NCBI GenBank assembly: GCA_050864255.1
Contig: JBOWAX010000005.1
Location: 27,906 to 91,905, forward strand
Origin: Dehalogenimonas sp.
GTDB taxonomy: Bacteria > Chloroflexota > Dehalococcoidia > Dehalococcoidales > Dehalococcoidaceae
Direction of reading: 5' to 3'
DNA length: 64,000 nucleotides
Shown: one piece after another, positions 1-64,000 of the stretch
Numbering within the stretch: position 1 is the stretch's first letter
How the letters are laid out: each line of letters starts with the position of its first letter
Program-made: the position numbers and the translations under genes
Notes under the pieces: generated by a model
Database searches by the model: none
What the model saw: the letters and a program-made list of their open reading frames with translations, nothing else
Told to the model about the DNA's origin: nothing

Positions 1-533
<533 letters not shown>

Positions 534-534
<1 letters not shown>

Positions 535-2972
535 TGAAAGCCCCAATTTCCTGGCTGAAAGAATATGTAGAGATTAATCGTCCGGTGAAGGAGATTGCCG
601 AAAAGCTGACCTTGGCCGGCAATGAGGTTTCCGAGATAACCTCCACTGTTCCGGATTGGGACGGTGTTGTGGTTGCTGAGGTTCTCGTGGTGGAGAATCA
701 CCCCAATGCCGATCGGCTGCGGCTGGTGACCCTGAACACCGGCTCTGAAGAACAGCCTAAAGTTGTTTGCGGCGCACCCAACGTGGAGGTAGGGCAGAAG
801 GTTGCCTTCGCCGGTGTTGGGGTCAAGCTGGTTGACGGGCATACCGGGCAGGCTATGGAACTCAAGCCGGCGGTTATCCGCGGTGTTGAGTCAAGCGGTA
901 TGGTGCTGTCTGAAAAAGAACTCGGTCTTTCCGATAATCACGAGGGTATCCTGGTACTGGATGCCGAAACTGCGGTAGGAATGCCGCTGGCTAACGTCCT
1001 GGGCGACCAGGTGCTGGATATTGAAGTCACCCCCAATCGTTCAGACTGCTTGTCGGTCACCGGCATCGCCCGGGAGGTCGCCGCAGTTACCGGCCAGAAC
1101 GGTATCAAACTGCCGGATACCAGTTATGAAGAAAGTGAAACACCGGTCGCTGAATCGCTGACCGTGGAAGTTAAAGCGCCGGACCTGTGTCAGCGTTATA
1201 CCGGTGCCGTAATCAAAGGTATTAAAATAGGCCCTTCACCGGAGTGGCTGCAAAAGCGGCTGACGGATATGGGGCAGCGGCCGATCAACAACATCGTGGA
1301 TATCACCAATTTCGTGATGCTGGAGTATGGTCAACCGCTCCACGCTTTTGATTTGAATAACATTAAGGGCGGCAAGATTATCGTCCGGCGAGCAGAAGAG
1401 GGTGAGAAATTCGTTACCCTTGACGATGAAGAACGCACGCTGACCGCCGATACACTCATGATTGGTGATGCCGAACGGTCCATCGCCATCGCTGGTGTCA
1501 TGGGCGGGGCTAATAGTGAGGTTTCCGAAACCACTACTGATATCGTTCTGGAGTCGGCCAATTTTAATGCGGCTTCCATTCACCATACTGCTCACCGATT
1601 GAAGCTGACATCGGAAGCATCCACCCGTTTTGAGCGCAATTTGAATCCGGAGATGCCGCCACATGCTCTAAAGCGGGCTGTCCAGCTGGTACTGGAAATC
1701 GTCGGAGGTCAGGCGCAAAAAGGCATCGTAGATGCCTATCCTGGTAAAAAGTATTCCATCGGTGTCATGATTTCAATTGAACGCGTCTCCAAGGTGCTGG
1801 GCGGTAAGTTTGACTTTGGGTCAATCACTAAACCTCTCAAAGCGCTGGGGTTGACCTGGTACATTGAGAATAATGATGAAGATGAATTCGGTATGACTTC
1901 GGGCTCTCAGTTCCTCCGAGTCTATCAGCCATGGTGGCGGACTGACCTTAACATCGCCGAAGATATTATTGAAGAAGTCGCCCGGATTATCGGCTATGAC
2001 AATATTCCCTCCCGTCCGTTGTCCGGCCCCATTCCCAAGCGGGTAGGCCCGCCGATTATGGGGTTCAAGAAATTGTTCCGCACGGCCTTAGTGGGCTACG
2101 GTTTTCAGGAACTCCAGTCATTATCGCTGACTTCGGAAGACGCCATGCGGCGAACAACTGTTGACGGCGAACTGAAAGACCACCCGGTCAAACTACTGAA
2201 TCCAATGTCGTCGGAGCAGGAAATCTTACGCACCAGCCTGCGTGCCGCTCTCTTTGCTTCCGTTGCCTCTAACCGGCGTTATGAACCGGGCGGGATGCGC
2301 TTGTTTGAGGTCGGACGTGTCTTTACCTCCAGCGACGGACCGCTGCCCGTGGAAACTGAGATGGTCTGTGGTGTTATCGCCGGTGAAGCTGAACCGGATG
2401 GTTGGCAGCAAGGCAAGCGCGGCTTTGATTTTTACGATGTAAAAGGTCTGATAGAGACTATCCTCAAACGAATGCAGGTTAATTATAAACTGCAGGTCTC
2501 TCAGGATCAGGGGCTTCGCCCCGGTGTCCAGGCTTCTTTTTCCATTGACGGTATCCCCTTCGGCGTTATTGGGGAGGTTCATCCGCGGGTAGCCGCCAAC
2601 TTTGACATCGCCGAGACGCTCTATCTCTTTGAGATCGATCTGGTGGTGCTGATGCAGAAGGTGAAGCCCGGCCGCGCTTATCAACCGCTGCCGCGTTATC
2701 CGGCGGTAATGCGCGATATTGCCCTGGTACTGGATACGGCAGTGACCCATCAGCAGGTACTGGATAGCCTTTCGGCCTTTTCATTACTGAAGGACGTCAG
2801 CTTGTTCGATGTTTATGCCGGTAAACAACTGAACGAAGGTGAGAAGTCACTCGCATACCGCCTGACCTTCCAGTCCTCGGAAGAAACACTCACCGATGCT
2901 CGGGTGGACAAATTAATGGCGGAGATTATCTCTACACTGGCGTCTGAGTTGGGTGCCAAACTGAGAAGCTGA
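534..2972 (+). CDS. pheT: Phenylalanine--tRNA ligase beta subunit
   Basis: 812 aa, directly coupled to pheS. The N-terminal tRNA-binding OB region (VVAEVLVVENHPNADRL) and the B3/4, B5 and C-terminal anticodon-binding parts occur in the usual order. Confidence 0.95.
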
Positions 2973-2985
2973 TAGGGCGAAAATC

Positions 2986-3040
2986 CTAATATCTAATCAC
3001 TAAGTCTAAAATAAATTCAAAACACAAAGGCTCAAAACGG
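2986..3040 (+). repeat. Degenerate heptanucleotide tandem tract (CTAANNN units then AAANNCA-like units), related to the tracts at 7211 and 8663
   Basis: Units read directly: CTAATAT CTAATCA CTAAGT CTAAAAT AAATTCA AAACACA AAGGCTC AAAACGG. The TAA triplets rotate through all three frames. Confidence 0.6.
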
Positions 3041-3053
3041 GTCATTAATAAAA

Positions 3054-3092
3054 GAGGCGGGGTTCCGGTTAGGAACCCCGCCTCTCATTTTT
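3054..3092. terminator. Bidirectional rho-independent terminator between convergent pheT and ftsZ
   Basis: Perfect 13-bp stem GAGGCGGGGTTCC / GGAACCCCGCCTC with loop GGTTA, followed by TCATTTTT on the plus strand and preceded by an A-rich run (U-tract for the minus strand). Confidence 0.8.
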
Positions 3093-3104
3093 AGAAAATA
3101 GCGG

Positions 3105-4229
3105 TTATCTCCAGGGGGCGCGGGTGGCCGGGCGGCTGGTCTTGGCCGGCTCGGAGTAGGACTGGCGCTGGTGAGAGAACAGCGGTTTGCGCAGGAAGGA
3201 GGGAACATCTAATTCCTCTTCACTCTTGATACCGCGCAACAGGTTGGTCACTTCATCTTCATCCTCAACATCCTCGCTGTTGGTGTGGAAACCGGTGGCA
3301 ATGAGGGTAATGCGGACGTCGTTGCCCATATTGGCGTTGGAACCGACGCCGAAGATGATATTGGCATCCGGATCAACCGCTTTGCGGATGACCTCGGCGG
3401 CTTCGTTAACTTCGTAGAGGGACAGATCCGGACCGCCGACGATGTTGAACAACACGCCGCGGGAGCCGGTGACCGAAACATCCAGCAGGGGTGAAGCCAG
3501 GGCTTCGCGGGCAGCGTCGATGGCCCGGTTTTTACCGGTACCGCGGCCGATGCTCATCCAGGCCGGACCGGCGTCTTTCATAACTGCTTTGACGTCGGCG
3601 AAGTCCAGGTTAATAGTACCAGGGACGGTGATGACCTCGGAGATAGCTTGAACGCCGTGATGGAGGACATCGTCAGCCATCTTGAAGGCGGCGTCAACGC
3701 CGGTCTTTTGGTCGCACAGTTCCAGCAGGCGGTCGTTGGGGATAATGATCAGGGTGTCGACCTTGCCCAGGAGTTTCTGGATGCCTTCCTTGGCTGTCTT
3801 GGTGCGGTGGGCGCCCTCAAAGCCGAATGGCTTGGTGACCACGGCAATGGTCAGAGCGCCGCTTTTCTTGGCCTCCTCGGCCACTATGGGGGCGGAGCCG
3901 GTACCGGTACCGCCGCCCATGCCAGCGGTTACGAATACCATATCGGAGCCGGTCACCAGTTCGCGAATTTCATCGCGGCTTTCCTCGGCAGCTTTCTGTC
4001 CCATGGTGTGGTCGCCGCCGGCGCCGAGGCCGCGGGTAACCTTTTCACCGAGTTGAACACGGACCGGGGCTTCGGTGATGGCCAAAGCCTGTGCATCAGT
4101 GTTGAGAGCGATGAATTCAACGCCCTGGATTTCTTCGCGCACCATGCGGGTGACCGCGTTGCAGCCGCCGCCGCCGCAACCGAAAACCTTGATTCGGGCC
4201 GGATTGGGTACGAAACTTGTCTTAGCCAT
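3105..4229 (-). CDS. ftsZ: Cell division GTPase FtsZ
   Basis: N-terminal [10 protein letters not shown] and the tubulin signature [13 protein letters not shown] are present. The C-terminal DVPSFLRK peptide is followed by a ~26-aa basic tail. Confidence 0.97.
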
Positions 4230-4268
4230 TATTTTATTCTCCTCACTTATATTTTTAATTTTTACGAT

Positions 4269-5477
4269 TTAATTTTGATTGAAGAACTTGGACAACATCC
4301 CCTTGACACGATTGAAGAAGCCCAGTTTGCCCCATCGGGTCTTGGGCTGATTCTTGGCCCCCCAGAGCAGCAGGCCGACACCCGTGGCAAAGGCCGGGTC
4401 ACGCAGCGCGTCGGTAATACCGTAGACGTTGGACGGCATACCTACCCGGATGGGAAGCTGGGTGATATCGCGACCCAGGGTTTCCAAGCCGGCGATATTG
4501 GATGAACCGCCGGTGAAGACGATGCCGGCTGGCACCACGCTCTCATAATCAGAACGCGGCAGTTCCAACAGGATAAGCCGGGTTATTTCTTCAATGCGGG
4601 CGCGCAGGATGTCGCACAGATCCTGATAGCTGATGCCGTGACCGTCCTCAGATATGGGGTTGGCTTCCATTCGGCTTTCATAGACCGGCATGACCGAGCC
4701 ATAGCGTTTCTTCATCTCTTCCGCTACGTCAAACGGCAGCCCCAGACCGATGGCCACGTCGCGGGTCAGCTGGTAACCGGCTACCGGCAAGATGGCGGTG
4801 TGCCAAATAGATCCGTCTTTGAAGATACAGATGTCGGTAGTGCCGCCGCCGATGTCTGCCAGGACCACGCCGACCTGTTTCTCATCTTCGGTCAATACAG
4901 CTTCCGATGAGGCCAACGGTTCCAGCACCAGGTCGTCAATTTCCACACCCAGTGAACGAATGCACTTGATGAGATTCTGGACCGAGGCTGCCGCCGCGGT
5001 GATGACATGGGTTTCCACGTCCAGCCGGAAGCCGTGCATGCCGACCGGGTTGCGAACGCCCAACTGTCCGTCCACCGCGTAGTTGCGGGGGATGACGTGC
5101 AGCAGTCTGCGGTCATTGGGAACCTTGATTGATTGGGCGCTGGAAAGCACCCTTTTCAGGTCGTCAGAGCGCACCAGCCGGTCATTCCGGGTGATGGCTA
5201 CCACGCCTTTGTTGTTTACCGAACTTACGTGCCGTCCGGTGACGCCGACATAGGCGCTTTCTACCTTATAGTTGGCGGCTTGCTCGGCCTTTCCGATGGA
5301 CTCCTTGATAGACTGTGCGGCATCATTAATGTTTACTACAAGACCCTTGTGCAACCCGTGAGACGGGCTGATGCCGACGCCTATGACCTGGACGCTACCG
5401 TTTTCGGTAATCTCGGCGATGGACGTACAGATCTTGGTGGTGCCGACATCTATCGCCGTTACAATTCTGCGTTTCAT
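4269..5477 (-). CDS. ftsA: Cell division protein FtsA (actin-like ATPase)
   Basis: Motifs AIDVGTTKICT and VVLADIGGGTTDI fit an actin-fold ATPase. The gene sits immediately upstream of ftsZ. Confidence 0.93.
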   Translation of the reverse strand: MKRRIVTAIDVGTTKICTSIAEITENGSVQVIGVGISPSHGLHKGLVVNINDAAQSIKESIGKAEQAANYKVESAYVGVTGRHVSSVNNKGVVAITRNDRLVRSDDLKRVLSSAQSIKVPNDRRLLHVIPRNYAVDGQLGVRNPVGMHGFRLDVETHVITAAAASVQNLIKCIRSLGVEIDDLVLEPLASSEAVLTEDEKQVGVVLADIGGGTTDICIFKDGSIWHTAILPVAGYQLTRDVAIGLGLPFDVAEEMKKRYGSVMPVYESRMEANPISEDGHGISYQDLCDILRARIEEITRLILLELPRSDYESVVPAGIVFTGGSSNIAGLETLGRDITQLPIRVGMPSNVYGITDALRDPAFATGVGLLLWGAKNQPKTRWGKLGFFNRVKGMLSKFFNQN

Positions 5478-5535
5478 TCTCCTCCTCCTTTAGATTGATT
5501 GGCAGTTCTATGCTAATTTATATTTGTAGCCATAT

Positions 5536-6612
5536 TCACATCTTGGACCTCCCTTTCGGAGGGGTCAGTCCGGGTGCGCAGAGGGTAGGGATGCCCGCCT
5601 CAAGGCAATGCCTATCCGATACGTTATCCTTATCTTTGGTTGTATTTAGAAAAAAATGATCGCTGAGCGATACCTCATTCTCTTGTCGGCTCAGGATCCG
5701 TTCCGCGGCGCGTAAACGTGCGCTGCGGCTGCGGGGATTAGCCCGCAATTCCTCATCAGTTGGGGTAACCACTTTTTTATTCAGGATGCGTAATCTGGCG
5801 GCGTGACCACAGCGGCACTCCGGCAGGTCAACCGGACAGATGCAGTCCGACGATTCCCGCTGCAAAAACTGCTTAACGATGCGGTCTTCCAGGGAGTGGT
5901 AGCTGATGACTACCAGCCGTCCGCTGAAGCCCAAGAGGTGTACCGCCTGTTCCAAAGTGCTTTCCAACCGGGTCAGCTCCTCGTTGGCCGCGATGCGCAA
6001 TGCCTGGAAGGTGCGGGTGGCCGGGTGAATATCGCCGTGGCGACCGATGGCCTTGACGACCAGGTTGGCCAGTTGGGTGGTAGTTTTTAATGGCCGTGAT
6101 TCCATGATTCGGCGGGCGATTATACGGCTGCGCCGTTCTTCGCCGTAACGCCAAATGATATCGGCAATCTCGGTTTCAGAATAAGTATTGATAATTTCAG
6201 CCGCCGTAACTTTCTGCGACGGGGAAAAGCGCATATCCAGCGGCGCTTCATGCTGGAAGGAAAAGCCGCGGCCGGTTTCCGTCAATTGCATGGAGGCCAG
6301 ACCCAGGTCCAGGATGATACCGTTGACCGGATAAAATTCATGGGCGCGGCAGACAGTCTCCATATTACTAAAATTCTCATTGACCAGCAGATATGAACCT
6401 TCAAAACCAGCCAGATTCTGTTGGGCGATAATCAGTGAGTCAGGGTCGGCATCCAGGCCCAGAAGCTGACCGCCGGGGGTGCTTAGCTCGAGAATCGCCC
6501 GGGCATGCCCGCCCGCGCCGGTAGTGCCGTCTACGTAACGTCCGCCGGGGCCGACTGCTAATGCTTGCAGCGACTCCCGCAACATCACCGGTATATGTTC
6601 AGTGAAAGCCAA
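5536..6612 (-). CDS. rsmH: 16S rRNA (cytosine1402-N4)-methyltransferase RsmH/MraW with a ~50-aa C-terminal extension
   Basis: Motifs [20 protein letters not shown] and ILDLGLAS are present. An apparent TTG start directly abuts the mraZ stop. The tail after ...RLRAAERI has no recognisable similarity. Confidence 0.9.
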
Positions 6613-7041
6613 TTATTTGGTCTCCAACCCTTCAATTATGTCCCAAGCCTGTTCTAGGTCATCGGCTTTCTCAACCTCCCAGGCTTCTTCAGCCCAGATT
6701 TCCAGATGGCCGGATACACCGACAACGACTGCATCCGCGGCAATTCCGGAGTATAATCTCAGTTTTTCCGGCAGGCTGATGCGGCCCTGACCGTCAAGGG
6801 CAACCGGGAAAGCCTGACCAAAGACGGAGCGCTTAAGTTTCCGCAGTTTTGAGGGGCTGGTATCTGCAGTGTCAATTTGCTCTGACAACCGCTCCCACTC
6901 TTTGATAGAATAGGCGGCGATAAACTTTTCCGGGCCGGGGGACAGGATGATGCCGTCTTTCAACGGCGTGCGGAAGCGGGGAGGTACCGGTAATCGGCCC
7001 TTTTCATCCAGTTTGTAATTAAATTCGCCAAAAAAATACAT
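6613..7041 (-). CDS. mraZ: Transcriptional regulator MraZ
   Basis: The N-terminus MYFFGEFNYKLDEKGRLPVPPRFR and a second DGQGRISLP motif fit the duplicated SpoVT-AbrB/MraZ fold. I prefer the ATG at 7041 over the GTG at 7050 because it matches the usual MraZ N-terminus. Confidence 0.9.
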   Translation of the reverse strand: MYFFGEFNYKLDEKGRLPVPPRFRTPLKDGIILSPGPEKFIAAYSIKEWERLSEQIDTADTSPSKLRKLKRSVFGQAFPVALDGQGRISLPEKLRLYSGIAADAVVVGVSGHLEIWAEEAWEVEKADDLEQAWDIIEGLETK

Positions 7042-7089
7042 TTCACCCACTAACTACGCAGTTCCCCACAATTCACCACGTTTCACCAT
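7042..7089 (-). promoter_or_regulatory. Candidate MraZ operator: direct repeats of GTGG(T/G)GAA with a 10-bp period
   Basis: The minus strand reads aTGGTGAAAC GTGGTGAATT GTGGGGAACT gcgtagtta GTGGGTGAA-ATG. This gives three consecutive 10-nt units plus a fourth at the start codon. Confidence 0.6.
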
Positions 7090-7116
7090 TTTATGGGTGA
7101 ATCAGGCCAATGTCAA
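7088..7116 (-). promoter_or_regulatory. Sigma-70-type promoter of the mraZ operon
   Basis: The minus strand carries TTGACA (7116-7111), a 17-nt spacer and TAAAAT (7093-7088), about 45 nt upstream of the mraZ start. Confidence 0.65.
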
Positions 7117-7210
7117 CACTTTTTTTTGAAATATAAAAAAATATTTTAAGAAAGTACGATAGTTAGCTGAGCGAACCGGCTTTTGGCTATCAGTGAAAAT
7201 TTTTTTATCT

Positions 7211-7266
7211 CTAATGTCTAAGCACTAAACAAATTCAAATATCAAAATCTCAATGATCAAAACCGG
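7211..7266 (+). repeat. Degenerate heptanucleotide tandem tract
   Basis: Units: CTAATGT CTAAGCA CTAAACA AATTCAA ATATCAA AATCTCA ATGATCA AAACCGG. The 23-nt core AAACAAATTCAAATATCAAAATC is identical to 8679-8701. Confidence 0.65.
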
Positions 7267-7460
7267 TCATGGTGAATCTATCTGGGATGATGAGATGGAG
7301 GCGCTCGCCCGTTCTCTCGTGTTTGTCATCCTCGGTGAAAGCCGGGGATCAAGTTGACTGGTAAAAACGCTGAAAGCTGTAATCTGTCTTTGCGAGGAGC
7401 GTAGCGACGGGACAATCTCGGTACCTTGTTTGGTACATTTGATATTAGAGCTTGGATATT

Positions 7461-7495
7461 GTTTAGGATTTGGTATTTAGGATTTGGAATTTCCG
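7461..7495 (+). repeat. Degenerate heptanucleotide tandem tract (ATTTNNN)
   Basis: Units: GTTTAGG ATTTGGT ATTTAGG ATTTGGA ATTTCCG. Confidence 0.5.
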
Positions 7496-7530
7496 GATGA
7501 AGTTGGCATGCTTCGCCAGCTGCTAAAAAT

Positions 7531-7579
7531 GCTGACTGCTGAGAGCTAAAGGCTGATGGCTCGAAGCCGCCGGCTATTC
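7531..7579 (+). repeat. Degenerate heptanucleotide tandem tract (GCTRANN)
   Basis: Units: GCTGACT GCTGAGA GCTAAAG GCTGATG GCTCGAA GCCGCCG GCTATTC. The tract runs into the stop of the dCMP deaminase gene. Confidence 0.55.
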
Positions 7580-8047
7580 CATAAACTCAATGACTCCCGG
7601 TGGGCGGCTGCGGAGGTTCACCTCGATGCCGATCTGCTTAAAGAGTTCAATGAAGGCGTCATCGGCGTACTGGCCGAAGCTGACAAAGCGCTTGATGCGG
7701 GCATTGGCCAACATCTTGGCACAGAGGATACATGGGGTGTGGGTACAATAGACGGTAGCCCCTTCCAGATTGACGCCGTGCTGGGCTGCCTGAATAATAA
7801 CGTTTTGCTCGGCGTGAACGGCGCGGCAGATCTCATGACGGGTACCGGAGGGAATATTATTCTCATCCCGCAGGCAGCCTAACTCCAGGCAGTCCGGTAC
7901 ACCGGCCGGCGCACCGTTATAGCCGGTAGTCAGGATGTGTTTGCTTTTGACCGCTACAGCGCCGACGTGCCGCCGCCGGCAGGTAGAACGCTCGGCCACC
8001 ACTGCTGCAATTTTCAGGAAATAATCGTCGGTTTCTGGTCTGTTCAT
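7574..8047 (-). CDS. dCMP deaminase (ComEB/cytidine-deoxycytidylate deaminase family)
   Basis: Zinc-site motifs HAEQNVI and PCILCAKML are present. 157 aa. Confidence 0.9.
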   Translation of the reverse strand: MNRPETDDYFLKIAAVVAERSTCRRRHVGAVAVKSKHILTTGYNGAPAGVPDCLELGCLRDENNIPSGTRHEICRAVHAEQNVIIQAAQHGVNLEGATVYCTHTPCILCAKMLANARIKRFVSFGQYADDAFIELFKQIGIEVNLRSRPPGVIEFME

Positions 8048-8605
8048 CTAAGCACTCTTCAGTTGGTCAATCAACTGATTGGTTTGTTTTTTCAGTTCTT
8101 CAAAGCTGCCTTCGTTGGTGATCATGAAGTCAGCTACGGCAATCGGCCCAGCTTTGCTGACTTTCTCTACCTCGGCGCGGTCGCGGGAAAAAGTTTCTTC
8201 CCGGGTCAGCGGCCGGACGCCGCGGGTGGATAACCTTCTGGCGCGGGTACCGGGGGAAGCCCAAACTGCGGCTATGGCCAGGTCATCCTTGTAGTAATCC
8301 TTGAGGAAGATATATTCGTCCCAGGAGTACAGGCCGTCAATAACCACCGGGCTGGTACTCAACGCAGCGTCAATTCGCGGCAGGTTAAGTTTGGCATAAG
8401 CGGCCATACCCAGTTCCGCCCGCAACCCCTCGCGGACAGTGCGTTCGTTGGCTTCATTTATGGGCAGACCGCGGCGTTTGACTTCGTCGTCGGTAACATC
8501 GCCGAATCGGACACGGGTGTAGCCGTTATCTTCAAAAAAGCGGGAAACCTCGGTCTTGCCGGCGCCAGCCATGCCGACCATGGCGATGATTCTGGGTGAA
8601 TTCAT
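8048..8605 (-). CDS. P-loop nucleotide kinase-like protein (UPF0200 / dephospho-CoA-kinase-like family)
   Basis: Walker A MVGMAGAGKT is close to the N-terminus if the start is the ATG at 8605. The stop directly abuts the deaminase ATG. The family assignment is from memory of archaeal UPF0200 sequences. Confidence 0.7.
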   Translation of the reverse strand: MNSPRIIAMVGMAGAGKTEVSRFFEDNGYTRVRFGDVTDDEVKRRGLPINEANERTVREGLRAELGMAAYAKLNLPRIDAALSTSPVVIDGLYSWDEYIFLKDYYKDDLAIAAVWASPGTRARRLSTRGVRPLTREETFSRDRAEVEKVSKAGPIAVADFMITNEGSFEELKKQTNQLIDQLKSA

Positions 8606-8662
8606 GGGCAACATTATAGGGGGAAGCAGGGGGGAGGTACAACCGCCGGGAAATCTCAATGT

Positions 8663-8704
8663 CTAATTTCTAATGTCTAAACAAATTCAAATATCAAAAT
8701 CGTA
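8663..8704 (+). repeat. Degenerate heptanucleotide tandem tract
   Basis: Units: CTAATTT CTAATGT CTAAACA AATTCAA ATATCAA AATCGTA. Same family as the tract at 7211-7266. Confidence 0.65.
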
Positions 8705-8769
8705 TGACTGAAACAGAATATTGGTTATTGGCGGCGCGGTGACATGCTTGCCTCGCCTGTCCGATAAAA

Positions 8770-8825
8770 AACTGCCAACTGCCAACTGATTACTGAAAAC
8801 TAATAACTGACAACTACCTACTAAA
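8770..8825 (+). repeat. Degenerate heptanucleotide tandem tract (WACTRNN x8)
   Basis: Units: AACTGCC AACTGCC AACTGAT TACTGAA AACTAAT AACTGAC AACTACC TACTAAA, all in perfect 7-nt phase. The last unit overlaps the pilT stop. Confidence 0.65.
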
Positions 8826-9945
8826 ACAGCATTGACAGCGTAGTGCTCTTAGGCTTGCGTCGACCGTTGCCGGAGCGTCCGCTTCTGTGACCGCCCATCA
8901 GTCGCTCCACCTCTTCGGTTTCATTGCAATAGTCAAACACCGTATCCCGGTCAATTTTTTCCCGGCGGTAGAGATCAACCAATGATTCGTCCAGCGTGAT
9001 CATACCTTCATCCCGGCTGGTACGGATGACGTTGGGCAACTGGTAAATTTTGCCCTCGCGGATCAGATTCTTAACGGCCGCGTTGGCCAGCAGTACTTCA
9101 ACGGCTGCTATTCGGCCGGAACCGCTGGCGCGGGGCACCAGTGACTGACACAAAACGCCGACCATGAGTGAGGCCAGTCGCGTCTGAGCCAGGTGGCGTT
9201 CATGGGGTGGGAAGAGGTCAATAATACGTTCCAATGCCTGATAGGTGCTGGGGGCGTGACTGGTGGAAAGTACCAGATGGCCGGTTTCCGCCACATTAAG
9301 TACCGCCGCGGCGGTGTCCAGATCCCGCATCTCACCAACCATGATGACGTCGGGGTTCTGGCGCAAAACATGCTTCAAGGCATGCCCGAATGAACGGGTA
9401 TCAGTGCCCAGTTGGCGCTGTGTAATAGCGCATTTAACCGCCGGGTGCAGGTATTCAATGGGATCCTCAATGGTTATTATATGCTTGGCTTCGGTGTGAT
9501 TGAGGTGCTGCATCATGGCGGCCAGGGTGGTTGATTTACCGCTGCCGGTTGGCCCGGTAACCACTACCAGACCACGGGGCACGGTAATCAGTTCTTTACA
9601 GATATCCGGCAGTTCCAGCTTTTCAATGGTCGGGATTTGCGGCGGTAAAAGGCGCACCGCCAGACTGACGGCTCCCCGCTGTTTGGCAGCATTGCAGCGC
9701 AAACGGCCCACGCCCGGCATAGTGAAGCCGAAGTCCAGCTCCATCTCGTGCTGGAAAACTTCAACCTCTTCCGCTTGGGCCAGCTGGTTCAGGGCGTCTT
9801 CTGTATCCCTCGGTGTCAGCGCAGGGATAGGCAACTGTTCCAGCGAGCCGCGCACCCGCACCAAAGGCGGAGAGTCCACAACCATGTGCAGGTCTGAGCC
9901 GTCACGGTCTCGGGCTTCGGTTATAAGTGCAAAAATATCGATCAT
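8821..9945 (-). CDS. pilT: Type IV pilus retraction ATPase PilT
   Basis: Motifs MIDIFALITEARDRDGSDLHM, Walker A GPTGSGKST, and the Asp/His boxes (IMVGEMRD, GHLVLSTSHA) are present. The ORF track starts 8 codons earlier at a TTG (9969). Confidence 0.9.
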   Translation of the reverse strand: MIDIFALITEARDRDGSDLHMVVDSPPLVRVRGSLEQLPIPALTPRDTEDALNQLAQAEEVEVFQHEMELDFGFTMPGVGRLRCNAAKQRGAVSLAVRLLPPQIPTIEKLELPDICKELITVPRGLVVVTGPTGSGKSTTLAAMMQHLNHTEAKHIITIEDPIEYLHPAVKCAITQRQLGTDTRSFGHALKHVLRQNPDVIMVGEMRDLDTAAAVLNVAETGHLVLSTSHAPSTYQALERIIDLFPPHERHLAQTRLASLMVGVLCQSLVPRASGSGRIAAVEVLLANAAVKNLIREGKIYQLPNVIRTSRDEGMITLDESLVDLYRREKIDRDTVFDYCNETEEVERLMGGHRSGRSGNGRRKPKSTTLSMLF

Positions 9946-9977
9946 GGATTTCTTTCTTCTGGTATTCAATGAGCAAA

Positions 9978-11459
9978 TTAGTAAAGGATCAACGTGAAGT
10001 TGTACACATACACCTTGGTATCTTCGGTTAATTCCTTGACTATATCCGCTACGATGACATTTTCAAAGCGGTGAGTATCCCTGAGTGCTTTGGCGTAGTC
10101 GAACACATTAGTCTGGCTTTCGGTGGCCATTCCACTGATAGTCAGAACTCCTCCACTCCAGTCAATGGTATCTACGGTAACTTTGGCGGACGGGATTTTT
10201 GTCCAGGCATTGCGCACGTCACCGGAGGCTTCCTCCCGTTGGCTACGCATATACTGATATTGTGTTTCCAGTGAATCGGTCTTGGTGACAATGGGTACTA
10301 TTGCTGCATCGACATTTGCTGTCTGAGACTGAACTCCGGCGGTTTCTGCTTCTGTCCCTGCAATGTCAGCCTGGAGTTGAGTGACTTGGGTTTGGGCGGC
10401 ATCAATTCTGGCTTGAATTTCATCGTTCTGTGCTGCAAAGTCATCAATCAGGAACCAGCCATAGACCAACCCGCCTATCAAGGCAACACCTGCTACCGGT
10501 GCCAGAATATTAAACCAATTGATACCCTTGGGCAGATATTGAGCCGGTAATACGTTTAAGTTGATAATGCTGCCGAAAGCGGCATCTTCCTTGGACAATG
10601 GCACCATGCCCAGGTTAGTAATGAATTGACTGACATCAAAACCTTCCGGAGCTTCAAACGGTGTAGTCAGTGCTTCCACTGGATGGCCTTCCTGGCCGCC
10701 GAGCGCCGGCCAAGCGTTCACGTCACGGGTAAGCCCGCCGGATAACAGTACGGGCGTTTCTGCATTCAGCGGATTCTCCGGGTGCGAGGAATTGTAGAAG
10801 GTAACGGTGCGTGAGATTTCCTCAGCGATGCTCATGACCTGCTCTGCATCGGTCATGGTTTCTGAGGGCAGCGGGAAGGAACGGATGACCTCCGGGATAC
10901 GGTCCACCAAAATAATAATATCAATATTGGACAGCCAGGTATTGACCATGATCGCACGGTTAACATTGGCCAGCCGGGCCAGCGCAAGGGGAGCAATGTC
11001 CATAAACCTGATTTTAAGCCCGGCTTTTTCTATTGTGCGCGCTAAAGCTTCCGTAGCATTTTTTGGATATGCTACCAGAAAGAAACGGTTTTCATTACCT
11101 TCTGTTCCCATCATTTGCCGGGAGAGATAAACTTGATCCATGGGTATCGGAATAACCCGGGTGGCTTCATTTTGGATGGCATCGTCCAGGATGTTTTTGG
11201 GAACGTCTGCTGGTAAGGAGATGATGCGGAATATAGAGTTTAGACCGGAGAGTGAAGCCACTACGGTAGAACCACCTAGTTCTTCACCTGCCATGAAATC
11301 ACGTAACCTTGCAGCAACGGTATCTTCCTGCTGAATAACCCCATCGGTCACCAGCCCCGAATCCAGCATCAGGGTAGCCCATTTCTCCACCATTTTACCG
11401 TTGGTGACCAGAAGTTTGACTTCGTTATCCTCAATATATAAAGAGACTTGTTTTGTCAT
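9978..11459 (-). CDS. PilM-PilN fusion protein (actin-like PilM domain, TM helix, coiled coil, PilN-like C-terminal domain)
   Basis: The N-terminal ~320 aa look PilM-like. They are followed by a TM segment (FNILAPVAGVALIGGLVYGWFLI), a Q/A-rich coiled coil, and a C-terminal beta-rich domain. SD GGAGGAAG precedes the start. Confidence 0.75.
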   Translation of the reverse strand: MTKQVSLYIEDNEVKLLVTNGKMVEKWATLMLDSGLVTDGVIQQEDTVAARLRDFMAGEELGGSTVVASLSGLNSIFRIISLPADVPKNILDDAIQNEATRVIPIPMDQVYLSRQMMGTEGNENRFFLVAYPKNATEALARTIEKAGLKIRFMDIAPLALARLANVNRAIMVNTWLSNIDIIILVDRIPEVIRSFPLPSETMTDAEQVMSIAEEISRTVTFYNSSHPENPLNAETPVLLSGGLTRDVNAWPALGGQEGHPVEALTTPFEAPEGFDVSQFITNLGMVPLSKEDAAFGSIINLNVLPAQYLPKGINWFNILAPVAGVALIGGLVYGWFLIDDFAAQNDEIQARIDAAQTQVTQLQADIAGTEAETAGVQSQTANVDAAIVPIVTKTDSLETQYQYMRSQREEASGDVRNAWTKIPSAKVTVDTIDWSGGVLTISGMATESQTNVFDYAKALRDTHRFENVIVADIVKELTEDTKVYVYNFTLILY

Positions 11460-11460
11460 C

Positions 11461-12090
11461 TTATTCTTCCTCCAGCGCCATCAAGGTTATGACAATGGTA
11501 GTTTCCGTGGGTGGAACGCCGGCGTATTCCGCGTCATATTCGTGAAAGATCTCGGTATTTACGGAATCAATGGTGGAGGTCAGATACGGTTCAATAAGCG
11601 ACACCGTTTCCAGACTGCCGATGAAGTTGTTGATGTCGGAAATATTTCCGGTGACACTCACCGTCATGGTGGTGCTCTGGTAGTCTATCTTATCAATAGT
11701 AACGACAGAGAAGTCTTCGGCATGGAACTCCACTAGATTTAAAGAATGATTGGCGGCCCGGATAAATAATTGGGTGCCGTAATCAATGGTCTGAACAGCT
11801 GCAAGGTGAATCGGCGTCGGGAATTTGGCTATATATTCATCCAACGCTGCCTGTGCAGCGGCCATTCTGGCCTGAGTGTCCAGAAGGTTCTGCTCCGCTG
11901 CGGCAAGGTCTTCTTCCGCACTGGTTAATCCGCCTTGAACGATCGGCAACAACGCCTGAGTCGTGTCCAGACTATTGGTCAATTGGGTTTCTCGGTCGCG
12001 CTCATCCTGCCAGAGCATATACAATATGCCGGCTCCGATGGCAATAATACCTAAGAAGAGGGTGATGATTACTGCTTTACCGATCTTCAT
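11461..12090 (-). CDS. PilO-like pilus assembly protein
   Basis: Single N-terminal TM, then a coiled coil, then a ~100-aa C-terminal domain. SD AAGGAG precedes the start. The position after pilMN fits PilO. Confidence 0.6.
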   Translation of the reverse strand: MKIGKAVIITLFLGIIAIGAGILYMLWQDERDRETQLTNSLDTTQALLPIVQGGLTSAEEDLAAAEQNLLDTQARMAAAQAALDEYIAKFPTPIHLAAVQTIDYGTQLFIRAANHSLNLVEFHAEDFSVVTIDKIDYQSTTMTVSVTGNISDINNFIGSLETVSLIEPYLTSTIDSVNTEIFHEYDAEYAGVPPTETTIVITLMALEEE

Positions 12091-12156
12091 GCGGACTCCT
12101 TTATTATTGTGTTGTACTCAATTAGATTGACGTATAATATTGACCACTCGATCATG

Positions 12157-13323
12157 CTAGGGGTTTATTTCGTACGTTTTTATTCCCAAGAAAGCACCTG
12201 GTGTGAGCCCTGGAAATTGAATTCCGGTTCCTTCGAAACCACCATCGGGATATACAACACTTGTGCCTGGTTGTAAATCAACCATCACACTACCAGCGAT
12301 TGCCCCATAAAAAGAACCGCCCGGTTGTAGTGTTGTGGTGCCAGAGACTGACATAATAAAAACGGGATCAGTACTATTAGCGTCAATATTCGGTGCAAAA
12401 TATATATCACCCACAGCGATAATTGCACCAGGGCCGACTACTGTCACGCCATTATTTCCCCCTGATATTTTTAATACGTCGTCTCCAGTACCGCTAGGGT
12501 TCAGGGTGCCGGTATTTTCCACAAAAATTGTATAACCATTTAGATCAAGAGTGAAAGCTTTACTATTAAGACCAATCTCCATATTACCAGTTATGTACCA
12601 GTTACCTTGTAGCGTTAATGTAAACTTTGTGCTGTTATTTGCTGAATCCTTGATGCTTATGGGACCATTACGATACAATGCCCCGAATTCTGTAGATACA
12701 CCTTCGATGTCAAAATTATCACTCTCCCATATGGTCGCGTCACTTAAAAAATACTGGTAATACTCCGAGATTTCTGTAGGGCTTGGCCATGCGCCAGTAT
12801 AGGGTACGACAGGACCATGTTCTTCGCCAAAGTCGGGTATGATTTCGTATTGCTTGTCGTTACTGGGGGTTTCTATCTCTGTTTGACTCGTAACGACATT
12901 TTCAAGAATTCCCGAAAAATCTCCTGTAACATCTTGCACGAATGATTGTATTACGGTTGAATTACCACCAATTGTTGCAGTGGAAGTAAGTTTAAAAGCT
13001 GGGATACCAGCCACGTACTCTGTTGTAACTGATACATTTTTGTTATCAACGATAAAGTTTAGGACAGGGAAAATATATTCCCCGGGATCTGGTAAGGGTT
13101 CAATTTTATACCATTCCTGAAGAGCAAAAATACCTCTCTCTACACCGGCATCAGCCGCATAAAGTTCTGTGACTTGACCTTCGATATTCCTTCCGACATT
13201 GAGACTAGTAGTAACTAGTCCAACCAATGGCCCAATAATTAGTCCTCCTATGGCTAACATCACCATCGCTAAAATTAATGCTTGCCCTTGTTGTTTGCGG
13301 ATTAAAAATTTACATTTGTTCAT
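12157..13323 (-). CDS. Large pseudopilin / PilX-like minor pilin (no Glu5)
   Basis: N-terminus KQQGQALILAMVMLAIGGLIIG (hydrophobic pilin-like helix) is followed by a large beta-rich domain. A strong SD GGAGGGAGG precedes the start. Confidence 0.5.
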   Translation of the reverse strand: MNKCKFLIRKQQGQALILAMVMLAIGGLIIGPLVGLVTTSLNVGRNIEGQVTELYAADAGVERGIFALQEWYKIEPLPDPGEYIFPVLNFIVDNKNVSVTTEYVAGIPAFKLTSTATIGGNSTVIQSFVQDVTGDFSGILENVVTSQTEIETPSNDKQYEIIPDFGEEHGPVVPYTGAWPSPTEISEYYQYFLSDATIWESDNFDIEGVSTEFGALYRNGPISIKDSANNSTKFTLTLQGNWYITGNMEIGLNSKAFTLDLNGYTIFVENTGTLNPSGTGDDVLKISGGNNGVTVVGPGAIIAVGDIYFAPNIDANSTDPVFIMSVSGTTTLQPGGSFYGAIAGSVMVDLQPGTSVVYPDGGFEGTGIQFPGLTPGAFLGIKTYEINP

Positions 13324-13346
13324 CTTGAGCCTCCCTCCGGGGTAAC

Positions 13347-13925
13347 CTATACACTATCGACCCTTGGTTTGATTTGATATATTCTGGTTTCCGTTGCTGC
13401 GTTGTTGCCTGTGCCTATTGTTACTGTGACTTTAAGTTCGTAACCCTGTTTTAATCCTATGAATCTAAACCATGATGGCCCTTCTGATGGAGTTTTGGAA
13501 GTATCCCAAACCAGATTCGTTGCTATCGTGATAGGTTCAGAAACAGGGTTATCTCCGATTTTTTCTGTTCTTAGTAATTTGTATAAGCCATCAATCTCCA
13601 CCACGCTATAAGTGACGACAGTATTGATGCCTAAGAACCCATCTAAATTTTGATGTATAACGAAATCAAAACCGTTGGGGCTATTAAGGTCTATAATTTC
13701 TGTTGTTTGTAACACATCTCTGCTGATCCATTGTCCAGTGTTTTGAACTTGACGTATAGCTAGTGTCCGATTTGTACTTAAATCATTTGTGTTGAAGATT
13801 TGCATAGTAACACCAGCTAAGGCTAGCATTATTACACTTAAGATTGATATTGCAACTATCACTTCAACCAAAGTGAAAGCTTGCTGTTTCCTTATCAATT
13901 TGGATGTTATTTTGGAAAACATCAT
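13347..13925 (-). CDS. Type IV pilin-like protein with Ala at the -1 cleavage position
   Basis: KQQA/FTLVEVIVAISILS matches the prepilin motif G/F(T/S)L(I/V)E except for Ala in place of Gly. An ATGA overlap couples it to the upstream pilin gene. Confidence 0.65.
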   Translation of the reverse strand: MMFSKITSKLIRKQQAFTLVEVIVAISILSVIMLALAGVTMQIFNTNDLSTNRTLAIRQVQNTGQWISRDVLQTTEIIDLNSPNGFDFVIHQNLDGFLGINTVVTYSVVEIDGLYKLLRTEKIGDNPVSEPITIATNLVWDTSKTPSEGPSWFRFIGLKQGYELKVTVTIGTGNNAATETRIYQIKPRVDSV

Positions 13926-14407
13926 CGTCTGACCTTAAACCCAACCAATTCCACGCTGGAACCCCATATATTGGAATTACCGTTAGTATTGAAGGTGATA
14001 GTAATTTCGATTTTCTGGATACCATCATCGGCATCATACTTATAATAGGGGCTAGTCGTTTCTAACGAGTATGAATCGTATGTGTCCGGATTAATTGGTA
14101 TCACCACAATTTCCATACTAAAGGCAATTGAATCGTAATTAACCTCACCGTAGCTTGCCTGTGGTCGGGAAGGATGGCCAACATCCTGGGAATAATTCAG
14201 ATATATTTCCTTTTTGATAAACTCTAATTGAGAGCGGGCGATACTTTCAGCTGTGGACTTTGTATCATCTAACATATTGGCTTTTAAGGCATATTGTAGG
14301 CTTATCAAGAAAGCTACTCCCACCACCGTGAGAATAAACAGCGCTATCAACACTTCAATCAGACTGAAGCCGTTTTTCTTCAATTTTATTTTATTTACTG
14401 CGGCCAT
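13922..14407 (-). CDS. Type IV pilin-like protein (prepilin-type N-terminal cleavage/methylation motif)
   Basis: KKNG/FSLIEVLIALFILTVVG is a canonical class III signal. The start may be at 14407 (MAAVNK) or 14434. Confidence 0.75.
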   Translation of the reverse strand: MAAVNKIKLKKNGFSLIEVLIALFILTVVGVAFLISLQYALKANMLDDTKSTAESIARSQLEFIKKEIYLNYSQDVGHPSRPQASYGEVNYDSIAFSMEIVVIPINPDTYDSYSLETTSPYYKYDADDGIQKIEITITFNTNGNSNIWGSSVELVGFKVRR

Positions 14408-14455
14408 TGTGGGCCTTTTGCCTTTCCGCCTCATCAGGCGGTCATATTGTTATTG

Positions 14456-15661
14456 TTAAAGCTGCCCGTACATAGAGTACATCGAACCGACCAGCGCCAC
14501 GGCGATGAAGGCCACGATAAGGCCGATGACAACGGTCATAATGGGTTGAATCAGGTCAATGGCGCCTTTAATGCGGTCATCAGCTTCCATGTCATAGGTA
14601 TGAGCCACGGTGGCCAGGGTATCATCAAGCTTACCGGTTTCCTCACCCACACCGACCATTTGCACCATCATGGGCAGGAACACCTTACGCCGGGCCATGG
14701 GACCGGAAATGCCCTCGCCGCGGACCAGTTCCTTCTGAACTTCACCGATGGCCTCACCAACGATTTTGTTGGAGGTGGCGTTCTGGGCCTGAACCATGAT
14801 TTCCGGCAGCGGCAGGCCGGCTTTGAAAAGCAGTGAGATGGTCTGTGAGGCGCGGGACAACTCAGACAACTGAATGATGCGCCCGATAATCGGCATTCTC
14901 AGGAGGGCTTTATCTATAACGTAGCGGCCTTTGGCCGTACGCCCCCAGATAACCAGACCGATAACTGCGGCGACAATTACGCCCAAGATGTAAACACCGT
15001 AAGCGGTGGAGAAATCGGTCACCGCAATCAGGATTTTGGTGGCCGCCGGCAGGTCAGTGCCCAGTTGCCGATAGAGATCGGTAAAGGTGGGCAGTACAAA
15101 GATCATCAGCACCGCCACCACAATGACGGCCACCACCGCCACCACGGTGGGGTAGGTCATGGCGCTCTTGAGCTTTTTCTGAGTCTCATTCATGCGCGCC
15201 AGAAAGTCCGCCATATTGCGTAGCACGACTTCCAGATTACCGCCCTGTTCACCGGCGGACAAGACGCGGTGGAAGAGCGGGGAGAAAACCTTGGGATGTC
15301 TGCTCATGGCGCCGGACAAGGAAGAACCGCCGCGGATGTCATTGGCAACATGGCCAAGGGTAGTGCGGAAGGTCTTGTTAGTGGTCTGGTCCTGCAGCAG
15401 TTCCAGCGCAGTGACGATGTCCGTGCCGGACTCCAGCAGCAGCGCCAACTGGCGGGAGAACAGAATAATTTCGCCCAGTTTTACTTTGGGGGTGAACATG
15501 CTGGAGGTACTTGCGGAAAACAGCTTTGACTTGGACTTTAGGGACAGAACCTGAAATCCGTTAAGTGCCAGAATTTTGGCAGCGGCATCCTTATCGGTGG
15601 CGGCTACCTTGCCCTGTACCATTCGGCGTTCTTGATTGTAGGCGACGTAAGCGAAATCCAT
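14456..15661 (-). CDS. pilC: Type IV pilus platform protein PilC (GspF family)
   Basis: 401 aa with two T2SS-F-like repeats and three hydrophobic blocks. Confidence 0.9.
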   Translation of the reverse strand: MDFAYVAYNQERRMVQGKVAATDKDAAAKILALNGFQVLSLKSKSKLFSASTSSMFTPKVKLGEIILFSRQLALLLESGTDIVTALELLQDQTTNKTFRTTLGHVANDIRGGSSLSGAMSRHPKVFSPLFHRVLSAGEQGGNLEVVLRNMADFLARMNETQKKLKSAMTYPTVVAVVAVIVVAVLMIFVLPTFTDLYRQLGTDLPAATKILIAVTDFSTAYGVYILGVIVAAVIGLVIWGRTAKGRYVIDKALLRMPIIGRIIQLSELSRASQTISLLFKAGLPLPEIMVQAQNATSNKIVGEAIGEVQKELVRGEGISGPMARRKVFLPMMVQMVGVGEETGKLDDTLATVAHTYDMEADDRIKGAIDLIQPIMTVVIGLIVAFIAVALVGSMYSMYGQL

Positions 15662-15810
15662 ATTAGTAATTCCTAATCTAATTTTTGGTTTCCTAAACAG
15701 AAACCTGCCATTGATTATTCTGTTCCGGACTCCATGTCCAATTAAGTATTCTCTTAAGTATTATTATACCCCTTTTTTGCAATACGTAATTATGATGTAA
15801 ATTAAATATT

Positions 15811-18207
15811 TTAGAAAGCCTCTTCAGGTGAATAGGCGTTTCTGAGAACTTCTGACGGTGTGGTAATGCCTTCCTGCACTTTTAACATGCCGTCTTTCAT
15901 GATGGTAACCATGCCTTCTCGGATGGATTGATGATGAATATCACTGGCGCTGCCACCCTCAAGCAGCATGCGTTTCAGTGTCTCTGAGAAATACATAATC
16001 TCATAAACACCCACCCGGCCCAGATAGCCGGTGAAAGCGCAGGATTTGCATCCTGTTCCGTAAGTAAATTTTGCCCGTTTCTCACCGGTTTCCCGCTCAT
16101 AGGCGACCTGTTCCACTACCGGAGCTTCTACCTCGTGGTTGCAGTAGGGGCAGATACGGCGCACCATACGCTGGGCAACCACACCGATGAGGGCCGATGA
16201 GATCAGGAAAGGTTCTACACCCAGATCCACCATTCTAAAGAGCACCCCGACGGTATCATTGGCATGGATGGATGACAGCACCAGGTGGCCGGTCAGAGCA
16301 GCCTGAACAGCGATATTGGCCGTTTCCGCGTCCCGGATTTCACCAACCATGATGACATCCGGATCCAAACGCAGTATGGAACGCAGTCCGGAGGCAAAGG
16401 TGATGCCGGCCTGGACATTGACTTGAATCTGGTTGATGTCCTTGAACCGGTATTCCGCCGGGTCTTCAATGGTGATGACATTGCGGCCTTTAGTATCAAT
16501 GGTGGACAGTGAGGCGTACAGCGTGGTGGTTTTACCGGCGCCGGTGGGGCCGGACACTAGAATCATACCGTAGGGTACCCGGAGCATGCTTTCATATTTG
16601 GCCAGGGTTTTTTCATTGAAGCCGAGCTGAGGTAAATGCAACAAACCACGTGATTTGTCCAGAATACGCATCACCGACATTTCACCATGGACGGTGGGCG
16701 CGGTGGCAACGCGGATATCAATGTTCCGGCCGCCGGCGACGGTAGAGAACTGTCCATCTTGCGGGTGATGATGGTCGGCAATATTTAGTGATGACAGAAT
16801 CTTGATACGGGAAATGATAGCCCGTTGGACGCTGATGGGCAGACTCATCATCTCCTGGAGACTGCCGTCAATGCGGAAGCGTACCCTCAGGCGTTCCTCA
16901 TCCGGTTCCAGGTGAATATCTGAGGCACGGGCCTTGACGGCCTCTTCAATAATCAAATTAAGCGCCTGGGCTAAAGGCGCATCCACGGCCGCGTCAACCG
17001 CCATGGATTCATCAGTGGCTTCAGAAGAGATAGAGATGCGCGATAGGAATTTATCTACTTCACCGTAGCCCTTGTAGTTGAAGTCCATGGCGTCACGGAG
17101 TGCGCTTTCGTCGGCTGGTATGGCTTTCACCCGGCGTTTGGAATAAGCAGACAAGGCTTCAATGGCCATGATGTCCGATGGATTGCACATGGCCACTTCC
17201 AAGGTAGTGCCGGTGACCTTGAGAGGCATGGCGCAATAGCGGCGGGCCATAATCTCCGGTATTAGTTTGAGGGCCTCTGGCGTGGGTGACTGGCGGAGTG
17301 CCGGTTCCTCTTTCGATGGTTTATCAGTTTTAGTCTCAGTTTTCGGCGCAGACGGACTGGGGGCGGCTGGTGTTTCCGCTTTCGGTTCTTCTAGTGTTTT
17401 GGTTGCGCTGTCAGGCTTCTTTTTTTCCTTGGGTTCCAGTTCTACTTTGAGTTGCGATGACTGCGCGGGTTCCAGTTCAATGATCTTTACCTTTTGGCTC
17501 TCGGCAAATTTTTGGGCTTCCGGTGAAAGAGGTGCCGAAGTGGCGATGAATTTAGCCCCCACCCGGGTATCGTAAGCCTTGGTGTCAAATACAGAAATTT
17601 CCTCCAGGTTAACCATGGGAATATTATCGAAGATATCAATGCCCAGGCTGTGCTCCCGGGAGCCGTTCTGCCGTGCCAAGAGGTCAAAAGTATGTTCTAC
17701 TCCGCTGCGGCCGGACATAATTGCATGTTCTTCTACCTTGTAACCGGTTTTTTTCAGCGCTTCAATCAGCTCCGGTTTTCCGATGAACTTAAGCGGTTGT
17801 CCCAGTGCCGGAGCCTCGGCAGGGGGCAGGTCATTTTGGGTGAATAAGGCGGCAAGCTCCCCTTCATCAAATATTTGGACCTTCTGGCTGTCGGCGAATC
17901 CCTGTGCCTGGCGGGCCATTTTGGATGGCAGGATGACCACTCGTTCGTTGATGCCGGTGTCATAAGTTTTATTGGCAAAGGTGAAAATCGCTGATTCTGA
18001 ATCAGATTGGTCAGTCAGTCCGGTCAGGATGGCAAAAGCGATAGTGCGTTGAGTGAATCCATCGTTGCGTCGGCCCAGGATGTCAAAGGTGTGTTCCAAT
18101 CCGGAGCGGCCTCTAAGCGCCGCCTTCTCGGTGACTTCATAGCCCTGACCGCGCAGATAGGCTGACAGTCCGGCGGCGATATTTTTTTCGGCGGTGGATA
18201 CCGGCAT
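15811..18207 (-). CDS. pilB: Type IV pilus assembly ATPase PilB/GspE with a ~300-aa N-terminal extension
   Basis: The C-terminal part has a GSPII-N domain, Walker A GPTGAGKTT, the Asp/His boxes and the tetracysteine CPYC...CKSC. The N-terminus has two copies of a ~105-aa module (GRSGLEHTFDIL / GRSGVEHTFDLL) followed by a P/E/K/T-rich linker. Confidence 0.9.
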   Translation of the reverse strand: MPVSTAEKNIAAGLSAYLRGQGYEVTEKAALRGRSGLEHTFDILGRRNDGFTQRTIAFAILTGLTDQSDSESAIFTFANKTYDTGINERVVILPSKMARQAQGFADSQKVQIFDEGELAALFTQNDLPPAEAPALGQPLKFIGKPELIEALKKTGYKVEEHAIMSGRSGVEHTFDLLARQNGSREHSLGIDIFDNIPMVNLEEISVFDTKAYDTRVGAKFIATSAPLSPEAQKFAESQKVKIIELEPAQSSQLKVELEPKEKKKPDSATKTLEEPKAETPAAPSPSAPKTETKTDKPSKEEPALRQSPTPEALKLIPEIMARRYCAMPLKVTGTTLEVAMCNPSDIMAIEALSAYSKRRVKAIPADESALRDAMDFNYKGYGEVDKFLSRISISSEATDESMAVDAAVDAPLAQALNLIIEEAVKARASDIHLEPDEERLRVRFRIDGSLQEMMSLPISVQRAIISRIKILSSLNIADHHHPQDGQFSTVAGGRNIDIRVATAPTVHGEMSVMRILDKSRGLLHLPQLGFNEKTLAKYESMLRVPYGMILVSGPTGAGKTTTLYASLSTIDTKGRNVITIEDPAEYRFKDINQIQVNVQAGITFASGLRSILRLDPDVIMVGEIRDAETANIAVQAALTGHLVLSSIHANDTVGVLFRMVDLGVEPFLISSALIGVVAQRMVRRICPYCNHEVEAPVVEQVAYERETGEKRAKFTYGTGCKSCAFTGYLGRVGVYEIMYFSETLKRMLLEGGSASDIHHQSIREGMVTIMKDGMLKVQEGITTPSEVLRNAYSPEEAF

Positions 18208-18286
18208 TATTTATTCCCCTTACAACGAGTTAAACATATAATCTAAGCTAGTTCAAACAATAATATTGTGGTTAGCCAACGTTATT

Positions 18287-18985
18287 CTACCCGGCCTTTT
18301 CCGGGGCTTTATCCTGACCTAATGGTATATACCCCCGGCGGATGGCCAGCACGGCAGCATGGGCACGGTCATTGGCATTGAGTTTGCGAAGGATGGCCGA
18401 GACGTGATTCTTGATGGTCTGTTCGCTTATTTTCAGTTCAGTGGCAATCTGTTTGTTAGTCAGACCGTCGGTCACGCGGATAAGGATCTGGCGTTCCCGC
18501 TGGGTCAGCGGCGTGACCACTTCCAGCCCATCGTCCTCAGTCAATTCCTGGAAGTTTTTCAGCACGCGGTGGGCGATATTGGGTTTGAGCAGGCTTTCAT
18601 TAATCGGGTACTCCCCACGTGAGGCGCGCTGGATGGTTTCCAGCAGTTGTTCCGGTGTGGAACTTTTCTTGACGCAGGCAACCGCGGCGGAACGGATGAC
18701 ATCAAAAAGCTCGGCGTCATTAGGATCCGGTGAAAGGATAATCACCCGGATGTTGGGAAACAGCCGTACCACCTTCCTGCCCAACTCCAGTCCGTTTTGA
18801 GCCGTTAGATCAGAGCCCAGTAAGACCACATCCGGCATGGTGGCTTCAATTTTGTCCAGCGGCGCATCGGAGGGGTCACATTCAATAATCTCATATTCCG
18901 GTCTGCTGCCAAGGGCGAGGGCGACACCGGAACGGAAGAACGGTTGCTCATCACAGACCATGATTCTGGTCTTGTTTATATTCAC
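18287..18985 (-). CDS. NarL/LuxR-family response regulator with an atypical receiver
   Basis: REC plus a C-terminal LuxR HTH (LTQRERQILIRVTDGLTNKQIA). At the expected phospho-acceptor position the sequence reads PDVVLLGSDL (Gly, with an Asp two residues later). Confidence 0.85.
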   Translation of the reverse strand: MNINKTRIMVCDEQPFFRSGVALALGSRPEYEIIECDPSDAPLDKIEATMPDVVLLGSDLTAQNGLELGRKVVRLFPNIRVIILSPDPNDAELFDVIRSAAVACVKKSSTPEQLLETIQRASRGEYPINESLLKPNIAHRVLKNFQELTEDDGLEVVTPLTQRERQILIRVTDGLTNKQIATELKISEQTIKNHVSAILRKLNANDRAHAAVLAIRRGYIPLGQDKAPEKAG

Positions 18986-18987
18986 GT

Positions 18988-19227
18988 CTATTCTCCTTGT
19001 TCCCCAGAGCCGGAGGCACCGTTGCCCTTATTGTGATGCCCGGCCAGGAAAGCGTCAATATCCTCGCGGCGGAAGCGCCGGTCACCACGGGGGCCCAACT
19101 GGTATGATTTGAGCGTGCCCTGGTTGCTCCAACGCCTGACGGTATTTATATGGACGTTGAGAATGACGGCTACTTCGTTGCTTGTCAGCATCGGCGTTAC
19201 CGCGGACCGGTTAAATTCCTGCACCAT
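18988..19227 (-). CDS. Small excisionase/MerR-type helix-turn-helix protein
   Basis: LTSNEVAVILNVHINTVRRWSNQG...RRFRREDIDAF is present. The gene is 2 nt upstream of the regulator gene. Confidence 0.7.
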   Translation of the reverse strand: MVQEFNRSAVTPMLTSNEVAVILNVHINTVRRWSNQGTLKSYQLGPRGDRRFRREDIDAFLAGHHNKGNGASGSGEQGE

Positions 19228-19398
19228 ATGTATTCACACCTTCCTTTACCTTACTAAATAACACCAAATAATACTATACATCAACCTTGAGTTATATACA
19301 AGACCCCAATTAGTACCAAAATTTAAGTACCTTAGTCATATTCCAGTCGCGCTGTCTATCTGATTGCGTAAACGCTGAAACAAGGGCATAATCAGGAT

Positions 19399-20385
19399 AT
19401 GGAGAAGGAACTGACCACCGGTAAATTACGCGGCTTGCAGCAACTGGCGGATGCTCAGGGTTTGTTTATCATGACGGCCATGGACCACCGTGGCTCCTTG
19501 GAAAACGGGCTTTGCAGGGGACAGAATGCCGGTTGCTTCCAGGAGATGGTGGATTTCAAATTGGATTTGTGCCGTGCGCTGGCCCCGGTTTCATCTGCCG
19601 TTTTACTTGATCCCATCTACGGCGCCGCCCAAGCGATAACGGCCGGGGCTCTGCCCGGCAATACTGGGCTGCTGGTTAGTGTGGAGGCCACCGGCTATGA
19701 AGGGGGAAAAACCGCCAGAATCACCCGACTGTTGGACGGGTGGGGAGTGGAAAAGATCAAGCGCCTGGGGGCTTCCGCAGTCAAAATGCTGGTCTATTTC
19801 CGTCCGGATTCAGGTGATCTGGCTGAGATCCAACTTGAGACCGTGGCCAAGGTTGCCGCTGAGTGCCAAGAACACGATATACCGTTTCTGGTGGAGCCGG
19901 TGAGTTATGCTCTTGATGGTGAGTCAAACGAGGAATACCGCGGTAAAAAAACCGAAATAGTTACGGGCACGGCAAAAATGATGACGGCGCTGCCCATTGA
20001 CGTGCTCAAAGCGGAGTTTCCCGCTGATATGACCCAGGTAACCGACGAAGGCCGGTTGCTGGAGGCCTGTCGGGCGCTGGATGAGGCCTCTGCCAAACCA
20101 TGGGTTATCCTCTCAGCCGGCGCGGATTTCCCTGTCTTCCGCCGCCAGGTGGAACTGGCCTGCCGGGCTGGGGCATCGGGATTTTTAGGCGGAAGGGCCA
20201 TCTGGCAGGAAGCAGTATCCATCACGGACCGTGAAGTCCGTCGGCGTTTTTTTGAAACCACTGCGCTTGAGAGGCTCAATGAGTTGATAGGACTGACCCG
20301 GGAGTGGGGTCGGCCGTGGTACCGCAGCCCGAAAAACGCTCCAATACAACCCATGCCGGATGCAGATTGGTACCGGAACTATTGA
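19399..20385 (+). CDS. Class I aldolase of the tagatose-1,6-bisphosphate aldolase (LacD/DeoC-like) family
   Basis: N-terminal GKLRGLQQLADAQGLFIMTAMDHRGSL and the overall length are typical of this family. The substrate is unknown. Confidence 0.7.
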   Translation: MEKELTTGKLRGLQQLADAQGLFIMTAMDHRGSLENGLCRGQNAGCFQEMVDFKLDLCRALAPVSSAVLLDPIYGAAQAITAGALPGNTGLLVSVEATGYEGGKTARITRLLDGWGVEKIKRLGASAVKMLVYFRPDSGDLAEIQLETVAKVAAECQEHDIPFLVEPVSYALDGESNEEYRGKKTEIVTGTAKMMTALPIDVLKAEFPADMTQVTDEGRLLEACRALDEASAKPWVILSAGADFPVFRRQVELACRAGASGFLGGRAIWQEAVSITDREVRRRFFETTALERLNELIGLTREWGRPWYRSPKNAPIQPMPDADWYRNY

Positions 20386-20413
20386 CCTTCAGCCTTTGAT
20401 TACATCAAGTTAA

Positions 20414-21607
20414 TTATTCAGCCGGGCTGACGGTCACTGAGTCCAGCACGAAGATATTGTCCTTGTAACTGACTTCAACCACGCCGGGTAAACCCCGGAG
20501 GGTGTCATGGAACAGCATGGTTCGTTCCAGTGTCAGTTTAATGGTGGTGACGTGCCCGGAACCCGACACGGCGTTCAGACGGCATCCCTCGGCAGCCATC
20601 AGTTCTTCCTTGATAACGGCAATCGCTGACGCACTGAAACTATTCAATTTCAGCGTATAAATACCGGGTGCCGTTTCCCCTGTTGAGATGGTCTCAGTTT
20701 CCGGGATGGATGGTTCGGTTGTTTCAGCAGGTTCCGGAGCGGCTACTGGTTGTGGGGCGGGCAAAACAGGGGGTTTCCCCGCTTCTTTACTAGAGCGTTT
20801 CTCAACTTCAGCTTGTTCTTTAGCTTCCTGTGCCTGGCGCTCTTTGTCCAGTTTGGCCTGAATCTCGGCCTCTTTTTTAGCGCGCTTTTCAGCCTCGGCC
20901 TGTTCTTTAGCTTCCTGTGCCTGGCGCTCTTTGTCCAGTTTGGCCTGAATCTCGGCCTCTTTTTTAGCGCGCTTTTCGGCTTCAGCCTGTTCTTTGGCGG
21001 CGAGTTCGGCAGCGGCCTTGGCTTCTGCTTCTTCGCGGGCTTTGGCTTTAGCCTGTTCCCGGGCTTCTTTTTCCAAACGTTGTTTTTCTAGTTTGGCCTG
21101 GATTTCAGCTTCTTTTTGGGCACGTTTATCAGCTTCGGCCTGTTCCCGGGCTTCTTTTTCCAAACGTTGTTTTTCTAGTTTGGCCTGGATTTCAGCTTCT
21201 TTTTGGGCACGTTTATCAGCTTCGGCCTGTTCCCGGGCTTCTTTTTCCAAACGTTGTTTTTCTAATTTGGCCTGGACTGCCGCTTCTTTTTGGGCTTGTT
21301 TATCCGCTTCTGCTTTCAATCGGGCTTCATGTTCGGCCTGACGGCGGGCTTCTTCAGCCTCTCTGGCTTGTTGTTTTGCCAGCTCTTTCCGTTCCTTTTC
21401 CGACAATTCGGCAGGAGCTATTTTGGCATCAACAACCTGAGGTACTGCTTGTTTTAAGATTTTGGATTCCCCGGCTGATTCGCTTTCCTTTTCAGCCCTG
21501 AGTTTACGTTCAATCTCACCCGCCTCCAGTGCGTCACGGCGCTGTCTTTCAGCGGCCAGCCTTTCGGCTTCCTTTCGGATGCGCTCCTCAATGCTGCGTT
21601 CGTCCAT
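20414..21607 (-). CDS. E/K/A/Q-rich coiled-coil protein with 29-aa tandem repeats and a ~95-aa globular C-terminal domain
   Basis: EKQRLEKEAREQAEADKRAQKEAEIQAKL occurs three times and DKERQAQEAKEQAEAEKRAKKEAEIQAKL twice. No signal peptide or TM segment is visible. Confidence 0.8.
   Translation of the reverse strand: MDERSIEERIRKEAERLAAERQRRDALEAGEIERKLRAEKESESAGESKILKQAVPQVVDAKIAPAELSEKERKELAKQQAREAEEARRQAEHEARLKAEADKQAQKEAAVQAKLEKQRLEKEAREQAEADKRAQKEAEIQAKLEKQRLEKEAREQAEADKRAQKEAEIQAKLEKQRLEKEAREQAKAKAREEAEAKAAAELAAKEQAEAEKRAKKEAEIQAKLDKERQAQEAKEQAEAEKRAKKEAEIQAKLDKERQAQEAKEQAEVEKRSSKEAGKPPVLPAPQPVAAPEPAETTEPSIPETETISTGETAPGIYTLKLNSFSASAIAVIKEELMAAEGCRLNAVSGSGHVTTIKLTLERTMLFHDTLRGLPGVVEVSYKDNIFVLDSVTVSPAE
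20816..21316. repeat. In-frame 87-bp tandem repeat array (two sub-families) inside the coiled-coil gene
   Basis: Unit starts are at 20816, 20903 and 20990, and at 21056, 21143 and 21230. All are exactly 87 bp apart. Confidence 0.9.
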
Positions 21608-21745
21608 GGGAACCTCCCTGCACGATTTATAAGCCTGTTGGCTTGAAGTATAGAAGTCCGTAAGGAGGGTGTCAATAGTTTTTCATGGACCAGATGCAGA
21701 TAAAACGAGGGCATGCGGGGATAGCGAAGTGATGCAACCCGCCGA

Positions 21746-21952
21746 TTAACGGCTGCCGAGGTAATAATGCCAGTCTGGGTCAGTAACTTTTTTCGGCTGA
21801 CCAATCGAGCTGGATTCCGGCAGAGGAATCTGAAAACAACCGCCTTCGGGCAGAGCATAAAATACCCTTTTAACCTCGGGCTCCGACAATAACCCCAACG
21901 GGCGAACCCGCCCATTCAAGGACAACGGGCGCTGCTGATTATCAAATGTCAT
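21746..21952 (-). CDS. Hypothetical small protein (68 aa)
   Basis: The ATG at 21952 (MTFDNQQ) is preceded by GGAAGGTGAT at good spacing. I recognise no family. Confidence 0.45.
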   Translation of the reverse strand: MTFDNQQRPLSLNGRVRPLGLLSEPEVKRVFYALPEGGCFQIPLPESSSIGQPKKVTDPDWHYYLGSR

Positions 21953-22075
21953 ATTTATCACCTTCCCAGAGGGATTATAAATAACATTGAGTGGGATGGG
22001 AATAGGTATTTTTACTAATTTTGGAATAAATATTCAATTTCGGCGTGCCGGTGCTTTCAGATGTTATAATCAATC

Positions 22076-22399
22076 ATGGGCCGTAAAAAATCACGAAAAA
22101 CAAATATCACCGCCGCAGCCAGGGCTCAACCTTCGGGGACGAGCGTTGACTTCGCGCCGGAAATAGATCTTCATGCGCTAACGGTGATGGAAGCCCTGCC
22201 GAAGCTGGATGAATTTATCCATAATGCCTTTCAAGCGGGGCATTACAGAGTACGGGTGAATCATGGCAAAGGCACCGGGGTGTTGAAACTGGAGGTGAGC
22301 CGGTATCTCACCGCCCATCCGCTGGTTATCGGTCACCGGGCCTCCGATATTTGGCACGGCGGGTCAGGGGTGACCGAAGTGGATTTGAGTTACCGATAA
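22076..22399 (+). CDS. Smr (MutS2 C-terminal-like) domain protein
   Basis: IDLHALTVMEALPKLDEFI...VNHGKGTGVLK...GGSGVTEV matches the Smr domain pattern. Confidence 0.8.
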   Translation: MGRKKSRKTNITAAARAQPSGTSVDFAPEIDLHALTVMEALPKLDEFIHNAFQAGHYRVRVNHGKGTGVLKLEVSRYLTAHPLVIGHRASDIWHGGSGVTEVDLSYR

Positions 22400-22416
22400 G
22401 ACCGGGTTAGGGAAAT

Positions 22417-22929
22417 TCAGCCGGTATTTTCGTTCTGATAGATGCCGTCATAACCCTCGGTGGTGCCGGACAGCCGGAAGAACACCAGCTGCATTAATCG
22501 GGCGTTGTGTTCCAAAGTGATGCCGTCCCGGTTATAGACCACGATAAGTGACTGAGAACGCCCGGAATAACCGGCATCCCAGACCGCAGTATGAATGGCC
22601 GCACCGCAGCGGAGCAGACTGGAACGGGCCCGGCCCAGCGCCATGACATTCTTGGGCAGGCTGACTATCTCATTGTACGTGATTAGATAATTGCCGGCAG
22701 GCAAGTGAACCCGACCGGATTCATCATATGGTACGTCTGTCAGTGTTGAAAGTTTCCTTCCGGTGTTGCTGACCGGGATTATACCCTCACCCTCAATACT
22801 AAAGACCTCTTTCAAGGTCAAATCAATACCGTTGGGCTGTAACTGGGTTTCCAGGTCAAGATAGTCTGTCAGGAGCGGCGGTGAGCCGTGAATAAGCTGT
22901 AATAATTCTGTTTTAGCTAAGGCAGTCAT
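22417..22929 (-). CDS. dCTP deaminase/dUTPase-superfamily enzyme (Dcd/Dut-like)
   Basis: 170 aa. LQPNGIDLTL and GRARSSLLRCGAAIHTAVWDAGYSG resemble the trimeric dUTPase-fold motifs. Confidence 0.7.
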   Translation of the reverse strand: MTALAKTELLQLIHGSPPLLTDYLDLETQLQPNGIDLTLKEVFSIEGEGIIPVSNTGRKLSTLTDVPYDESGRVHLPAGNYLITYNEIVSLPKNVMALGRARSSLLRCGAAIHTAVWDAGYSGRSQSLIVVYNRDGITLEHNARLMQLVFFRLSGTTEGYDGIYQNENTG

Positions 22930-23012
22930 GCCGGAAAGTGTAGCACGGGCGGCGCGCCTCCGGCAACGGGTGGCCTATTGAGAAAAGCCTCAGGCTCTGC
23001 TAAAGTGGCCGC

Positions 23013-24269
23013 ATGAAACGGTTAAGGTTTCCGGTGCTGGGGATAAGCGGTTATCTCAAGATTACTATCCTCGGCCTGGGCCTGACCGCTTTATCCCAGA
23101 GTCTCCACGGCATCATCCTGCCCCTCCGGGTGTTGGATTTTGTCGGCGAAGCCGAAAAAAATACCGCCCTGGGAGCCTTGACCTTTGTCGGTCTGGTTAT
23201 CGCCATGCTGTCTCAGCCGGTAGCCGGTGCCCTGTCGGATTCTACTAACAGCCGTTGGGGACGGCGCAAGCCCTATGTCATCGGCGGCGGCATGGCGTTA
23301 TTGATACTTTTACCGGGCATCGGTTTGGCTGGGAGCCTGGGGGTTTTATTTTTGGTGTATTGCCTGATGCAGTTGGCAAGTAACACCGCCCAGGGTCCTT
23401 ACCAGGGTTACCTGCCGGAGTTGGTGGCGCCGCATTACCGGGGTCGGGTGTCTTCCCTCAAGTCACTGATGGAAATCATGGGCGGTGCGACGGCGGTGTT
23501 GGTGGTTGGGCGGCTGCTTTCCGGATATAGCACCGCTGATAATCAGGGTTTGGGAACGGCACTGGTCTTTTTATCGCTGTTAATCGCCCTGATACTGGTT
23601 TATCTGTGGCTGCGCCTTCAGGATCCGCCGGTCGTTCTGCCCCTGCCTAAATTTAAGAATCTCTTACTCAGTTACCGCTTTAATCTCCGTGAAGTGCCCG
23701 GTTTCGGTTGGTTTCTCGCCTCCCGTCTGCTGGTTCTTATGGCCGGAGCAACCATTCAGCAGTTTGCCCTTTATTATATCCGGGATGTTATTGGTGTGGC
23801 TGATCCGGCCGGGGCGACTGCCGGCTTTTTGATTGTGGCCGTGGCTGGCATGGCGCTGTCGGTTTTTCCGGCAGGCTATCTGGCTGACCGCTACGGCCGC
23901 TACCGTTTGTCCATGGTGGCGGCGCTCGTCGGGGCGCTGGGCATCTTGTTACTGATTATCTGGCCGACGGTGACCGCGGTGTATGTGGCGGCCGCTATCA
24001 CCGGATACGCCACCGGTACTTTTGTGGTGGTTAACTGGGCCTTAGCGGCGGATTTGGTGGTGCGCGGTCAGGAAGCCCGCTATCTGGCCATCGCCAACAT
24101 GGCTACGGCCGGCGGCGCTGCCCTGGCCCGGCTTATCGGCCCGGCCATTGATCACTTTAACGGGGTATCGGTTAATTTGGGTTACCAGGTGATGCTTTCA
24201 GCGGCGTTGCTTTATTTTATTGTCGGCGGGCTGCTGATACTTAAGGTCAGGCCGCCAGCCAGTCAATAA
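23013..24269 (+). CDS. MFS transporter
   Basis: About 12 hydrophobic segments, with GRRKPY between TM2 and TM3. Confidence 0.8.
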   Translation: MKRLRFPVLGISGYLKITILGLGLTALSQSLHGIILPLRVLDFVGEAEKNTALGALTFVGLVIAMLSQPVAGALSDSTNSRWGRRKPYVIGGGMALLILLPGIGLAGSLGVLFLVYCLMQLASNTAQGPYQGYLPELVAPHYRGRVSSLKSLMEIMGGATAVLVVGRLLSGYSTADNQGLGTALVFLSLLIALILVYLWLRLQDPPVVLPLPKFKNLLLSYRFNLREVPGFGWFLASRLLVLMAGATIQQFALYYIRDVIGVADPAGATAGFLIVAVAGMALSVFPAGYLADRYGRYRLSMVAALVGALGILLLIIWPTVTAVYVAAAITGYATGTFVVVNWALAADLVVRGQEARYLAIANMATAGGAALARLIGPAIDHFNGVSVNLGYQVMLSAALLYFIVGGLLILKVRPPASQ

Positions 24270-24879
24270 CCTGGTCCCAGCCCAGCGCGCCGGCCCAGGC
24301 CAGGAAAATGTAGAGGATGCTGCGGCCCAGGAAACAGGCGATGAAGAACTTGCGGGCCGGGAAACGCATGACTCCGGCAGTGATGCCGGCCACATCAAAG
24401 ATCAAAGGTGCCGCCGACAGCCCGAAGATGGCCCACATGCCGTACCGGTCCAGCCAGCCGTGAACCCGTTTGTACCACTTGTGATGCTGCGGCACCACCG
24501 CCCTGCCGGAAAAGCCGGCCAGATAACCGGTCATTTCACCTATCGCGGCACCCAGCGCCGCGGCCAGTCCGACAAAAGTGGGCGCCGGCATAGTCGCTCC
24601 CAGGGCAGCCAGCACCAGAAAATTACCGGCCGGCAGGACAACTGTGGCATTAAGCAGGGCGCTGATTAGAAAGGCGCCTAGATAGCCGTATTCCTGAAGC
24701 CTTTCGGCCAGGTCAGGATTGGAATTATAGACATACAGCACACCGCCGACAATGACGACGACAAATACGATGGACAGTATCGGCAGCAACCGTCGCTGCA
24801 CCCAGCCGCTGCTGTCTGCCAGATGTTCGTCGGCCGGGGGTTTGAAGCTTTCGGGAGAATCAGGGTTGCTCATCGGCAA
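24247..24879 (-). CDS. DedA/VTT (YqaA-like) family membrane protein
   Basis: GYLGAFLISALLNATVVLPAGN plus 4-5 TM segments. There is a 23-nt convergent overlap with the MFS gene. Confidence 0.65.
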   Translation of the reverse strand: MPMSNPDSPESFKPPADEHLADSSGWVQRRLLPILSIVFVVVIVGGVLYVYNSNPDLAERLQEYGYLGAFLISALLNATVVLPAGNFLVLAALGATMPAPTFVGLAAALGAAIGEMTGYLAGFSGRAVVPQHHKWYKRVHGWLDRYGMWAIFGLSAAPLIFDVAGITAGVMRFPARKFFIACFLGRSILYIFLAWAGALGWDQVIDWLAA

Positions 24880-24907
24880 TTATTTTAGCATAAACCGGGT
24901 TTGACGT

Positions 24908-24937
24908 TTGTCAGTGAACAGTATTTTTTGCTATACT
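24908..24937 (+). promoter_or_regulatory. Possible promoter of tRNA-Glu
   Basis: TTGTCA, an 18-nt spacer and TATACT, ending 14 nt before the tRNA. Confidence 0.35.
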
Positions 24938-24951
24938 ACTCCGGTTACCGT

Positions 24952-25024
24952 GCCCCCATCGTCTAGTGGACTAGGACAACGGCCTTTCACGCCGTCAACA
25001 GGGATTCGAATTCCCTTGGGGGTA
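24952..25024 (+). tRNA. tRNA-Glu (anticodon TTC), no encoded CCA
   Basis: Hand-folded cloverleaf. The acceptor stem GCCCCCA pairs with TGGGGGT. The anticodon stem is CGGC/GCCG with loop CTTTCAC. The T arm is AGGGA-TTCGAAT-TCCCT and the discriminator is A. Confidence 0.9.
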
Positions 25025-25143
25025 TTCTAATTTCTTCCCCGTTTGGAATCTAATGATTCTGTGAATCAAAACTTCCCTGCCAATTTCCGAAGACTCAGCA
25101 GCTCGAGGGTGGAGTTACGCAAAGAAGGAATTATCTCGATCAA

Positions 25144-26334
25144 TTATGGTAGGCACTCATGCTTAGAGCCCGCTATTTTTGGTAGCTCAACCTCAATTGT
25201 TGTTCCCAAACCCACCTTTGATTTAATATTGAAGTCTCCTCCAAGCGTCATCACGCGTTCTCTCATACTATTGAGACCATTATTTTTATTAGACAAACTG
25301 CCATCAAAGCCTTTGCCTTCATCTTTGATGGTCAATGATATCCAATCGCCAGAATCCCGAATAGACACCTTCACCTCGTGGACTCCGGAATAGCGTATTG
25401 CGTTCGTGAGTGCCTCTTGGACAACCCGATAAATCGCCAACTTGAGTTCATTATCGAGTTTGATGCCTTGAAGGTCACACTGGAAGTCAATCTTTAATTG
25501 AGCTGTAGATTGCAGATTATCAAAAAGTGCCCGCAGTGTCGTCTCCAAACCCAATAGCGTCAACATGGAAGGATACAGGCCTGCTGAAAGATTACGGACA
25601 GAAGAAATAATTCGGCCGACGTGTTCTGAAGCTTTTTTGATTCCCTCTTTACAAGCTTCTGTTTGGCAGGCCATCTGGGTGTCGATTATTAATTTAAGGA
25701 CGGTTAATTGCTGGCCTATCTCATCATGCAGTTCCATGGAGATGTTCCGTCGTTCCTCTTCTTGAACGCTCAACAGTTTTCGGGATAGGTCACTTAGTTC
25801 AGTCCGTTGGCCGTTAAGCTTGTTCAGCATTTCCAATCGCTCAGTTACGTCCATGGCGGTAAGCAGGAAGTTTTCCCCATTTAGGCCGGTTCTGATAGCG
25901 GTGATTGCCACTTGAATCTCGGGATGATTATCTGGCTTGATAGCCACATCCACCGATTGTTGCGGGCGGTTTTGGCTGTGGATTTTGTTTAAATATATAT
26001 GAAATCTATCTTGGTCACCGGGAGCGATAAATCGTGTGAAACGTTCGTGATATAAATTGGTCGGGTTGCTGTTGAGCAGTAAGGCTCCTGAAGAATTTAT
26101 GAGGGTTATCATATGGTTTGAGTCAATGACCAGATAAGCCAATGGGGCTAAATTGAATAACTGACGATACAATTCCCGTGATTCTTCTAGTGCAGTTTCA
26201 GTCTCCCGCAGCATTTCATTCTGCATTTCCAACTCGGCCTGATATATCCGGAGTTCGGCCTCCAGTTTGTCGTACTTGTAGGCATGTTTTAACTGGGGTG
26301 CTGAATTTTCGGGCAACTTTTTGTCACGTGTCAT
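25144..26334 (-). CDS. Sensor histidine kinase (coiled coil, PAS, HisKA_3, HATPase_c)
   Basis: The H-box ELHDEIGQQLTVLK is typical of NarX/DegS-type kinases. ATPase N and G boxes are present (EALTNAIRYS, DEGKGF, GLNSMRERV). Confidence 0.88.
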   Translation of the reverse strand: MTRDKKLPENSAPQLKHAYKYDKLEAELRIYQAELEMQNEMLRETETALEESRELYRQLFNLAPLAYLVIDSNHMITLINSSGALLLNSNPTNLYHERFTRFIAPGDQDRFHIYLNKIHSQNRPQQSVDVAIKPDNHPEIQVAITAIRTGLNGENFLLTAMDVTERLEMLNKLNGQRTELSDLSRKLLSVQEEERRNISMELHDEIGQQLTVLKLIIDTQMACQTEACKEGIKKASEHVGRIISSVRNLSAGLYPSMLTLLGLETTLRALFDNLQSTAQLKIDFQCDLQGIKLDNELKLAIYRVVQEALTNAIRYSGVHEVKVSIRDSGDWISLTIKDEGKGFDGSLSNKNNGLNSMRERVMTLGGDFNIKSKVGLGTTIEVELPKIAGSKHECLP

Positions 26335-26358
26335 TATATGGCTCCAAAACTGAAATGA

Positions 26359-29283
26359 TTATTTTTTGTCAGCCGCTTCATCGGTAACATCTTCTATTGC
26401 CATGAGAATGTGGGGGGACCCGGTGGTTTTCAACAGCAACCGGGCGTTTATACGCATTTTTATTTTGCCGATGCCGGGGAAATTCAAGCTGATCGTGTAA
26501 TCCTCAAAACTACCCCCATCTTTCGAAATATTTTTGAGGCGTTTCCGGAGTTTGGGGACATCCCATTCCCGATTACCCAAATGATATATGCGTTGTCCCA
26601 CGGTGTCCTTGGGCGAAAGCTTGAATAATTGATAGAATGATTTGTTGGCCGAAACTACCCTCAAATCGCCATCTAATACAACCATTGATTCGCGAACAGT
26701 GTCTAACACATTCTTGGCTTGCTCGAGCGCTTTTTGGGTTAAAATACTTTCGTTAACATCCAAAACGGTAACTACCAGTCCGGCGATAGCTTTGTCAACG
26801 GTGCGGTAAGGTCTGATGCGGATCTGATAGGAGATACCTTCCTTGTCGCAAATCGTTTTCTCCAGGGGTACCAGTTTGTTGAGTACCTCCTTGGCATCCA
26901 GGAAAAAGTCTTCGTAAACAAGCATTGAGCTAATATCTTTCAATGGTCTGCCGATATCTGAGGTAATCATAGGGTAAAGTTTGATCGCGGCGCGCGAAAA
27001 GCTCTTGATACGCAAGTCTCGGTCTAGGAAAATCGCGGCGATATCGGTGTTATCAAGGAGGTTTCGGAGGTCATCAGATGACCGGGCAAGGTCTTCAATG
27101 CGGTTACGATCCTCAGCGTTTACTGATAGCAGCTCTTCGTTTAATGATCTTAACTCTTCGCGCGAGGTTTCCAGTTCTTCATTGGTGCTCTGCAATTCTT
27201 CATTAGATGACTGCAATTCCTCATTGGATACCCTGAGGTCTTCATTGGCCTTGGCCAGTTCCACCACATTAGCTTCCAAAGAATCCTGGGCAAATTTCAG
27301 TTCTTGTTTTAGGTTATCAACTCCGGAAACTGACTCTGTTGTGGCTTTGCTTGCCCCTTTTTGGCGGCTCTTGCTCTTCTTCTTGCCCAGATCGTGAAAG
27401 ATTACCAATATATTCTTACTCTTCAGGGAAATACGTCTGGCCTCCAGGGAAACCAGCCATGGTGTGCCTCCTTGCATCACGGTGATCGGCTCAGAGACCT
27501 GAGGTTTCTCCGGACTGTTTAGTGCTGCATGAATGATAATGGTCAGACGAGAACGTAGTTCATCCCGGGCCATATCCAAAGCATTCCATCTTGTATCGCC
27601 GGAGGCTAGACGAAGGTATTTTCCAGTATCTCCGGAGACGTAGAGTAGGTTGGCATTTTCATCAAGTAGAATGTAGGCGGGGGTATATTCATTGGCGACA
27701 ATATGCTTGGCCAGATCGGTAACATCACCGGTGGGTTGTGTTGGACTAGTAGTTTCTTTGGGGAACGATACAGGCGTTTTTGCAAAGATATGGGTGTTAA
27801 AAGGCGGTACCAGATGTGATGGTGAAGGTATATCAGTTTTCTTGTATAGCTTATGCTTTTGATCAGTCGCGGTGAAAAGCTCACTGTTTCCGACCGTTTC
27901 TGATTGACCCAAAAATAATAGACCTCTGGGGTTCAGAGAGTAGTGCATAAGCGCAAAAAGCTTCTTTTGTACTGCCGGATTTAGGTAGATGAGCAAGTTG
28001 CGGCAACAAATAATATCAAGATGGGTAAAGGGGGGGTCGGTCAGCACGTTATGATCGGCAAATACGATCGAATCACGGAGTTTTGGGTTAACTTGATAGG
28101 AATCATTGTGATGGATAAAAAACTTCTTCAGTCTGGTCGCGCTGACCTGAGAGGTGATAGATTCAGGATAAACGCCAAGGCGGGCGATGCTTACCGCCCG
28201 GTGGTTCAGATCGGTGGCAAATATCTGAAATGTCGAAACACTCTGGAGGTAATCTAGGATTTCCCGAAGTATAATGGTGATTGAGTAAGCTTCTTCCCCC
28301 GTTGAACATCCGATAACCCAAATCCGTAATGGTTTAGTCGCGGTACTCCCAGAGATATATTTGGTAAGATCATTCTTTAAAGACTCCCATGATTCGGTAT
28401 CCCGGAAAAAAGATGTGACATTGATTAAGATTTCCTGGAGCAGGGTCTCGGCTTCGTGTTTTTGTTCTTTAATCAGTTTTACATAATCGGATAATCTGGC
28501 AAGGTGATTTACTGTCATGCGCCTTTCGATGCGCCGGCTTATTGTTCCCATTTTATACATGGAGAAATCATATCCGGTATGATTCTGCAGAAGATAGAGT
28601 ATTTTAGAATAATAACTGCTTGTTAATTCCGGGTCCGACTCCTCAAACGTATTATAAGGATGGCGATAGAAATCCATCAGCTGTTTATACATCCCATCGA
28701 CAGGTACAACAGCATCGCTGAAAGCGGCCGCACTGGCAGGCATACCCTCAAACTTGGCACTGGCGGGATCCTGCGCTATCGTAAGACCGGCCGCTGCCTT
28801 GATGGCCTTTGTGCCGATGGTACCGTCTGTTCCGGTTCCCGACATAACAATACCGACAGCCCTCGGCCCAAGATCGTCAGCCATAGAAACAAAAAGCTCA
28901 TCAATGGGGTGGCGTAATAAACGGTCAGTCATTGTGGACAGCCGCAATTGATTATTGATGACACTGCAGGTAAAACCGGGAGGAACGACATATACGGTAT
29001 TGATTTGAGGAACTGTACCGTCTTTCACTTCAAGAACAGGCATCCGCGAGTGTTTGGAAATAATTTGAGGCAGACTGCTCTTATGGTCTGGGTCTAGATG
29101 CTGCATGACAACAAACGCCATACCGTTGTCACCCGGCATGGTTTCAAAAAAATCATTCAGTGCTTCAAGACCGCCTGCAGAGGCACCTATTCCAACGACG
29201 GGAATACCTGCCGATGCCTCTTTCTTATCCCCAGCAGGTGGTTTAGCAGCAACGGATTTCTGTGTTTTTTTTGTATTTGCCAT
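26359..29283 (-). CDS. CheB-like methylesterase / CheR-like methyltransferase fusion with coiled coil and C-terminal PAS domains
   Basis: Motifs are VVGIGASAGGLEAL (CheB-type), LRIWVIGCSTGEEAYS (CheR SAM site), an LxxELxxxNEEL heptad region, and PAS-like segments. Confidence 0.88.
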   Translation of the reverse strand: MANTKKTQKSVAAKPPAGDKKEASAGIPVVGIGASAGGLEALNDFFETMPGDNGMAFVVMQHLDPDHKSSLPQIISKHSRMPVLEVKDGTVPQINTVYVVPPGFTCSVINNQLRLSTMTDRLLRHPIDELFVSMADDLGPRAVGIVMSGTGTDGTIGTKAIKAAAGLTIAQDPASAKFEGMPASAAAFSDAVVPVDGMYKQLMDFYRHPYNTFEESDPELTSSYYSKILYLLQNHTGYDFSMYKMGTISRRIERRMTVNHLARLSDYVKLIKEQKHEAETLLQEILINVTSFFRDTESWESLKNDLTKYISGSTATKPLRIWVIGCSTGEEAYSITIILREILDYLQSVSTFQIFATDLNHRAVSIARLGVYPESITSQVSATRLKKFFIHHNDSYQVNPKLRDSIVFADHNVLTDPPFTHLDIICCRNLLIYLNPAVQKKLFALMHYSLNPRGLLFLGQSETVGNSELFTATDQKHKLYKKTDIPSPSHLVPPFNTHIFAKTPVSFPKETTSPTQPTGDVTDLAKHIVANEYTPAYILLDENANLLYVSGDTGKYLRLASGDTRWNALDMARDELRSRLTIIIHAALNSPEKPQVSEPITVMQGGTPWLVSLEARRISLKSKNILVIFHDLGKKKSKSRQKGASKATTESVSGVDNLKQELKFAQDSLEANVVELAKANEDLRVSNEELQSSNEELQSTNEELETSREELRSLNEELLSVNAEDRNRIEDLARSSDDLRNLLDNTDIAAIFLDRDLRIKSFSRAAIKLYPMITSDIGRPLKDISSMLVYEDFFLDAKEVLNKLVPLEKTICDKEGISYQIRIRPYRTVDKAIAGLVVTVLDVNESILTQKALEQAKNVLDTVRESMVVLDGDLRVVSANKSFYQLFKLSPKDTVGQRIYHLGNREWDVPKLRKRLKNISKDGGSFEDYTISLNFPGIGKIKMRINARLLLKTTGSPHILMAIEDVTDEAADKK

Positions 29284-29433
29284 TCGGCTACCTCAACAGT
29301 ATCACCCCTGCATTATAGCCCTTATTTGCAACGGTTGATAGATGGAACTACCGTGGAGGTATTGTTAGTTCGGATTTGGTCGTGATTTTTAATACCCGAA
29401 GACGAAGAGACACCCTCAAGCGAGATGTCATGG

Positions 29434-30777
29434 TCATAGAGCTTGTTTAACTAAAGCGGTTTTTATCAGTTGATCCGCTTGCTCGTAAATTCTTCGAGCT
29501 TCGGTTTCACTTTTCGCTTCCACTGTCAGCCGTATCTTTGGCTCAGTACCCGAAAATCTAATCAATAACCACCCATTTTTAAAGGTACACTTCAAACCAT
29601 CGGTTTTGTCCAAGCTACCGGGGTTTAAGGCCATTAGACTCTTCTCAATGCCATATATGTCGGGAGCCGTGTAATACCGTAGACTGCCGCGGAGCATGGG
29701 ATAGGAAGGGATATCGTCGACTAATTTTGTCAGATTGGTTTCAGTGGCCAGCACTGCCACTAAAGCTGCGGCGTGGATGCCGTCAGGACAATAAGAGATA
29801 CTGGGAAAAATCCAGGCACCGCAAGGTTCCCCCCCAAATTTGATGCCGGTTCGCTTGAGTTCGCTCGACACTGCGCTATCACCCACCCGGGTACGTTTTA
29901 CCGTGAGACCGGATTCTTCAATAGTCATGGAGGCATCCACCGTGGTGACTACCTCTTTTACCTTTAAATAATGCGCCAGCACTATCAGTAATTTATCACC
30001 GGAAATGATCTCGCCTCGATCATTAACAACTATCAATCTATCGGCATCACCGTCATGAGCTAGCCCAATCCTGGCTTTGGTTGCCACCACTTTTTGCTTC
30101 AATTCTTTAAGGCTTGTGTCAGTGGGTTCACTGGCCCGAGGGAAAGTACCACTGGGTTGGCAATTAATTAAGACTGCTTTTGTCCCCATTTTTTGCATTA
30201 AATTGGGGGTGATGACTGAGCCTGCACCACCGCCGCAGTCAATAACAACCTTAACTCTGCCCAAGCTGCCGATGAAATTATTCAGTATCCGGTTAAGATG
30301 GCCGTTGACGGCACCTTCATATTTGGGGATTTTCATCGCGCCGTTATTGAAAGCCGACACTCCTTTATTTGAATTTATCAACCCCTCGGCCCGAGTTTCT
30401 TGGGCGTCATCAAACGCGGCTCCGTCGGGATTCCAGAATTTTATTCCATTGTATTCAGGGGGATTATGGGATGCTGTGACCATTACTCCCGTACTGAAAT
30501 GCCTTGTTGTATAAGCCAGGGTGGGTGTAGGTAGCAGACCCGCATCCAGGCACAAGGCACCGGAGGACTTTATGCCGTTAAACAATGCTTTCTTTATGGT
30601 TGGGGTGGAAACACGGGTATCCCCGCCAATTACTATGTTTCCGTATTGTTCCCCTGTCACCACGCCGACCTTATACGCCAAATCAACCAGTTGTTGATCA
30701 GCAATCCGGCGGATTCCGGAACTACCAAAGAGGCGAGGGGGTAAACCAACCCTTTTCTCACCAGCACTAATACTCAT
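29434..30777 (-). CDS. Phosphohexomutase (GlmM / phosphomannomutase family)
   Basis: The active-site loop TASHNPPEYNGIKF and the metal loop GLAHDGDADR are present. 447 aa. Confidence 0.88.
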   Translation of the reverse strand: MSISAGEKRVGLPPRLFGSSGIRRIADQQLVDLAYKVGVVTGEQYGNIVIGGDTRVSTPTIKKALFNGIKSSGALCLDAGLLPTPTLAYTTRHFSTGVMVTASHNPPEYNGIKFWNPDGAAFDDAQETRAEGLINSNKGVSAFNNGAMKIPKYEGAVNGHLNRILNNFIGSLGRVKVVIDCGGGAGSVITPNLMQKMGTKAVLINCQPSGTFPRASEPTDTSLKELKQKVVATKARIGLAHDGDADRLIVVNDRGEIISGDKLLIVLAHYLKVKEVVTTVDASMTIEESGLTVKRTRVGDSAVSSELKRTGIKFGGEPCGAWIFPSISYCPDGIHAAALVAVLATETNLTKLVDDIPSYPMLRGSLRYYTAPDIYGIEKSLMALNPGSLDKTDGLKCTFKNGWLLIRFSGTEPKIRLTVEAKSETEARRIYEQADQLIKTALVKQAL

Positions 30778-30845
30778 CTCGTCAAAACCTCAATAAAAAT
30801 ACAGAATAATATTGGCAGAATAATTACTCTCAGTTACTTGATAAC

Positions 30846-31535
30846 TTAATTACCGAAGTCAGATGCCGCAACACTGACATCCTGCTTTGAATCTGGAAAC
30901 CTGACCTGTTCATGTTCCTGGGTCAATTTAACCAAATCAGACCTTGAAGAGACGCCAAGTTTGCGTTTTACATTAGCCCGATGCACCTCGACTGTCCGCC
31001 GGCTGATAAATAGCCTTTTGGCAATATCTTCATTTTTGGTACCCGCGGCAATCAGATGCAAAATTTCCCGTTCTCTGTGGCTCAATGTTTCATAAGGGTC
31101 TTTAAGGGATAATGGCATCTTGCGGGTGTAAATATCAATAGCCCTTTCAGATAAGGAAGGGCTGAGGAAATGGTGATCGGTTGAGACCTCAGAGATGGCG
31201 CGCAACAAGTCTTCGGAAGAGGCATCTTTGAGGACGTAGCCTTTAGCTCCGGCCCGTAACGCTTCCACAACATAATTCTCATCGTCGTACATTGACAGTA
31301 CGATAACTTTAATAGCTGGGTTGGTTTTCAATATGTGTCTGGTTACTTCCAGCCCGTTCATGTTGCCCATCATTAAATCAACAATAAGTATGTCCGGTTT
31401 GACTTTTTCAAGCAGGCTTATGGCTTCCAGGCCGTCTGAGGCCTCACCCAGAATCTGATAACCATGCCCTTCAAGCATGGTCCTGATACCTTGCCGTACC
31501 AGATTGTGGTCGTCAACGAGAACAATACCAACCAT
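30846..31535 (-). CDS. NarL/LuxR-family response regulator
   Basis: MVGIVLVDDH..., PDILIVDLMM (canonical Asp), and a LuxR HTH (LSHREREILHLIAAGTKNEDIA). The start at 31535 has SD GGGGGA. The ORF track extends it to 31595. Confidence 0.88.
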   Translation of the reverse strand: MVGIVLVDDHNLVRQGIRTMLEGHGYQILGEASDGLEAISLLEKVKPDILIVDLMMGNMNGLEVTRHILKTNPAIKVIVLSMYDDENYVVEALRAGAKGYVLKDASSEDLLRAISEVSTDHHFLSPSLSERAIDIYTRKMPLSLKDPYETLSHREREILHLIAAGTKNEDIAKRLFISRRTVEVHRANVKRKLGVSSRSDLVKLTQEHEQVRFPDSKQDVSVAASDFGN

Positions 31536-31675
31536 CTTGTTTTCCCCCAAATTTAATCCCCGAATAATTTTATTGGTGCCGTCTTCCTGCACCACCAGAC
31601 ACTAGTATTCTACAACCACTTTTTCTACCGTCACTGTAAGTAAACACGGTAATTCACTCGGTTTCGTAATAAAAT

Positions 31676-31691
31676 TAGGTAATATTACCTA
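31676..31691. promoter_or_regulatory. Perfect 16-bp palindrome TAGGTAATATTACCTA in a divergent intergenic region (candidate operator)
   Basis: Read directly from the sequence. It lies between the regulator gene (30846-31535, minus) and the dehydratase gene (31830, plus). A further TAGGTAAT sits at 31754-31761. Confidence 0.5.
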
Positions 31692-31829
31692 GGAAACCCG
31701 AATGTATAACCTGAATCGGAGGGTTGGTATTTGGTGAATCTTGGTGAGATATGTAGGTAATAGTCACACTAGCCCGGTATATCCATACACCATACACTTA
31801 ACGCAATACCTAGCAAGGGAGGTCTCGAC

Positions 31830-32837
31830 ATGGCTGAAAAATGTAGCGGCGAAGCGCCCAACTATTGGACCGGAAAACGATGTCTGGTTACCGGGGGATA
31901 CGGCTTCGGTGGCGGACATCTTTGTGAGCAGTTGTTGGAAAAGGGAGCCCAGGTCTACGTTTATGATCGTGAAGCACCCGGTGATTCCTATCTGGCTCTT
32001 TCAGGACTGGTTGATCAGGTTGTCTACATACCGGGGGATACCCGGGACTTAGACCTGGTAAAAACTACCCTGGCGCGATTTGAAATCAATACTGTTTTTC
32101 ACTTAGCTGCCCAACCCATTGTTCCGGTATGTAATTCCTGTCCCTATGAATCCCTCTCAATAAACGTATTGGGCACGTACTCAGTCTTGGAAGCTGTCAG
32201 GACATGCGTGCCGTCCCCTGTGTTAATTTTTGCCTCCAGCGGCGCCTATTACGGGACAACATTTGAAAAGAACCCAATCCCGGAGGATTATCCACCGCAG
32301 GCAGCAGCCAATATATATGCCCCCTCCAAAGTCGCCGGAGACTTTGCTGTACGTTCTTATGCCAAAACTTATGGCCTAAAAGCGGCGGTTTGTCGCTTTA
32401 TCAATACTTACGGTCCCGGCAACCGGAACTCAAGTACCATCGTCCCAAAGGCTATCGGTAAACTAATTCGGGGGGAACCGTATGACTTCGGTGATCGGGA
32501 TGACGGCACGTCGGCTTTTGACTATCTAAATATCGGGGATATGACCCGGGGTTATCTGGCAGTCGGAGAGAATATTGCTCAAATATCCGGAGAGGCCTTC
32601 AATTTCGGCGGCGGATACCCCATTTCGGTTCATGATCTTGTCTGCCTCATTAGCCGTCTTTACGACGGGGTGGAGCGGGAACCCATATTTCACGGGCGGA
32701 AAAAGGAAAAACAGGTTCGTAAATGTTTGGATACCGGTAAGGCTCGCCAACAATTGGGTTGGCAGCCGAGCATAAGTTTGGAAGATGGGCTCAAGGAGAC
32801 AATAAGATGGTACAAAGAACACCAGAACTGTCTTTAA
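31830..32837 (+). CDS. NAD-dependent sugar-nucleotide 4,6-dehydratase/epimerase (CDP-glucose 4,6-dehydratase-like)
   Basis: YWTGKRCLVTGGYGFGGGHL resembles the N-terminus of CDP-glucose 4,6-dehydratases. The catalytic YAPSK is present. SD AGGGAGG precedes the start. Confidence 0.75.
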   Translation: MAEKCSGEAPNYWTGKRCLVTGGYGFGGGHLCEQLLEKGAQVYVYDREAPGDSYLALSGLVDQVVYIPGDTRDLDLVKTTLARFEINTVFHLAAQPIVPVCNSCPYESLSINVLGTYSVLEAVRTCVPSPVLIFASSGAYYGTTFEKNPIPEDYPPQAAANIYAPSKVAGDFAVRSYAKTYGLKAAVCRFINTYGPGNRNSSTIVPKAIGKLIRGEPYDFGDRDDGTSAFDYLNIGDMTRGYLAVGENIAQISGEAFNFGGGYPISVHDLVCLISRLYDGVEREPIFHGRKKEKQVRKCLDTGKARQQLGWQPSISLEDGLKETIRWYKEHQNCL

Positions 32838-34054
32838 AAACCGAGGCCTGGGGTGACGGGTTGGATATATTCAGAGTGCTGCATGATCCTGATTTAAGAC
32901 AGAAGGAATTTCCGATTACGGCCGCCAAAGTCTTTTTAGCTCATGCCGCGAGTTCCCCGCTTCCGTTTCGGGTTTCTGAGGCCATGGTTGATTACGTGCG
33001 ACGGGCTTCAACTGAGGGGCAGTGGGAATATATTAATCATCAGATAGAAGAAGAGACAAGGGACTTTGCGGCCTTACTTTTGGGGGCTGAGAAAGATGAA
33101 ATCGCATTGGTGGCTTCAACATCGGCTGGTTTGAATATCGTCGCTGCCGGATTGCCATGGCAATCCGGCGACAATGTGATTATCGCCGATGGTGATTTCC
33201 CGGCTAATGTGTACCCCTGGTTGAATTTGCAGGCGCTGGGTGTCCAGGTGAAGTTTATTCCCAGGACTGAGGACGGCTCTGTCACCCTCAAGAATATAAT
33301 ACCGCTGGTTGATCAGCGTACCCGTTTGGTGTCGTTATCAAGTGTTAATTATCTTACCGGATTTCAGATTGATGTCCCCGGTATTGGTGCTTATCTCAAG
33401 GGCCGTAATATCTTGTTTTGCGTTGATGCTATCCAGAGTGCAGGTATATTTCCGACTGATTTAAAGTATGTTGATTTCTTGGCTGCCGGGGCCAATAAGT
33501 GGTTGTTGGGGCCATTGGGTACGGGTATATTATTTGTAAGCAAGAAGAACTTTGACGTGCTATCCCCTAGTTGGGTCGGTTGGAAAAATGTCCGTTCATA
33601 TAACAACTATACAGCTTATGACCTTTGCTTCGTGGATTCGGCGAAGAAGTATGAACCGACGCCGATTTGTATTTCGGGGATGTTTGGCTTGCACAGTGCC
33701 CTTAAAATGATACTTGAGGTTCAAGTAACTGAAATCGCTGCCAGATTAGCCGATGTCCGGCATCGGCTGGTCTCAATCCTGAAAGAAAAGGGTTTTAATG
33801 TGCTTAATGGAGGTGATGAGCAGCGATACACCGGTATCACTTCTTTTACCTCACCCAAGATTGATATCGCAGGCATGAGGAATCAAATTGATGCCGATGG
33901 CTTTGTGGTTTCCCTCAGAGACGGGTTAACCTGCGGTAAATATATCAGAGTTGGGCCTCATTTTTACAATACCGATGATGAGATCCAGCGATTTTTGGAT
34001 AATCTGCCAACGTTGAGAAGACTTAGGAAATCCCATTATCGTAAGCTAAACTAG
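32807..34054 (+). CDS. Class V (fold-type I) PLP-dependent aminotransferase / desulfurase-like enzyme
   Basis: AAGANKWLLGPLGTGILF carries the PLP lysine context. The start at 32807 has SD AAGGAG and overlaps the dehydratase gene by 31 nt. Confidence 0.7.
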   Translation: MVQRTPELSLKTEAWGDGLDIFRVLHDPDLRQKEFPITAAKVFLAHAASSPLPFRVSEAMVDYVRRASTEGQWEYINHQIEEETRDFAALLLGAEKDEIALVASTSAGLNIVAAGLPWQSGDNVIIADGDFPANVYPWLNLQALGVQVKFIPRTEDGSVTLKNIIPLVDQRTRLVSLSSVNYLTGFQIDVPGIGAYLKGRNILFCVDAIQSAGIFPTDLKYVDFLAAGANKWLLGPLGTGILFVSKKNFDVLSPSWVGWKNVRSYNNYTAYDLCFVDSAKKYEPTPICISGMFGLHSALKMILEVQVTEIAARLADVRHRLVSILKEKGFNVLNGGDEQRYTGITSFTSPKIDIAGMRNQIDADGFVVSLRDGLTCGKYIRVGPHFYNTDDEIQRFLDNLPTLRRLRKSHYRKLN

Positions 34055-35175
34055 TCCATTTTACCGTGATTTTTCATTAGTGCGGCATATTGTTCAAACC
34101 ACTCAGGGAGTGAATGGTAAGCCGTCGTAATATAACAATACGCCAGGCCCTTGGACCAGGCATCAGCGGTTAGCGTGTAAGCTTCTTGGGGGGTTAGATT
34201 TTCATAGTGACCGGTAACGCTAATCCGATAGCCCCAATCTAGTTGGACTTGGGTGAGGTCCTGTCCCTTCCAATTTTCATTGGCGTGCATCAGGTCAAAA
34301 CCACCATTGGTAAAATACCAACTGTCAAAATCCGCAACACCTACATTCCCCCAGGTTATCAGACCGTAGCTATGGGCCAGATCGGTCAAGGCCTGCAGAT
34401 ATTTTTTTGACGCTGCATCCGGAAATGAACTGCATTCATCGATAAATATCCCTGTTACACCGTCATTTTCAGCCATATTTTTTATCAATCGGAGATTGGT
34501 TTCCAGACTGTACCATTGGGAAGGGATGGCGCCTGCTGATCCGAAACCTTCGTAGCCGGCGGTTATGTAGCCGATTACTTTAATGCCGGCTTCTTTGTAA
34601 CTATTGATATTTGGGAATATCTCTGGGCCTGAAAGTTCTCCCCAAAGGCCATGGGGAGTATTTCCGATAAAATATTCCGGGTTTATATTTAAAATACGGT
34701 TGTCAATGGTTGGGGTATGTTGGCCGTAGTACACAAGATTGATATTCAGTTCCTCTTCGTCCGGTGGTTTTATTGTATCGGGCATCTGTCTCACCTCAAT
34801 GTTAAAAGATTTAGTATCGGTGGTCTGACCGTCAGTAACGGTGACATTTATGTTGGCGTATAATCCGACCGCAGGCTGCAACCAGATGATTGATGGTCTG
34901 GAGCTGTCAAGTATCGCTCCTGCAGGCAGGTTGGTTGCTTCATATAAAAGGAGGTCTTCGTCAAGATCAGTTGCTTCTATACAAATTTCCAAACGAAAGC
35001 CGGCGGCGGCAATTCTATCCTGGATGGGGGAAAGGCTTGGCGGATGGTTTTCTGGTGAATCGGTGAGTGCCGCTGGTGCCATTTGAAACAATACTCCAAC
35101 AATGATCACCCCAGCCAAACCCAATAGATATTCTTTACGGGTTAGCCGTCGGATCCACAATAATACGCTATTCAA
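34051..35175 (-). CDS. Membrane-anchored cadherin-like Ig domain plus Sph3/spherulin-4-like (beta/alpha)8 putative glycoside hydrolase
   Basis: N-terminal TM, then an Ig-like module (EATDLDEDLLLYEATNLPAGA). Barrel motifs shared with the genes at 53367 and 55703 follow: LVYYGQH, GNTPHGLWG, GIKVIGYITAGY, GIFIDECSS. The start is uncertain (TTG). Confidence 0.55.
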   Translation of the reverse strand: MNSVLLWIRRLTRKEYLLGLAGVIIVGVLFQMAPAALTDSPENHPPSLSPIQDRIAAAGFRLEICIEATDLDEDLLLYEATNLPAGAILDSSRPSIIWLQPAVGLYANINVTVTDGQTTDTKSFNIEVRQMPDTIKPPDEEELNINLVYYGQHTPTIDNRILNINPEYFIGNTPHGLWGELSGPEIFPNINSYKEAGIKVIGYITAGYEGFGSAGAIPSQWYSLETNLRLIKNMAENDGVTGIFIDECSSFPDAASKKYLQALTDLAHSYGLITWGNVGVADFDSWYFTNGGFDLMHANENWKGQDLTQVQLDWGYRISVTGHYENLTPQEAYTLTADAWSKGLAYCYITTAYHSLPEWFEQYAALMKNHGKMD

Positions 35176-35510
35176 AATACATTCAAATCCTGCTTATTTT
35201 GGGTGCGGCGTTGAGAAAATACTCCGCGCCGATAAGTATAGACTATCATTGGTTTCAACGTGTCGCAATCGGTAACATACCGAAATAGTTGACTTTGACC
35301 ATTGGTCCGAACCCCAATTCGGAAGAGTTGTAAATAGGCCAACAACTCAAATCGCAACCTTCAAAATCCTGTGAAAAAGACTTATGCCGGGCGATTTCTA
35401 TAATTAGTTAGGTATTTAGCCATTACGCAAATAGGTAAATTACTTATGGTGATACGCAATATTTCCGGCTAATATGGAATCAGGTGGTTTGACTCTGGTA
35501 CAGGGGAATA

Positions 35511-36914
35511 ATGCCACTGGAGAATAAATTAGTTGGCATGAGGGTATGTATTGTTTCCGAAGGGTCTTACCCCGTTACGCGAGGCGGGTTGAGCGAGTGG
35601 GCTCATATGTTGATTAAGTCACTCAGCAGTGTGCGTTTTGATGTCTTTTGTATTGTGCCTTATGACGAGCCTCAGGTGTCGGTCTACCCAAAATTGCCGA
35701 ATATTGACCGCGTGGTAATCAAACCCATATTACGGAGCCGACCTCATTTTTCTCCCAGAGAATTAGCTCCGAAAATCCGCCGTTCTTTGCCGGGGGTTAT
35801 TAGACAGATGACAGACGGAAAGGCAATGACTTTAACAAGTCTGACCGATTCGAAACAGCGATGTCCGGCAAGTAAAGCTTGGTTAGCTTCTGAATCGTAT
35901 TGGGATTGTGTAACCGGCATCTATAAGGATTCACATTCGGAAGAGTCGCTGACTGACTATTTTTGGTCGGTTTTTGGTTTCAATTCAATCTTGCTTGACA
36001 GCCTGAATTTTATCAATGAAATGCCCAGGGCGGATATATATCACTCTTTGAGTACCGGGTTCGCCGGTTATGCTTGCGCTATCGCCAAACTGACCAGAAA
36101 CAAGCCGATGGTGACCACCGAGCAAGGGTTGTATCTGGTTGAAAGACGGGCTGAATTGACCCAGAGTGATGTTTCTCCCCTTTATCGTGATTTGGGGTTC
36201 AAGTTTTCAGAATCCTTGGTTAGAACCTCCTATCAATATGCCGATAGGATTGTGCCGCCATGTTATATTCCGCACACCAAGATTGAAAAAGACTTGGGTG
36301 CTGACCCTATTAAAATCACGGTAATCAATAATGGTATTGAGGTAGAGCGTTTCACACCGGGGAATCGGACGGGCGAGAAGGTTGTAATCGGCTGTTTTGC
36401 CCGTGTCGTACCTATCAAAGGAATAACCGATTTGATCAAAGCGGCCAAAATAGTAACTCAGCGCTGCGATGCGGAATTTGTCGTATTAGGTGAGATTCAG
36501 GACAAGAATTATCATCAGAAGTGTCTGGATCTCATTGAAGAGCTTGGAATCTCCAAATCATTCAAAATTATGGGGCATGTCAGTGCCGAAGAATGGTACC
36601 GCAAGGTAGATATATTCACCTTGTCTTCAATTTCTGAAGGTGTTCCCTATGCTCTGTTGGAAGCCATGAGTTCGGAATTGCCTTCGGTTTGTACCGCTGT
36701 GGGTGGTGTGCCTGAGATTATGAGCGATGGTGTTGGCTTTGTAGTGCCTCCGGGTGAACCAGAGGCGCTGGCAGATAAGCTTTGCCTGTTGGTTGAGGAT
36801 AAGGAGTTACGCAAAAAATTAGGCAATCACGCGATTAATGTGGCCCATCAGAAGTACACCCTGACTGAAATGGCTGGGAAATTTCTTAAACTATATGAGG
36901 AATTGGCAGGATGA
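35511..36914 (+). CDS. PelF-like family 4 glycosyltransferase
   Basis: The N-terminus MRVCIVSEGSYPVTRGGLSEWAHML fits the PelF-type N-terminal domain. The GT4 C-terminal half carries SISEGVPYALLEAMSSELP. Confidence 0.75.
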   Translation: MPLENKLVGMRVCIVSEGSYPVTRGGLSEWAHMLIKSLSSVRFDVFCIVPYDEPQVSVYPKLPNIDRVVIKPILRSRPHFSPRELAPKIRRSLPGVIRQMTDGKAMTLTSLTDSKQRCPASKAWLASESYWDCVTGIYKDSHSEESLTDYFWSVFGFNSILLDSLNFINEMPRADIYHSLSTGFAGYACAIAKLTRNKPMVTTEQGLYLVERRAELTQSDVSPLYRDLGFKFSESLVRTSYQYADRIVPPCYIPHTKIEKDLGADPIKITVINNGIEVERFTPGNRTGEKVVIGCFARVVPIKGITDLIKAAKIVTQRCDAEFVVLGEIQDKNYHQKCLDLIEELGISKSFKIMGHVSAEEWYRKVDIFTLSSISEGVPYALLEAMSSELPSVCTAVGGVPEIMSDGVGFVVPPGEPEALADKLCLLVEDKELRKKLGNHAINVAHQKYTLTEMAGKFLKLYEELAG

Positions 36915-38290
36915 GAGGTGAAGGGGTGCCCATCACTACGGTCCTTCCCCCAAAGGCTAACAACCCTTCCATGACCCGTGCGGTTTTATTTATTACTCCG
37001 GCGCTGGTGGTTACAATTGTATCTGTGGTGTTGTTTTCCCTTCTGGATGGCTTGCCAGCCGCAGACTTCAATATTTTTTCGGTCACTATTCTGGCAGCAG
37101 TCATTATTAGTCTTCTGTCGGCGGCGGTCATCCAAATATTGATTTATCGGATAATTGAAGAAAATAAAACTTATCCGATTGAGGCTGCACGGAGAAGCGT
37201 TGGCCTCGGAATGAAATACAGTTTTGTTTCCTCATTAGTGGTTTCGGCGCTTATCTTCCCATATTTAACGCGGGTCGTGGGTCTGTCGGATCAGGATTTT
37301 CTGTTTTTTGCCGCCCTCCATTTCCTTTATTCAGGTGCCTGGGTGGTAATTTCGGTATACTGGGCGACCAAACATTATCTCTACCCCACCATTATTTTTA
37401 TCGTGGGTTATATGGTTGTATTTTTTGCAACCTATGGAATGTACCAGGTTTCCCCGGGCAACATCATTATCGGCTACACCGGAGGCATTGCGGTATTGCT
37501 GATTCTATCTTTGCTAAGTGTGTCATCGGCTTTCCCAAAGTCAAAGACGGGGAAGATTATTTCGAATGATCTTTCGCGGCTTCCTAAAATGGATAGCCCC
37601 ACCAGATGGGCCATTATGTTTAATACCACGTATATTCTGGCCATTTTTCTGGATAAGATTGTAATTTGGATATTTCAGGCCCAGGCAACCGGGGGCGGGC
37701 TTTTGATTTCCGGTACGTACACCCTCGCCTCTTTTCTGGGGTTGATTCCGATGTTGAGTATCGGAACTATCGCCTATTTCAATGACCGAACCAGTTTACT
37801 GGTGGAAAAGCGTTATCAAGGTACGCAAAGCCAGATCAAAGCCAGGATAAATGAGTATCGCCGAGCCTATTGGCGCAGCTTTATGGTAACGCTGTTGATT
37901 TCCCTGATCTTGGCGCTGGTTTTGATCTTTGTCGTGGTTTATTACTTTCCAGATTTCGGCTCAACCGCAGTCATTACTTCAGTGGCAATCGGGTCCTTCT
38001 TTCTTAGCGGTATTGTGTTTAACTCTGTGGTACTGCCGATATTCGGCCAGTCTAAATATTCAACATTGGCGGTGTTTATGGTAGTCATCGGGGTTCTTGC
38101 AGCTGTCCCGGTCATTAGCTCTGAAATCTGGTTTGCGGCTTTGGGCTTCATGACGGGTTGCATCATGGGATTTTTAATCAGCTTTATTAAAACAGCCAGT
38201 TGCCTGGGAAAATTTGAGTTCAATATGTTTCGTTTTATCTCCCAAAATACACTTAGAGAATTAAATCAAAAAAGGAGTTATCTATCATGA
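36911..38290 (+). CDS. PelG-like polytopic membrane protein (putative polysaccharide exporter)
   Basis: 459 aa with about 12 hydrophobic segments. It has ATGA overlaps with both the pelF-like gene and the next gene. Size and position match PelG. Confidence 0.6.
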   Translation: MRGEGVPITTVLPPKANNPSMTRAVLFITPALVVTIVSVVLFSLLDGLPAADFNIFSVTILAAVIISLLSAAVIQILIYRIIEENKTYPIEAARRSVGLGMKYSFVSSLVVSALIFPYLTRVVGLSDQDFLFFAALHFLYSGAWVVISVYWATKHYLYPTIIFIVGYMVVFFATYGMYQVSPGNIIIGYTGGIAVLLILSLLSVSSAFPKSKTGKIISNDLSRLPKMDSPTRWAIMFNTTYILAIFLDKIVIWIFQAQATGGGLLISGTYTLASFLGLIPMLSIGTIAYFNDRTSLLVEKRYQGTQSQIKARINEYRRAYWRSFMVTLLISLILALVLIFVVVYYFPDFGSTAVITSVAIGSFFLSGIVFNSVVLPIFGQSKYSTLAVFMVVIGVLAAVPVISSEIWFAALGFMTGCIMGFLISFIKTASCLGKFEFNMFRFISQNTLRELNQKRSYLS

Positions 38291-39111
38291 AAAAGCTATT
38301 GGTCACCGGCGGCAGCGGATTTGTGGGGCGTCACTTGATTACGGCTCTATTAAAACACTATCCGGACCTAGAAGTCACTTCTTTGTCTCGCAGCGAGGGG
38401 GTAATTTCCAAGTTACTTATGGAATGCCCCAGTCCCAGGTTAAAAGTTGAAATGTGTGATATTCGTGACCAAAAGCAGGTTGCTAAAGTCCTGCATGATA
38501 TTGATACCGTTATTCATCTGGCGGCTATGAAACGCGTTGATCTGTGTGAAGATAAATGTCAGGAGGCTGTTAGCATTAATGTGATTGGTACCATGAATTT
38601 GTTGAAGGCATTTCACGGTGATACGTTTATCTCCATGTCAACCGATAAGGCTGTGGAACCAATGAATTGTTATGGGGCTACGAAACTGGTGGCCGAAAAA
38701 ATGGTTATGGAACAGGCCCATCTGAGTCAAAATGGCCGCCGGTTCATGATTATTCGCTCCGGTAACATTGAAGGTTCAACCGGTAGTGTTTTGGATATCT
38801 GGAAGCACCAAATTGAAGAGAGTAATGAAATCACTGTCACTGACCCCGATATGGTGCGCTTTTATACATCGGTTGAAGGGGTTATCACCCTCTACATGGC
38901 GGTATTGAAGCGAGGGGAGAACGGTAAAATATACTTCACGCCTCATGGTGACCCTTTGGTATTAAAGGAAATGACTCAAAGAGCTCTGGCGCTTTACGGC
39001 AACGACAAAACTAAAGTCAGAATTACAGGTTTGCGCCATGGGGAAAGAATGTTTGAAAAAATGTATGGCGACAACGAACCTAATATTGTTCAGTGTGAAG
39101 ATATATTGTAG
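38287..39111 (+). CDS. Short SDR of the CapD/PseB-like UDP-sugar 4,6-dehydratase family
   Basis: Motifs TGGSGFVGRHL, AAMKRVDLCE and STDKAVEPMNCYGATK. 274 aa. Confidence 0.65.
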   Translation: MKKLLVTGGSGFVGRHLITALLKHYPDLEVTSLSRSEGVISKLLMECPSPRLKVEMCDIRDQKQVAKVLHDIDTVIHLAAMKRVDLCEDKCQEAVSINVIGTMNLLKAFHGDTFISMSTDKAVEPMNCYGATKLVAEKMVMEQAHLSQNGRRFMIIRSGNIEGSTGSVLDIWKHQIEESNEITVTDPDMVRFYTSVEGVITLYMAVLKRGENGKIYFTPHGDPLVLKEMTQRALALYGNDKTKVRITGLRHGERMFEKMYGDNEPNIVQCEDIL

Positions 39112-39157
39112 TGTCTCTTAAATGAGTCTGTTGTAGGAATTGTGCAGCTCGCTGGTT

Positions 39158-39190
39158 GAACGCCGCCATTTACATGGCGGCGTTCTTATT
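39158..39190. terminator. Hairpin terminator between convergent genes
   Basis: Perfect 12-bp stem GAACGCCGCCAT / ATGGCGGCGTTC with loop TTAC, followed by TTATT. Confidence 0.6.
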
Positions 39191-39258
39191 CCATGAAGAT
39201 TTGGGTGACAGGTTAAAGGCAGTTAGGGATTGATGCCGGAATTCAGCCCCACGCCTCT

Positions 39259-39966
39259 TTATTGTGGTTTGTTGTTGGATATAGTCTGGGGATTTTTGTT
39301 ATCCAAGGATGTGGCAATAGCCGGGCTTGTGCCCCGTTCTATGGCATAACGCAGAAGTTCACTCTGGTTAGCGAACCCCAGTTTTTGCATGACATTGGCT
39401 CGGTGAGAGTCAACCGTCCGAACACTGATAAAAAGCCTCTTGGCTATCTCTGTTCTGGATAACCCCTGGGCGGTCAAGAATAGCGTCTGTCTTTCTCGGG
39501 AGCTGAGTCGTTCGTAAGGGTCATCCTGTGCCTTTCGTGAAGCTTCCCGCATATAACCATTGAAGGCCAGTTCTGAAAGGCTTTTGCTGAGATAGTGCCT
39601 TCCCTGGGTCACCTCATTGATGGCCTCAAAAAGGTCGGTGGATAAAGCGTCCTTGAGGACATATCCTAATACCCCGCTACGCAATGCACTTTGCACATAG
39701 TTTTCATTATTGTGCATTGTTAAAATAATGACTGCGGTTCCTAAACGTTGTTTGATGACCTCTTGTCCCAATTCAATGCCGGAAATATCAGGCAGAATCA
39801 GATCTGTGATTAAAACGTTTGGGCGTAACTTCCGGGCTAGAATAAGTGACTCGTTACCGGTTCCGGACTCACCGACAATTTTGAACATTGGCTCTGATTC
39901 CAGCATGCAGCGCAACGCGGCCCGCACCAAATGATGATCATCACATAATTGGATAGTAATACTCAT
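39259..39966 (-). CDS. NarL/LuxR-family response regulator
   Basis: ITIQLCDDHH, NVLITDLILPDISG (canonical Asp), and a LuxR HTH (LSSRERQTLFLTAQGLSRTEIA). Confidence 0.88.
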   Translation of the reverse strand: MSITIQLCDDHHLVRAALRCMLESEPMFKIVGESGTGNESLILARKLRPNVLITDLILPDISGIELGQEVIKQRLGTAVIILTMHNNENYVQSALRSGVLGYVLKDALSTDLFEAINEVTQGRHYLSKSLSELAFNGYMREASRKAQDDPYERLSSRERQTLFLTAQGLSRTEIAKRLFISVRTVDSHRANVMQKLGFANQSELLRYAIERGTSPAIATSLDNKNPQTISNNKPQ

Positions 39967-40312
39967 AAGTTCTACCTATGCATGCAAAATGACATTAACA
40001 TCCTTAGTCCACAATACAACTAATCTATCCGAAATTCAAGCCCATTTTTACATTATTTTCACTACCAATTGTTAGACATGTTGGTTTTTCTACGTACTTT
40101 ACAGGTCTAACATAGGTGCCGGGGGTCTGGTTACGTATGGTAAGGTCTGAATAATTACGTAAATCCTTGCAGACATATAGGTAATTTGCGGATTTTGCGG
40201 ATGGAGCAGGCTGAGTATCATGGGTCGTAGTGTGAAATAGGTGAACGCTGGTGTTTGACCTTTTCGCCAAGAATTTAAAAATCTGGTAATGAATCGAACT
40301 GGAGTTGATGAG

Positions 40313-43300
40313 ATGAAAACAAAATCGACAAGAAGTAAAATTGTAAACTTTCTACTGGCAATCGGGATTGTTTTTGGTTTGTTGGTGTCTCCAATTCCAG
40401 GGCCGGAAGGCCGGGTTTCGGCCCAACCCATTCCCTCCGTACCAATAAACGTCGGGATTATTATTGACGAAGGATATCCTGGTTCAAGTATAGACAGTGA
40501 CTTATTTGTTAGTCTTGAGCGGGTGCTCGAATTTAACCGGTTGCCATGGGAAACCTTGGATGTCTCAGACGGTCAGGATCTCACTCTGCAGGATGGTGAT
40601 GGCAATCCTTTGTTCTCCACTCTGGTCATCATGGCGCCGGGATTTAGGATTAACACTGCACAAAGCGAAAGCATAGTCTCGGTTGCCACGGATCCAGTGG
40701 TTGGAACTGGTCTGGTCAGCCTCGGCACGAACTTTGTGAATCAAATCCTTGCCCCATTATTTGGAATAGATGCCTTGGGCAATGAAAGTGTATGGCTTCC
40801 TTCAAGCGGTGTTGTGTTTGGAGATGAGAATGGCTTTACCCTTTCGTATTCCGAGGAAACGATTAATCAACCTGGAATTGGTTTCATTGATCATACTGTG
40901 AATGAAGGTGCGGCAATAGTCGCTACCCATATCACATCAGAAAAACCCGCAATCTGGACTTATGATAATTCCAATGGTGCAAACACGGTGTTCTTCAACG
41001 AAAACGGAATGAATGCCTGGTATATGCAGGGCTTGTTGTTGCAGAGTATCCTGTATACGATGCCGGTCGGTTTGGGATCACCGGTTAATGCAGGCGCCAT
41101 TCAGATAGACGACAGCCCTCGCAGTTACTATAGTCCTGAAGGTCTTCAGTCTACCCACTATGATTTTATCTCCAACTTCCTCAAGTTTATTGAAGCCTAC
41201 AATCTGGGAGCTTCTGCCTTTATCTCATTCTCTTACAGCTACGATATTGATTCTTTCTGGGCATATCCTCAATCTGTTGAGGGTGTCTACCAGTACTTGG
41301 CGGCTGGCGTCGAAATTGGGCTGCATTGCGGCACGATACATATGCCGCTGGCGCTTGGGGATTTGTACCCTTGGCTAGGACAAGAAGGTCTTAATGCTGA
41401 AGTGACCGCTATTATGGCGGCATTTGACGAGCTTTCAGCACAGCTACTTGAGGAATATGACGTTGTTTTTAGCCCTTCAGATATCCTGTCTTATGTTGCC
41501 GCCTCAAATAACATAGACAGCGCGGGATATCAGGCGATAGATACTCTGACTGATATTAAATATGTCAGCACTGAATTTTCTCTGGATGAAGGGACAAGAG
41601 GCGGGGGAACCGGTGTAATCAGTCCGGAATATCCCAGCGGCTTCCCCGTCACCTGGAGAGATTTTGGTTTTGAAGAGGGGACTCTGCTCTATAACCTGCC
41701 GCGATCACAAGCAAACTTTGCCGTCTTTGCACCCAACACCGATCCTGCTTCACGCACCGCCGCCTTTGCTAATTTACAGTGTCTTATTGAGAGTGGACAA
41801 CCGTATCTGATTTTTTCCCACCCGGACGAAAATGTAATCATGCTTCCCAATACCACGATGGATCAGGTCTTTATGGGTTACACTGCGTTCGCGGACTTTG
41901 TTGTGCAATACCCATTTTATCGTTGGCTGAAAACTGCGGAACTTGGCGGTATATTGGATGCCCGCGCGCCAACCCTCAACGCCAGATGGCTGCCGGGTAG
42001 CAGTACGCTTGAGATTATGGATTACGTCGCCGCTGAGGCTTTGCAAGTCAAAACGTCGTTCTTCCTTACTGAGGTTGCTCTTGACGGAACCACGTTGAGC
42101 TTAACCTTTGGCGACACCGATACCGGATACAATGCACCAGCTGCTTACGATATTGTGAAAACTGGCAACAATTTCTTTATATATCAGAATGGGGCCGTTG
42201 AAAATATGCCGACAACCCCAAGCGCCCCCTTTGTATTTGAGTATTCTGCAGCTCCAGTAGTTGAGACAGACTCTGTCACCAATATCGAGGAAACCACCGC
42301 TGTACTCAACGGTACCCTTAGCAGTTTGGGTAGCGGTGATAGCGTGGATGTTCACTTTGAATGGGGTTTAACACCCAGCTTCGAGAACTCCATCATCGCC
42401 GAATCCTCACCGATGACTGCTACCGGTTCTTTCAGCGCTGCGATTTCCGGTTTGGAATCCGGGACGAATTACTTTTACCGGGCTGTGGCCTCGGCTGAAG
42501 GCTTATCTATCGGTGCAACCGTATCCTTCGTCACCGGTGGTACACCTAAAACTACTATTACGGGCGTGGTCTATGAATTTGGCGGTTCGGTACCGATTGC
42601 AGGGGCCACCATCACCGTAAACGATGAAGTACAGACAAACCTTACGGATGAGAATGGCCGTTACACAGTGAATGTGGCACCTCCCGTCAGCCCCTATACC
42701 TATACCATTGGCGTCAGTAAAACTGGTTATCAGACGGAATCTCAAACTGTTGAAGTCGTGATAACCAATTACTATGTAGTTGATTTCACCGGAGTTCATG
42801 CATTATCAGCGCTGGCTCCACCAGCCGTAGCACAAAGCCATGAGAATCAGACTGTTCAGTACGGCTCAGATGCCATATTTACGGCAACAGCCACCGGCGT
42901 ACCGGCGCTCACGGCACAATGGCAGGTAAGTGCCGACAGCGGCGCCAATTGGGCTACTGTAGGACTTGGTGTCAATACCGTCTTATCGGCTGATCGAGGA
43001 ACCGTAACCACGCTGACGATAACCAAACCAACGGTTGACATGACTGGTAATCAATACCGTGTCATTTTCAGTAATACCTCTGGAGATGACGCTGTTACCG
43101 CCGCGGCAAGTTTAACGGTAGAACCCAGACCAATCACGGTGACCGCGGATGCTCAGACCAAAATATATGGAAATGATGATCCTGAATATACCTACAAAGT
43201 AACCGTAGGGGTGTTGGTTACCGGGGATAGCCTCAGCGGCGGCTTACTACGTGATGAGGGTGAACTGGTTGGAACCTACGCCATTCAACAGGGCGACTTG

Positions 43301-44680
43301 AACGAATTAAGCGGCAACTATGCTTTGACCTACGTCGGGGCTGATTTAACCATTGTCCAAAGGCCATTAACCGTCATCGGTATTACCGCGGAGAACAAAG
43401 AGTACGATGGAAACACCGACGCCGTAATTAACACAGCCTCTGCAGCACTGGGAGGTGTTATTACCGGTGATAGCGGCAATGTCACCCTTACAATCGAGGC
43501 ACCTGTGGGTGTCTTTGAAAACAAAAACGCCGGTATGGACAAGGCAGTTTTGGTTTCCGGCATGTCCATCGAGGGGTCGGCAATTGGCAACTATGTTCTG
43601 AATCAGCCAACCGCTACTGCGGATATAACCGCTAAGGAACTAACGGTTGATGGAACATTTACTGCCGAAAATAAGATATATGATGGCAGTATCATGGCTG
43701 TTGTGGCGGACAATCAACTGACCCTTGTTGGTATATTGGATGGGGAAATAGTGACCCTCTCAGCTGTCGTCAGTTTCGCCGATGCAAATGCTAGTACTAC
43801 CCCCAAACCAGTTAGCCTGACTTCAGATTCCAATCTGGGTGGGGCTGATGGAGGCAACTATGTACTGTCGTTCATAGACGCACCAACAACTACCGCGAAC
43901 ATTACGCCAGCTACAGTAATGCCAACGGTCACTGTGGAGGATAAAATCTTTGATGGTACCACTGCAGCAACTATTCTCACCAGAACTCTCTCCGGGGTCA
44001 TTGGTGATGATGTTGTCTCCTTGACGGGCGGTACCGCTGCTTTTGACACCCCGGATGTCGGGAATGACAAAACAGTTTCCGTCACCGGGCTTACCCTGAG
44101 CGGGGGAGCTGCCGGCAACTACATATTGTCATCAAATAGTACTATGACCACTGCAGATATCACGCCGACTGAATACCAAACAGATTTGGAGCTGGTTGAA
44201 GGCTGGAACTTTATAGGTTTACCGTTAACCCCGGCATCAACCGCCATCGGTGATGTCTTAATGTCTATTAATGACAAGGTGGTTTCCGTTTGGGCTTATG
44301 ACGGTACCGAATGGTTCTTTTATATCCCAGGTTCCCAGTTTTCCACTCTTGCTCAAATGAACGTTGGCCATGGCTATTGGGTGAACCTTAACGCTCAGGC
44401 TACTCTAACAATTACTGGCACCCCGCAAGCTGTTTCAGCCATTGAGCTGGGAACCGGGTGGAATCTAGTAAGTCTGCCCAGCGCTCCCAGCAATCCAGCC
44501 ATTGATACTGTCTTAAGTGGCATCATCGGCGGCGTTGTTTCGGTTTGGTGTTATGACGGGGTCACTAATACTTGGACATTCTTTATTCCCGATTCTGTTT
44601 TTTCTACATTGACTGAAATGACTCAGGGAAAATCATATTGGGTCAATATGTCTGCGAGTGGCACTCTGAATATAAGTTAG
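40313..44680 (+). CDS. Giant secreted multidomain surface protein: ~600-aa putative polysaccharide-deacetylase-like module plus adhesin-type domains
   Basis: Signal peptide MKTKSTRSKIVNFLLAIGIVFGLLVSP...VSAQ. The shared module carries IQIDDSP, LHCGTIH and LIFSHP. It is followed by an FN3-like 'EWGLT' domain, a CarboxypepD_reg-like domain, an Ig-like domain, one MBG-like and three YDG-like repeats, and two C-terminal ~80-aa repeats. Confidence 0.85.
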   Translation: MKTKSTRSKIVNFLLAIGIVFGLLVSPIPGPEGRVSAQPIPSVPINVGIIIDEGYPGSSIDSDLFVSLERVLEFNRLPWETLDVSDGQDLTLQDGDGNPLFSTLVIMAPGFRINTAQSESIVSVATDPVVGTGLVSLGTNFVNQILAPLFGIDALGNESVWLPSSGVVFGDENGFTLSYSEETINQPGIGFIDHTVNEGAAIVATHITSEKPAIWTYDNSNGANTVFFNENGMNAWYMQGLLLQSILYTMPVGLGSPVNAGAIQIDDSPRSYYSPEGLQSTHYDFISNFLKFIEAYNLGASAFISFSYSYDIDSFWAYPQSVEGVYQYLAAGVEIGLHCGTIHMPLALGDLYPWLGQEGLNAEVTAIMAAFDELSAQLLEEYDVVFSPSDILSYVAASNNIDSAGYQAIDTLTDIKYVSTEFSLDEGTRGGGTGVISPEYPSGFPVTWRDFGFEEGTLLYNLPRSQANFAVFAPNTDPASRTAAFANLQCLIESGQPYLIFSHPDENVIMLPNTTMDQVFMGYTAFADFVVQYPFYRWLKTAELGGILDARAPTLNARWLPGSSTLEIMDYVAAEALQVKTSFFLTEVALDGTTLSLTFGDTDTGYNAPAAYDIVKTGNNFFIYQNGAVENMPTTPSAPFVFEYSAAPVVETDSVTNIEETTAVLNGTLSSLGSGDSVDVHFEWGLTPSFENSIIAESSPMTATGSFSAAISGLESGTNYFYRAVASAEGLSIGATVSFVTGGTPKTTITGVVYEFGGSVPIAGATITVNDEVQTNLTDENGRYTVNVAPPVSPYTYTIGVSKTGYQTESQTVEVVITNYYVVDFTGVHALSALAPPAVAQSHENQTVQYGSDAIFTATATGVPALTAQWQVSADSGANWATVGLGVNTVLSADRGTVTTLTITKPTVDMTGNQYRVIFSNTSGDDAVTAAASLTVEPRPITVTADAQTKIYGNDDPEYTYKVTVGVLVTGDSLSGGLLRDEGELVGTYAIQQGDLNELSGNYALTYVGADLTIVQRPLTVIGITAENKEYDGNTDAVINTASAALGGVITGDSGNVTLTIEAPVGVFENKNAGMDKAVLVSGMSIEGSAIGNYVLNQPTATADITAKELTVDGTFTAENKIYDGSIMAVVADNQLTLVGILDGEIVTLSAVVSFADANASTTPKPVSLTSDSNLGGADGGNYVLSFIDAPTTTANITPATVMPTVTVEDKIFDGTTAATILTRTLSGVIGDDVVSLTGGTAAFDTPDVGNDKTVSVTGLTLSGGAAGNYILSSNSTMTTADITPTEYQTDLELVEGWNFIGLPLTPASTAIGDVLMSINDKVVSVWAYDGTEWFFYIPGSQFSTLAQMNVGHGYWVNLNAQATLTITGTPQAVSAIELGTGWNLVSLPSAPSNPAIDTVLSGIIGGVVSVWCYDGVTNTWTFFIPDSVFSTLTEMTQGKSYWVNMSASGTLNIS

Positions 44681-44719
44681 CAACAACGGTTTATCTGAAT
44701 AGACGAAGTGAGGTTTAAA

Positions 44720-46309
44720 ATGAAGCAGATTTTTAGAGGGGTTTTCGCGGTACTATTAGGCATATTGATATTGCCTGTCGTTGGCGTTTTTGCTCAGGGA
44801 CTACCGATACCCTATATTTTCTCGGGAACTGTGACTGTTGACGGGGCACCGGCTCAAGACGGGCTTTCTGTAACGAGCAGTCTTGGCGGCAGCGGCAGTA
44901 CCCTCGGTGGAGAATATACCTTGCTCATCGACACAGCCGGCATGACCGGTGATGCTGTGAGTTTCAGTGTAAATGGATTGCCGGCCGGTTCAACTACGCT
45001 GGGATCCAGAGGGGAAGAGAAGAATTTTGATCTCTCAACGACTACTCCTGTTGTTCAGTATACATTAAATATAAGCAGCTCGGCAGGAGGGACGACCTCA
45101 CCCGGAACCGGTACACACACTTATAATTCAGGCACGGTCGTGAATGTGACGGCAACCCCTAGCGCTGGTTACGAATTTGCCAGTTGGACTGGGCCGGTGG
45201 CTAATGCCGGATCGGCGTCGACTACTGTAACCATGGATGGTAATAAAAGTATAGCCGCCAACTTTACTGTTGTTGGTCCGGTTATCACTTATGATCTCAC
45301 GATTGCCAGTTCCAGCGGTGGAAGCACATCTCCCGTAAGCGGAACGTACACCCATAATTCTGGCTCGATAGTGACAGTGACAGCATATCCTGATTCCGGA
45401 TATGAGTTTGCCGGTTGGAACGGGCCGGTGGCTAATTCTGGTTCGGCTTCTACCACCGTGACCATGGATGGTGATAAAAGTGTATCTGCCAATTTTACCG
45501 AGATTGTGATAATTATTGATGATATTGAAACTTTTGATCTTTCCATCGCCAGTTCGGTCGGAGGGACGACCTCACCCGGAAGTGGCGTTCATACTTATGA
45601 ATCCGGCACGGTTGTGTCACTAACAGCAATCCCAAGCACCGGGTTTGAATTTGGTGGATGGGACGGACCGGTGCTCAATGTCGGTTTGCCTTCAACCAGC
45701 GTCACGATGGACAGCAACAGGAGCGTTACTGCCAACTTTACTATAATTCCTGCCGTGACCTACGAACTGACGATTGCCAGTTCCCCGGGCGGGACAACGT
45801 CACCCATCGCCGGCGTTCATGTTTTTGATTCTGGCGCCGTGGTATCAGTTTCTGCTAATCCTTTAAGTGGTTATGAATTTATCAATTGGAGTGGGGCGGT
45901 AGCCGAATCCACTTCAGCCACGACCACTGTCACTATGGACAGCAACAAGAGCGTTACTGCCAACTTCACTATAATTCCTGCCGTGACTTACGAACTGACG
46001 ATTGGGAGTTCCGCCGGCGGATCCGTCTCACTTGCCGCCGGTACTTATACCTACGAACCAGGTGACATAGTCACCTTAACCGCAAATCCAAACCCCGGCT
46101 ACGAATTCACCAGTTGGAGCGGGCCAGTGACTAACGCCGGTTCAGCTACCACCACCGTGACGATTGATGGGAATGTGAGTGTAACTCCTCACTTTGTAGC
46201 AGTCGCCGCTTCCTCAAGCGGGACAAATTGGTTGGTCATTGGTATCATCGCCGTCGCCGCGGTCTTGGTACTTGGTTTTGTCGTTCTAAACGTCCGCAGA
46301 CGCTATTAA
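44720..46309 (+). CDS. Surface protein with five divergent InlB-B-repeat-like modules and a C-terminal TM anchor
   Basis: Signal peptide. The pattern Y(D/E)LTI.SS.GG.TSP..G.H.Y.SG..V.VTA.P..GYEF..W.GPV....S..TTVTMD..KSV.ANF occurs five times. The tail is NWLVIGIIAVAAVLVLGFVVLNVRRRY. Confidence 0.85.
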   Translation: MKQIFRGVFAVLLGILILPVVGVFAQGLPIPYIFSGTVTVDGAPAQDGLSVTSSLGGSGSTLGGEYTLLIDTAGMTGDAVSFSVNGLPAGSTTLGSRGEEKNFDLSTTTPVVQYTLNISSSAGGTTSPGTGTHTYNSGTVVNVTATPSAGYEFASWTGPVANAGSASTTVTMDGNKSIAANFTVVGPVITYDLTIASSSGGSTSPVSGTYTHNSGSIVTVTAYPDSGYEFAGWNGPVANSGSASTTVTMDGDKSVSANFTEIVIIIDDIETFDLSIASSVGGTTSPGSGVHTYESGTVVSLTAIPSTGFEFGGWDGPVLNVGLPSTSVTMDSNRSVTANFTIIPAVTYELTIASSPGGTTSPIAGVHVFDSGAVVSVSANPLSGYEFINWSGAVAESTSATTTVTMDSNKSVTANFTIIPAVTYELTIGSSAGGSVSLAAGTYTYEPGDIVTLTANPNPGYEFTSWSGPVTNAGSATTTVTIDGNVSVTPHFVAVAASSSGTNWLVIGIIAVAAVLVLGFVVLNVRRRY

Positions 46310-46320
46310 TAGTTCAATGT

Positions 46321-46352
46321 ACGCGACGGGGCTTATTGATGCCCCGTCGCGT
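46321..46352 (+). terminator. Hairpin terminator after the 44720-46309 gene
   Basis: 12-bp stem ACGCGACGGGGC / GCCCCGTCGCGT with an 8-nt loop, followed by TTCTGG (weak T-tract). Confidence 0.5.
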
Positions 46353-46562
46353 TTCTGGAAGACAAGTATTGTTAAGACTACCTAATTCCCTTACCACAGA
46401 TTACGCAATCGCTTGCTGCTATTTAAGTAATCTACGGATTACATAATATGCTGTATTTTATTATCATCATAGTAGGCTAATGTAGCAATAGTAGATTGAG
46501 TCACGGTTTGCTGTTGTTTCAGCAAATTAGCTTTTTATCAGTAGTTTACACAAAGGAACAAG

Positions 46563-49500
46563 ATGGAAATAGTGAAAGGGTGTCTGCGCCACGGATACCG
46601 CATTCTATTAATCTCGGTAATGATATTCGGAAATTGGAGTGTGTTGCCCGTTTCAGCGGCTGAGGATACCGCAGAGGCAAGTCGGCTTTTACCTTCCGGT
46701 CCTTTCATTCAGGGAGATAGTTTCATTGTACATATCGATTTTGTCGCTCCTATCGGAGAAGGCGACGGGATTTATGATATTGAACTATGTGATTCAGCTC
46801 CTGATGGTTGGGCGGTGTCAAACCCTGATTTTTCGCCGAAACCCAAGTCATTCACGGTGGCAGGTAATACGGTCACATGTAATTGGGATGCCCCGCCGGG
46901 CAAAAAAAATACAGCTTATTCTGAGGGTACTCAATTCAGTGTTTCTTATTCTGTTACAATCCCGTTAGCCACCGTTCCAAATACCGGGATCTTCTATGGT
47001 AGTTTGTTATATCATACCGGTAAAAAAGGGGTCATTAATGAGGTCATTAGTGGTGGGGACTCTGTTTCTGTGGAGGAACTACCAGTGGATTCGCCGGAAG
47101 CGTCTACCTTAGGGGCGACGGTAATTACGGCCACTTCAGCCGTTTTGAACGGAAATATCAGCAGTCTCGGCACAGCCTCTTCCATCTTGGTTAATTTTGA
47201 ATGGGGACTAACTTCAGTCTACGGTTACTCCACTTTAGACCAGGTAACGACTGCAACGGGAAGCATTAACGCCATAATAACTGGTCTGTCGCCTGACACT
47301 ATATATCATTTTCGTATAAGAGCCATGGGGGATGGAGAAGTGATTGGCGCAGATCAGGTGTTTGTCACAAGTCCGATCAGCATCGTTCCACCTTCGGTCA
47401 CTACTTCCCTGGCTGATGAGGTAACGACCGGTTCTGCCGTTTTGAATGGCCACATCAGCAGTCTTGGCACAGCACCCAGCGTTCTGGTTAATTTTGAGTG
47501 GGGACTCACGCCCGCTTACGGCACCTCCACTGTGAGCCAGGTAATGGCGATTTCGGGCAGCTTCAGTAACGTTATAACCGACTTGGTGCCCAATACCACC
47601 TATCATTTCCGCGCACAGGCGATAGGCGCTGTTGAAGTAATTGGGGCTGATCAAACTTTTACCACTGCTGCTATGAATACTATAACACCTATCCCCAATC
47701 CAGAGCCTCCTGTATTTGAAAATCAGTTCATCATGCCATCCGAATTGGTTTTTCCGGTGAGGGTTGGGGTAATTGTTTTTGAAAGTTATCCCGGAGCAGG
47801 TTCGACTTCTGAAATGTATCAAAGCATTGAACAGGTGCTTGGTGCTAATAGAATACCTTGGGATGTCCTGGATATCACCGGCGGAAAGTCATTGGATTTG
47901 ACTGATGGAGGGGGTGTTCCTAAATATTCATGTCTGATTATATTGGCGCCCGGATTCATCATTAGCGATATTGATAGCTGGAGCATCATTAATTGTGCCA
48001 AATTAGGAACCGGCGTGGTCGGAGTGGCCCCGGACATGGTCAATTCAATTTTGGCGCCGGTTTTTGGCATTAGCAAACTTGGTGTTAACTGGATTGCATC
48101 GGATGGTATGCGCATTGAAGTAGATGAATTCACCTTTGCATATGCCGGAGAGATTATCAAGCAATCAGGGTCATCGTTGTTAGACCACCGATTAATGGTG
48201 GACTCGCTCATTATTGCCCGCGATGTTACGGCAGATAGACCGGCAATTTGGACACATCGATATGGTGCTTCCAAGAATGTATTTTTTAACGACACTGGAA
48301 TTCAATCCAGATATTTTCAGGGAATATTGCTACAAAGCATCCTTTATTCCATGCCGATGGGTTTGGGATCACCGGTGAATGCTGGTGCAGTGCAGGTTGA
48401 CGACACTCCACGGGCATATTATAGCTCTGAGTATTTACAGGAATTCTACTATGATTACCTCAACAATTTTATTGATTTCCTCGATGCCTATAATTTGACT
48501 TCAACGGTATATGTCGTGTTTTCATACTCGGGTCAGACGACTGACTTCTGGCTCTATCCTGAATCCGTGGAAGGGGTTTATAAATTCCTTGTACGCGGAG
48601 ACGAGATTGGATGGCACTGTGGTAACTATCACATCCCTTTAGTGACGGAGTATTGGGACGGAGAAACAGCGATAAATACTGAAATTAGCGCAACATTGCT
48701 CGCTGTTCAGAACCTGGCCCAACAACTTCAATCCAAATATGGGGTTGATTTGGGGAAGATAGTCTCCTACGTGCCGCCTATGAACGAGATCGGCAGTGAT
48801 GGTTATCAGGGTCTGGATGCACTTACCGATATCAAATACGTCGGTACCCAATATGATTTCGGTGTAGTTGATGATACTTCAACAATTTCCCATATTACTT
48901 ATGAAAACTTCGGCTGGGAAGCAGGAACGGAGATTTACAATTTGCCGCGGACGCAGGGTGATTTTTATACTTTTTCCGGCCAGGTAAGCACAGAAGATAC
49001 CAATAACGCTTGGGCTACCCTCAGAAGTGTGATTGAGAGCGGGCAAGCGTATCTTATATTTACTCATCCACCGGATGAAAATATTATGGATCCGACAAAA
49101 TACCCTGATTTTACCATGGCGGATTTATTCGAGGCCTATACCGTATGGGCGGATTATGTGATTACCAATTATCCATTTTATCGCTGGATGACGACTGCCG
49201 AGGTTGGCGGAATACTTGATTCTCGCGCCGTTTCTTTGAATTCGAGGTGGGTGATTGGTGAAAACACTTTGGAAATTATGGATTACTCGCCGGGTGAGGC
49301 TTTACAGATAAAAACCGCATTGTTTCTGCAAAGCATTAGTCTGGTGGGCACAACTCTAAAGCTATATTTTGGTGATTCCGTGGCGGATGTACTCTCGCCT
49401 GAGTACGATGTTATCAAGGAGGGGAACAATTATTTCATCTATCCTTCGGGTTCCAAGGATTCATTCCCAGTCATTCCTGGCACTCCGTTTGTTTTTGAAA

Positions 49501-49922
49501 ACACTGAACCGCCTGTGGTCGAGACTAATGGTGCTACCCACATCACCGATAAATCGGCAGTTCTGAATGGCCGGGTAAACGAGTTGGGTAGTGGTAAGGT
49601 GGTAGAAGTATTTTTTGAATGGGGTTTAACTCCTTCTTATGGCAATTTTACCGAGATTCAGACACTGAACAGCGTCGGTCCATTTGCTATGAACATTACC
49701 GGGTTGGAACATGGGGTTACCTATTATTTCAGAGCCAGGGCGAACGCCGAAGGAATATCCATCGGTACTGATGCAAGCTTGATACCGGTTGAGCAGACGA
49801 TAATATATAAACTTGGCTCATCATTTCCGGTTGTTTGGTTTGTATTTATCTGCGTATCCCTGGCGGCTGTATTCATCGTGTTAATTAATACTAGAAAGGC
49901 ATCATCAAGGTATATTGGCTAA
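46563..49922 (+). CDS. Giant surface protein, paralog of 40313-44680, with a C-terminal TM anchor
   Basis: Signal or anchor at the N-terminus, an N-terminal beta domain and two 'EWGLT' FN3-like domains. The same ~600-aa module follows (VQVDDTP, WHCGNYH, LIFTHP, YPFYRWMTTAEVGGILD), then a third EWGLT domain and a TM tail VVWFVFICVSLAAVFIVLINTRK. Confidence 0.85.
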   Translation: MEIVKGCLRHGYRILLISVMIFGNWSVLPVSAAEDTAEASRLLPSGPFIQGDSFIVHIDFVAPIGEGDGIYDIELCDSAPDGWAVSNPDFSPKPKSFTVAGNTVTCNWDAPPGKKNTAYSEGTQFSVSYSVTIPLATVPNTGIFYGSLLYHTGKKGVINEVISGGDSVSVEELPVDSPEASTLGATVITATSAVLNGNISSLGTASSILVNFEWGLTSVYGYSTLDQVTTATGSINAIITGLSPDTIYHFRIRAMGDGEVIGADQVFVTSPISIVPPSVTTSLADEVTTGSAVLNGHISSLGTAPSVLVNFEWGLTPAYGTSTVSQVMAISGSFSNVITDLVPNTTYHFRAQAIGAVEVIGADQTFTTAAMNTITPIPNPEPPVFENQFIMPSELVFPVRVGVIVFESYPGAGSTSEMYQSIEQVLGANRIPWDVLDITGGKSLDLTDGGGVPKYSCLIILAPGFIISDIDSWSIINCAKLGTGVVGVAPDMVNSILAPVFGISKLGVNWIASDGMRIEVDEFTFAYAGEIIKQSGSSLLDHRLMVDSLIIARDVTADRPAIWTHRYGASKNVFFNDTGIQSRYFQGILLQSILYSMPMGLGSPVNAGAVQVDDTPRAYYSSEYLQEFYYDYLNNFIDFLDAYNLTSTVYVVFSYSGQTTDFWLYPESVEGVYKFLVRGDEIGWHCGNYHIPLVTEYWDGETAINTEISATLLAVQNLAQQLQSKYGVDLGKIVSYVPPMNEIGSDGYQGLDALTDIKYVGTQYDFGVVDDTSTISHITYENFGWEAGTEIYNLPRTQGDFYTFSGQVSTEDTNNAWATLRSVIESGQAYLIFTHPPDENIMDPTKYPDFTMADLFEAYTVWADYVITNYPFYRWMTTAEVGGILDSRAVSLNSRWVIGENTLEIMDYSPGEALQIKTALFLQSISLVGTTLKLYFGDSVADVLSPEYDVIKEGNNYFIYPSGSKDSFPVIPGTPFVFENTEPPVVETNGATHITDKSAVLNGRVNELGSGKVVEVFFEWGLTPSYGNFTEIQTLNSVGPFAMNITGLEHGVTYYFRARANAEGISIGTDASLIPVEQTIIYKLGSSFPVVWFVFICVSLAAVFIVLINTRKASSRYIG

Positions 49923-50036
49923 ATATCCTGAGGGATGGCTAAAGATCATAAAAATAAACAGATGTGGTTATAACAACTTAGTCGCCAGGTTACTGTTCTA
50001 ACTAAATATATTGGTTAAGCTGGAAGACCACACCTG

Positions 50037-50729
50037 TCATTCCGTGTTTTGAAACAGGCCTCGTTGGCGAGCCAGTTCAATAAGCTGTTGCTGGAAGTTT
50101 TGCAAACCCAGCTTACGCATCATGTTTGCCCGATGGAGCTCAACGGTGCGCCGGCTAATGGACAATTTTTCAGCAATCGCTTCATTGTTAAGCCCATGCA
50201 CTACATACTCGAAAATTTCAAACTCACGATGGGTTAATGTTTGCACGATGTCACCATTAGAAAAGCCAGAAAGAGGATAATCAACCGGTAGCCTTGATGG
50301 CCTATCAGCCTCTATGTACTTGCGGCTGTCAGCTACATCGTGTACCACCTTAATTAATTTTGCCTCAATATCATTCCAATAAATCACTGATTTAGCTCCG
50401 GAACGCAATGCTTCCTCAGTGGTGAAATTGCCGGTACGGGATAGTACAATGCAAGCTACCTGGGGGTATTTTTTGTGGATTAGACGTACAATCTCAAGAT
50501 CTAAGTTTCCACCAACAGTATAGACCAGTATATCCGGGTTGGTTGCAGCCAGCCTGGCGATGGCTTTTAAGTTATTTCCGGTTTCGCCCTTTACAAAAAA
50601 ATCATCATCGGATTCGAGAAATGCGCGAATATACTGTCTTGATTCAAAGTTTTCATCCGCCAGGACTATAGAAATTTGTCGCACGAGATTCGTTCCCTTC
50701 TCAAAAGCTGGAATCCCTGATGCTTTCAT
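50037..50729 (-). CDS. LuxR-type regulator with a degenerate (pseudo-)receiver domain
   Basis: LuxR HTH LTHREFEIFEYVVHGLNNEAIA. The receiver-like N-terminus reads PDILVYTVGGN where the phospho-acceptor Asp is expected, and it lacks the conserved Lys. The ATG overlaps the glmS stop (ATGA). An alternative GTG start lies at 50684. Confidence 0.8.
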   Translation of the reverse strand: MKASGIPAFEKGTNLVRQISIVLADENFESRQYIRAFLESDDDFFVKGETGNNLKAIARLAATNPDILVYTVGGNLDLEIVRLIHKKYPQVACIVLSRTGNFTTEEALRSGAKSVIYWNDIEAKLIKVVHDVADSRKYIEADRPSRLPVDYPLSGFSNGDIVQTLTHREFEIFEYVVHGLNNEAIAEKLSISRRTVELHRANMMRKLGLQNFQQQLIELARQRGLFQNTE

Positions 50730-52498
50730 TCCACGGTTACGCTCTTAGCCAGATTTCGTGGATGGTCTATAGCGCAACCACGGATTTTAGCTATGTGGTA
50801 AGCCAATAATTGTAATGGTATGGTATTGATAATTGGGGATAATAAAGTATTTGTGTGGGGCACCCGAATCACTACATCGGCCACTCCGTCAATCCCGTCT
50901 ACGTCACTGGCAGCGATGGCGATGACGTAGGCTTTTCGCGCTCTAGCCTCGATAATACTGGTAATCATTGAATCGTAATTGGCATCAGCGATTACCATCG
51001 CCACCACCGGCATTCCTTCATGTATTAGTGCCAACGGGCCGTGCTTAAGTTCGCCAGCCGCATAACCTTCCGCATGTATATAGGATACTTCCTTAAGTTT
51101 AAGAGCTCCTTCAAGTGCTACCGGATAGTTGATGCCTCGTCCGATAAAAAAGGCACTTTCAAAATTCGCCATATATTTTGCGATTTCAACGATCTCTGGT
51201 TCAATCTTGAAAACCTGCAGAACTTTATCCGGTAACATACCTAATTCTAAGCTTAGGCTCGTTCTAAGTTCCTCGGGAATTGTTGGTTGAGCCAGCACTA
51301 TTTGGCATAAGGCGATTAACTGTCCAGTGAAGCTTTTTGTAGCTGCGACACTGAACTCAGTTCCGGCTTTGATATAGACTGTCCGATCAGCCAGTCGGTT
51401 TGCGGTGCTACCCGGTACGTTGGTAACGGCCATAACCTTAATGCCACCGATTTTCAGTGCCCTCATTGCATATAGGACGTCGGCAGTTTCGCCCGATTGG
51501 GTTAGAACCAGGGCCTCATCAGGGAAGAGAACACGGCGATGGTTGAATTCGGAGCCTAGTGTCACTCTGGTTACGATCCCAAGCAACTCCTCAATGATAT
51601 ATGCGCCAATCAGACCCGCATGATAAGAAGTGCCACAGGCGACAATGGACAAGTCATGGGCACCATCGAAAAATGCAAGGTTTTGATCAAATGAGGCATT
51701 TTCCTGAATAGTATTCAAGATTACTTTTGGCTGTTCATGGATTTCTTTGAGCATAAAATGTTCATATCCGCATTTGTCGCTATCATCCCGGCACCAGTCG
51801 ACCAGTTGTTCTTCTCGTATACACTCAACGCCGTTATTCCTGATGATAATATTGTCACAGGTGATAGTACCAACGTCGCCATTTTCAAGGTAAATGGCAT
51901 TATTGCAATAGTTGATAATAGCCGGCATATCAGAGGCAACGAATTTTTCACCCTTGCCGTTGCCGATGACTAACGGGCTGTCCTTGCGGGCAACTATCAC
52001 CATGCCGGCGTCCAGGTGGCTGATGACAGCTATGGCATATGACCCTTCAAGAACCGCAACGGCTTGCGCAACCGCAGAACTCAGATCATCAACATAATAT
52101 TTTTCAATAAGATGAGAAATTACTTCAGTATCTGTATCGGAGATGAAATGATGTCCTTCGGCAGTCAGTTGTTGTTTAATTTTGGCATAATTTGAAATGA
52201 CGCCGTTGTGTACTACGGCGATTCGGCCACTACAGTCCAAATGGGGATGTGCGTTTACTTTAGTTGGGTGGCCGTGAGTTGCCCAACGTGAATGTCCAAT
52301 GCCCGTTGTTCCGGTAAGGGTGGGAGATGATTCTTTAAGAGCGGATACCCTGCCACTTTCTTTATATACCTTTAAACCGGTGTCATGTTCAACAGCGATT
52401 CCACAAGAATCGTAGCCTCGATATTCTAAACGCGTCAGGCAGTCGAACAAAACTCCGCTTGCTTGCTTGGGGCCAACATATCCTACGATACCACACAT
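50726..52498 (-). CDS. glmS: Glutamine--fructose-6-phosphate aminotransferase
   Basis: MCGIVGYVG (N-terminal nucleophile Cys), two SIS domains and the C-terminal KSVTVE. SD GAGGAG precedes the start. Confidence 0.96.
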   Translation of the reverse strand: MCGIVGYVGPKQASGVLFDCLTRLEYRGYDSCGIAVEHDTGLKVYKESGRVSALKESSPTLTGTTGIGHSRWATHGHPTKVNAHPHLDCSGRIAVVHNGVISNYAKIKQQLTAEGHHFISDTDTEVISHLIEKYYVDDLSSAVAQAVAVLEGSYAIAVISHLDAGMVIVARKDSPLVIGNGKGEKFVASDMPAIINYCNNAIYLENGDVGTITCDNIIIRNNGVECIREEQLVDWCRDDSDKCGYEHFMLKEIHEQPKVILNTIQENASFDQNLAFFDGAHDLSIVACGTSYHAGLIGAYIIEELLGIVTRVTLGSEFNHRRVLFPDEALVLTQSGETADVLYAMRALKIGGIKVMAVTNVPGSTANRLADRTVYIKAGTEFSVAATKSFTGQLIALCQIVLAQPTIPEELRTSLSLELGMLPDKVLQVFKIEPEIVEIAKYMANFESAFFIGRGINYPVALEGALKLKEVSYIHAEGYAAGELKHGPLALIHEGMPVVAMVIADANYDSMITSIIEARARKAYVIAIAASDVDGIDGVADVVIRVPHTNTLLSPIINTIPLQLLAYHIAKIRGCAIDHPRNLAKSVTVE

Positions 52499-52829
52499 TA
52501 CGACTGCTCCTCATTCATGTAACTCTATTATAAAGAGTAAACTGGAGGTCAACATCGGTAAGATTGCCCTGTGTTCCAAGAACTAATACGTATTTATCAA
52601 TTAGGGAATTTGAATATCGTAAGTAGTTACCTACAAAGTAAGAAAGAATCGTGGTTGGAGTTTTTGGTATTGTGGAAAGTTACTCTTTTATGAGGCCTTA
52701 AGGCTGATTGGATGCCAGGGATTTTCAAGAATGCCTGGGATTGGATTTGAGCGTGATATATAGGTGACGGAAAGGAAGAAGATACTGGAGGATTGGTTCG
52801 CATGAGTGAATGGCTATTCTAATGTGAGA

Positions 52830-53000
52830 TTAATGGCCGGTGGATATCCTGTCAAACAGGTAGTAAACGGCATTCCAAAGGGCGCAGGTTGACCAGGCTG
52901 AAAGGTACCAGATATATCGGTCGGTAAGGCCTTTATGGTTGAAGTACATAGTCAGTATCTGTTTGGTGCTCAGGCCTTTGTCTTTAATCATATAGCTCAT
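52830..53000 (-). CDS. Possible 56-aa W/Y-rich small protein
   Basis: ATG at 53000, 3 nt after the stop of the DUF1508-like gene. Translation: MSYMIKDKGLSTKQILTMYFNHKGLTDRYIWYLSAWSTCALWNAVYYLFDRISTGH. It is below the ORF-track cut-off and I recognise no family. Confidence 0.25.
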   Translation of the reverse strand: MSYMIKDKGLSTKQILTMYFNHKGLTDRYIWYLSAWSTCALWNAVYYLFDRISTGH

Positions 53001-53003
53001 CAC

Positions 53004-53246
53004 TTAACCTGCGTAATGGCCGTAATCGGGGTTTGATGAAAGTTGACTGGCTTTGGCGTAGATAGCATCAAAATGGTAGCTCCTTCTACTGATAGCGATT
53101 ATCTCTTCAGCGGATCTCATTCCAAGTAATACCTCACTCTTGGTGTCGTACGATTCGGATATGCCGATAATTGTGCCGTTTGTGGCAATAAGGGCGAACC
53201 TGAAATCACCGGGTTTGTCTGTGTATAACTGGAACTTGGCTTTCAT
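53004..53246 (-). CDS. YegP/DUF1508-like small protein
   Basis: FQLYTDKPGDFRFALIATNGTIIGISESYDTKSE matches the YegP repeat pattern. Confidence 0.65.
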   Translation of the reverse strand: MKAKFQLYTDKPGDFRFALIATNGTIIGISESYDTKSEVLLGMRSAEEIIAISRRSYHFDAIYAKASQLSSNPDYGHYAG

Positions 53247-53366
53247 GATTTACTCCTATATTAACTTCGTTCTAATCTTGTTTGGTTGATGCTGCCGCCT
53301 TGATTGTTGTGGTCTGTTCAAAGGCGGCAGCATCAGGCGCTTTAGTCTTTCATTTGATAACGGTGT

Positions 53367-55427
53367 TTACTTAACCGCTTTTAGTGTCCACCAACCGAGT
53401 GTTTTGTCCAGGTCGCCAGTAACCGTTGATCCAACGATTAACAGATTGGGAAAGTCTGTCTTGCTTGCGGCGACCCAAACCGTATCAGTTACTTTCAATC
53501 CGGTTATAGTAGTTGTGGTTATTTTGATGGACAGGTTGTATTCGTTACTGCCGCCACTGCTTATCGGAACACTGGCTACCACGGCTGTGGTATTGCCTTT
53601 GATGACGACAGGCACCGGAGGGGTAACGGGGGTTGTTTGAATTGAGGACTTCATGACCCACCAACCGAGAGAGTTATCCAGGTTGCCGGTAAGGGTTGAG
53701 CCTACGGTCAGCAAATTAGGAAAGTCCGTTGTTGATGCCGCTACCCAAAGGTTCTGGCCGATGGTGAGTCCGAAAACTGTGGTTGTCGTTATTCTGATGG
53801 ACAGGTTATATTCGTTACTGCCGCCACTGCTAACTGGCACACTGGCGATCACGCCGGTAGTGTTACCAATTGAAGGGGGCGGAGCCATAGCGTTGACGAC
53901 GATAGAGATAGTTTCCGAATCCGTCAGCTTACCGTCGCTGACGGTGAAGCTTACGTTATATGTTCCTGTCTGAGTCGGCGTCCATGAGAAACGAGCGTTT
54001 GAGAAGCTGGCTCCAGACGGAAGGTTTGAGGCGGAGAAGCTCAATGCGTTGCCGTCGGCGTCAGTGGCGCTTAGAACGAATTCCAAGTTTTGTCCGACTG
54101 TGACAGCTTTATTGCCAATGGGATTCAACACCGGAGCCCGGTTTGGATAGGTGACGACGATAGAGATAGTTTCCGAATCCGTCAGCTTACCGTCGCTGAC
54201 GGTGAAGCTTACGTTATATGTTCCTGTCTGAGTCGGCGTCCATGAGAAACGAGCGTTTGAGAAGCTGGCTCCAGACGGAAGGTTTGAGGCGGAGAAGCTC
54301 AATGCGTTGCCGTCGGCGTCAGTGGCGCTTAGAACGAATTCCAAGTTTTGTCCGACTGTGACAGCTTTATTGCCAATGGGATTCAACACCGGTGCTCGGT
54401 TAATGGTAGTTGTTGGAGTAGCAGCCTTCATGATCCACCAACCGAAAGAGTTATCCAGATTGCCGGTAAGGGTTGAGCCTACGGTCAGCAAATTAGGAAA
54501 GTCCGTTGTTGATGCCGCTACCCAAAGGTTCTGGCCGATGGTGAGTCCGGAAACAGTGGTTGTGGTTATTCTGATGGACAGGTTATATTCGTTACTGCCG
54601 CCACTGCTAACTGGTACACTGGCTACCACGCCGGTTACATTGCCTGAGGATGGGACGGGAGTCGGTGTGGGCGTTGGAGAAGGAGTCGTGGTTGAAGCTG
54701 AAAGCAATAGAACATACTCTTCAAGCCATGAAGGTAAGCTATTGTATTCTAGCTGCTCATGCCAACTGTAGGCGAAGCCATTCGACCAGGCCGCGTTGGT
54801 GTAGCTTGCTGCCTGGGCCGCAGTCCAATTCCCAAACCCAATTACAATTGTCTGATCCAAGTGTGTGGCCTCAACTGCGGTCGGGGCGCGTCCCACATAG
54901 TGTTCGTCGGTCATCACATAATCAGCCACCGTGTAGACATCAGCGCTGACATAGGGCATTCCGGGGTTGATGATGACACTTAATCCTTTACTTTTGGCAT
55001 AGTTGTAGATGTTTTGGTTGTAGGCAGTTGCACTGGAAGAGGCTTGGTCCATGAAGATACCGAAGCTTCCTTCTTTTGCAATGGCGTCGATGAGTGCATA
55101 GTTATCCCCGATTGGACGAGCCCCGTAAGAGGAATCTATGTAGCTGAAAACTTTGATACCCTGGCTTTGGAAAAGAGCAACATTGGCGTTACCGTGCCAG
55201 TAGCCTGCCGGGGTATTGTCGATCAGGATTTCGGGTGCTGCATTGATGATTCTTTGATCGACCGCAGAATCGTGCCATCCATAGTAGACTAGAGCAAGAG
55301 GACGGGTTGCAGTGGCTGCAGCCACCGGCTGCACCATGGGGAGTACCCCCAGGGTAACTACCAGCAGTGGTAGTATTGTGGCAAGTAAGAGGTGCTTTCT
55401 TTTAAGCAACGATGTTAGAATTTTCAT
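53367..55427 (-). CDS. Secreted Sph3/spherulin-4-like putative glycoside hydrolase with three 'GWW' modules and two cadherin-like modules
   Basis: Signal peptide. Barrel motifs LVYYGWH, DNTPAGYWHG, GIKVFSYIDSSY and GIFMDQASS. A TP-rich linker follows, then the order GWW, Cad, Cad, GWW, GWW. Confidence 0.8.
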   Translation of the reverse strand: MKILTSLLKRKHLLLATILPLLVVTLGVLPMVQPVAAATATRPLALVYYGWHDSAVDQRIINAAPEILIDNTPAGYWHGNANVALFQSQGIKVFSYIDSSYGARPIGDNYALIDAIAKEGSFGIFMDQASSSATAYNQNIYNYAKSKGLSVIINPGMPYVSADVYTVADYVMTDEHYVGRAPTAVEATHLDQTIVIGFGNWTAAQAASYTNAAWSNGFAYSWHEQLEYNSLPSWLEEYVLLLSASTTTPSPTPTPTPVPSSGNVTGVVASVPVSSGGSNEYNLSIRITTTTVSGLTIGQNLWVAASTTDFPNLLTVGSTLTGNLDNSFGWWIMKAATPTTTINRAPVLNPIGNKAVTVGQNLEFVLSATDADGNALSFSASNLPSGASFSNARFSWTPTQTGTYNVSFTVSDGKLTDSETISIVVTYPNRAPVLNPIGNKAVTVGQNLEFVLSATDADGNALSFSASNLPSGASFSNARFSWTPTQTGTYNVSFTVSDGKLTDSETISIVVNAMAPPPSIGNTTGVIASVPVSSGGSNEYNLSIRITTTTVFGLTIGQNLWVAASTTDFPNLLTVGSTLTGNLDNSLGWWVMKSSIQTTPVTPPVPVVIKGNTTAVVASVPISSGGSNEYNLSIKITTTTITGLKVTDTVWVAASKTDFPNLLIVGSTVTGDLDKTLGWWTLKAVK
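53895..54392. repeat. Two apparently identical 240-bp copies (258-bp period) encoding the cadherin-like modules
   Basis: Copies at 53895-54134 and 54153-54392 are identical by eye. Flanking segments 53652-53860 and 54429-54637 are near-identical, offset by 777 bp. Confidence 0.85.
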
Positions 55428-55643
55428 TGATTTTCCTTTCGCCTCCTTATTGAACTACTTAGTAGTATATGGAGCTGCGAAAGGGCTGTACATACGTAAT
55501 TACTTGTTATTACACCTATATAGTACTAAGGTAATAGGGCAAGTACTTAAGTAATATATATTACATGTAGGATTTAGTAGGTATGCAATAGTCAGGATAA
55601 GGCACAAAGGGGCAGTCGAAAGTTTTGACACATACTTACGGCT

Positions 55644-55681
55644 GAAAAAAACAGTGAAGGGCGGTTAGCCCTTCACTGTTT
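55644..55681 (-). terminator. Rho-independent terminator of the 55703-56995 gene
   Basis: 13-14-bp stem AACAGTGAAGGGC / GCCCTTCACTGTT with loop GGTTA, followed on the minus strand by a T-run. Confidence 0.8.
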
Positions 55682-55702
55682 ACAAGAGGCCGTAAAGCCG
55701 CT

Positions 55703-56995
55703 CTATGGTGCTTTTAGTGTCCACCAGCCGAGGGATTTATCAAGATTACCTGATACCGTATAACCAATGGTATGTAAATTGGGGAAGTCGATTGTAGTTG
55801 CCGCAACCCAAACGACCTGTCCAACCGTAAGGCCTGAAACTGTTGTCGTCGTAATCCTGATGGAGAAACTGAATTCATTACTTCCTCCGCTGGGGGTTGG
55901 AGCACTGGCTATCACAGCGGTTATATTACCATATGAAAGGACAGGAGTCGTGGGGTTTTTGAGCACCCACCAGCCATATGAATTATCCATGTTGCCGGTA
56001 ATGGTGGAGCCAATTGTTCTCAATGAGGGAAAGTCAGTCGTTGTTGCTGCAATCCAGACTGTTTGACCAGCCGTCAAACCAGCATTCGCAGATGTCATAA
56101 TCCTGACGGACAGACTGTACTCGTTGCTTGCCCCTGTGGGTATAGGGACACTTGTTACCATAGCAGTGGTATTGCCCAAAGAAGAATATGAAGGAGTATA
56201 CGATGGTGTTGGTGCCGGAGCGGACGGTGTGTAGGGTGAAATCAAACTGACGTAACTGGGTAGCCAGTAAGCCAGGCTGGCATAGGCCGGTGTGACATAG
56301 GCGGCTAACACACCTTTGCTCCAGGCGCCCTGGGTCAGGTTTGCAGCAGTGGTAGCATCGTACACACCCTCACGCAATAGCCATGTCCGGCTAGCCCATT
56401 TTTGCTGACTGGCTGTTAATGAAGCATTGGACCACTGTTCAGAGCTGTTGATATAGTCGCAGTAGGTCATTAATTGGTCAGACCAGCTATTCTGCCCGGT
56501 ATTGAAAACAATCTTGAGACCTAGGCTGCGTGCTTTTGCTGATATTTGTTGCAGATAGCTCCAGTTAGGTGTAGTCCATATCCCTTCACTTACCTGGTCC
56601 AGGAAGATACCATAAGCGCCTGCAGCGGCAGCTGCGGTTATGTAGTTGAGGTTGGATTGTAGGTCAACGGGGATACCTCCCCGGCGTGTTCCCTCGTAGC
56701 CGCCGTCGATATATTCAAAATACTTGATACCGGCGGCTGTAAACTTGCTTATATTGGCGTTACCACGCCATGGTCCAGCCGGGCTGTTACTTACCAGGAA
56801 GGTTGGATTGGCATTAATAATAGCTGCTTCGGTAGCGGGGGAATGCCAACCGTAGTAGATCATGTTGATGCTAACCGTGGTGGCCGCACTCAGTTTATTA
56901 GTGGTAGCTGGTATGCCCAGTGTAGCCAAACTCAGAATTAACGATATGCCGATAATGATTAGTCGATTTAAATATTTGCGTAATTGCAAACTCAT
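55703..56995 (-). CDS. Secreted Sph3/spherulin-4-like putative glycoside hydrolase with two 'GWW' modules
   Basis: Signal peptide. Barrel motifs MIYYGWH, SNSPAGPWRG, GIKYFEYIDGGY and GIFLDQVSE. Two C-terminal modules end in GWWVLK and GWWTLK. Confidence 0.8.
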   Translation of the reverse strand: MSLQLRKYLNRLIIIGISLILSLATLGIPATTNKLSAATTVSINMIYYGWHSPATEAAIINANPTFLVSNSPAGPWRGNANISKFTAAGIKYFEYIDGGYEGTRRGGIPVDLQSNLNYITAAAAAGAYGIFLDQVSEGIWTTPNWSYLQQISAKARSLGLKIVFNTGQNSWSDQLMTYCDYINSSEQWSNASLTASQQKWASRTWLLREGVYDATTAANLTQGAWSKGVLAAYVTPAYASLAYWLPSYVSLISPYTPSAPAPTPSYTPSYSSLGNTTAMVTSVPIPTGASNEYSLSVRIMTSANAGLTAGQTVWIAATTTDFPSLRTIGSTITGNMDNSYGWWVLKNPTTPVLSYGNITAVIASAPTPSGGSNEFSFSIRITTTTVSGLTVGQVVWVAATTIDFPNLHTIGYTVSGNLDKSLGWWTLKAP

Positions 56996-57451
56996 CCTTT
57001 TCTCCTTTTATTGTTATTGTTTATTCAATTATTCGGTATATACCGGTAATATTAAGTATATTGAAAAAGGCTTGCCAACAGGATAACAAATAATATCCGT
57101 CAAGCCTTGAAAAAATGGAAAAGCTGAGTTTTTATGTGATCGGCGCTTTCTTAAATTTCATCAATTTGGTTTTTCGATTCTTAGTCAAGGTACGTATATT
57201 TTGCGGGGAGTTTATCATCCGGCAATTGAACTGTAAATACGTAAATACTAGAAAAATGGGTAAAAATACTCGGTGGAATTGGGCAAAACCACTAACAGCG
57301 CATGATTTGAACAGAGAGAACAAAACGTAATATATAAACTGATTTTGATTACTAAGTATATCTATCCAGCTTAATACGTAAAATTACTGATGGTGATGTA
57401 TTCGGGAATTGCTATAATGAGTTTGGTAGACGAAGAGACTAGGGGCAAGAA

Positions 57452-58372
57452 ATGAAAATATTAGTTACCGGTGGCGCCGGCTTTATAGGTTCACACCTAG
57501 TTGATAAATTGCTGGCAAATGGGGACGATGTTGTGGTCATTGATAATTTAACTTCAGGAAAAAAAAGCAATGTTGATCCCAGAGTTAGAATTTATGAAAT
57601 GGATATCCGTGCCCCAGATTTAAAAGATTTGATGACAAAGGAAAAGCCCAGACTTGTGTACCATTTAGCGGCTCAAACCACTGTCAGTAAATCGGTAGTT
57701 GACCCTGTGATGGATAATCAAATCAATGTTTCAGGCAGTCTTAACGTCATCACTAGTTGTGTCGAGGCAGGAGTCGAAAAGTTAGTCTATGCTTCATCAT
57801 CTGCCGCATACGGGCATCCTGACAATTTGCCAGTAACTGAAACCCATATTGCACGGCCTCTGTCACCATACGGTGTTTCTAAACACACCGTAGAGCATTA
57901 TCTTGAAATCTACCACAAATTGTTTGACCTGTCTTATACGATTTTGAGATATGCCAATGTCTATGGGCCGAGGCAAAATCCGGCTGGGGAAGGTGGTGTC
58001 GTGGCAATTTTTGCTGACAGAATGCTCAACGACAAGAATCCGGTTATTTTCGGTGACGGGAGCAAAACCCGGGATTATATATATGTTAGTGATATTGTGG
58101 CTGCCAATTTATTGGCGGCAAAACAGGAGTCATGTGATGTTTTTAATATCGGCACGGGCCGTAAAACGTCTGATGATACCATATTTGATCTATTAGCCCG
58201 GTCATGCCGGTACCAAGGAATTAAGGGATATGCACCGGAGCGTCTTGGTGATATTAAACATATGTATCTTGATTGTACTAAAGCGCAACATCATCTTAAA
58301 TGGTTGCCTGAGACCAGCTTGGAAACCGGCATTGACTTGACGGTAGCGTATTATAGTGGCACATCCGCTTAA
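57452..58372 (+). CDS. UDP-hexose 4-epimerase (GalE family)
   Basis: MKILVTGGAGFIGSHLV, the catalytic YGVSK, and 306 aa. Confidence 0.85.
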   Translation: MKILVTGGAGFIGSHLVDKLLANGDDVVVIDNLTSGKKSNVDPRVRIYEMDIRAPDLKDLMTKEKPRLVYHLAAQTTVSKSVVDPVMDNQINVSGSLNVITSCVEAGVEKLVYASSSAAYGHPDNLPVTETHIARPLSPYGVSKHTVEHYLEIYHKLFDLSYTILRYANVYGPRQNPAGEGGVVAIFADRMLNDKNPVIFGDGSKTRDYIYVSDIVAANLLAAKQESCDVFNIGTGRKTSDDTIFDLLARSCRYQGIKGYAPERLGDIKHMYLDCTKAQHHLKWLPETSLETGIDLTVAYYSGTSA

Positions 58373-58472
58373 AGAATATACCCAATTTACCATAAAATAC
58401 TGGCTTGCTAAGCAGGAATATTTCGCTACCGGCTGTATTTTGAAGGTTCCTTTTACCCGACCAGACGCAGAT

Positions 58473-59615
58473 TTAGGGGTTTAACGATGGCTCTGAATCC
58501 AAAGCAGCCCGAAGCGATAAACCAAAATTATCCCGTTGCCAATTGCGAATAGCGGGCTGATCAAGTTCAAACTGCAATGTATCCGGCGCTATGGCCAAAC
58601 GCCCCAGGCTGGCTGACGGCCAGATGAGATCAGGTTCCAGGACCAGGGTATTACATATGGCAGAACGCCATTCTTTAAGTCGGTTCAGGCGTTGCAGTTG
58701 AGTACTGTTCAGCCGCGGCGGTGGTTTAAAAGGAGGCAGAATGATCGGAGATGCTGCCCACCCTAAGCGCAAGGTTTCCTTGAGCCCTTGTCCAAACCGA
58801 TCCAAACTGTGTTTCCCCAGGCCTGAAACTGTTGAAAGGTCATCAATTGGTTCGGCCGCCAGGTTGATCATGACAGCGTCCGGTATTACATAAAACGGTG
58901 GCCGGTTCCACCGCCGGGCTTCTTCTTCGCGGAAGTGCACCAGGCTTTTCAGGACGGCCAAACTATGTTTATTCAGAGTATAAGCACCTTTGACCGAGAG
59001 GTATGCTGTCTCCGGGTCCGGAGGGTTATAACGCACCTCTTCAAGCCGGACGTTTTCTTCGTTCACCCAAGCCGTTCGGCCGAGGGTATCCAGTTTTTGA
59101 TCCAGTTCTTCCTGCAGGCTGACTAGATAGCGGACATCACCAGCGGCATAGTCAACAGCCTCACTGGAAAGTGGTCGCCGACCCCAATCAGCTTTCTGGA
59201 TCGCTGCATTTTTTTCAATGGAGAGTCCTAACAGTTCATTGATGATAGCGACCAGGCTAAACTGGGTCATGCCGATAAAACGGGCAGCAATTTTAGTGTC
59301 GTAGATGTTGCGAAGACGAAATCCGCCATGCCGGTCAAGTGTCCGGAGATCTGAATCAGCAGTATGAAATATCTTCTTTATTGTACCGTCAATAAATATC
59401 TCATTAAGCGCTGAAATATCTTTTAGCGAGATGGGATCAATGATATAGATTTGCTGGCGGGTTGCGATTTGAATTAGACAGAGTTGCTCTGGGTAGCGGT
59501 GTCGGCTATTGGATTCGGTGTCAACCGCAAGCACATCGGACTGTCGCATATCTTCAATCGCCCGCTCCATCTCTGGGCTTTGGGTGACTATTTTAACAGG
59601 TAGATAATCAGGCAC
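58473..59615 (-). CDS. rnd: Ribonuclease D (DEDDy 3'-5' exonuclease plus HRDC)
   Basis: Exo motifs VLAVDTES, KIFHTADSDL and YAAGDVRYL, followed by an HRDC-like region. Confidence 0.85.
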   Translation of the reverse strand: MPDYLPVKIVTQSPEMERAIEDMRQSDVLAVDTESNSRHRYPEQLCLIQIATRQQIYIIDPISLKDISALNEIFIDGTIKKIFHTADSDLRTLDRHGGFRLRNIYDTKIAARFIGMTQFSLVAIINELLGLSIEKNAAIQKADWGRRPLSSEAVDYAAGDVRYLVSLQEELDQKLDTLGRTAWVNEENVRLEEVRYNPPDPETAYLSVKGAYTLNKHSLAVLKSLVHFREEEARRWNRPPFYVIPDAVMINLAAEPIDDLSTVSGLGKHSLDRFGQGLKETLRLGWAASPIILPPFKPPPRLNSTQLQRLNRLKEWRSAICNTLVLEPDLIWPSASLGRLAIAPDTLQFELDQPAIRNWQRDNFGLSLRAALDSEPSLNP

Positions 59616-59819
59616 TGCGTCCTTCTTCCCTTTGGATTGTAGGAATTTAACGGTTTCCCGGCCAAAGCAGTTGGCTCATTATAACCGGAAGCTTAATATA
59701 AGGTCATTGCTATTTCGTTTTCAGGGAATAATTCGTTGGAGGATTATACCGGGGAGCAAATGAGATCTGCCTGCCTGTTTGACACAAATAGGAATCAAAA
59801 GGATAATTAATAGTTAGAT

Positions 59820-60092
59820 ATGGTTTTGTTGTGCCTGATTGGGCACGAGGGGTTGGAATCAGGATTGACTGAGCGTACTTGTCATTGCTACGGCTGTGGC
59901 CGTAATCAGGGAATAGAGGCTTCGGATCTGCCGTGTCTGACTCTGCAGGGCTGGTATATCTTGTCTCATTTGAAAGGCCCGGAAGACATCAAACGTTATG
60001 GTTTTTGTTCGCTGACCTGTCTTCAGCGCTGGGTTAATGAAAACACGCCCTCAATCCCGGAAATATTTTTCAGCAGTCTGGATGATTTCTAA
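59820..60092 (+). CDS. Hypothetical Cys-rich small protein
   Basis: CHCYGCG...CSLTC may form a zinc ribbon. There is no convincing SD and the start is uncertain. Confidence 0.3.
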   Translation: MVLLCLIGHEGLESGLTERTCHCYGCGRNQGIEASDLPCLTLQGWYILSHLKGPEDIKRYGFCSLTCLQRWVNENTPSIPEIFFSSLDDF

Positions 60093-60131
60093 CCGAACCA
60101 ATAAGGATCACATTCGGTTATAATGGGCATC

Positions 60132-61295
60132 ATGAATCGTATTTATCTGGATTATGCCGCGACCACACCTGTGGCCCCGGAAGTATTCAAGGCAATGCAG
60201 CCTTATTTTCAGGATATCTCTGGAAATCCATCAGCAATCTATGCTGAAGGGCAGCAGGCCCGCCAGGCGGTGGAAGTCTCCAGAAATGCTGTGGCTGGGA
60301 TTATAAACGTCCGGGCTGATGAAATTACCTTCGTCAGCGGGGGAACTGAGGCTGACAACATGGCGCTTGTCGGTGTGGTTCAGGCATCCGGGAAAAACCA
60401 TCCCCATATCATTACCACTACCATTGAGCACCACGCCGTACTGGAAACCTGCCATTTTCTGGAGAAGCAAGGCGTTGCGATAACCTTGCTGCCGGTTGAT
60501 AGTCGAGGTTTGGTTGACCCGGTTGACGTGGAGAAGGCAATTCGGCCGGAGACGGTGCTGGTTTCAGTCATTCTGGCTAATAATGAAATCGGGGTTATTC
60601 AGGATCTGGCGGCCATATCCCGGATTACCCGGCAAGCCGGTGTTTATCTGCATACTGACGCAGTTCAGGCCATCGGTCGGATTCCGGTAGATACGCAGGC
60701 TTTGGGAGTGGATTTATTAAGTATTTCAGCCCACAAGTTATACGGGCCAAAAGGTGTTGGAGCTCTTTACATTCGTAAGGGCACTCGGATATCGCCGCTA
60801 TTGTGGGGCGGCGGACAGGAAAGAGGCAAACGTTCCGGCACCGAAAATGTTCCCGGTATCGTCGGTCTTGGTAAAGCTGCCGAGCTTGCAGTTGCCGACC
60901 TGACAGCGGAGGCTTCCAGGCTGGCAGGGCTGCGTGATCGGCTGATTGCCAGGGTGCTGGAGGTAGTACCGAATTCACGTCTGAACGGGCATCCGACCAA
61001 TCGATTACCGAACAATGCCAATTTCAGTTTCGATCATGTAGAAGGAGAATCGGTGTGCCTTAACCTGGATTTGGCGGGTATTGCTGCTTCACCCGGTTCC
61101 GCCTGTTCCTCAACCAGCACCTCGCCTTCTCACGTTTTGACGGCCCTCGGCCTACTACCGCACCAGGCTTTCGGATCATTGCGGTTATCTTTTGGGCGCT
61201 GGACCGATGAAGCGGCTATTGACCGGGTTCTGGAAGTCCTGCCTAATGTTGTTAGCCGCTTGCGCGCCATGTCGCCGGTGGCCCATCAGCAATAA
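60132..61295 (+). CDS. Cysteine desulfurase (NifS/IscS family)
   Basis: MNRIYLDYAATTP, the PLP lysine in SAHKLYGPKG, and the active-site loop SPGSACSS. Confidence 0.9.
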   Translation: MNRIYLDYAATTPVAPEVFKAMQPYFQDISGNPSAIYAEGQQARQAVEVSRNAVAGIINVRADEITFVSGGTEADNMALVGVVQASGKNHPHIITTTIEHHAVLETCHFLEKQGVAITLLPVDSRGLVDPVDVEKAIRPETVLVSVILANNEIGVIQDLAAISRITRQAGVYLHTDAVQAIGRIPVDTQALGVDLLSISAHKLYGPKGVGALYIRKGTRISPLLWGGGQERGKRSGTENVPGIVGLGKAAELAVADLTAEASRLAGLRDRLIARVLEVVPNSRLNGHPTNRLPNNANFSFDHVEGESVCLNLDLAGIAASPGSACSSTSTSPSHVLTALGLLPHQAFGSLRLSFGRWTDEAAIDRVLEVLPNVVSRLRAMSPVAHQQ

Positions 61296-61380
61296 TTATC
61301 GTAACGAAAAGGGCTTGACACTGAGGCCATATTTAGCCTATAAAAGTACTTTAATTGATTAAAAAAGGGAGAATTAGTAG

Positions 61381-61947
61381 ATGAGAGTTGACTCTGAGAC
61401 ACGCACTGCAATTAATGCCTTGCTGGAAGAATATAAGTATGCCCTTGAGGCCAAAAATGTTGACGCACTGCTGAACGTAACCACCAAGGATCCTAATATG
61501 CTCAATATCGGACCAGCCCAGAGCGATATGAGCATCGGCCCTGGGCAGCTTAAAGAACGTATGGAAAAACTTTTTGCTTCGGTGGATACTGTGGCGGTCA
61601 AGTACGGTTATACTACCATTAAGGCCAACGGTGATGTGGCTTGGGTTTCCAGCCATGTTTATGAAAAGCTGACCAAAAATGGTCGGGAGCTGTTGCTGGA
61701 CATGCGTCTGACCGCGGTGGCGGAAAAGATAGATGATATTTGGAAGTTCTCAGAGATGCATAACTCCATACCCTCTGAGATCGATTTACCGGAGCCGACA
61801 CCTGAAGAAAAAGCTGCCGAGGAAGCCGCTGAAGCCGAGCGCAAAGCAGCTGAGGAAGCCAAGCTAAAGGCAGAAGCGGCTAAACGTGAGGCAGAGCTCA
61901 AAGCGGATGAGCCGCCGGCTGACCAGTCGTTCTTTGACTATTACTAG
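61381..61947 (+). CDS. NTF2-fold (SnoaL/DUF4440-like) protein with an A/E/K-rich C-terminal tail
   Basis: The N-terminal ~130 aa follow the pattern AINALLEEYKYALEAKNVDALL...VAWV. The tail is PEEKAAEEAAEAERKAAEEAKLKAEAAKREAELK. Confidence 0.6.
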   Translation: MRVDSETRTAINALLEEYKYALEAKNVDALLNVTTKDPNMLNIGPAQSDMSIGPGQLKERMEKLFASVDTVAVKYGYTTIKANGDVAWVSSHVYEKLTKNGRELLLDMRLTAVAEKIDDIWKFSEMHNSIPSEIDLPEPTPEEKAAEEAAEAERKAAEEAKLKAEAAKREAELKADEPPADQSFFDYY

Positions 61948-61969
61948 AAAAACGAATAGTTCTGAATTT

Positions 61970-62001
61970 AGGAGTGCGGGCTGCCCCGCACTCCTTTTTT
62001 A
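61970..62001 (+). terminator. Rho-independent terminator
   Basis: 11-bp stem AGGAGTGCGGG / CCCGCACTCCT with loop CTGC, followed by TTTTTT. Confidence 0.85.
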
Positions 62002-62099
62002 TCGGCGACTAGCTTGAATAAATGGCTCTTATAATGATAGATTATGGCACGGTACTGGTACTTCAGTCTTAATACTGCGAACACCGCTAAGGAGTTTAA

Positions 62100-62936
62100 T
62101 TGTACCCCATCCTCGCCACCGAAGAATTGGTTCCCCGAGTACGGCTTTATCGGATTCACGCGCCGCGGGTAGCCCAAAAGGCTGCCGCTGGTCAGTTTGT
62201 GATTCTGCGGGTGGACGACAACGGTGAGCGTATCCCTCTGACCATAGCTGACTGGAATGTTACCGAAGGCAGCGTTTCCGTTGTGTTTATGGAAGTGGGG
62301 ACCACCACTACCAAACTTTCAAGGCTCGGTGTCGGCGACACCATCGCCGATTTTGTGGGCCCCTTGGGCAATCAGACCGAAGTGGAAGATTTCGGCACTG
62401 TCTGCTTGATGGCCGGTGGTTTTGCCACGGCGACTATCATGCCCATTGCCCGGGCAATGAAGGCCGCCGGTAATCACGTCATCACCATTGTTGGGGCGCG
62501 CAATAAAGACCTGTTATTCTGGCTGGACCGCCTGGCTGCGTTCAGCGATGAACTGATTATCAGCACCGATGATGGCTCCGCCGGACGCAAAGGCGTGGTT
62601 ACTGAACCTATCAAGGAAAAACTGGAGCGGGGTGATAAAATCGACCGGGTCATCGCCATTGGTCCCAGTATCATGATGAAGTTTTCTGCTTTAACGACTC
62701 AAACATTTGGTGTCAAGACTATAGTTAGCATGAACCCCATTATGATTGACGGCACCGGTATGTGCGGATGCTGCCGGGTGTCGGTGGCCGGACAAACCCG
62801 CTTCGCCTGTGTTGACGGTCCGGAATTTGATGCCCACGCCATTGATTGGGACTCTTTTATGTCGCGCCAACGTACCTATATTGAAGAAGAAAAGCGGTCG
62901 CTGGAAGTCTGCCGTTGCCCTGAGGCACAGAGTTGA
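62100..62936 (+). CDS. NfnA/SudB-like FAD and [2Fe-2S] subunit (ferredoxin-NADP reductase-like, PyrK family)
   Basis: RIPLTIADW, the C-terminal cluster MCGCCRV...CVDGPEF, and a TTG start with SD AAGGAG. Confidence 0.8.
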   Translation: MYPILATEELVPRVRLYRIHAPRVAQKAAAGQFVILRVDDNGERIPLTIADWNVTEGSVSVVFMEVGTTTTKLSRLGVGDTIADFVGPLGNQTEVEDFGTVCLMAGGFATATIMPIARAMKAAGNHVITIVGARNKDLLFWLDRLAAFSDELIISTDDGSAGRKGVVTEPIKEKLERGDKIDRVIAIGPSIMMKFSALTTQTFGVKTIVSMNPIMIDGTGMCGCCRVSVAGQTRFACVDGPEFDAHAIDWDSFMSRQRTYIEEEKRSLEVCRCPEAQS

Positions 62937-62951
62937 AAAACGGAGTTGGTC

Positions 62952-64000
62952 GTGGCTAAACTAGATCTCAACCGGGTAGGAATGCCTAAGCAGGCTGCGG
63001 CACAAAGGCGTCGTAATTTTGATGAAGTGGCCCTTGGCTATTCTGCCCCAGAAGCGGCGCAGGAAGCCTCGCGCTGTATTGATTGTAAAGCCCGCAACTG
63101 TGTGGCCGGTTGCCCGGTGGCGATTGATATTCCGGATTTTATTCGTTCGCTAAAAAACAATGACCTGCGGGAAGCTGCCCGGATACTCAAGCGGACCAAT
63201 GCTCTGCCCGGCATATGTGGCCGAGTTTGTCCTCAGGAAAGCCAGTGCGAGGCTGTCTGCACCCTGGCTAAAAAGGGAGCCCCGGTCGCCATCGGACGGC
63301 TGGAGCGTTATATTGCAGACTGGGAATTGGGTCAGACCGCCAAAGCCTTGCCCGGGGAAAGACTGCCGGCTACTGGGAAGCGGGTCGCTGTTATTGGGGC
63401 TGGCCCTTCCGGCTTGACTGCTGCTGCGGAACTATCCCGACTCGGTCATGAGGTTACGGTATTTGAGTCGTTGCATGTCGCCGGAGGAGTATTGATGTAC
63501 GGCATACCGGAATTCCGGTTGCCTAAAAGCATCGTGCAGTCTGAGGTGGATTACGTCAAAAGCTTGGGTGTCGTGATTGAACTAAACGCCGTAATCGGTA
63601 AGACACTGACCATCGATGAACTTTTCCTTGACGGTTTCCATGCGGTGTTCCTGGGTACCGGTGCCGGGCTGCCGCTTTTTCTGAATATCGAAGGTGAAAA
63701 CGCTTCCGGCGTTTATTCGGCTAATGAGTTTCTGTCCAGGGTCAACCTGATGAAAGCCTGGCGATTTCCGGAATACGACACCCCGCTCAAAGTCGGGCAG
63801 GAGGTGGCGGTCATCGGCGGCGGCAATGTCGCCATGGATGCCGCCCGGAGTGCCGTCCGGCTGGGGGCTCACGTGACCGTGGTGTACCGTCGCAGCCGGG
63901 AAGAGATGCCCGCCCGAATTGAAGAAGTAGAAAATGCAGAAGAAGAAGGGATTGATTTCCTCTATTTAACCAATCCTGTTAGTTTTAAGGTCAATGAACA
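62952..64000 (+). CDS. NfnB/GltD-like NADPH-dependent oxidoreductase (glutamate synthase small-chain family), 3' end outside window
   Basis: GTG start with SD GGAG. Two Fe-S Cys clusters (CIDCKARNCVAGCP, CGRVCPQESQCEAVC), the dinucleotide fold VAVIGAGPSGL, and a second fold VAVIGGGNVAMD. Confidence 0.85.
   Translation, partial: MAKLDLNRVGMPKQAAAQRRRNFDEVALGYSAPEAAQEASRCIDCKARNCVAGCPVAIDIPDFIRSLKNNDLREAARILKRTNALPGICGRVCPQESQCEAVCTLAKKGAPVAIGRLERYIADWELGQTAKALPGERLPATGKRVAVIGAGPSGLTAAAELSRLGHEVTVFESLHVAGGVLMYGIPEFRLPKSIVQSEVDYVKSLGVVIELNAVIGKTLTIDELFLDGFHAVFLGTGAGLPLFLNIEGENASGVYSANEFLSRVNLMKAWRFPEYDTPLKVGQEVAVIGGGNVAMDAARSAVRLGAHVTVVYRRSREEMPARIEEVENAEEEGIDFLYLTNPVSFKVNE

Follow-up and report, generated by a model that had tools for sequence, protein, structure and literature searches.

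A candidate operator of NarL type at polysaccharide and surface-protein promoters of a Dehalogenimonas gene island

Principal finding and why it matters

In a 64,000-nucleotide stretch of Dehalogenimonas sp. DNA (hereafter the window), a short word, TA[ACG]GTA(A/T)(T/A), is enriched and lies beside regulator genes, and its restriction to promoter spacers, its convergent pairing, its conservation and its recurrence in homologous clusters support the view that the TAVGTA hexamer acts like a transcription-factor operator. The account that we consider fairly likely to be right is that the word is a half-site for a dimeric helix-turn-helix (HTH) regulator, and that its likeliest binders are three response regulators encoded in the window, RR2, RR3 and/or RR4. 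Dehalogenimonas and related bacteria respire organohalides, grow slowly and are used in bioremediation, and to our knowledge the genus is known for that respiration and not for biofilm regulation; our literature searches turned up no paper on transcriptional regulation by such regulators in Dehalogenimonas and relatives. The candidate regulon would comprise an operator of 14-16 bp, three candidate regulators, one candidate kinase and about eight promoters, which serve a Pel-like polysaccharide, the supply of amino-sugar precursors (GlmS, PGM and epimerases) and very large surface proteins, and the functions of the motif-bearing genes are probably attachment or biofilm. The candidate operator travels with the gene cluster across lineages. 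The motif is real but of an ordinary regulatory kind, and since the type of mechanism is standard, its value is practical and not conceptual.

One word, concentrated in promoter spacers

A sequence-only reading of this DNA had described two motifs, TACGYAA and TWARGTAWT, which turn out to be variants of the one word. All the motif sites that it listed are present, several of them one nucleotide away from where they had been placed: TACGTAA or TACGCAA stands at 15783, 35424, 35453, 40156, 46402, 55493, 57238 and 57375, ACGTAAT at 57325, TACGTA at 40091, 40132, 52587 and 57191, WAGGTAAT at 31676, 31754, 40178 and 55528 (with TAGGTAAA at 35432) and TTAAGTAWT at 15742, 15754, 46423 and 55547. At 57052, which had been listed under TTAAGTA(A/T)T, the sequence is TTAAGTATA and falls outside that pattern. 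The regular arrays had been described correctly, namely a 29-bp pair at 35424 and 35453 and three TACGTA within 70 bp at 40091-40161. A single TACGTAA had been cited in coding sequence (6532), which in fact holds 7 copies of TACGYAA, mostly TACGCAA (6532, 15216, 27009, 36808, 37822, 39678 and 56976).

Eight promoter-bearing 5' spacers, a set that was defined post hoc, once the hits were known, contain 33 TAVGTA hexamers in 2.5 kb (13 per kb), against 3 in 3.7 kb (0.8 per kb) for the remaining 26 spacers of the window and 0.53 per kb for its coding sequence, while the convergent, terminator-type spacers within the island contain none. Such a preference for promoter regions, rather than coding sequence or 3' spacers, is what one looks for in an operator. 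The earlier proposal also stood or fell on the density of the motif exceeding a third-order Markov background, and it does: under a model trained on the window spacers themselves, TAVGTAW is found in spacers 35 times against 8.2 expected (z 8.5; 0 of 1000 simulations), TACGYAA 12 times against 2.05 and TWARGTAWT 7 times against 1.43. In an unbiased scan of 1825 6-mers, TAGGTA, TACGTA and TAAGTA take the top three ranks.

It is fair to ask whether all this is a by-product of composition or ancestry, in which an AT-rich acquired island, stop-codon avoidance in coding sequence or relics of mobile elements would generate the pattern. The G+C content of the island is indeed lower (0.44-0.50), and the words are disfavoured in genes because they contain TAA and TAG; yet a third-order model that has already learned the spacers expects about four times fewer copies, the word is rare in the other spacers of the window, and no long repeat is common to the spacers. 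This explanation is disfavoured, and we give it hardly any credence.

Convergent pairs and their promoters

There are 10 convergent pairs of the form TAVGTA-N2-4-TACBTA where 1.6 would be expected (0 of 5000 permutations), and 0 everted hexamer pairs where again 1.6 would be expected, so that the convergent orientation is the only one over-represented, which is a further point against a compositional by-product. As far as sequence can tell, pairing of this convergent-only kind is the signature of a dimeric HTH protein. TAC stands at the inner ends in 10 of 10 exact pairs, and full sites of 14-16 bp with half-sites of 6-7 bp have the form of a NarL/FixJ operator (an inverted repeat with 6-7 bp halves in a site of ~14-20 bp). 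The full operator would be this convergent pair, and extra single half-sites nearby may permit cooperative binding. Half-sites are spaced N2, N3 or N4, and N0 in one case, more variation than one would usually see with one rigid dimer.

The divergent spacer between the RR2 gene and an epimerase gene at 31830 holds a perfect 16-bp palindrome, TAGGTAATATTACCTA (31676..31691; N4), the left half of which, TAGGTAA, is kept in the syntenic relative L004, as well as an 11-nt island, TAGGTAATAGT (31754..31764, plus strand), that is identical in the orthologous spacer of L004. A TACTTA hexamer in the same spacer (31637..31642, minus strand), 24 nt upstream of the -10-like TAGAAT (31612-31607, minus strand), is a candidate autoregulatory site of the RR2 operon. 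Ahead of the pelF-like gene, a single TAGGTA (as TTAGGTA; 35409..35414, plus strand), also kept in L004, is followed by the dimer site TAGGTAAATTACTTA (35432..35446, plus strand; N3), 64 nt upstream of the gene start and 23 nt upstream of TAATAT (35470-35475); the aligned position in L004 reads TAGGTAAGTTACGTA, with TATATT 24 nt later. The divergent spacer between RR3 and a giant surface protein gene contains the three TACGTA copies (40091, 40132 and 40156, spanning 40091..40161), the 8-bp palindrome TTACGTAA (40155-40162) and, in the promoter that serves the 1463-aa surface protein, the dimer site TAGGTAATTTGCGGA (40178..40192, plus strand; N3, its proximal half being degenerate), which is followed after 23 nt by TATCAT (40216-40221). 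This site has GTAAT.T.CGGATT in common with 46427, at the dimer site TAAGTAATCTACGGA (46424..46438, plus strand; N3), which belongs to the promoter of the gene for a 1119-aa FN3 protein and has TATCAT (46462-46467) 23 nt downstream.

The glmS-like gene that precedes RR4 has upstream of it a 14-bp dimer site, TAGGTAACTACTTA (52620..52633, minus strand; N2), and a further TACGTA at 52587. Another 14-bp site, CAAGTAATTACGTA (55493..55506, minus strand; N2), precedes TATACT (55469-55464) by 23 nt and the start of the Big_9/PKD protein gene by 65 nt, in a spacer that also carries hexamers at 55544, 55548 and 55578, including TAAGTAATATATATTAC (55544..55583). Finally, the epimerase gene at 57452 is preceded at 61 nt by the dimer site TACGTAAAATTACTGA (57375..57390, plus strand; N4), which is 22 nt upstream of TATAAT (57413-57418) and has an 18-nt block in common with the pelF promoter (35436-35453); single hexamers at 57053, 57191, 57238 and 57353, together with the ACGTAAT at 57325, are strewn through the spacer between 55703 and 57452 (57053..57358).

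At six window promoters the proximal half-site lies 22-24 nt upstream of a -10-like hexamer and the intervening -35 is poor. Five of these (pelF-like, the two giant surface proteins, Big_9/PKD and epimerase 57452) have the whole composite of dimer, 22-24 nt and -10-like hexamer, and the sixth, that of RR2, has a lone proximal hexamer at the distance seen in the other five; a scan for the composite in coding sequence, on both strands of the window, gave one weak match. From this distance and the poor -35, we infer that a dimer would sit at about -36 to -50 relative to the predicted transcription starts, a placement that suggests activation of class II type, with the regulator bound beside the -35 region and the sign of regulation a prediction as well. 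Activators of that class have sites centred near -41.5 that adjoin or overlap a weak -35. The class II position is weakly supported by the -10-like hexamers, which are common in AT-rich spacers (3% of positions); a histogram of offsets between single hexamers and -10-like hexamers has no sharp peak, and a consensus promoter scan returned no more matches than in shuffled sequence.

The fairly constant 22-24 nt at these six promoters would also be in keeping with a core promoter element, that is, with the motif being the -35 or -10 box of an alternative or ECF sigma factor serving the island. This strikes us as quite improbable: sigma boxes are directional and come one to a promoter, whereas both strands carry sites here, a spacer may have several of them, and some form perfect or near-perfect palindromes; among the window proteins run against Pfam, none was a sigma factor.

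Conservation and recurrence in relatives

The expectation that the sites would be conserved in related genomes was borne out at orthologous positions in L004, whose regulators are 65-68% identical to those of the window, but not for the TACGCAA variant, which is not conserved in that alignment. The longest identical islands between the two are TTAGGTA, TAGGTAA.TTAC.TAT, TAGGTAA and TAGGTAATAGT, and the sites stand as conserved islands inside diverged spacers, again hard to reconcile with a purely compositional or ancestral origin. When spacers were pooled from ten homologous loci of other organisms and 2011 6-mers were ranked, the two highest places went to TAAGTA and TAGGTA (Bonferroni P 0.004 and 0.013, respectively); paired sites in relatives include TAAGTAAATACTTA, TAAGTAGCTACTTA and TAGGTATACCTA. 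Core Dehalogenimonas loci show no such enrichment, their spacers having 0.6 hexamers per kb, equal to their coding density, which also speaks against a by-product. The spacers of three loci with pelF orthologues (L017, L018 and L023) contain no hexamer.

Regulators, kinase and the question of the binder

The four LuxR-HTH regulators that had been noticed nearby are, by Pfam, all REC+GerE (NarL/FixJ) response regulators. RR2 (30846..31595, minus strand; REC+GerE) has its acceptor Asp and the recognition helix RTVEVHRAN, and shares its strand with genes for PGM, a CheB-CheR-PAS fusion and a PAS-HisKA_3-HATPase histidine kinase (25144..26334, minus strand) of the class that pairs with NarL-type regulators. 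RR3 (39259..39966, minus strand; REC+GerE; helix RTVDSHRAN) is divergent from the giant surface protein gene, and RR4 (50037..50729, minus strand; GerE with a weak REC; helix RTVELHRAN), in which the acceptor Asp is replaced (VYTV), is directly downstream of the glmS-like gene. The helix RTV[ED]xHRAN is therefore common to all three, and the nearest solved relatives of the regulators are DevR, VraR, NarL and RcsB. The spacers ahead of the RR2 and RR3 genes carry the motif, as does the one in front of the glmS-like gene that RR4 follows, and thus the circuit is probably autoregulated; a local operator would be expected to share its locus with a REC+GerE regulator, often one whose own promoter has sites. 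Going solely by gene order, the kinase is a candidate sensor for RR2, and the likely input would be this kinase together with the CheB-CheR-PAS protein, both encoded downstream of RR2.

A genuine operator might nevertheless be bound by some regulator other than its neighbours, for example a global or island-external factor encoded outside the 64-kb window. The recognition helix fails to tie the motif to RR2, RR3 or RR4 in particular, because RT[VA]ExHRAN is frequent and generic in the subfamily and is found also in a homologue from Dehalogenimonas WBC-2, around which there is no motif cluster in a 20-kb neighbourhood; in addition, a small HTH_17 protein is encoded in the window. Set against this, the window, L004 and L011 all have NarL-type regulator genes beside motif-rich spacers, the locus L013 has a glmS-regulator pair with two TACGTA sites upstream, and a convergent repeat of 14-16 bp with halves of 6-7 bp suits the NarL family. 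We regard an outside regulator as unlikely, if a contender to be taken seriously, and keep to RR2, RR3 and/or RR4 as the proteins that would bind.

How these three might share the work is of course an attractive question, and one thought is that the paralogous NarL-type regulators use one half-site vocabulary that is divided among them by the spacing N2, N3 or N4. Each promoter seems to keep its own spacing: that of pelF is N3 in L004 as in the window, an N4 site is found in the regulator/epimerase spacer of L011 as in that of the window, and the glmS-like gene has an N2 site ahead of it; moreover, RR4 and its counterpart in L013, both of them without the phospho-acceptor Asp, are always paired with glmS. 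We find such a code doubtful, although, if it were true, a portable island devoted to a Pel-like polymer and adhesins would bring with it a spacing code of its own for several regulators.

Comparison with known operators

NarL sites consist of two inverted TACYYMT heptamers in a 7-2-7 arrangement (a 2-bp spacer) with TAC at the outer ends. The subset TAC[CT]TAT of the sites here fits that heptamer, and the multiple sites per promoter in mixed arrangements, like the combination of a REC+GerE regulator with a HisKA_3-type kinase, are further likenesses; identity with the 7-2-7 site was rejected, since TAC points inward in all ten exact pairs here and outward in NarL, and the target genes here have nothing to do with nitrate respiration. 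ComA of Bacillus subtilis differs in its half-site, TTGCGG/CCGCAA, and in its regulon. It is at the same time a precedent for the mixture seen here, with a direct repeat in the pilus spacer and inverted repeats at other promoters, being a tetrahelical HTH activator of the same superfamily that uses both inverted and direct half-site arrangements (PMC4797271).

The RcsB box of enterobacteria is a 14-bp pseudo-palindrome, TN(G/A)GAN4TC(T/C)NA, bound by a dimer of the NarL/FixJ family, and RcsB controls capsule and exopolysaccharide genes and surface structures from sites mostly <100 bp from a transcription or translation start (PMC7913699). The N2 class here, TA[AG]GTA-NN-TAC[CT]TA, has the same 14-bp length and agrees with it at T1, R3, G4, C11, Y12 and A14, but where the RcsB box has A/T at position 5/10 nearly all sites here have T/A. 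Identity with the RcsB box was rejected, as its consensus GA at 4-5 and TC at 10-11 is missing from nearly all of these sites; unlike that box, the motif here also takes N3 and N4 spacings and tolerates a central C (TACGTA), and its host is a member of the Chloroflexota whose regulators are nearer to DevR, VraR and NarL than they are to RcsB.

The pilus spacer and RR1

The sequence-only reading had proposed a shared regulon linking pilus and polysaccharide genes. The proposal is partly supported, by the operator-like motif at polysaccharide and adhesin promoters; the link to the pilus genes is weak. It consists of three hexamers in one 149-nt spacer, between pilB and pilC (15743..15788), of which two, TAAGTA at 15743 and 15755, form a 12-bp tandem duplication (a direct repeat) and the third is TACGTA at 15783. 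They are not inverted repeats and they lie downstream of a conserved -10; read on the minus strand, the repeats come just downstream of a conserved TATAAT (15768-15763). D. lykanthroporepellens BL-DC-9 lacks the hexamers, and WBC-2 and D. formicexedens have them in degenerate form. RR1 (18287..18985, minus strand), the fourth REC+GerE regulator, is encoded in the core pilus locus, which is conserved in Dehalogenimonas, and has the recognition helix QTIKNHVSA, which differs from the RTV[ED]xHRAN of RR2-4, and it is probably not a binder of the TAVGTA motif; the spacer upstream of the RR1 operon carries a different conserved repeat.

A single motif in the spacers

An earlier, sequence-only reading of this DNA proposed two motifs, TACGYAA and TWARGTAWT, as operators of a regulon joining pilus and polysaccharide genes. 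Every site that it listed was found in the sequence, although several positions are shifted by one and the TTAAGTA(A/T)T site placed at 57052 does not match that pattern. Both patterns do exceed a third-order Markov spacer background (12 copies of TACGYAA against 2.05 expected, and 7 of TWARGTAWT against 1.43), yet they are variants of one word rather than separate motifs: in aligned spacer copies of TA.GTA, position 3 tolerates A, G or C, and the next three positions favour A/T, T and T. Written as TAVGTAW, this word has 35 copies in 6.4 kb of spacers, both strands counted, against 8.2 expected when a third-order Markov model is fitted to the window spacers themselves (z 8.5, 0/1000 simulations), and 22 copies in 56.5 kb of coding sequence. 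An exhaustive 6-mer scan of 1825 words, which assumed no motif at all, put TAGGTA, TACGTA and TAAGTA forward as the three most over-represented, and the observation is genuine, strong statistically and evolutionarily conserved.

The hexamer TAVGTA is very unevenly spread. Eight spacers, all 5' of genes and together 2.5 kb long, hold 33 copies (15662-15810, 31596-31829, 35176-35510, 39967-40288, 46310-46562, 52499-53003, 55428-55702 and 56996-57451), a set that was chosen after the hits were seen; the other 26 spacers hold 3 in 3.7 kb, and among them are the large spacer upstream of mraZ, the tRNA spacer and all the convergent or 3' spacers in the island (the polysaccharide and adhesin gene block). 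Seven copies of TACGYAA absent from the original list lie in coding sequence, nearly all of them TACGCAA. This last form is enriched in the spacers of the window (5 against 0.62 expected), but genes carry it about as often and it is not kept in comparison with the syntenic relative L004, so we rejected it as a variant and consider that it is probably not part of the motif. An origin from mobile elements was likewise rejected, because repeat searches found no long element common to the motif-rich spacers. These spacers fit no described RNA family in an Rfam scan, whose sole match was a tRNA-Glu, and our literature searches returned no prior description of this motif, nor of Pel-like clusters in Chloroflexi.

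Conservation in relatives

A search of genome contigs with the PelF-like protein gave three loci only, none of them close, and looking up one protein of the window by exact sequence yielded no match. The closest homologue of RR3, one of the response regulators of the island, is 68% identical and lies on the metagenomic contig L004. This contig keeps the gene order of the window (PelG, PelF, Spherulin4, aminotransferase, epimerase, RR2, PGM, RR3), and its spacers are likewise rich in hexamers. Conservation in relatives, which had been put forward as a check, was borne out: orthologous spacers of the window and L004 are about 65% identical overall, and their longest identical runs are the motif sites, with TTAGGTA and TAGGTAA.TTAC.TAT kept upstream of pelF, and TAGGTAA and TAGGTAATAGT in the RR2/epimerase spacer. 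As an observation apart, L004 carries at 9870-9960 a 43-bp tandem duplication upstream of its RR3 orthologue, and since each copy has GATAAT directly followed by TACTTA or TACCTA, promoter and putative operator have been duplicated together.

Scanning metagenomes with a PelF alignment extended the set to about 16 loci (PelF identity 45-63%), most of which, where flank is sufficient, have pelG and epimerase neighbours. In the pooled spacers of ten relatives (L001, L004 and L011-L018, the window being left out), a blind 6-mer test of 2011 words ranked TAAGTA first and TAGGTA second (Bonferroni P 0.004 and 0.013), with 4.6 hexamers per kb of spacer and 0.9 per kb of gene sequence. Seven PelF orthologue loci have the block ATACGAATATACTTA in common, a short distance upstream of the gene, and L011 has eight hexamers between the epimerase gene and the N-terminus of a divergent NarL-type regulator. 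In five core Dehalogenimonas loci used as a negative control (73 kb, from cultured or near-complete genomes), spacers and genes have the same density, 0.6 per kb, and the spacers of three PelF loci (L017, L018 and L023) have zero hexamers. Distant RR3 homologues (48-49% identity, in Dehalogenimonas WBC-2 and a high-GC MAG) have no motif cluster in their neighbourhood, so that it is the gene cluster that the motif tracks, rather than the protein subfamily. Taken with the enrichment in relatives, these controls mean that the motif accompanies some of these gene clusters, and is neither a trait of the genus nor an effect of AT-richness.

Paired half-sites and promoters

Across the window and eight relatives, hexamers pair in a single orientation. 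Exact convergent pairs (TAVGTA-N-TACBTA, N being the nucleotides between half-sites) occur six times with N2, twice each with N3 and N4 and once with N0, and there are hardly any closely spaced everted or direct pairs. When the same hexamers were placed randomly within their own clusters, 1.6 convergent pairs with N2-4 were expected against 10 observed (0/5000 permutations), and 1.6 everted pairs against none. Examples from the window are TAGGTAATATTACCTA at 31676, a perfect palindrome, TAGGTAAATTACTTA at 35432, TACGTAAAATTACTGA at 57375 and, on the minus strand, TAGGTAACTACTTA (52633-52620) and CAAGTAATTACGTA (55506-55493). Convergent pairing of this kind is the hallmark of a protein that binds DNA as a dimer. 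The pelF site has a conserved N3 spacing, and the window and L011 both have an N4 site between the regulator and epimerase genes; in so small a sample, these hint that half-site spacing might divide promoters among paralogous regulators.

The system belongs to a well-known kind. Crystal structures and genome-wide data define the RcsB box as TN(G/A)GAN4TC(T/C)NA (PMC7913699); the N2 class is also 14 bp long and agrees at the outer positions, whereas positions 5 and 10 are T and A here and A and T in the RcsB box, making the N2 class a relative in kind and not an RcsB box. ComA offers a precedent for a mix of inverted and direct arrangements (PMC4797271).

Five promoters have a -10-like hexamer 22-24 nt downstream of the end of the promoter-proximal half-site: TAATAT for the site at 35432, TATCAT for those at 40178 and 46424, TATAAT for 57375 and TATACT for 55506-55493 on the minus strand. 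The L004 pelF promoter is alike (24 nt to TATATT), as is a single TACTTA upstream of RR2 (24 nt to TAGAAT). The six bases at the expected -35 are poor matches to TTGACA, and the promoters of pelF and the epimerase gene at 57452 have an 18-nt block, A.AATTACT.ATGGTGAT, in common. A dimer so placed would sit at about -36 to -50, as do activators that touch RNA polymerase beside the -35. These positions were read by hand, since scanning 31.5-46.6 kb for consensus promoters and terminators gave sites no more numerous than in shuffled sequence. Moreover, -10-like hexamers occupy 3% of spacer positions, and the distances that separate them from single hexamers show, as a histogram, only a weak peak at 23 (5 against 1.4 expected) with similar peaks elsewhere, which is why we infer a class II-type activator position with modest confidence. 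In two places the hexamer lies immediately 3' of the -10-like element, namely the pilC promoter (TATAAT-AA-TACTTAAGAG) and the duplicated promoter of the L004 RR3 orthologue (GATAAT-TACTTAGAGG), and this arrangement would suit repression.

Candidate regulators

The reading best supported by these patterns is that the motif provides candidate operators for the local LuxR-type regulators, as originally proposed, although the inclusion of all four regulators, of TACGCAA and of the pilus genes fared less well. All four have REC and GerE domains (Pfam), and their closest solved relatives are DevR, VraR, NarL and RcsB. The recognition helix RTV[ED]xHRAN is common to RR2, RR3 and RR4, and that of RR1, the regulator of the pilus locus, is QTIKNHVSA; the number involved is probably three, not four. 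Since RTV[ED]xHRAN is common in the subfamily, it is no proof of a link between motif and regulator. RR2 shares its strand with PGM, the CheB-CheR-PAS protein and the HisKA_3 kinase, which makes RR2 the strongest candidate for a regulator that binds in response to a signal. RR4 lacks the phospho-acceptor Asp (VYTV), as does its L013 counterpart (LFNL; L013 6406-7053), at the place of IVDL in other regulators, and because each of the two genes directly follows a glmS-like gene, atypical regulator and GlmS are a conserved pairing.

The polysaccharide island

A block of lower G+C (about 25-59 kb, 25000-59000, 34 kb; 0.44-0.50 against 0.52-0.58 on its left) has the tRNA-Glu (24951-25025) at its left edge, and is possibly a genomic island. 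Its genes code for a PelF-like glycosyltransferase, a PelG-like protein and a Spherulin4-like protein, three epimerases or dehydratases, one aminotransferase, PGM and a GlmS-like enzyme, four large, repeat-rich surface proteins, RR2 (30846-31595), RR3 (39259-39966) and RR4 (50037-50729), a HisKA_3 kinase and a CheB-CheR-PAS fusion. The set of genes between 29434 and 58372 is similar to that of bacterial Pel and fungal galactosaminogalactan loci (a GT4 PelF-like protein with DUF3492, PelG-like and Spherulin4-like proteins, DUF2194 within a 1463-aa surface protein, epimerases, GlmS and PGM), which suggests that the product is an exopolymer rich in amino sugars. The CheB-CheR-PAS fusion (974 aa, 26359-29283) and then the PAS-HisKA_3 kinase (25144-26334), on the strand of RR2 and PGM, are an unusual sensory input at a polysaccharide locus.

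Two further observations fall beside these. A 397-aa ORF at 20414-21607, which has no Pfam match, is made of 87-nt tandem repeats in five to six copies. An intergenic element of about 50-60 nt (CTAAT.TCTAA...AAATTCAAA.A.CAAAA...CAAAAC.GGTCAT) occurs in three copies, all outside the island, at 2986-3045, 7205-7270 and 8660-8705; it matches no Rfam family and has no relation to the TAVGTA motif.

The pilus locus

The type IV pilus locus runs on the minus strand in the order HTH_17 (18988-19227), RR1 (18287-18985), PilB (15811-18207), PilC, two pilins, PilM/N and a PilT-like ATPase, the same in four Dehalogenimonas genomes. The PilB-like ATPase has an N-terminal Mrr_cat (restriction-endonuclease-like) domain before MshEN and T2SSE, and the orthologues at L095 and L096 have only a faint Mrr_cat match in the precomputed Pfam listing. 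The PilC-like protein (14456-15661, minus) shares 88% identity with its counterparts in D. lykanthroporepellens BL-DC-9 and one Dehalogenimonas MAG, and 79-86% with those in other Dehalogenimonas species, which places the window in a species of Dehalogenimonas (Dehalococcoidia, Chloroflexota). Against this 88% to a cultured Dehalogenimonas, the closest homologues of the two block proteins searched with, RR3 and PelF, are 66-68% identical. The pilus locus is part of the core, and the polysaccharide island appears to be accessory.

That pilus and polysaccharide genes form one regulon was the weakest of the original claims. The pilB-pilC spacer does hold three hexamers, two of them in a 12-bp tandem duplication, but no hexamer there is part of an inverted repeat, and across Dehalogenimonas it is the TATAAT box that is conserved: only the closest MAG retains hexamers (one exact, one near), BL-DC-9 has lost them by deletion, and in WBC-2 and D. 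formicexedens they are degenerate. We think it rather doubtful that the pilus genes share a regulon with the island, and any such link would be recent and strain-specific, given a core pilus locus and an accessory-looking island. The spacer upstream of the HTH_17-RR1 operon (19290-19340, minus) has another conserved element, in which RGTACT is repeated in direct orientation at a spacing of about 8 nt (AGGTACTTAAATTTTGGTACTAAT); this element is kept in the window, D. lykanthroporepellens and one Dehalogenimonas MAG and is followed by a well-conserved TATAGT. Either RR1 or the HTH_17 protein may have its operator in this repeat; AAGTAC is the fourth most enriched spacer 6-mer in the window.

Follow-up and report, generated by a model that had tools for sequence, protein, structure and literature searches.

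Gene content of the locus

The window, i.e., the whole stretch of DNA analyzed here, covers 64 kb of a 134.7-kb contig from a Dehalogenimonas MAG (NCBI). The genes discussed below are listed with coordinates, strand and, in brackets, the basis of the assignment.

29,434–30,777, minus: GlmM-like phosphoglucosamine mutase, archaeal type (PGM_PMM domains I–IV)
30,846–31,595, minus: NarL-type response regulator, divergent from SDR1 (Response_reg and GerE)
31,830–32,837, plus: SDR1, extended SDR of epimerase/reductase type (Epimerase, GDP_Man_Dehyd)
32,759–34,054, plus: class-V (SufS-like) PLP enzyme (Aminotran_5)
34,051–35,175, minus: Sph-like protein 1 (Spherulin4, paralogy)
35,511–36,914, plus: PelF, cytoplasmic GT4 polymerase with DUF3492 N-domain (Pfam, NCBIfam)
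36,911–38,290, plus: PelG, MOP-superfamily exporter, ~12 segments (Pfam PelG, PGAP)
38,287–39,111, plus: PseB/CapD/PglF-family SDR, 274 aa, putative UDP-GlcNAc 4,6-dehydratase (Polysacc_synt_2, PseB-like)
39,259–39,966, minus: NarL-type response regulator, convergent with the pelFG-capD operon (Response_reg and GerE)
40,289–44,680, plus: giant 1, 1463 aa (DUF2194, profile A1)
44,708–46,309, plus: surface protein with five InlB B-repeats (Flg_new_2) and a C-terminal membrane anchor, between the giants
46,563–49,922, plus: giant 2, 1119 aa (paralogy to giant 1, member of profile A1)
50,037–50,729, minus: atypical NarL-family regulator, its start overlapping the glmS stop (ATGA) (profile search)
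50,726–52,498, minus: GlmS, glutamine-fructose-6-phosphate transaminase (TIGR01135)
53,367–55,427, minus: Sph-like protein 2 (Spherulin4-type barrel, paralogy)
55,703–56,995, minus: Sph-like protein 3 (family profile, AF2 model)
57,452–58,372, plus: GalE/PelX-like UDP-hexose 4-epimerase (Epimerase, 217 bits)

A PelF–PelG pair coupled to a dehydratase-like protein

An initial annotation of this DNA had proposed a PelF–PelG pair, based on a GT4 with a PelF-type N-terminus and a PelG-sized membrane protein of about 12 segments, and this pair proved genuine. In profile searches, the first protein matched DUF3492 over positions 1–267 of 268 (E 2.4e-49) together with Glycos_transf_1. With 201 bits, it clears the cut-off of 100 for the NCBIfam PelF equivalog and is not a generic GT4. 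Its orthologues in related loci are 42–58% identical and lie directly 5' of PelG. The second protein, with about 12 hydrophobic segments, matched Pfam PelG at 57.6 bits (cut-off 29, positions 34–452 of 452); Wzx, MATE and MurJ gave no match in the profile search. PGAP had already named the identical protein MGI2336702.1 'exopolysaccharide Pel transporter PelG'.

As read directly from the sequence, ATGA overlaps couple PelF to PelG (36,911–36,914) and PelG to the CapD/PseB-like SDR (38,287–38,290), the arrangement that had been described before. This SDR scored 221 bits against Polysacc_synt_2 and 182 bits against PseB TIGR03589, the latter over positions 5–266 of 324 and below the cut-off. Its best PDB match is FlaA1 (2GN4, E 3e-37), and both the STDK and the YGATK motif are retained. 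In 18 related loci, the gene after PelG encodes the CapD-like protein (56–74% identity), which is, together with SDR1, the most highly conserved member of the protein set.

Two giant proteins carry a PelA_DA-type module

The two giants are paralogous, as had been noted, with 45% identity across about 750 aa. The CE4/PgaB-like metal motifs originally ascribed to them belong to a different family: the ~650-aa domain common to both is a homologue of B. cereus PelA_DA (CE26/DUF2194, PDB 9ZAU). When the PDB was searched with the family profile A1, 9ZAU was the sole match (E 3.7e-13, B. cereus residues ~110–534), and neither an Agd3 (CE18) nor a CE4/PgaB chain appeared at E ≤ 1. Giant 1 scored 36.6 bits against Pfam DUF2194 (cut-off 30.4), and a Fusobacterium DUF2194 protein matched giant 2 with E 3.6e-7 in blastp and 4.5e-4 in phmmer. 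The AF2 model of the module was too poor in quality for use.

Giant 1 consists of an N-terminal membrane helix, the PelA_DA-like module (CBM114-like and CE26, about aa 45–650), an fn3-like domain, CarboxypepD_reg, Ig, MBG and three YDG domains of adhesin type. The helix resembles the B. cereus helix that was modelled against PelG (PMC13254593). In giant 2, an N-terminal signal/anchor and fn3-like domains precede the module (about aa 390–1010), and a membrane anchor forms the C-terminus. The residues needed for activity of B. cereus PelA_DA have been mapped (PMC13254593), and both giants keep the corresponding D-D, H...H, R and H. The catalytic sets are D274, D275, H346, H351, R472, H511 and E514 in giant 1, with A405 in place of the MT3 proline, and D613, D614, H685, H690, P739, R796, H835 and D838 in giant 2.

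Because the domain is a PelA_DA homologue with its catalytic residues kept, the deacetylase would be of the bacterial Pel type and not Agd3/CE18 or PgaB-like. By homology, both giants are thus predicted to be membrane-anchored extracellular proteins with a metal-dependent de-N-acetylase module (CBM114 and CE26) and an intact catalytic set. The earlier view of a PelF–PelG pair lacking every other Pel component therefore holds for the pair but not for PelA_DA. Counting against a Pel-type assignment, the MT2 metal motif of the giants reads HxxxxH instead of HxxxH, giant 1 lacks the MT3 proline, and the paralogue pair of one related locus, L004, is catalytically degenerate.

Three extracellular barrel proteins

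The three barrel proteins share 34–43% pairwise identity (E 3e-27 to 1e-70), in agreement with their proposed paralogy. Sph-like protein 1 combines an N-terminal membrane/signal segment and a He_PIG Ig domain with a Spherulin4-type (beta/alpha)8 barrel, in which the candidate catalytic residues D246 and E300 are both conserved. It scored 29.2 bits against Spherulin4 (E 8.3e-7), just under the cut-off of 30.2, and its orthologues flank pelFG in most relatives. Sph-like protein 2 comprises a signal/anchor, the barrel (D127/E175), two Big_9/PKD modules that reflect a recent duplication of 258 bp, and an unassigned ~80-aa repeat present three times. Sph-like protein 3 has a signal/anchor, a barrel (D133/E186) and the same repeat twice. 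It gave no direct Pfam match; Spherulin4 was matched by 22 of the 25 members of its family, and AF2 modelled the protein as a (beta/alpha)8 barrel (pLDDT 91.5).

Profile A5 aligned with a bona fide Spherulin4 protein at an hhalign probability of 90.8% (E 1.2e-6) and with Sph3 (PDB 5C5G) at E 0.0068. Counting against this assignment, the top 50 Foldseek matches of the barrel model were generic TIM barrels only. The proposed Sph3/spherulin-4-like identity thus stands at the level of the Spherulin4 (Sph3/GH135) superfamily, with weak to moderate support. Following the catalytic Asp/Glu logic described for this family (PMC12054363), all three barrels are predicted by homology to have retained the Asp/Glu pair found in the endo-alpha-1,4-(N-acetyl)galactosaminidase families.

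Precursor genes and the nature of the sugar

The presence of glmS, a GlmM/PMM-type mutase and a GalE-type epimerase was borne out by profile matches, and homology suggests that the three enzymes are of types supplying UDP-HexNAc. GlmS scored 723 bits against TIGR01135 (cut-off 418). The mutase, which PGAP names phosphoglucosamine mutase, reached 420 bits against TIGR03990 Arch_GlmM, slightly under the cut-off of 439, and would make GlcN-1-P for UDP-HexNAc. The epimerase, with T. maritima GalE as best PDB match (4ZRM, E 8e-89) and PelX at E 3.5e-49 (6WJB), would turn UDP-GlcNAc into UDP-GalNAc. Its orthologues in relatives are 52–57% identical and are found 3' of CapD, encoded by the other strand.

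The genus Dehalogenimonas is reported to lack peptidoglycan (PMC10284905), and mur genes were not found at the mraZ-rsmH-ftsA-ftsZ block of the window, which supports the earlier suggestion of a host without peptidoglycan. For this reason, the HexNAc supply genes are not needed for murein.

A second extended SDR is present as annotated, SDR1, but the TDE motif of the proposed 4,6-dehydratase is missing. SDR1 carries YAPSK, falls under every NCBIfam cut-off, is 70–72% identical in L008 and L011–L013 and may act as a 4-keto reductase or epimerase on a UDP-sugar. The adjacent aminotransferase is indeed a PLP enzyme, of the class-V SufS-like kind by Aminotran_5 and not a DegT-type sugar aminotransferase. 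It lies far under all NCBIfam cut-offs, its gene probably starts at the ATG at 32,807, and in the relatives L011 and L013 it is reduced to a ~94-aa remnant; a role in the pathway is doubtful.

PelF substrate specificity is not readable from sequence, which counts against the Pel-type reading. It is possible, at a clearly minor probability, that the same machinery makes a different product, in which the CapD-like protein and SDR1 provide a UDP-6-deoxy-HexNAc (FucNAc, QuiNAc or a related sugar) that PelF polymerizes or co-polymerizes, resulting in a chemically different 'deoxy-Pel'. The ATGA overlap with PelG, the STDK and YxxxK motifs, the likeness to PseB, FlaA1, CapE and PglF and the conservation of the two SDRs (up to 74% identity) point in this direction, as does a Streptomyces pelF locus that likewise has two SDRs and a nucleotidyltransferase. 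However, the CapD-like protein is ~50 residues shorter than characterized dehydratases and below the PseB cut-off, the GalE/PelX-like epimerase is conserved equally, and Type B related loci have PelF–PelG–Sph without CapD. Moreover, PelA_DA and Sph3-family enzymes are known for GalNAc/GalN polymers only (PMC13254593, PMC12054363).

Regulators and the missing PelD/PelE module

The regulators at 30,846 and 39,259 are 47% identical to each other, and an orthologue of the former adjoins SDR1 in L008 and L011–L013. The third regulator lacks the phospho-acceptor Asp; its pairing with glmS is also kept in L004 and L005.

As had been stated for the c-di-GMP receptor PelD, PelE and the outer-membrane parts, none of PelB, PelC, PelD or PelE is recognizable in the 64-kb window. 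All window ORFs with a length of at least about 230 aa were scanned, apart from those nested antisense in another gene, and no match to PelD_GGDEF, GGDEF, GAF-membrane or TPR-membrane families was obtained. PelD and PelE were not found in about 35 related loci, including the called genes and ORFs of L004–L006, L011, L013, L016, L019, L021 and L025. This counts against a Pel-type reading, as both proteins are required in P. aeruginosa and in B. cereus.

We consider it unlikely that the locus is an ordinary Gram-positive pelDEA_DAFG system, mechanistically nothing new, whose pelD and pelE are located at another genomic site or have diverged beyond recognition. In its favor, PelE and PelD diverge more than any other Pel protein, single-sequence searches are insensitive (Fusobacterium PelG failed to detect the window PelG), and the data cover only part of the contig. 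Besides the searches above, this explanation is opposed by the tight PelA_DA–PelF–PelG–CapD blocks of L005, L016 and L021, which leave no space for further genes, and by characterized systems, which have pelD and pelE inside the operon.

Conservation of the neighborhood in related loci

More than 30 independent loci from metagenomes and MAGs show the same arrangement, which is therefore not due to chance. About 35 related loci conserve PelF–PelG–CapD-like, GalE-like, Sph-like, SDR1 and NarL-type regulators. PelA_DA often lies directly 5' of PelF, and PelA_DA–PelF–PelG–CapD forms a single co-directional block in L005/L006, L016 and L021. In L016, a GlmM homologue and then a GlmU-like enzyme follow the CapD-like gene; in L021, the gene directly 5' of the block is a glmS homologue (38% identical). 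Counting against the Pel-type reading, the flanking sequence of many Type A and all Type B loci, as far as sequenced, contained no PelA_DA.

These flanks, together with the distribution of the window's genes over several transcription units in either orientation and promoter and terminator scans that stayed at chance level and defined no operons, would fit a scenario in which only pelF-pelG-capD is a polysaccharide operon and the giants, barrels and glmS/glmM are unrelated adhesins and housekeeping amino-sugar genes. We regard this as very unlikely, given the PelA_DA genes directly 5' of PelF, the Sph-like genes next to PelFG in loci of two divergent types (24 or more of the 32 PelG loci), the glmS or glmM joining the block in L016 and L021, and a DUF2194 family that is a dedicated Pel enzyme wherever studied.

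Glycosylation of S-layer or other surface proteins without any free polymer is the least probable explanation: the host possesses an S-layer and lacks murein, and PseB/PglF-type dehydratases are typical of protein-glycosylation pathways, but searches of the window revealed no oligosaccharyltransferase, initiating phosphoglycosyltransferase or Wzx/Wzy, and PelF/PelG, PelA_DA and the endo-galactosaminidase-type barrels indicate a long homopolymer.

Comparison with known systems

B. cereus ATCC 10987 encodes pelDEA_DAFG with accessory PelA_H (GH166) and GalE (PMC7112168, PMC13254593). Both systems have PelF (DUF3492 and GT4), PelG, a membrane-anchored extracellular PelA_DA (DUF2194; CBM114 and CE26) with the same catalytic residues, a flanking divergent GalE-type epimerase, a flanking glycoside hydrolase and a monoderm envelope with neither PelB nor PelC. 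In contrast to B. cereus, the Dehalogenimonas locus is without PelD/PelE and therefore without a c-di-GMP receptor, its PelA_DA is duplicated within proteins of 1100–1460 aa that carry fn3, Ig, MBG and YDG domains, and its metal motif is HxxxxH. It has three Spherulin4-type (GH135-like) hydrolases instead of GH166, a PseB/CapD-like SDR translationally coupled to PelG, embedded glmS, glmM and NarL-type regulators, and a host without peptidoglycan.

With P. aeruginosa pelABCDEFG, the locus has in common the PelF/PelG core and the logic of polymerization, export, partial de-N-acetylation and hydrolysis, but not PelB/PelC outer-membrane export, a bifunctional PelA (GH166 and CE21), PelD or PelE. 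Some pel loci are accompanied by PelX-like epimerases (bioRxiv 10.1101/2020.05.26.111013).

The fungal galactosaminogalactan cluster (Uge3, Gtb3, Agd3, Sph3, Ega3) likewise combines a 4-epimerase, a Spherulin4/Sph3-family barrel with an Asp/Glu pair and an extracellular metal-dependent de-N-acetylase. However, the Dehalogenimonas synthase is PelF/PelG and not Gtb3, the deacetylase is CE26 PelA_DA and not CE18 Agd3, and the window contains no GH114 (Ega3). Of the initial picture of a bacterial PelFG core with fungal-like tailoring enzymes, the core, the extracellular tailoring enzymes and the UDP-HexNAc precursor genes remain; the deacetylases are bacterial, and the Sph3-family barrel is the sole fungal-GAG-like element.

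A Streptomyces californicus plasmid (NZ_CP070243, annotation only) has pelF, a 468-aa PelG-sized hypothetical protein, SDRs and Spherulin4 in order, and PelD/PelE are not annotated; its first SDR is closest to SDR1 of the window (E 3e-42). Its Spherulin4 match is strong (119 bits), the operon includes GH114 and a nucleotidyltransferase, the upstream 715-aa protein lacks DUF2194 and PelF is just 28% identical. As PelF, Spherulin4 and GH114 occur together on this plasmid, the combination is a bacterial one and is not confined to this Dehalogenimonas.

Discussion

The locus is a genuine gene cluster for synthesis, export, de-acetylation and trimming of a Pel-like amino-sugar surface polymer. It represents a variant of known Gram-positive Pel with no PelD/PelE control module recognizable nearby; the chemistry of the polymer, independence of PelD/PelE and a role in the envelope are what we infer from it.

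In the pathway that we propose, fructose-6-P would be converted via GlcN-6-P, GlcN-1-P and UDP-GlcNAc to UDP-GalNAc, the window itself containing no gene for the GlmU step. PelF would polymerize an alpha-linked HexNAc chain that is exported via PelG. Giant 1, placed next to PelG by its N-terminal helix, and giant 2 would partially de-N-acetylate the chain to a cationic, adhesive polymer, which their Ig, YDG and MBG domains may hold at the S-layer surface, and the Sph-like enzymes would cut or remodel it. The PelG-coupled PseB/CapD-like dehydratase and SDR1 probably add or substitute a 6-deoxy-HexNAc, e.g., FucNAc or QuiNAc. Without a PelD/PelE c-di-GMP module in cis, control is most likely transcriptional, via the embedded NarL-type regulators. 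Taken together, the locus likely specifies an exopolysaccharide system that is synthase-dependent, of Pel type and of the monoderm ('Gram-positive') kind, in a Dehalogenimonas host that lacks peptidoglycan.

A PelF-PelG core coupled to a CapD-like SDR

The locus comprises 17 genes on both strands between 29.4 and 58.4 kb of the window. It is built around three genes:

35511-36914: PelF, 467 aa; full-length DUF3492 followed by GT4 domains (Glycos_transf_1)
36911-38290: PelG, 459 aa; Pfam PelG, 57.6 bits (cut-off 29), model positions 34-452 of 452
38287-39111 (+): CapD-like SDR, 274 aa; Polysacc_synt_2, STDK and YGATK motifs kept

The first product matched Pfam DUF3492 with an E-value of 2.4e-49 and the NCBIfam PelF equivalog model with 201 bits (cut-off 100). 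Judged from its sequence, it has the architecture that identifies PelF in any Pel system, i.e., a GT4 with a DUF3492 N-terminal domain. The pelF stop overlaps the pelG ATG (ATGA, read directly in the sequence), and the pelG stop overlaps the ATG of the CapD-like gene in the same way. With around 12 hydrophobic segments, the product of 36911-38290 is predicted to be the 12-TM MOP-superfamily protein that adjoins PelF. PelG was the sole Pfam family it matched, and a reading as a Wzx/MATE flippase was rejected on this ground. Neither a Wzx flippase nor a Wzy polymerase, a PCP or an initiating phosphoglycosyltransferase was detected among the window ORFs scanned with Pfam. The core described in the initial annotation, including both ATGA couplings, was thus recovered, and none of the counter-observations it had named and that can be looked for inside the window, such as a flippase-type match, was made.

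Pfam and NCBIfam revealed no added domains in PelF or PelG able to stand in for PelD or PelE. PGAP already names PelG and lists the giant and barrel proteins described below as 'hypothetical' or 'Ig-like' (proteins MGI2336696-714, locus tags ACRKGH_087xx). Scans for promoter and terminator consensus sequences stayed at chance level. Rfam returned a single tRNA as the only RNA and no glmS ribozyme.

Two giant proteins carry PelA_DA-like modules

Two large genes follow on the same strand as the CapD-like gene:

40289-44680 (+): giant 1, 1463 aa
46563-49922 (+): giant 2, 1119 aa

They have about 750 aa in common at 45% identity and are paralogues, as had been proposed. The accompanying proposal of CE4/PgaB-like metal motifs did not hold. 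A profile of the common domain (A1), built on the two giants plus five homologues from databases, retrieved a single PDB match at E<=1, namely 9ZAU (E 3.7e-13, chain residues 85-509). This is the Bacillus cereus PelA_DA, an extracellular Pel de-N-acetylase and the founding member of CBM114 and CE26 (PMC13254593). Gram-positive PelA carries the Pfam label DUF2194 (PMC7890745), which giant 1 matched with 36.6 bits (cut-off 30.4). Chains of Agd3 (6NWZ, CE18), PgaB, IcaB or PgdA were not returned by the A1 search at E<=1, nor did Pfam match Polysacc_deac_1 in the giants. As A1 retrieves 9ZAU alone, both the CE4/PgaB and the CE18/Agd3 reading were rejected. Since the giants are homologues of 9ZAU and represent two copies of the Gram-positive PelA, the earlier statement that the locus lacks every Pel component other than PelF and PelG is wrong.

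Residues were mapped from the printed alignment, with chain index + 25 corresponding to B. cereus numbering.

Residues of B. cereus PelA_DA and their counterparts in the giants (B. cereus; giant 1; giant 2)
D262/D263; D274/D275; D613/D614
H350/H354; H346/H351; H685/H690
P405; A405 (proline lost); P739
R458; R472; R796
H488; H511; H835
D491; E514; D838

Two deviations stand out: HxxxxH replaces HxxxH throughout the clade of the giants, and giant 1 has an alanine at the MT3 proline position. Giant 1 has one hydrophobic helix immediately N-terminal of its PelA_DA-like module, a position that agrees with the N-terminal helix of B. cereus PelA_DA, which has been modelled against PelG. The anchor of giant 2 is a C-terminal helix. 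The module spans roughly aa 45-650 in giant 1 and aa 390-1010 in giant 2. With the D-D, H...H, R and H residues kept, the giants appear to be membrane-anchored extracellular DUF2194/CE26 proteins and are putative deacetylases. Single-sequence searches of the PDB with the N-terminal 704 aa of a giant and with a barrel protein both returned nothing, so that profiles were required. For the PelA_DA module, AF2 modelling from a seven-sequence alignment reached a pLDDT of 49, and the result was left out of the fold search.

PelD, PelE and Gram-negative components

PelD was sought as an operon-encoded membrane protein with a GAF domain, with or without a degenerate GGDEF c-di-GMP receptor and sometimes with an N-terminal SDR, and PelE as a small operon-encoded membrane protein with a helical or TPR-like cytoplasmic part. 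The Pfam scan covered window ORFs of at least about 230 aa, except those nested antisense within another gene; none of them showed PelD_GGDEF, GGDEF, a membrane-GAF arrangement or a PelE-like architecture. The flanks of the relatives examined likewise contained no PelD or PelE gene. By these sequence features, Gram-positive PelD and PelE would be absent from the window and from the flanks of its relatives; the scope of this statement is the window, 64 kb of a 134,670-bp contig of a Dehalogenimonas sp. MAG, and these flanks.

The 870-bp gap at 52498-53367 holds small ORFs only, and neither of its two longest resembles a PelE-type membrane protein. We take one of these two, the 80-aa ORF at 53004-53246 (minus strand) between glmS and the Sph-like gene, to resemble the YegP/DUF1508 small proteins. 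PelD-like and PelE-like proteins from a Fusobacterium DUF2194-pelF-pelG locus, used as phmmer queries against all 478 window ORFs with 50 aa or more, returned nothing (for the PelD-like query at E<=10), a weak and insensitive test because PelG of the same organism also missed the window PelG.

PelB (TPR plus porin), the PelC lipoprotein and a bifunctional PelA (GH166 plus CE21) had no Pfam match in the window and are not expected in a monoderm. The initial annotation had recognised neither PelD and PelE nor outer-membrane parts, and the Pfam scan agrees.

Three barrel proteins, probably of the Spherulin4 superfamily

Three minus-strand genes encode Sph-like barrel proteins:

34051-35175 (-)
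53367-55427 (-), 686 aa
55703-56995 (-)

They are paralogues with 33-43% identity across the barrel. The product of 34051-35175 matched Spherulin4 (PF12138) with 29.2 bits (E 8e-7), about 1 bit below the curated cut-off of 30.2; the other two had no direct PF12138 match in Pfam. Within the barrel family, 22 of 25 members matched PF12138 (best E 1.2e-9) and five of 25 weakly matched GH114 (best E 4.6e-5). GH114 (Ega3, PF03537) was matched by no window protein. The family was widened by an exhaustive profile search to 350 representatives at E<=0.001, and the resulting profile A5 reached Sph3 (5C5G/5D6T) in the PDB with an E-value of 0.0068, via the GIFxDE and NxG strands. Aligned by hhalign with a bona fide Spherulin4 protein, the one encoded in a Streptomyces pelF locus with 119 bits to PF12138, A5 gave a probability of 90.8% (E 1.2e-6).

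In GH114, GH135, GH166 and GH191, an Asp acts as nucleophile and a Glu as acid/base (PMC12054363). In the aligned barrel family, GIFxD has an invariant Asp and the SSE motif an invariant Glu, and all three paralogues keep both (D246/E300, D127/E175 and D133/E186), 48-54 residues apart. Modelled with AF2 (pLDDT 91.5), the barrel of 55703-56995 consists of eight beta-alpha units, and model and alignment together agree with the Spherulin4/GH135 pattern, a (beta/alpha)8 barrel with Asp and Glu some 55 residues apart. A Foldseek search of the PDB with this model returned generic TIM barrels only among its top 50 matches (TM around 0.5), with Sph3, Ega3 and PelA_H absent from these 50; structural membership of GH135 therefore stays putative. 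We conclude that the barrels are putative enzymes of the Spherulin4 superfamily and candidates for GH135 in the strict sense, whose activity would be that of an endo-alpha-1,4-N-acetylgalactosaminidase. The earlier Sph3/spherulin-4-like label accordingly stands at the superfamily level.

The 686-aa protein contains two Big_9/PKD modules that arose from an in-frame 258-bp tandem duplication (53894-54401, two copies, 99% identical), which looks recent. A C-terminal repeat of about 80 aa occurs in three copies in 53367-55427 (53367-~54400, minus strand) and in two copies in 55703-56995 (55703-~56190, minus strand), with the pattern GNTTAVVASVP..SGGSNEY.LSI.ITTT..GL..G...WVAA.T.DFP.L...GST.TG.LD.S.GWW.LK. 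It also occurs in four related loci (L004, L013, L017 and L018). The repeat had no Pfam match; it may represent a new type of module that anchors proteins at the surface or binds glycans.

Precursor and sugar-modifying genes

The proposed glmS, GlmM-type mutase and GalE-type epimerase genes are all present. GlmS is unambiguous, the mutase scored 420 bits against a cut-off of 439 in the archaeal GlmM model, and the remaining candidates are:

57452-58372 (+): GalE-type epimerase
31830-32837 (+): SDR1, extended SDR
32759-34054: SufS-like class-V PLP enzyme

For the epimerase, T. maritima GalE was the best match (E 8e-89), and a relationship to PelX is also clear (E 3.5e-49). SDR1 is an extended SDR as annotated, but it is without the dehydratase TDE motif. 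The supposed aminotransferase is of the SufS-like class V and persists only as a remnant of about 94 aa in two relatives; it was not counted in the pathway. For the CapD-like protein, the nearest solved structures are FlaA1/PseB, CapE, CapD and PglF (E 3e-37 to 1e-29), all longer than the window protein. It scored 182 bits in the PseB model (cut-off 408), with the final ~55 model positions missing. Its fold and its STDK and YGATK motifs make it a candidate UDP-GlcNAc 4,6-dehydratase. Many Gram-positive PelD proteins have an SDR domain fused to their N-terminus, and the CapD-like SDR might be the counterpart of that domain.

Related loci

Related loci were collected by scanning genomes with PelF, looking up contigs and scanning metagenomes with an alignment of PelG (32 loci), and the results were mapped by tblastn. 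The PelF scan of genome contigs gave three loci only, one of which (L003) is unrelated (24% identity). Another, L002, is a 2-kb contig (CAZIAN010000807.1) binned as 'uncultured Pirellulales', with a PelF 54% identical to that of the window; as its closest relatives are Dehalococcoidia, the label is probably a binning error. A tblastn search of plasmids with PelG found nothing.

Two layouts recur. In Type A, PelG is 36-44% identical to that of the window, and the order is Sph-like (minus), PelF-PelG-CapD-like, GalE-like (minus), Sph-like, SDR1, NarL-type regulator and HisKA_3 kinase. PelA_DA lies immediately upstream of PelF in L005/L006, L016 and L021; L021 has glmS at its start, and L016 has glmM and a GlmU-like nucleotidyl/acetyl-transferase further on. 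In Type B, PelG is 29-34% identical, and a giant TIG-repeat surface protein is followed by PelF-PelG, a small HTH protein and an Sph-like protein. In one relative, L011, an inserted gene for a GH42-like/DUF5597 protein (11226-12782) separates the CapD-like gene from the GalE-like one.

The related locus L004 (JGI 3300037657, Ga0401392_0000005) repeats part of the window order, i.e., CheB-CheR-PAS, kinase, two PelA_DA paralogues, GerE regulator and glmS. Its tandem PelA_DA pair (10001-14736) is devoid of the catalytic residues, with DD changed to NA or EG and HxxxxH to NxxxxQ or YxxxxH, and these proteins are probably pseudo-enzymes or binding proteins.

On a Streptomyces californicus plasmid (NZ_CP070243, 140699-160093), pelF stands in a co-directional block between genes for hypothetical proteins of 715 and 468 aa; these are followed by two SDRs with a nucleotidyltransferase between them, Spherulin4 (119 bits) and GH114 (290 bits). 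The 468-aa protein is PelG-sized and had no Pfam match; PelD and PelE are not annotated in this block. A bacterial PelF locus thus carries the full GAG-like hydrolase pair, and the pairing of PelF and Sph3/Ega3-type hydrolases is therefore a theme seen in bacteria, not one specific to this genome. The initial description as a hybrid of bacterial PelFG and fungal-GAG-like enzymes was right in placing Sph-like barrels beside PelFG, but overstated, given that the CE26 deacetylase is bacterial and that Spherulin4 and GH114 also accompany pelF on the plasmid.

Regulators

Three NarL-type regulators lie within the locus. The ATG of one (50037-50729, minus strand) overlaps the glmS stop (ATGA). This protein has no phospho-acceptor Asp (VYTV--GG instead of LITDL); the residue is also absent from its L004 orthologue and is kept in the glmS-coupled regulator of L005. 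In the tblastn map, adjacency of regulators to locus genes is kept in relatives, and we infer that NarL-type regulators control the locus. At 25144-29283 (minus strand), a 974-aa CheB-CheR-PAS fusion adjoins a PAS/HisKA_3 kinase. The same pair stands beside the PelA_DA paralogues in L004 (2537-7083) and may therefore join the regulatory circuit of the locus.

Host envelope and other features of the window

Peptidoglycan is reported to be absent in Dehalogenimonas and Dehalococcoides, its pathway having been lost in the Dehalococcoidales ancestor (PMC10284905). In the window, mraZ, rsmH (MraW), ftsA and ftsZ are contiguous (3105-7050, minus strand) with no mur, ftsW or ftsI between them, an arrangement that fits this loss.

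Elsewhere in the window, a type IV pilus cluster (8821-18207, minus strand) encodes a PilT-like ATPase, a PilM/N fusion, two prepilins, PilC and PilB; at its N-terminus, the PilB-like ATPase (798 aa) weakly matches Mrr_cat (restriction endonuclease-like). GC content falls to 0.41 at 12-14 kb. A highly charged 397-aa protein (20414-21607, minus strand) with tandem KEAEIQAKLEKQRLEKEAREQAEADKRAQ-type repeats had no Pfam match and no hydrophobic segment.

Proposed mechanism and implications

Few biofilm polysaccharides have been studied as thoroughly as Pel. Both PelD and PelE are indispensable for it in the two model systems, P. aeruginosa and B. cereus, where c-di-GMP acts as the gate of synthesis. 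PMC7112168 covers 161 Gram-positive pel loci. The closest known system to the window locus is the Gram-positive pelDEA_DAFG operon, with which it shares PelF, PelG and PelA_DA, but not PelD and PelE. The locus is a variant of known Pel and not a new category. The literature that was searched contained nothing on Pel in Dehalococcoidia or Chloroflexota, nor on Spherulin4 in Dehalococcoidia.

In the scheme that we propose, steps based on homology come first and those that we infer come last. UDP-GlcNAc would be supplied by GlmS, GlmM and a GlmU encoded outside the window, and epimerised by the GalE/PelX-like enzyme. PelF would polymerise the chain and PelG export it, the two anchored PelA_DA modules would partially de-N-acetylate it, and the three Sph-like hydrolases would cut or remodel the polymer. 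Enzymes or polymer are probably held at the S-layer by the adhesin-type domains in the giants and by the ~80-aa repeats in the barrel proteins, and the putative CapD-like dehydratase together with SDR1 may lead to a 6-deoxy-HexNAc being made as well.

A broader proposal, which we regard as rather unlikely at present, is that Dehalococcoidia use a minimal Pel machine that needs neither PelD and PelE nor c-di-GMP, and that the same perhaps holds for further Terrabacteria, Streptomyces among them. The parts of this machine would be PelA_DA, PelF, PelG and the PelG-coupled PseB/CapD-like SDR, under NarL-type transcriptional control, and its cationic, possibly 6-deoxy-HexNAc-containing polymer would serve as a structural layer of cells devoid of peptidoglycan.

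The locus family is natural and conserved, with PelF, PelG and PelA_DA kept and PelD and PelE not seen, and offers a concrete test of which parts a minimal Pel synthase comprises. Two groups of proteins, uncharacterised GH135-like barrels of bacteria and CE26 deacetylases within giant adhesin fusions, would through it become linked to Pel, and the tight coupling of the dehydratase-like SDR is a hint of differing sugar chemistry. For a peptidoglycan-less, S-layered organohalide-respiring lineage, it gives a pointer to what the cell surface may contain, which is of relevance to how bioremediation consortia aggregate and form biofilms.

Follow-up and report, generated by a model that had tools for sequence, protein, structure and literature searches.

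Two paralogous giant proteins, probably of the cell surface, encoded at one locus

Within the 64-kb stretch of Dehalogenimonas sp. DNA that was analysed (hereafter the window), we focused on two large open reading frames, A and B, and on the genes around them (Table 1). A has an alternative start at 40313, its second in-frame ATG, which is used by the database copy P0005 (1455 aa). The likeness of the two products is far above chance: BLASTP aligned A 33-770 with B 374-1090 (748 aa, E=0), with 45% of the residues identical and 65% positive. This bears out the claim of a first-pass annotation that the locus encodes two giant paralogous proteins with a homologous module. The module limits proposed there, 40440-42245 and 47758-49500, reflected true homology, and the match runs on beyond them into a common Fn3-like domain. 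Every peptide that the annotation quoted was found verbatim in the translations, including the matching A/B pairs LGSPVNAGAIQIDDSPRSYYSPE/LGSPVNAGAVQVDDTPRAYYSSE, EIGLHCGTIHMPL/EIGWHCGNYHIPL, GQPYLIFSHPDENVIM/GQAYLIFTHPPDENIM and YPFYRWLKTAELGG.../YPFYRWMTTAEVGG..., as was VGIIIDEGYPG...LVIMAPGF, and the motif order DD, H-x4-H, LPR, IF(S/T)H had been read correctly.

Table 1. Features of genes A and B and of the surrounding cluster (positions are those of the window).
Feature	Position	Strand	Details and basis
PGM/PMM (GlmM-like)	29434-30777	-	
LuxR response regulator	30846-31595	-	
NAD epimerase	31830-32837	+	
Class-V aminotransferase	32759-34054	+	
Spherulin4 (Sph3-like) putative glycoside hydrolase with He_PIG Ig domain	34051-35175	-	Pfam 29.2 bits (GA 30.2); first of three paralogs
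pelF, GT4 glycosyltransferase with DUF3492 N-domain	35511-36914	+	NCBIfam PelF equivalog 201 bits (cut-off 100); Pfam
pelG, membrane exporter	36911-38290	+	Pfam PelG 57.6 bits (GA 29)
Short SDR	38287-39111	+	Polysacc_synt_2, PseB/FnlA-like, 274 aa; directly after pelG
ORF A	40289-44680	+	1463 aa; N-terminal hydrophobic helix, PelA_DA-type module, adhesin-like array
A, N-terminal hydrophobic segment	40340-40387	+	residues 18-33 (IVNFLLAIGIVFGLLV); Kyte-Doolittle scan
A, alpha/beta/alpha domain (CBM114-like)	40442-41083	+	limits approximate; AF2, Foldseek, 9ZAU alignment from residue 86, GH42 accessory-domain matches
A, CE26-like distorted (beta/alpha)7 deacetylase domain	41084-41965	+	residues ~266-559; alignments, AF2, Foldseek
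A, codons D274/D275; H346; H351	41108-41113; 41324-41326; 41339-41341	+	
A, codons R472; H511	41702-41704; 41819-41821	+	also E514
A, beta-sandwich	41966-42223	+	residues ~560-645, third domain of PelA_DA architecture; AF2 strands 520-589 (module numbering), PMC13254593
A, decoration	42251-44680	+	residues ~655-1463; BLASTP, Pfam
Intervening gene	44708-46309	+	533 aa; signal peptide, five Flg_new_2 (InlB B-repeat) domains, predicted C-terminal TM anchor
ORF B	46563-49922	+	1119 aa; signal peptide, N-terminal domain without family, two Fn3-like domains, PelA_DA-type module, Fn3-like domain, predicted C-terminal TM anchor
B, CBM114-like alpha/beta/alpha domain	47754-48374	+	residues ~398-604, limits approximate; A homology, 9ZAU match
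B, CE26-like deacetylase domain	48375-49226	+	residues ~605-888; alignments, 9ZAU match
B, codons D613/D614; H685; H690	48399-48404; 48615-48617; 48630-48632	+	
B, codons R796; H835	48948-48950; 49065-49067	+	also P739, D838
B, beta-sandwich of module	49227-49487	+	residues ~889-975; homology to A, AF2 model of A
B, predicted C-terminal TM anchor	49824-49892	+	residues ~1088-1110, then basic residues; hydrophobicity scan
LuxR-type response regulator; GlmS	50037-50729; 50726-52498	-	
Two further Spherulin4-like genes	53367-55427; 55703-56995	-	C-terminal repeats without known family in each

In A, hydrophobic segments were found only at the N-terminus, and in B only at the N- and C-termini. The sole strongly hydrophobic segment of A stands about 18 residues ahead of the module and, judged from its sequence, is a probable signal anchor; a cleaved signal peptide is also possible. 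The M1 helix of Bacillus cereus PelA_DA likewise stands just before its module (PMC13254593). The two paralogs thus appear to be oppositely anchored, A by an N-terminal helix and B by a C-terminal TM helix.

As the annotation had noted, the module is set in different adhesin-type decorations in the two proteins. The array of A comprises the Fn3-like domain common to B, a CarboxypepD_reg-like domain (757-823), an Ig I-set domain (845-938), an MBG_2 domain (949-1021), three YDG domains ending at 1284, and two C-terminal repeats of ~95 aa without family. Such arrays are large and variable among relatives, which draw on YDG, MBG, Ig, He_PIG, Big_3_5, Flg_new_2 and dockerin domains. The Flg_new_2 repeat type of the gene between A and B is fused to the module in a Chloroflexia relative (L004).

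The module is a divergent homologue of PelA_DA

PelA_DA of B. cereus ATCC 10987 (BCE_5585, PDB 9ZAU, Pfam DUF2194) is the founder of the CAZy families CBM114 and CE26 (Subramanian et al., J Biol Chem 2026; PMC13254593). It has been shown experimentally to be an alpha-1,4-GalNAc de-N-acetylase that acts on oligomers and is needed for Pel production, and in its crystal structure Zn is bound via D263, H350 and H354, with a catalytic base, a base-orienting Arg (R458) and a catalytic acid (PMC13254593).

Against Pfam DUF2194 (PF09960, gathering cut-off 30.4 bits), full-length A scored 36.6 bits and its module alone 38.7 bits, over profile positions 188-427 of 582. Four relatives (L002, L004, P0014 and P0007) also pass, with 58-73 bits or a precomputed match. 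B alone fails this test, with no match at E<=10, and matches the DUF2194 protein structure 9ZAU at E=8.2e-11. A profile of the five-sequence A/B subfamily had 9ZAU as its sole match in the PDB (E=2.4e-11, 425 positions), so that similarity to the CE26 founder is significant across the catalytic domain. By BLASTP, A also aligned over 370 aa (23% identity, E=9e-8) with P0077, a 610-aa protein with a full-length DUF2194 match (370 bits) and every residue present at the published PelA_DA numbering. The resemblance to DUF2194 that the annotation had noted therefore holds for A directly and for B via 9ZAU and its likeness to A. Its description of the family as uncharacterised no longer holds (Whitfield 2020; Subramanian 2026).

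The AF2 model of the A module (pLDDT 92.7, pTM 0.93) consists of an alpha/beta/alpha domain, a (beta/alpha)7 barrel and a beta-sandwich. Its seven beta/alpha units lie between module residues 224 and 515, giving the CE26 fold and the deacetylase barrel that the annotation had expected. With a Foldseek library dated to 2026-04-08, in which 9ZAU is not present, the best PDB matches were deacetylases: Agd3 (6NWZ) at full length with E=3e-16, the NDST1 deacetylase (1e-12) and PelA (9CGY, 1e-10), followed by CE4 enzymes. Taken by itself, the N-terminal domain, earlier described as flavodoxin/GATase-like, matched class-I GATase/ThuA-like folds and GH42/GH164 accessory domains. For this CBM114-like domain, HMM alignments to 9ZAU begin at chain residue 86-89, and the modelled fold is alpha/beta/alpha.

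From the sequence comparisons and the modelled fold, we place the module in family CE26, separate from CE4, as a diverged homologue of PelA_DA from B. cereus.

Membership of CE4, the family of PgaB, was considered and rejected. The CE4 HMM PF01522 had no match to either module at E<=10, and a 46-sequence family profile reached CE4 structures at E=2e-3 only; the relation to CE4 holds at the level of the fold.

Catalytic residues are conserved and GalNAc-binding residues are not

The DD, the two His, the LPR Arg and the IF(S/T)H His of both proteins align with PelA_DA D262/D263, H350/H354, R458 and H488. The equivalents are D274, D275, H346, H351, R472 and H511 in A, and D613, D614, H685, H690, R796 and H835 in B. 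Both proteins thus carry the MT1 Asp-Asp in the D262/D263 column as well as the Arg, MT5 His and acidic activator (E514 in A, D838 in B) of CE26. The Asp-His-His metal site first proposed from these motifs is accordingly supported, as a putative PelA_DA-type site, and the CE4/PgaB assignment attached to it falls.

All six catalytic/metal residues are kept in 44 of the 46 aligned homologues, the kind of conservation on which the annotation had made its claim depend, and in nearly all of 141 HMMER matches; the Arg and the MT5 His are invariant (46/46). Their retention in A, B and these homologues points to selection for catalysis. In two close paralogs from L001 (P0001 and P0002), the DD and one or both His are gone, yet LPR, FTHP and the remaining scaffold are preserved, which suggests that the scaffold can persist without catalysis.

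Several sites depart from the founder. In MT2, both His align, with one residue more between them (Hx4H) and a conserved Cys (HCGxxH). This form is peculiar to the Chloroflexota subfamily; other members of the family have HG(Y/F)NH (HxxxH). The MT3 Pro (P405) is kept in B (P739) and is Ala in A (A405), a change seen elsewhere only in P0008. Finally, the alignment showed that the CBM114 GalNAc-binding residues E115, W147 and D231 are not conserved. In their place A has P/L/A and B has P/L/S, in line with P, L and A/S in the subfamily, and the wider family is variable here as well.

The module genes lie beside pelF and pelG

The module had been put forward as a candidate for the missing PelA/Agd3-type deacetylase, a proposal strengthened by the presence of pelF and pelG 1.2-5 kb upstream and by the finding of no other deacetylase among the ORFs scanned across the 64-kb window. 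pelG shares 4 nt with pelF and another 4 nt with the SDR gene downstream, which is apparently coupled to pelG; an SDR also follows pelG in L005 (66% identity). Linkage of PelF/PelG to the deacetylase is likewise found in L005 and L009, with pelF, pelG and the DUF2194 gene contiguous in L009, and two other Chloroflexota genomes (L005 and L006) have the gene set together with related giant DUF2194 proteins. Orthologues of the first Spherulin4 gene occur in the same two, the regulator-GlmS pair is conserved beside module genes in L001, L005 and L006, and the genes from 29434 to 34054 are syntenic in L006, the LuxR regulator excepted.

Neither PelD nor PelE, nor any GAF, GGDEF or TPR match, was found among the window ORFs scanned; instead, LuxR-type regulators stand on either side of the cluster. 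No pelF or pelG lies within 10 kb of the relatives in L001, L002 and L004, and one relative bears a dockerin and a cadherin-like domain, as do secreted glycan-active enzymes. The SDR and the aminotransferase could mean that the polymer is something other than plain GalNAc.

A model for polymer modification at the cell surface

We favour, at a probability of about 0.7, the interpretation that A and B, whose modules are complete (CBM114-like domain, CE26 barrel and beta-sandwich), act outside the cell to modify a Pel-like, GalNAc-rich exopolysaccharide of this Dehalogenimonas-type bacterium. GlmS, the GlmM-like mutase and the epimerases would supply UDP-HexNAc, PelF would polymerise it and PelG would export the chain. 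Outside the cell, the modules would strip N-acetyl groups, leaving a positively charged, adhesive polymer. By analogy with PelA_DA, Asp275, His346 and His351 of A would hold a divalent metal and water, Asp274, oriented by Arg472, would serve as base, and His511, activated by Glu514, as acid. The same roles in B would fall to D614/H685/H690 (metal), D613 (base), R796, H835 (acid) and D838. With its module right behind the N-terminal helix, as in PelA_DA, A would be the better candidate for action at the PelG exit; B would be exported via its signal peptide and retained by its C-terminal TM helix. The Ig, Fn3, YDG and MBG arrays may reach out from the cell surface or act as tethers for the protein.

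A less probable reading, though the strongest of the alternatives, is that A and B are active deacetylases with another substrate, either a different HexNAc-containing polymer or a modified sugar polymer, produced by a cluster that lacks PelD/PelE, or an exogenous glycan at the cell surface. The SDR coupled to pelG, the aminotransferase, the unconserved CBM114 residues, the MT2 spacing unlike the founder's, the several relatives away from pelFG and the relative with dockerin and cadherin-like domains are all consistent with it. However, PelF scores above its equivalog threshold, and GlmS, the mutase and the epimerases fit a supply of UDP-GalNAc. Sph3 (GH135) acts on alpha-1,4-GalNAc in GAG, and three Sph3-like genes lie at this locus; GalNAc polymers are also the substrates of Agd3 and PelA, the best structural matches.

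We consider it unlikely that A and B serve chiefly as adhesins or as lectins that tether the matrix, their modules binding polysaccharide with little or no catalysis. The degenerate sites of P0001 and P0002, the large and variable arrays and the lost MT3 proline of A would suit such a role, but all six catalytic/metal residues persist in both window copies and in 44/46 homologues. Moreover, deacetylation is needed for Pel production in both systems studied (PMC13254593), yet no other deacetylase was found among the window ORFs scanned. A chance occurrence of DD and HxxxxH in a GH42-like, amidotransferase-like or other hydrolase, which the matches of the N-terminal domain alone and the lack of a Pfam CE4 domain might have suggested, is very improbable and effectively refuted by significant full-module homology to the crystallographically and enzymatically characterised 9ZAU, by the alignment of the motif residues with its Zn ligands and catalytic residues, and by top full-length fold matches that are all deacetylases.

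Building on the favoured role in modifying a Pel-like polymer, we offer a tentative and rather doubtful extension. In wall-less, organohalide-respiring Dehalococcoidia, a deacetylase carried in giant anchored adhesins might both cationise the PelFG polymer and couple the matrix to the cell or its partners, with A at the PelG exit and B distal. HCGxxH might then mark a mechanistically distinct CE26 subfamily, and P0001 and P0002 might be dead lectins.

Comparison with known systems

The CE4 enzymes PgaB, IcaB and PgdA share with the module the logic of an Asp-His-His metal triad and the order MT1, MT2, MT5. The Hx4H spacing is also that of PgaB (H184/H189). In contrast to CE4 enzymes, the Arg position and the acid-activating residue in A and B follow the CE18/CE26 pattern, and PgaB was not among the top 50 Foldseek matches listed. 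The Pseudomonas PelA deacetylase (CE21; 9CGY is P. thermotolerans PelA) has a comparable role in a Pel pathway with PelF and PelG, but is part of a periplasmic bifunctional protein (GH166, reductase-like and CE21 domains) that works with PelB and PelC, and has no sequence-level similarity to the module.

Aspergillus fumigatus Agd3 (CE18 + CBM87), a GAG deacetylase, is the best whole-module structural match (TM 0.52-0.56). It likewise places an alpha/beta/alpha accessory domain before a deacetylase barrel, its substrate is a polymer containing alpha-1,4-GalNAc, and its gene, too, is clustered with those for a Spherulin4-family hydrolase (Sph3) and an epimerase. Unlike the module, Agd3 is eukaryotic, secreted and of another CAZy family, with 11% identity in the structural alignment and no detectable sequence homology; it also has a wider cleft and a long beta2 insertion (PMC13254593).

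PelA_DA shares with A and B the order of alpha/beta/alpha domain, distorted (beta/alpha)7 esterase and beta-sandwich, the replacement of the MT4 Asp by an acidic residue three positions past the MT5 His, an extracellular location (predicted for A and B), the module behind an N-terminal hydrophobic helix (in A) and linkage to pelF and pelG. Identity is only ~23%, and MT2 is HGYNH in PelA_DA, the D491 equivalent is Glu in A and the CBM114 ligand-binding residues differ. PelA_DA has 610 aa and a Firmicute host, whereas the Dehalococcoidia window encodes two paralogs of 1119-1463 aa with adhesin-type arrays, one of them apparently anchored C-terminally. The Gram-positive pelDEA_DAFG system differs further in having pelD and pelE, and the hydrolases of the window are Sph3-like, not PelA_H-like. 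The main departures from the founder are thus the HCGxxH motif, the variable adhesin-like arrays, the putatively opposite anchoring of the paralogs and a window in which PelD/PelE were not found. Taken together, we conclude that the locus holds a predicted enzyme of a known type in an unusual decoration: a PelA_DA/CE26 module inside large, probably surface-exposed proteins beside Pel genes.

Two paralogous surface proteins carry a PelA_DA-like module

The window encodes two large surface proteins, A and B. The two aligned by BLASTP with 45% identity over 748 aa (A residues 33-770, B residues 374-1090; E=0), so the paralogy proposed in the first-pass annotation is real, and every peptide quoted there was found verbatim in A or B. 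The start that it gave for A, 40313, corresponds to the second of the in-frame ATGs, where the database copy (P0005) also starts. The similarity runs about 100 aa past its module limits, into a common Fn3-like domain.

Features of the window considered in this analysis
Feature	Position	Strand	Details
PheT	534-2972		88% identical to PheT of a Dehalogenimonas MAG, 79% to D. lykanthroporepellens PheT
Type IV pilus cluster	8821-18207	-	PilT-like, PilM, N_methyl-motif pilin, PilC-like T2SSF, PilB-like T2SSE
CheB-CheR-PAS fusion protein and neighbouring PAS/HisKA_3 histidine kinase	25144-29283	-	fusion protein of 974 aa
PGM/PMM (GlmM-like), response regulator, epimerase, class-V aminotransferase			further upstream of A
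First Sph3-like (Spherulin4) gene	34051-35175	-	upstream of A
pelF	35511-36914		upstream of A; NCBIfam PelF equivalog, 201 bits (cut-off 100)
pelG	36911-38290		upstream of A; Pfam, 57.6 bits (cut-off 29)
Short PseB-like SDR	38287-39111	+	upstream of A; truncated PseB/FnlA-like, 274 aa
LuxR-type response regulator			upstream of A, with the pelF-pelG-SDR group
ORF A	40289-44680	+	1463 aa
C-terminal repeats of A	44100-44680		residues ~1270-1463; two copies of ~95 aa
Third surface-protein gene	44708-46309	+	between A and B; five Flg_new_2 (InlB B-repeat) domains, C-terminal TM helix
ORF B	46563-49922	+	1119 aa
N-terminal domain of B	46563-47100		residues 35-175
LuxR regulator, GlmS, two more Sph3-like genes, GalE-like epimerase			downstream of B
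Second Sph3-like gene	53367-55427	-
~90-aa repeats	53372-56177		five copies
Tandem duplication	53894-54401		250-nt unit, 99% identical, 258-nt spacing
Third Sph3-like gene	55703-56995	-

The Pfam model for DUF2194 (PF09960; gathering cut-off 30.4 bits) matched A at 36.6 bits as a full protein and 38.7 bits as an isolated module, and gave no match to B; the module is not represented in NCBIfam. When A, B and the three sequences nearest to them were combined in a profile, it had a sole match among solved structures, 9ZAU (E=2.4e-11, 425 aligned positions), which B alone also matched (E=8.2e-11). This structure is PelA_DA of Bacillus cereus ATCC 10987 (J Biol Chem, May 2026; PMC13254593), which consists of an alpha/beta/alpha domain (62-253, the CBM114 founder), a distorted (beta/alpha)7 esterase domain (254-543, the CE26 founder) and a beta-sandwich. 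PelA_DA de-N-acetylates alpha-1,4-GalNAc oligomers and is needed for Pel production (PMC13254593); PelA of Gram-positive bacteria was equated with DUF2194 in a review that came before (PMC7890745). A 610-aa protein (P0077) that is a full-length DUF2194 member (370 bits) has all PelA_DA key residues at the published numbering. The suspected resemblance to DUF2194 was borne out by the Pfam model for A and by the 9ZAU match for B, and the family now has a characterised member. CE4-type membership was rejected, because PF01522 matched neither module at E<=10.

An AF2 model from a five-sequence alignment was unusable (pLDDT 41) and was replaced by one from a 46-sequence alignment (pLDDT 92.7, pTM 0.93). 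Foldseek searches with this model against a PDB library up to 2026-04-08, in which 9ZAU is not an entry, returned Agd3 (6NWZ) over the whole length (E=3e-16), human NDST1 deacetylase (about 1e-12) and PelA (9CGY; 1e-10), followed by CE4 enzymes, which agrees with the deacetylase barrel anticipated for the module. The N-terminal domain matched class-I GATase, ThuA and GH164 accessory domains. The family profile weakly reached CE4 structures (E=2e-3) and a GH42 accessory domain (E=5e-4). We infer spatial clustering of the metal-site residues of A and B from the crystal structure of their homologue. Taken together, sequence comparison leads us to conclude that the module is homologous to PelA_DA (CE26/CBM114) and predicted to work like it. 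It belongs to none of CE4/PgaB, CE18 and CE21, even though its top structural match is Agd3. The first-pass reading was essentially correct.

Catalytic residues are conserved with a variant histidine motif

Residue equivalences were taken from BLASTP and the 46-sequence MAFFT alignment. In PelA_DA, D263, H350 and H354 bind Zn, D262 is the base, R458 orients the base, and H488 serves as the acid, activated by D491 (PMC13254593).

Residues of A and B equivalent to PelA_DA positions
PelA_DA	A	B
D262/D263	D274/D275	D613/D614
H350	H346	H685
H354	H351	H690
P405	A405	P739
R458	R472	R796
H488	H511	H835
D491	E514	D838

A motif tabulation found xDDxP, the LPR arginine and the histidine of motif MT5 to be near-universal across the family, as the first-pass reading would require. 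The acidic residue that follows MT5 is Glu in the window's subfamily and Asp elsewhere in the 46-sequence alignment. In the same alignment, the subfamily does not conserve E115, W147 and D231, the sugar-binding residues of CBM114. The His-pair motif, MT2, is HG(Y/F)NH (HxxxH) in canonical DUF2194 proteins and HCGxxH (Hx4H) with a conserved Cys in the window's subfamily; an intermediate group (P0014-P0016) has HGGNH. The Hx4H spacing, which the first-pass annotation had matched to PgaB, is thus an insertion specific to the subfamily and does not indicate PgaB affinity.

Domain decorations of the surface proteins

The only hydrophobic helix of A (residues 18-33) lies about 18 residues ahead of the module; B combines a typical signal peptide with a C-terminal TM anchor. 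PelA_DA likewise has a hydrophobic helix before its module, an arrangement predicted to dock on PelG (PMC13254593). The two C-terminal repeats of A have no Pfam family and follow the pattern …GWN(F/L)(I/V)(G/S)LP…VW(A/C)YDG…(F/T)F(Y/F)IP(G/D)S.FSTL..M..G.(G/S)YWVN…; since A has no C-terminal TM helix, they may be a retention or binding domain. The N-terminal domain of B, also without a Pfam match, recurs with 37% identity near the C-terminus of a 1362-aa multi-Fn3 protein adjoining two relatives (P0001 and P0002) at locus L001, which shows domain shuffling among these surface proteins. The Flg_new_2 protein stands alone between the paralogs, whereas in a Chloroflexia MAG (L004, 9854-14080) this repeat type is fused C-terminal to a DUF2194 module. 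The split and fused forms hint at a functional link.

The paralogs lie within a pelFG gene cluster lacking PelD and PelE

Overlaps of 4 nt join pelF to pelG and pelG to the SDR gene. The ORFs scanned across the window yielded neither PelD nor PelE, nor any second deacetylase. The SDR is retained after pelG in another genome (L005; 66% identity). In streptococci, clostridia and actinobacteria PelD has a fused epimerase-like domain (Whitfield 2020), and the SDR may be a free-standing counterpart of that domain in a PelD-less cluster.

Three paralogous putative hydrolases of the Spherulin4 (Sph3/GH135-like) type are encoded around A and B. Against the Pfam model (GA 30.2), the first scored 29.2 bits and the N-terminal part of the second 36.7 bits; the two are 33% identical (E=6e-23). 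The third had no Pfam match and is linked only by a similar N-terminal sequence and common matches in L005 and L006. By sequence, the first had no PDB match. Together with pelF and pelG, these genes make a hybrid of the bacterial Pel and fungal GAG gene sets.

Both downstream Sph3-like genes end in a ~90-aa repeat without a Pfam family (consensus ...SVP..SGGSNEY.LSI.I.T......GL..G..VWVAA..TDFP.L...G.T.TG.LD...GWW.LK; DNA copies 62-92% identical), and L001 has a related copy at its edge. The duplicated 250-nt unit encodes a PKD/Big_9-type Ig domain and suggests that a repeat within a surface-protein gene expanded very recently. Further upstream, the CheBR fusion has a homologue (40% identity) upstream of the module genes in L001 and may be a conserved regulatory neighbour. 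In the pilus cluster, the PilB-like ATPase (798 aa) has an N-terminal Mrr_cat-like restriction-endonuclease-fold domain (30.2 bits), and GC is low (0.41) in the pilin region at 12-14 kb.

Distribution of the module and its gene neighbours

Word-index searches with the module and a five-sequence profile found three non-self relatives only, and the remaining family was reached by exhaustive HMMER against 1.84 billion representatives, which gave 141 relatives at E<=1e-3. About 15 of these form a close subfamily (264-1124 bits) that includes giants of 934, 1302, 1455, 1968 and 2171 aa; those outside it have the canonical DUF2194 form, with a length of about 600 aa. The PheT identities indicate a Dehalogenimonas-type host, and the nearest relatives of the module were found in MAGs of Dehalococcoidia and Chloroflexia. 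A metagenome scan added one 3-kb fragment only, and the three loci from a genome scan had no pelFG within 10 kb. Decorations vary by genome: He_PIG and Big_3_5 (L002), Flg_new_2 (L004), many He_PIG (P0007), and cadherin-like domains with a dockerin (P0012).

The neighbourhood recurs elsewhere. L005 has pelF-pelG-SDR, an Sph3-like gene, a regulator, GlmS and a second Sph3-like gene beside a 2171-aa DUF2194 protein. L006 is near-syntenic with the window: GlmS is followed by a 1968-aa A-type protein (DUF2194, CarboxypepD_reg, Ig and YDG), then by an Sph3-like gene, PGM, epimerases and an aminotransferase, and by an Sph3-like gene at the locus edge. The Sph3-like genes beside DUF2194 genes in L005 and L006 are orthologues of those in the window. 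In L009, pelF, pelG and DUF2194 are contiguous.

P0001 and P0002 lie in tandem on one 808-kb metagenome contig (L001). Neither keeps the DD motif, which has become NA and EG, and one or both His are missing; their sequences mark them as likely pseudo-enzymes. Their C-terminal ~270 aa are identical and their N-terminal halves far more divergent (10001-14736; JGI 3300037657, contig Ga0401392_0000005), a pattern suggestive of gene conversion or of an assembly artefact. No pelFG was found within 10 kb in L001, L002 or L004. A rule that catalytic residues are lost where pelFG is unlinked fits L001 and was rejected, because the L002 and L004 proteins keep these residues.

A proposed pathway

Family assignment and gene content suggest the sugar supply and PelF/PelG steps, while homology and sequence features suggest deacetylation, trimming and control. 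GlmS, the GlmM-like mutase and epimerases would supply UDP-HexNAc, most likely UDP-GalNAc, which PelF would polymerise and PelG export. Outside the cell, by analogy with PelA_DA, the CE26 modules would de-N-acetylate the polymer using a metal held by Asp275, His346 and His351, with Asp274/Arg472 as base and His511/Glu514 as acid (A numbering). The Sph3-like hydrolases would trim the polymer, and control would run through LuxR-type two-component regulators instead of c-di-GMP and PelD. Any split of tasks between A and B is speculative.

This analysis points to Dehalogenimonas-type organohalide respirers as producers of a cationic matrix resembling Pel/GAG, which could help explain the aggregation and consortium dependence of bacteria that are important for bioremediation and hard to grow. 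A literature search did not link PelF/PelG with Chloroflexi or "Pel polysaccharide" with Dehalococcoidia, and papers naming both Dehalogenimonas and exopolysaccharide were, by title and abstract, unrelated. DUF2194 was published earlier as the deacetylase of Pel systems in monoderm bacteria, and the finding therefore opens no new question. The degenerate paralogs of the related genome and the Hx4H variant do offer ready-made sequence contrasts for work on the CE26 mechanism.

Comparison with PelA_DA

The module is about 23% identical to PelA_DA, differing in its Hx4H spacing and conserved Cys at MT2 and in its unconserved CBM ligand-binding residues. Unlike PelA_DA, the window proteins bear adhesin arrays 2-3 times the enzyme's length, and they are two paralogs with opposite anchors. 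The cluster differs from the PelA_DA system in having no PelD or PelE and in hydrolases that are Sph3-like rather than PelA_H-like. PelA_DA is a Firmicute enzyme and the host here belongs to the Dehalococcoidia. CE26/CBM114, previously one characterised Firmicute enzyme, now reaches Chloroflexota, where the MT2 spacing differs, the architectures are far from the founder's and the gene cluster has neither PelD nor PelE.
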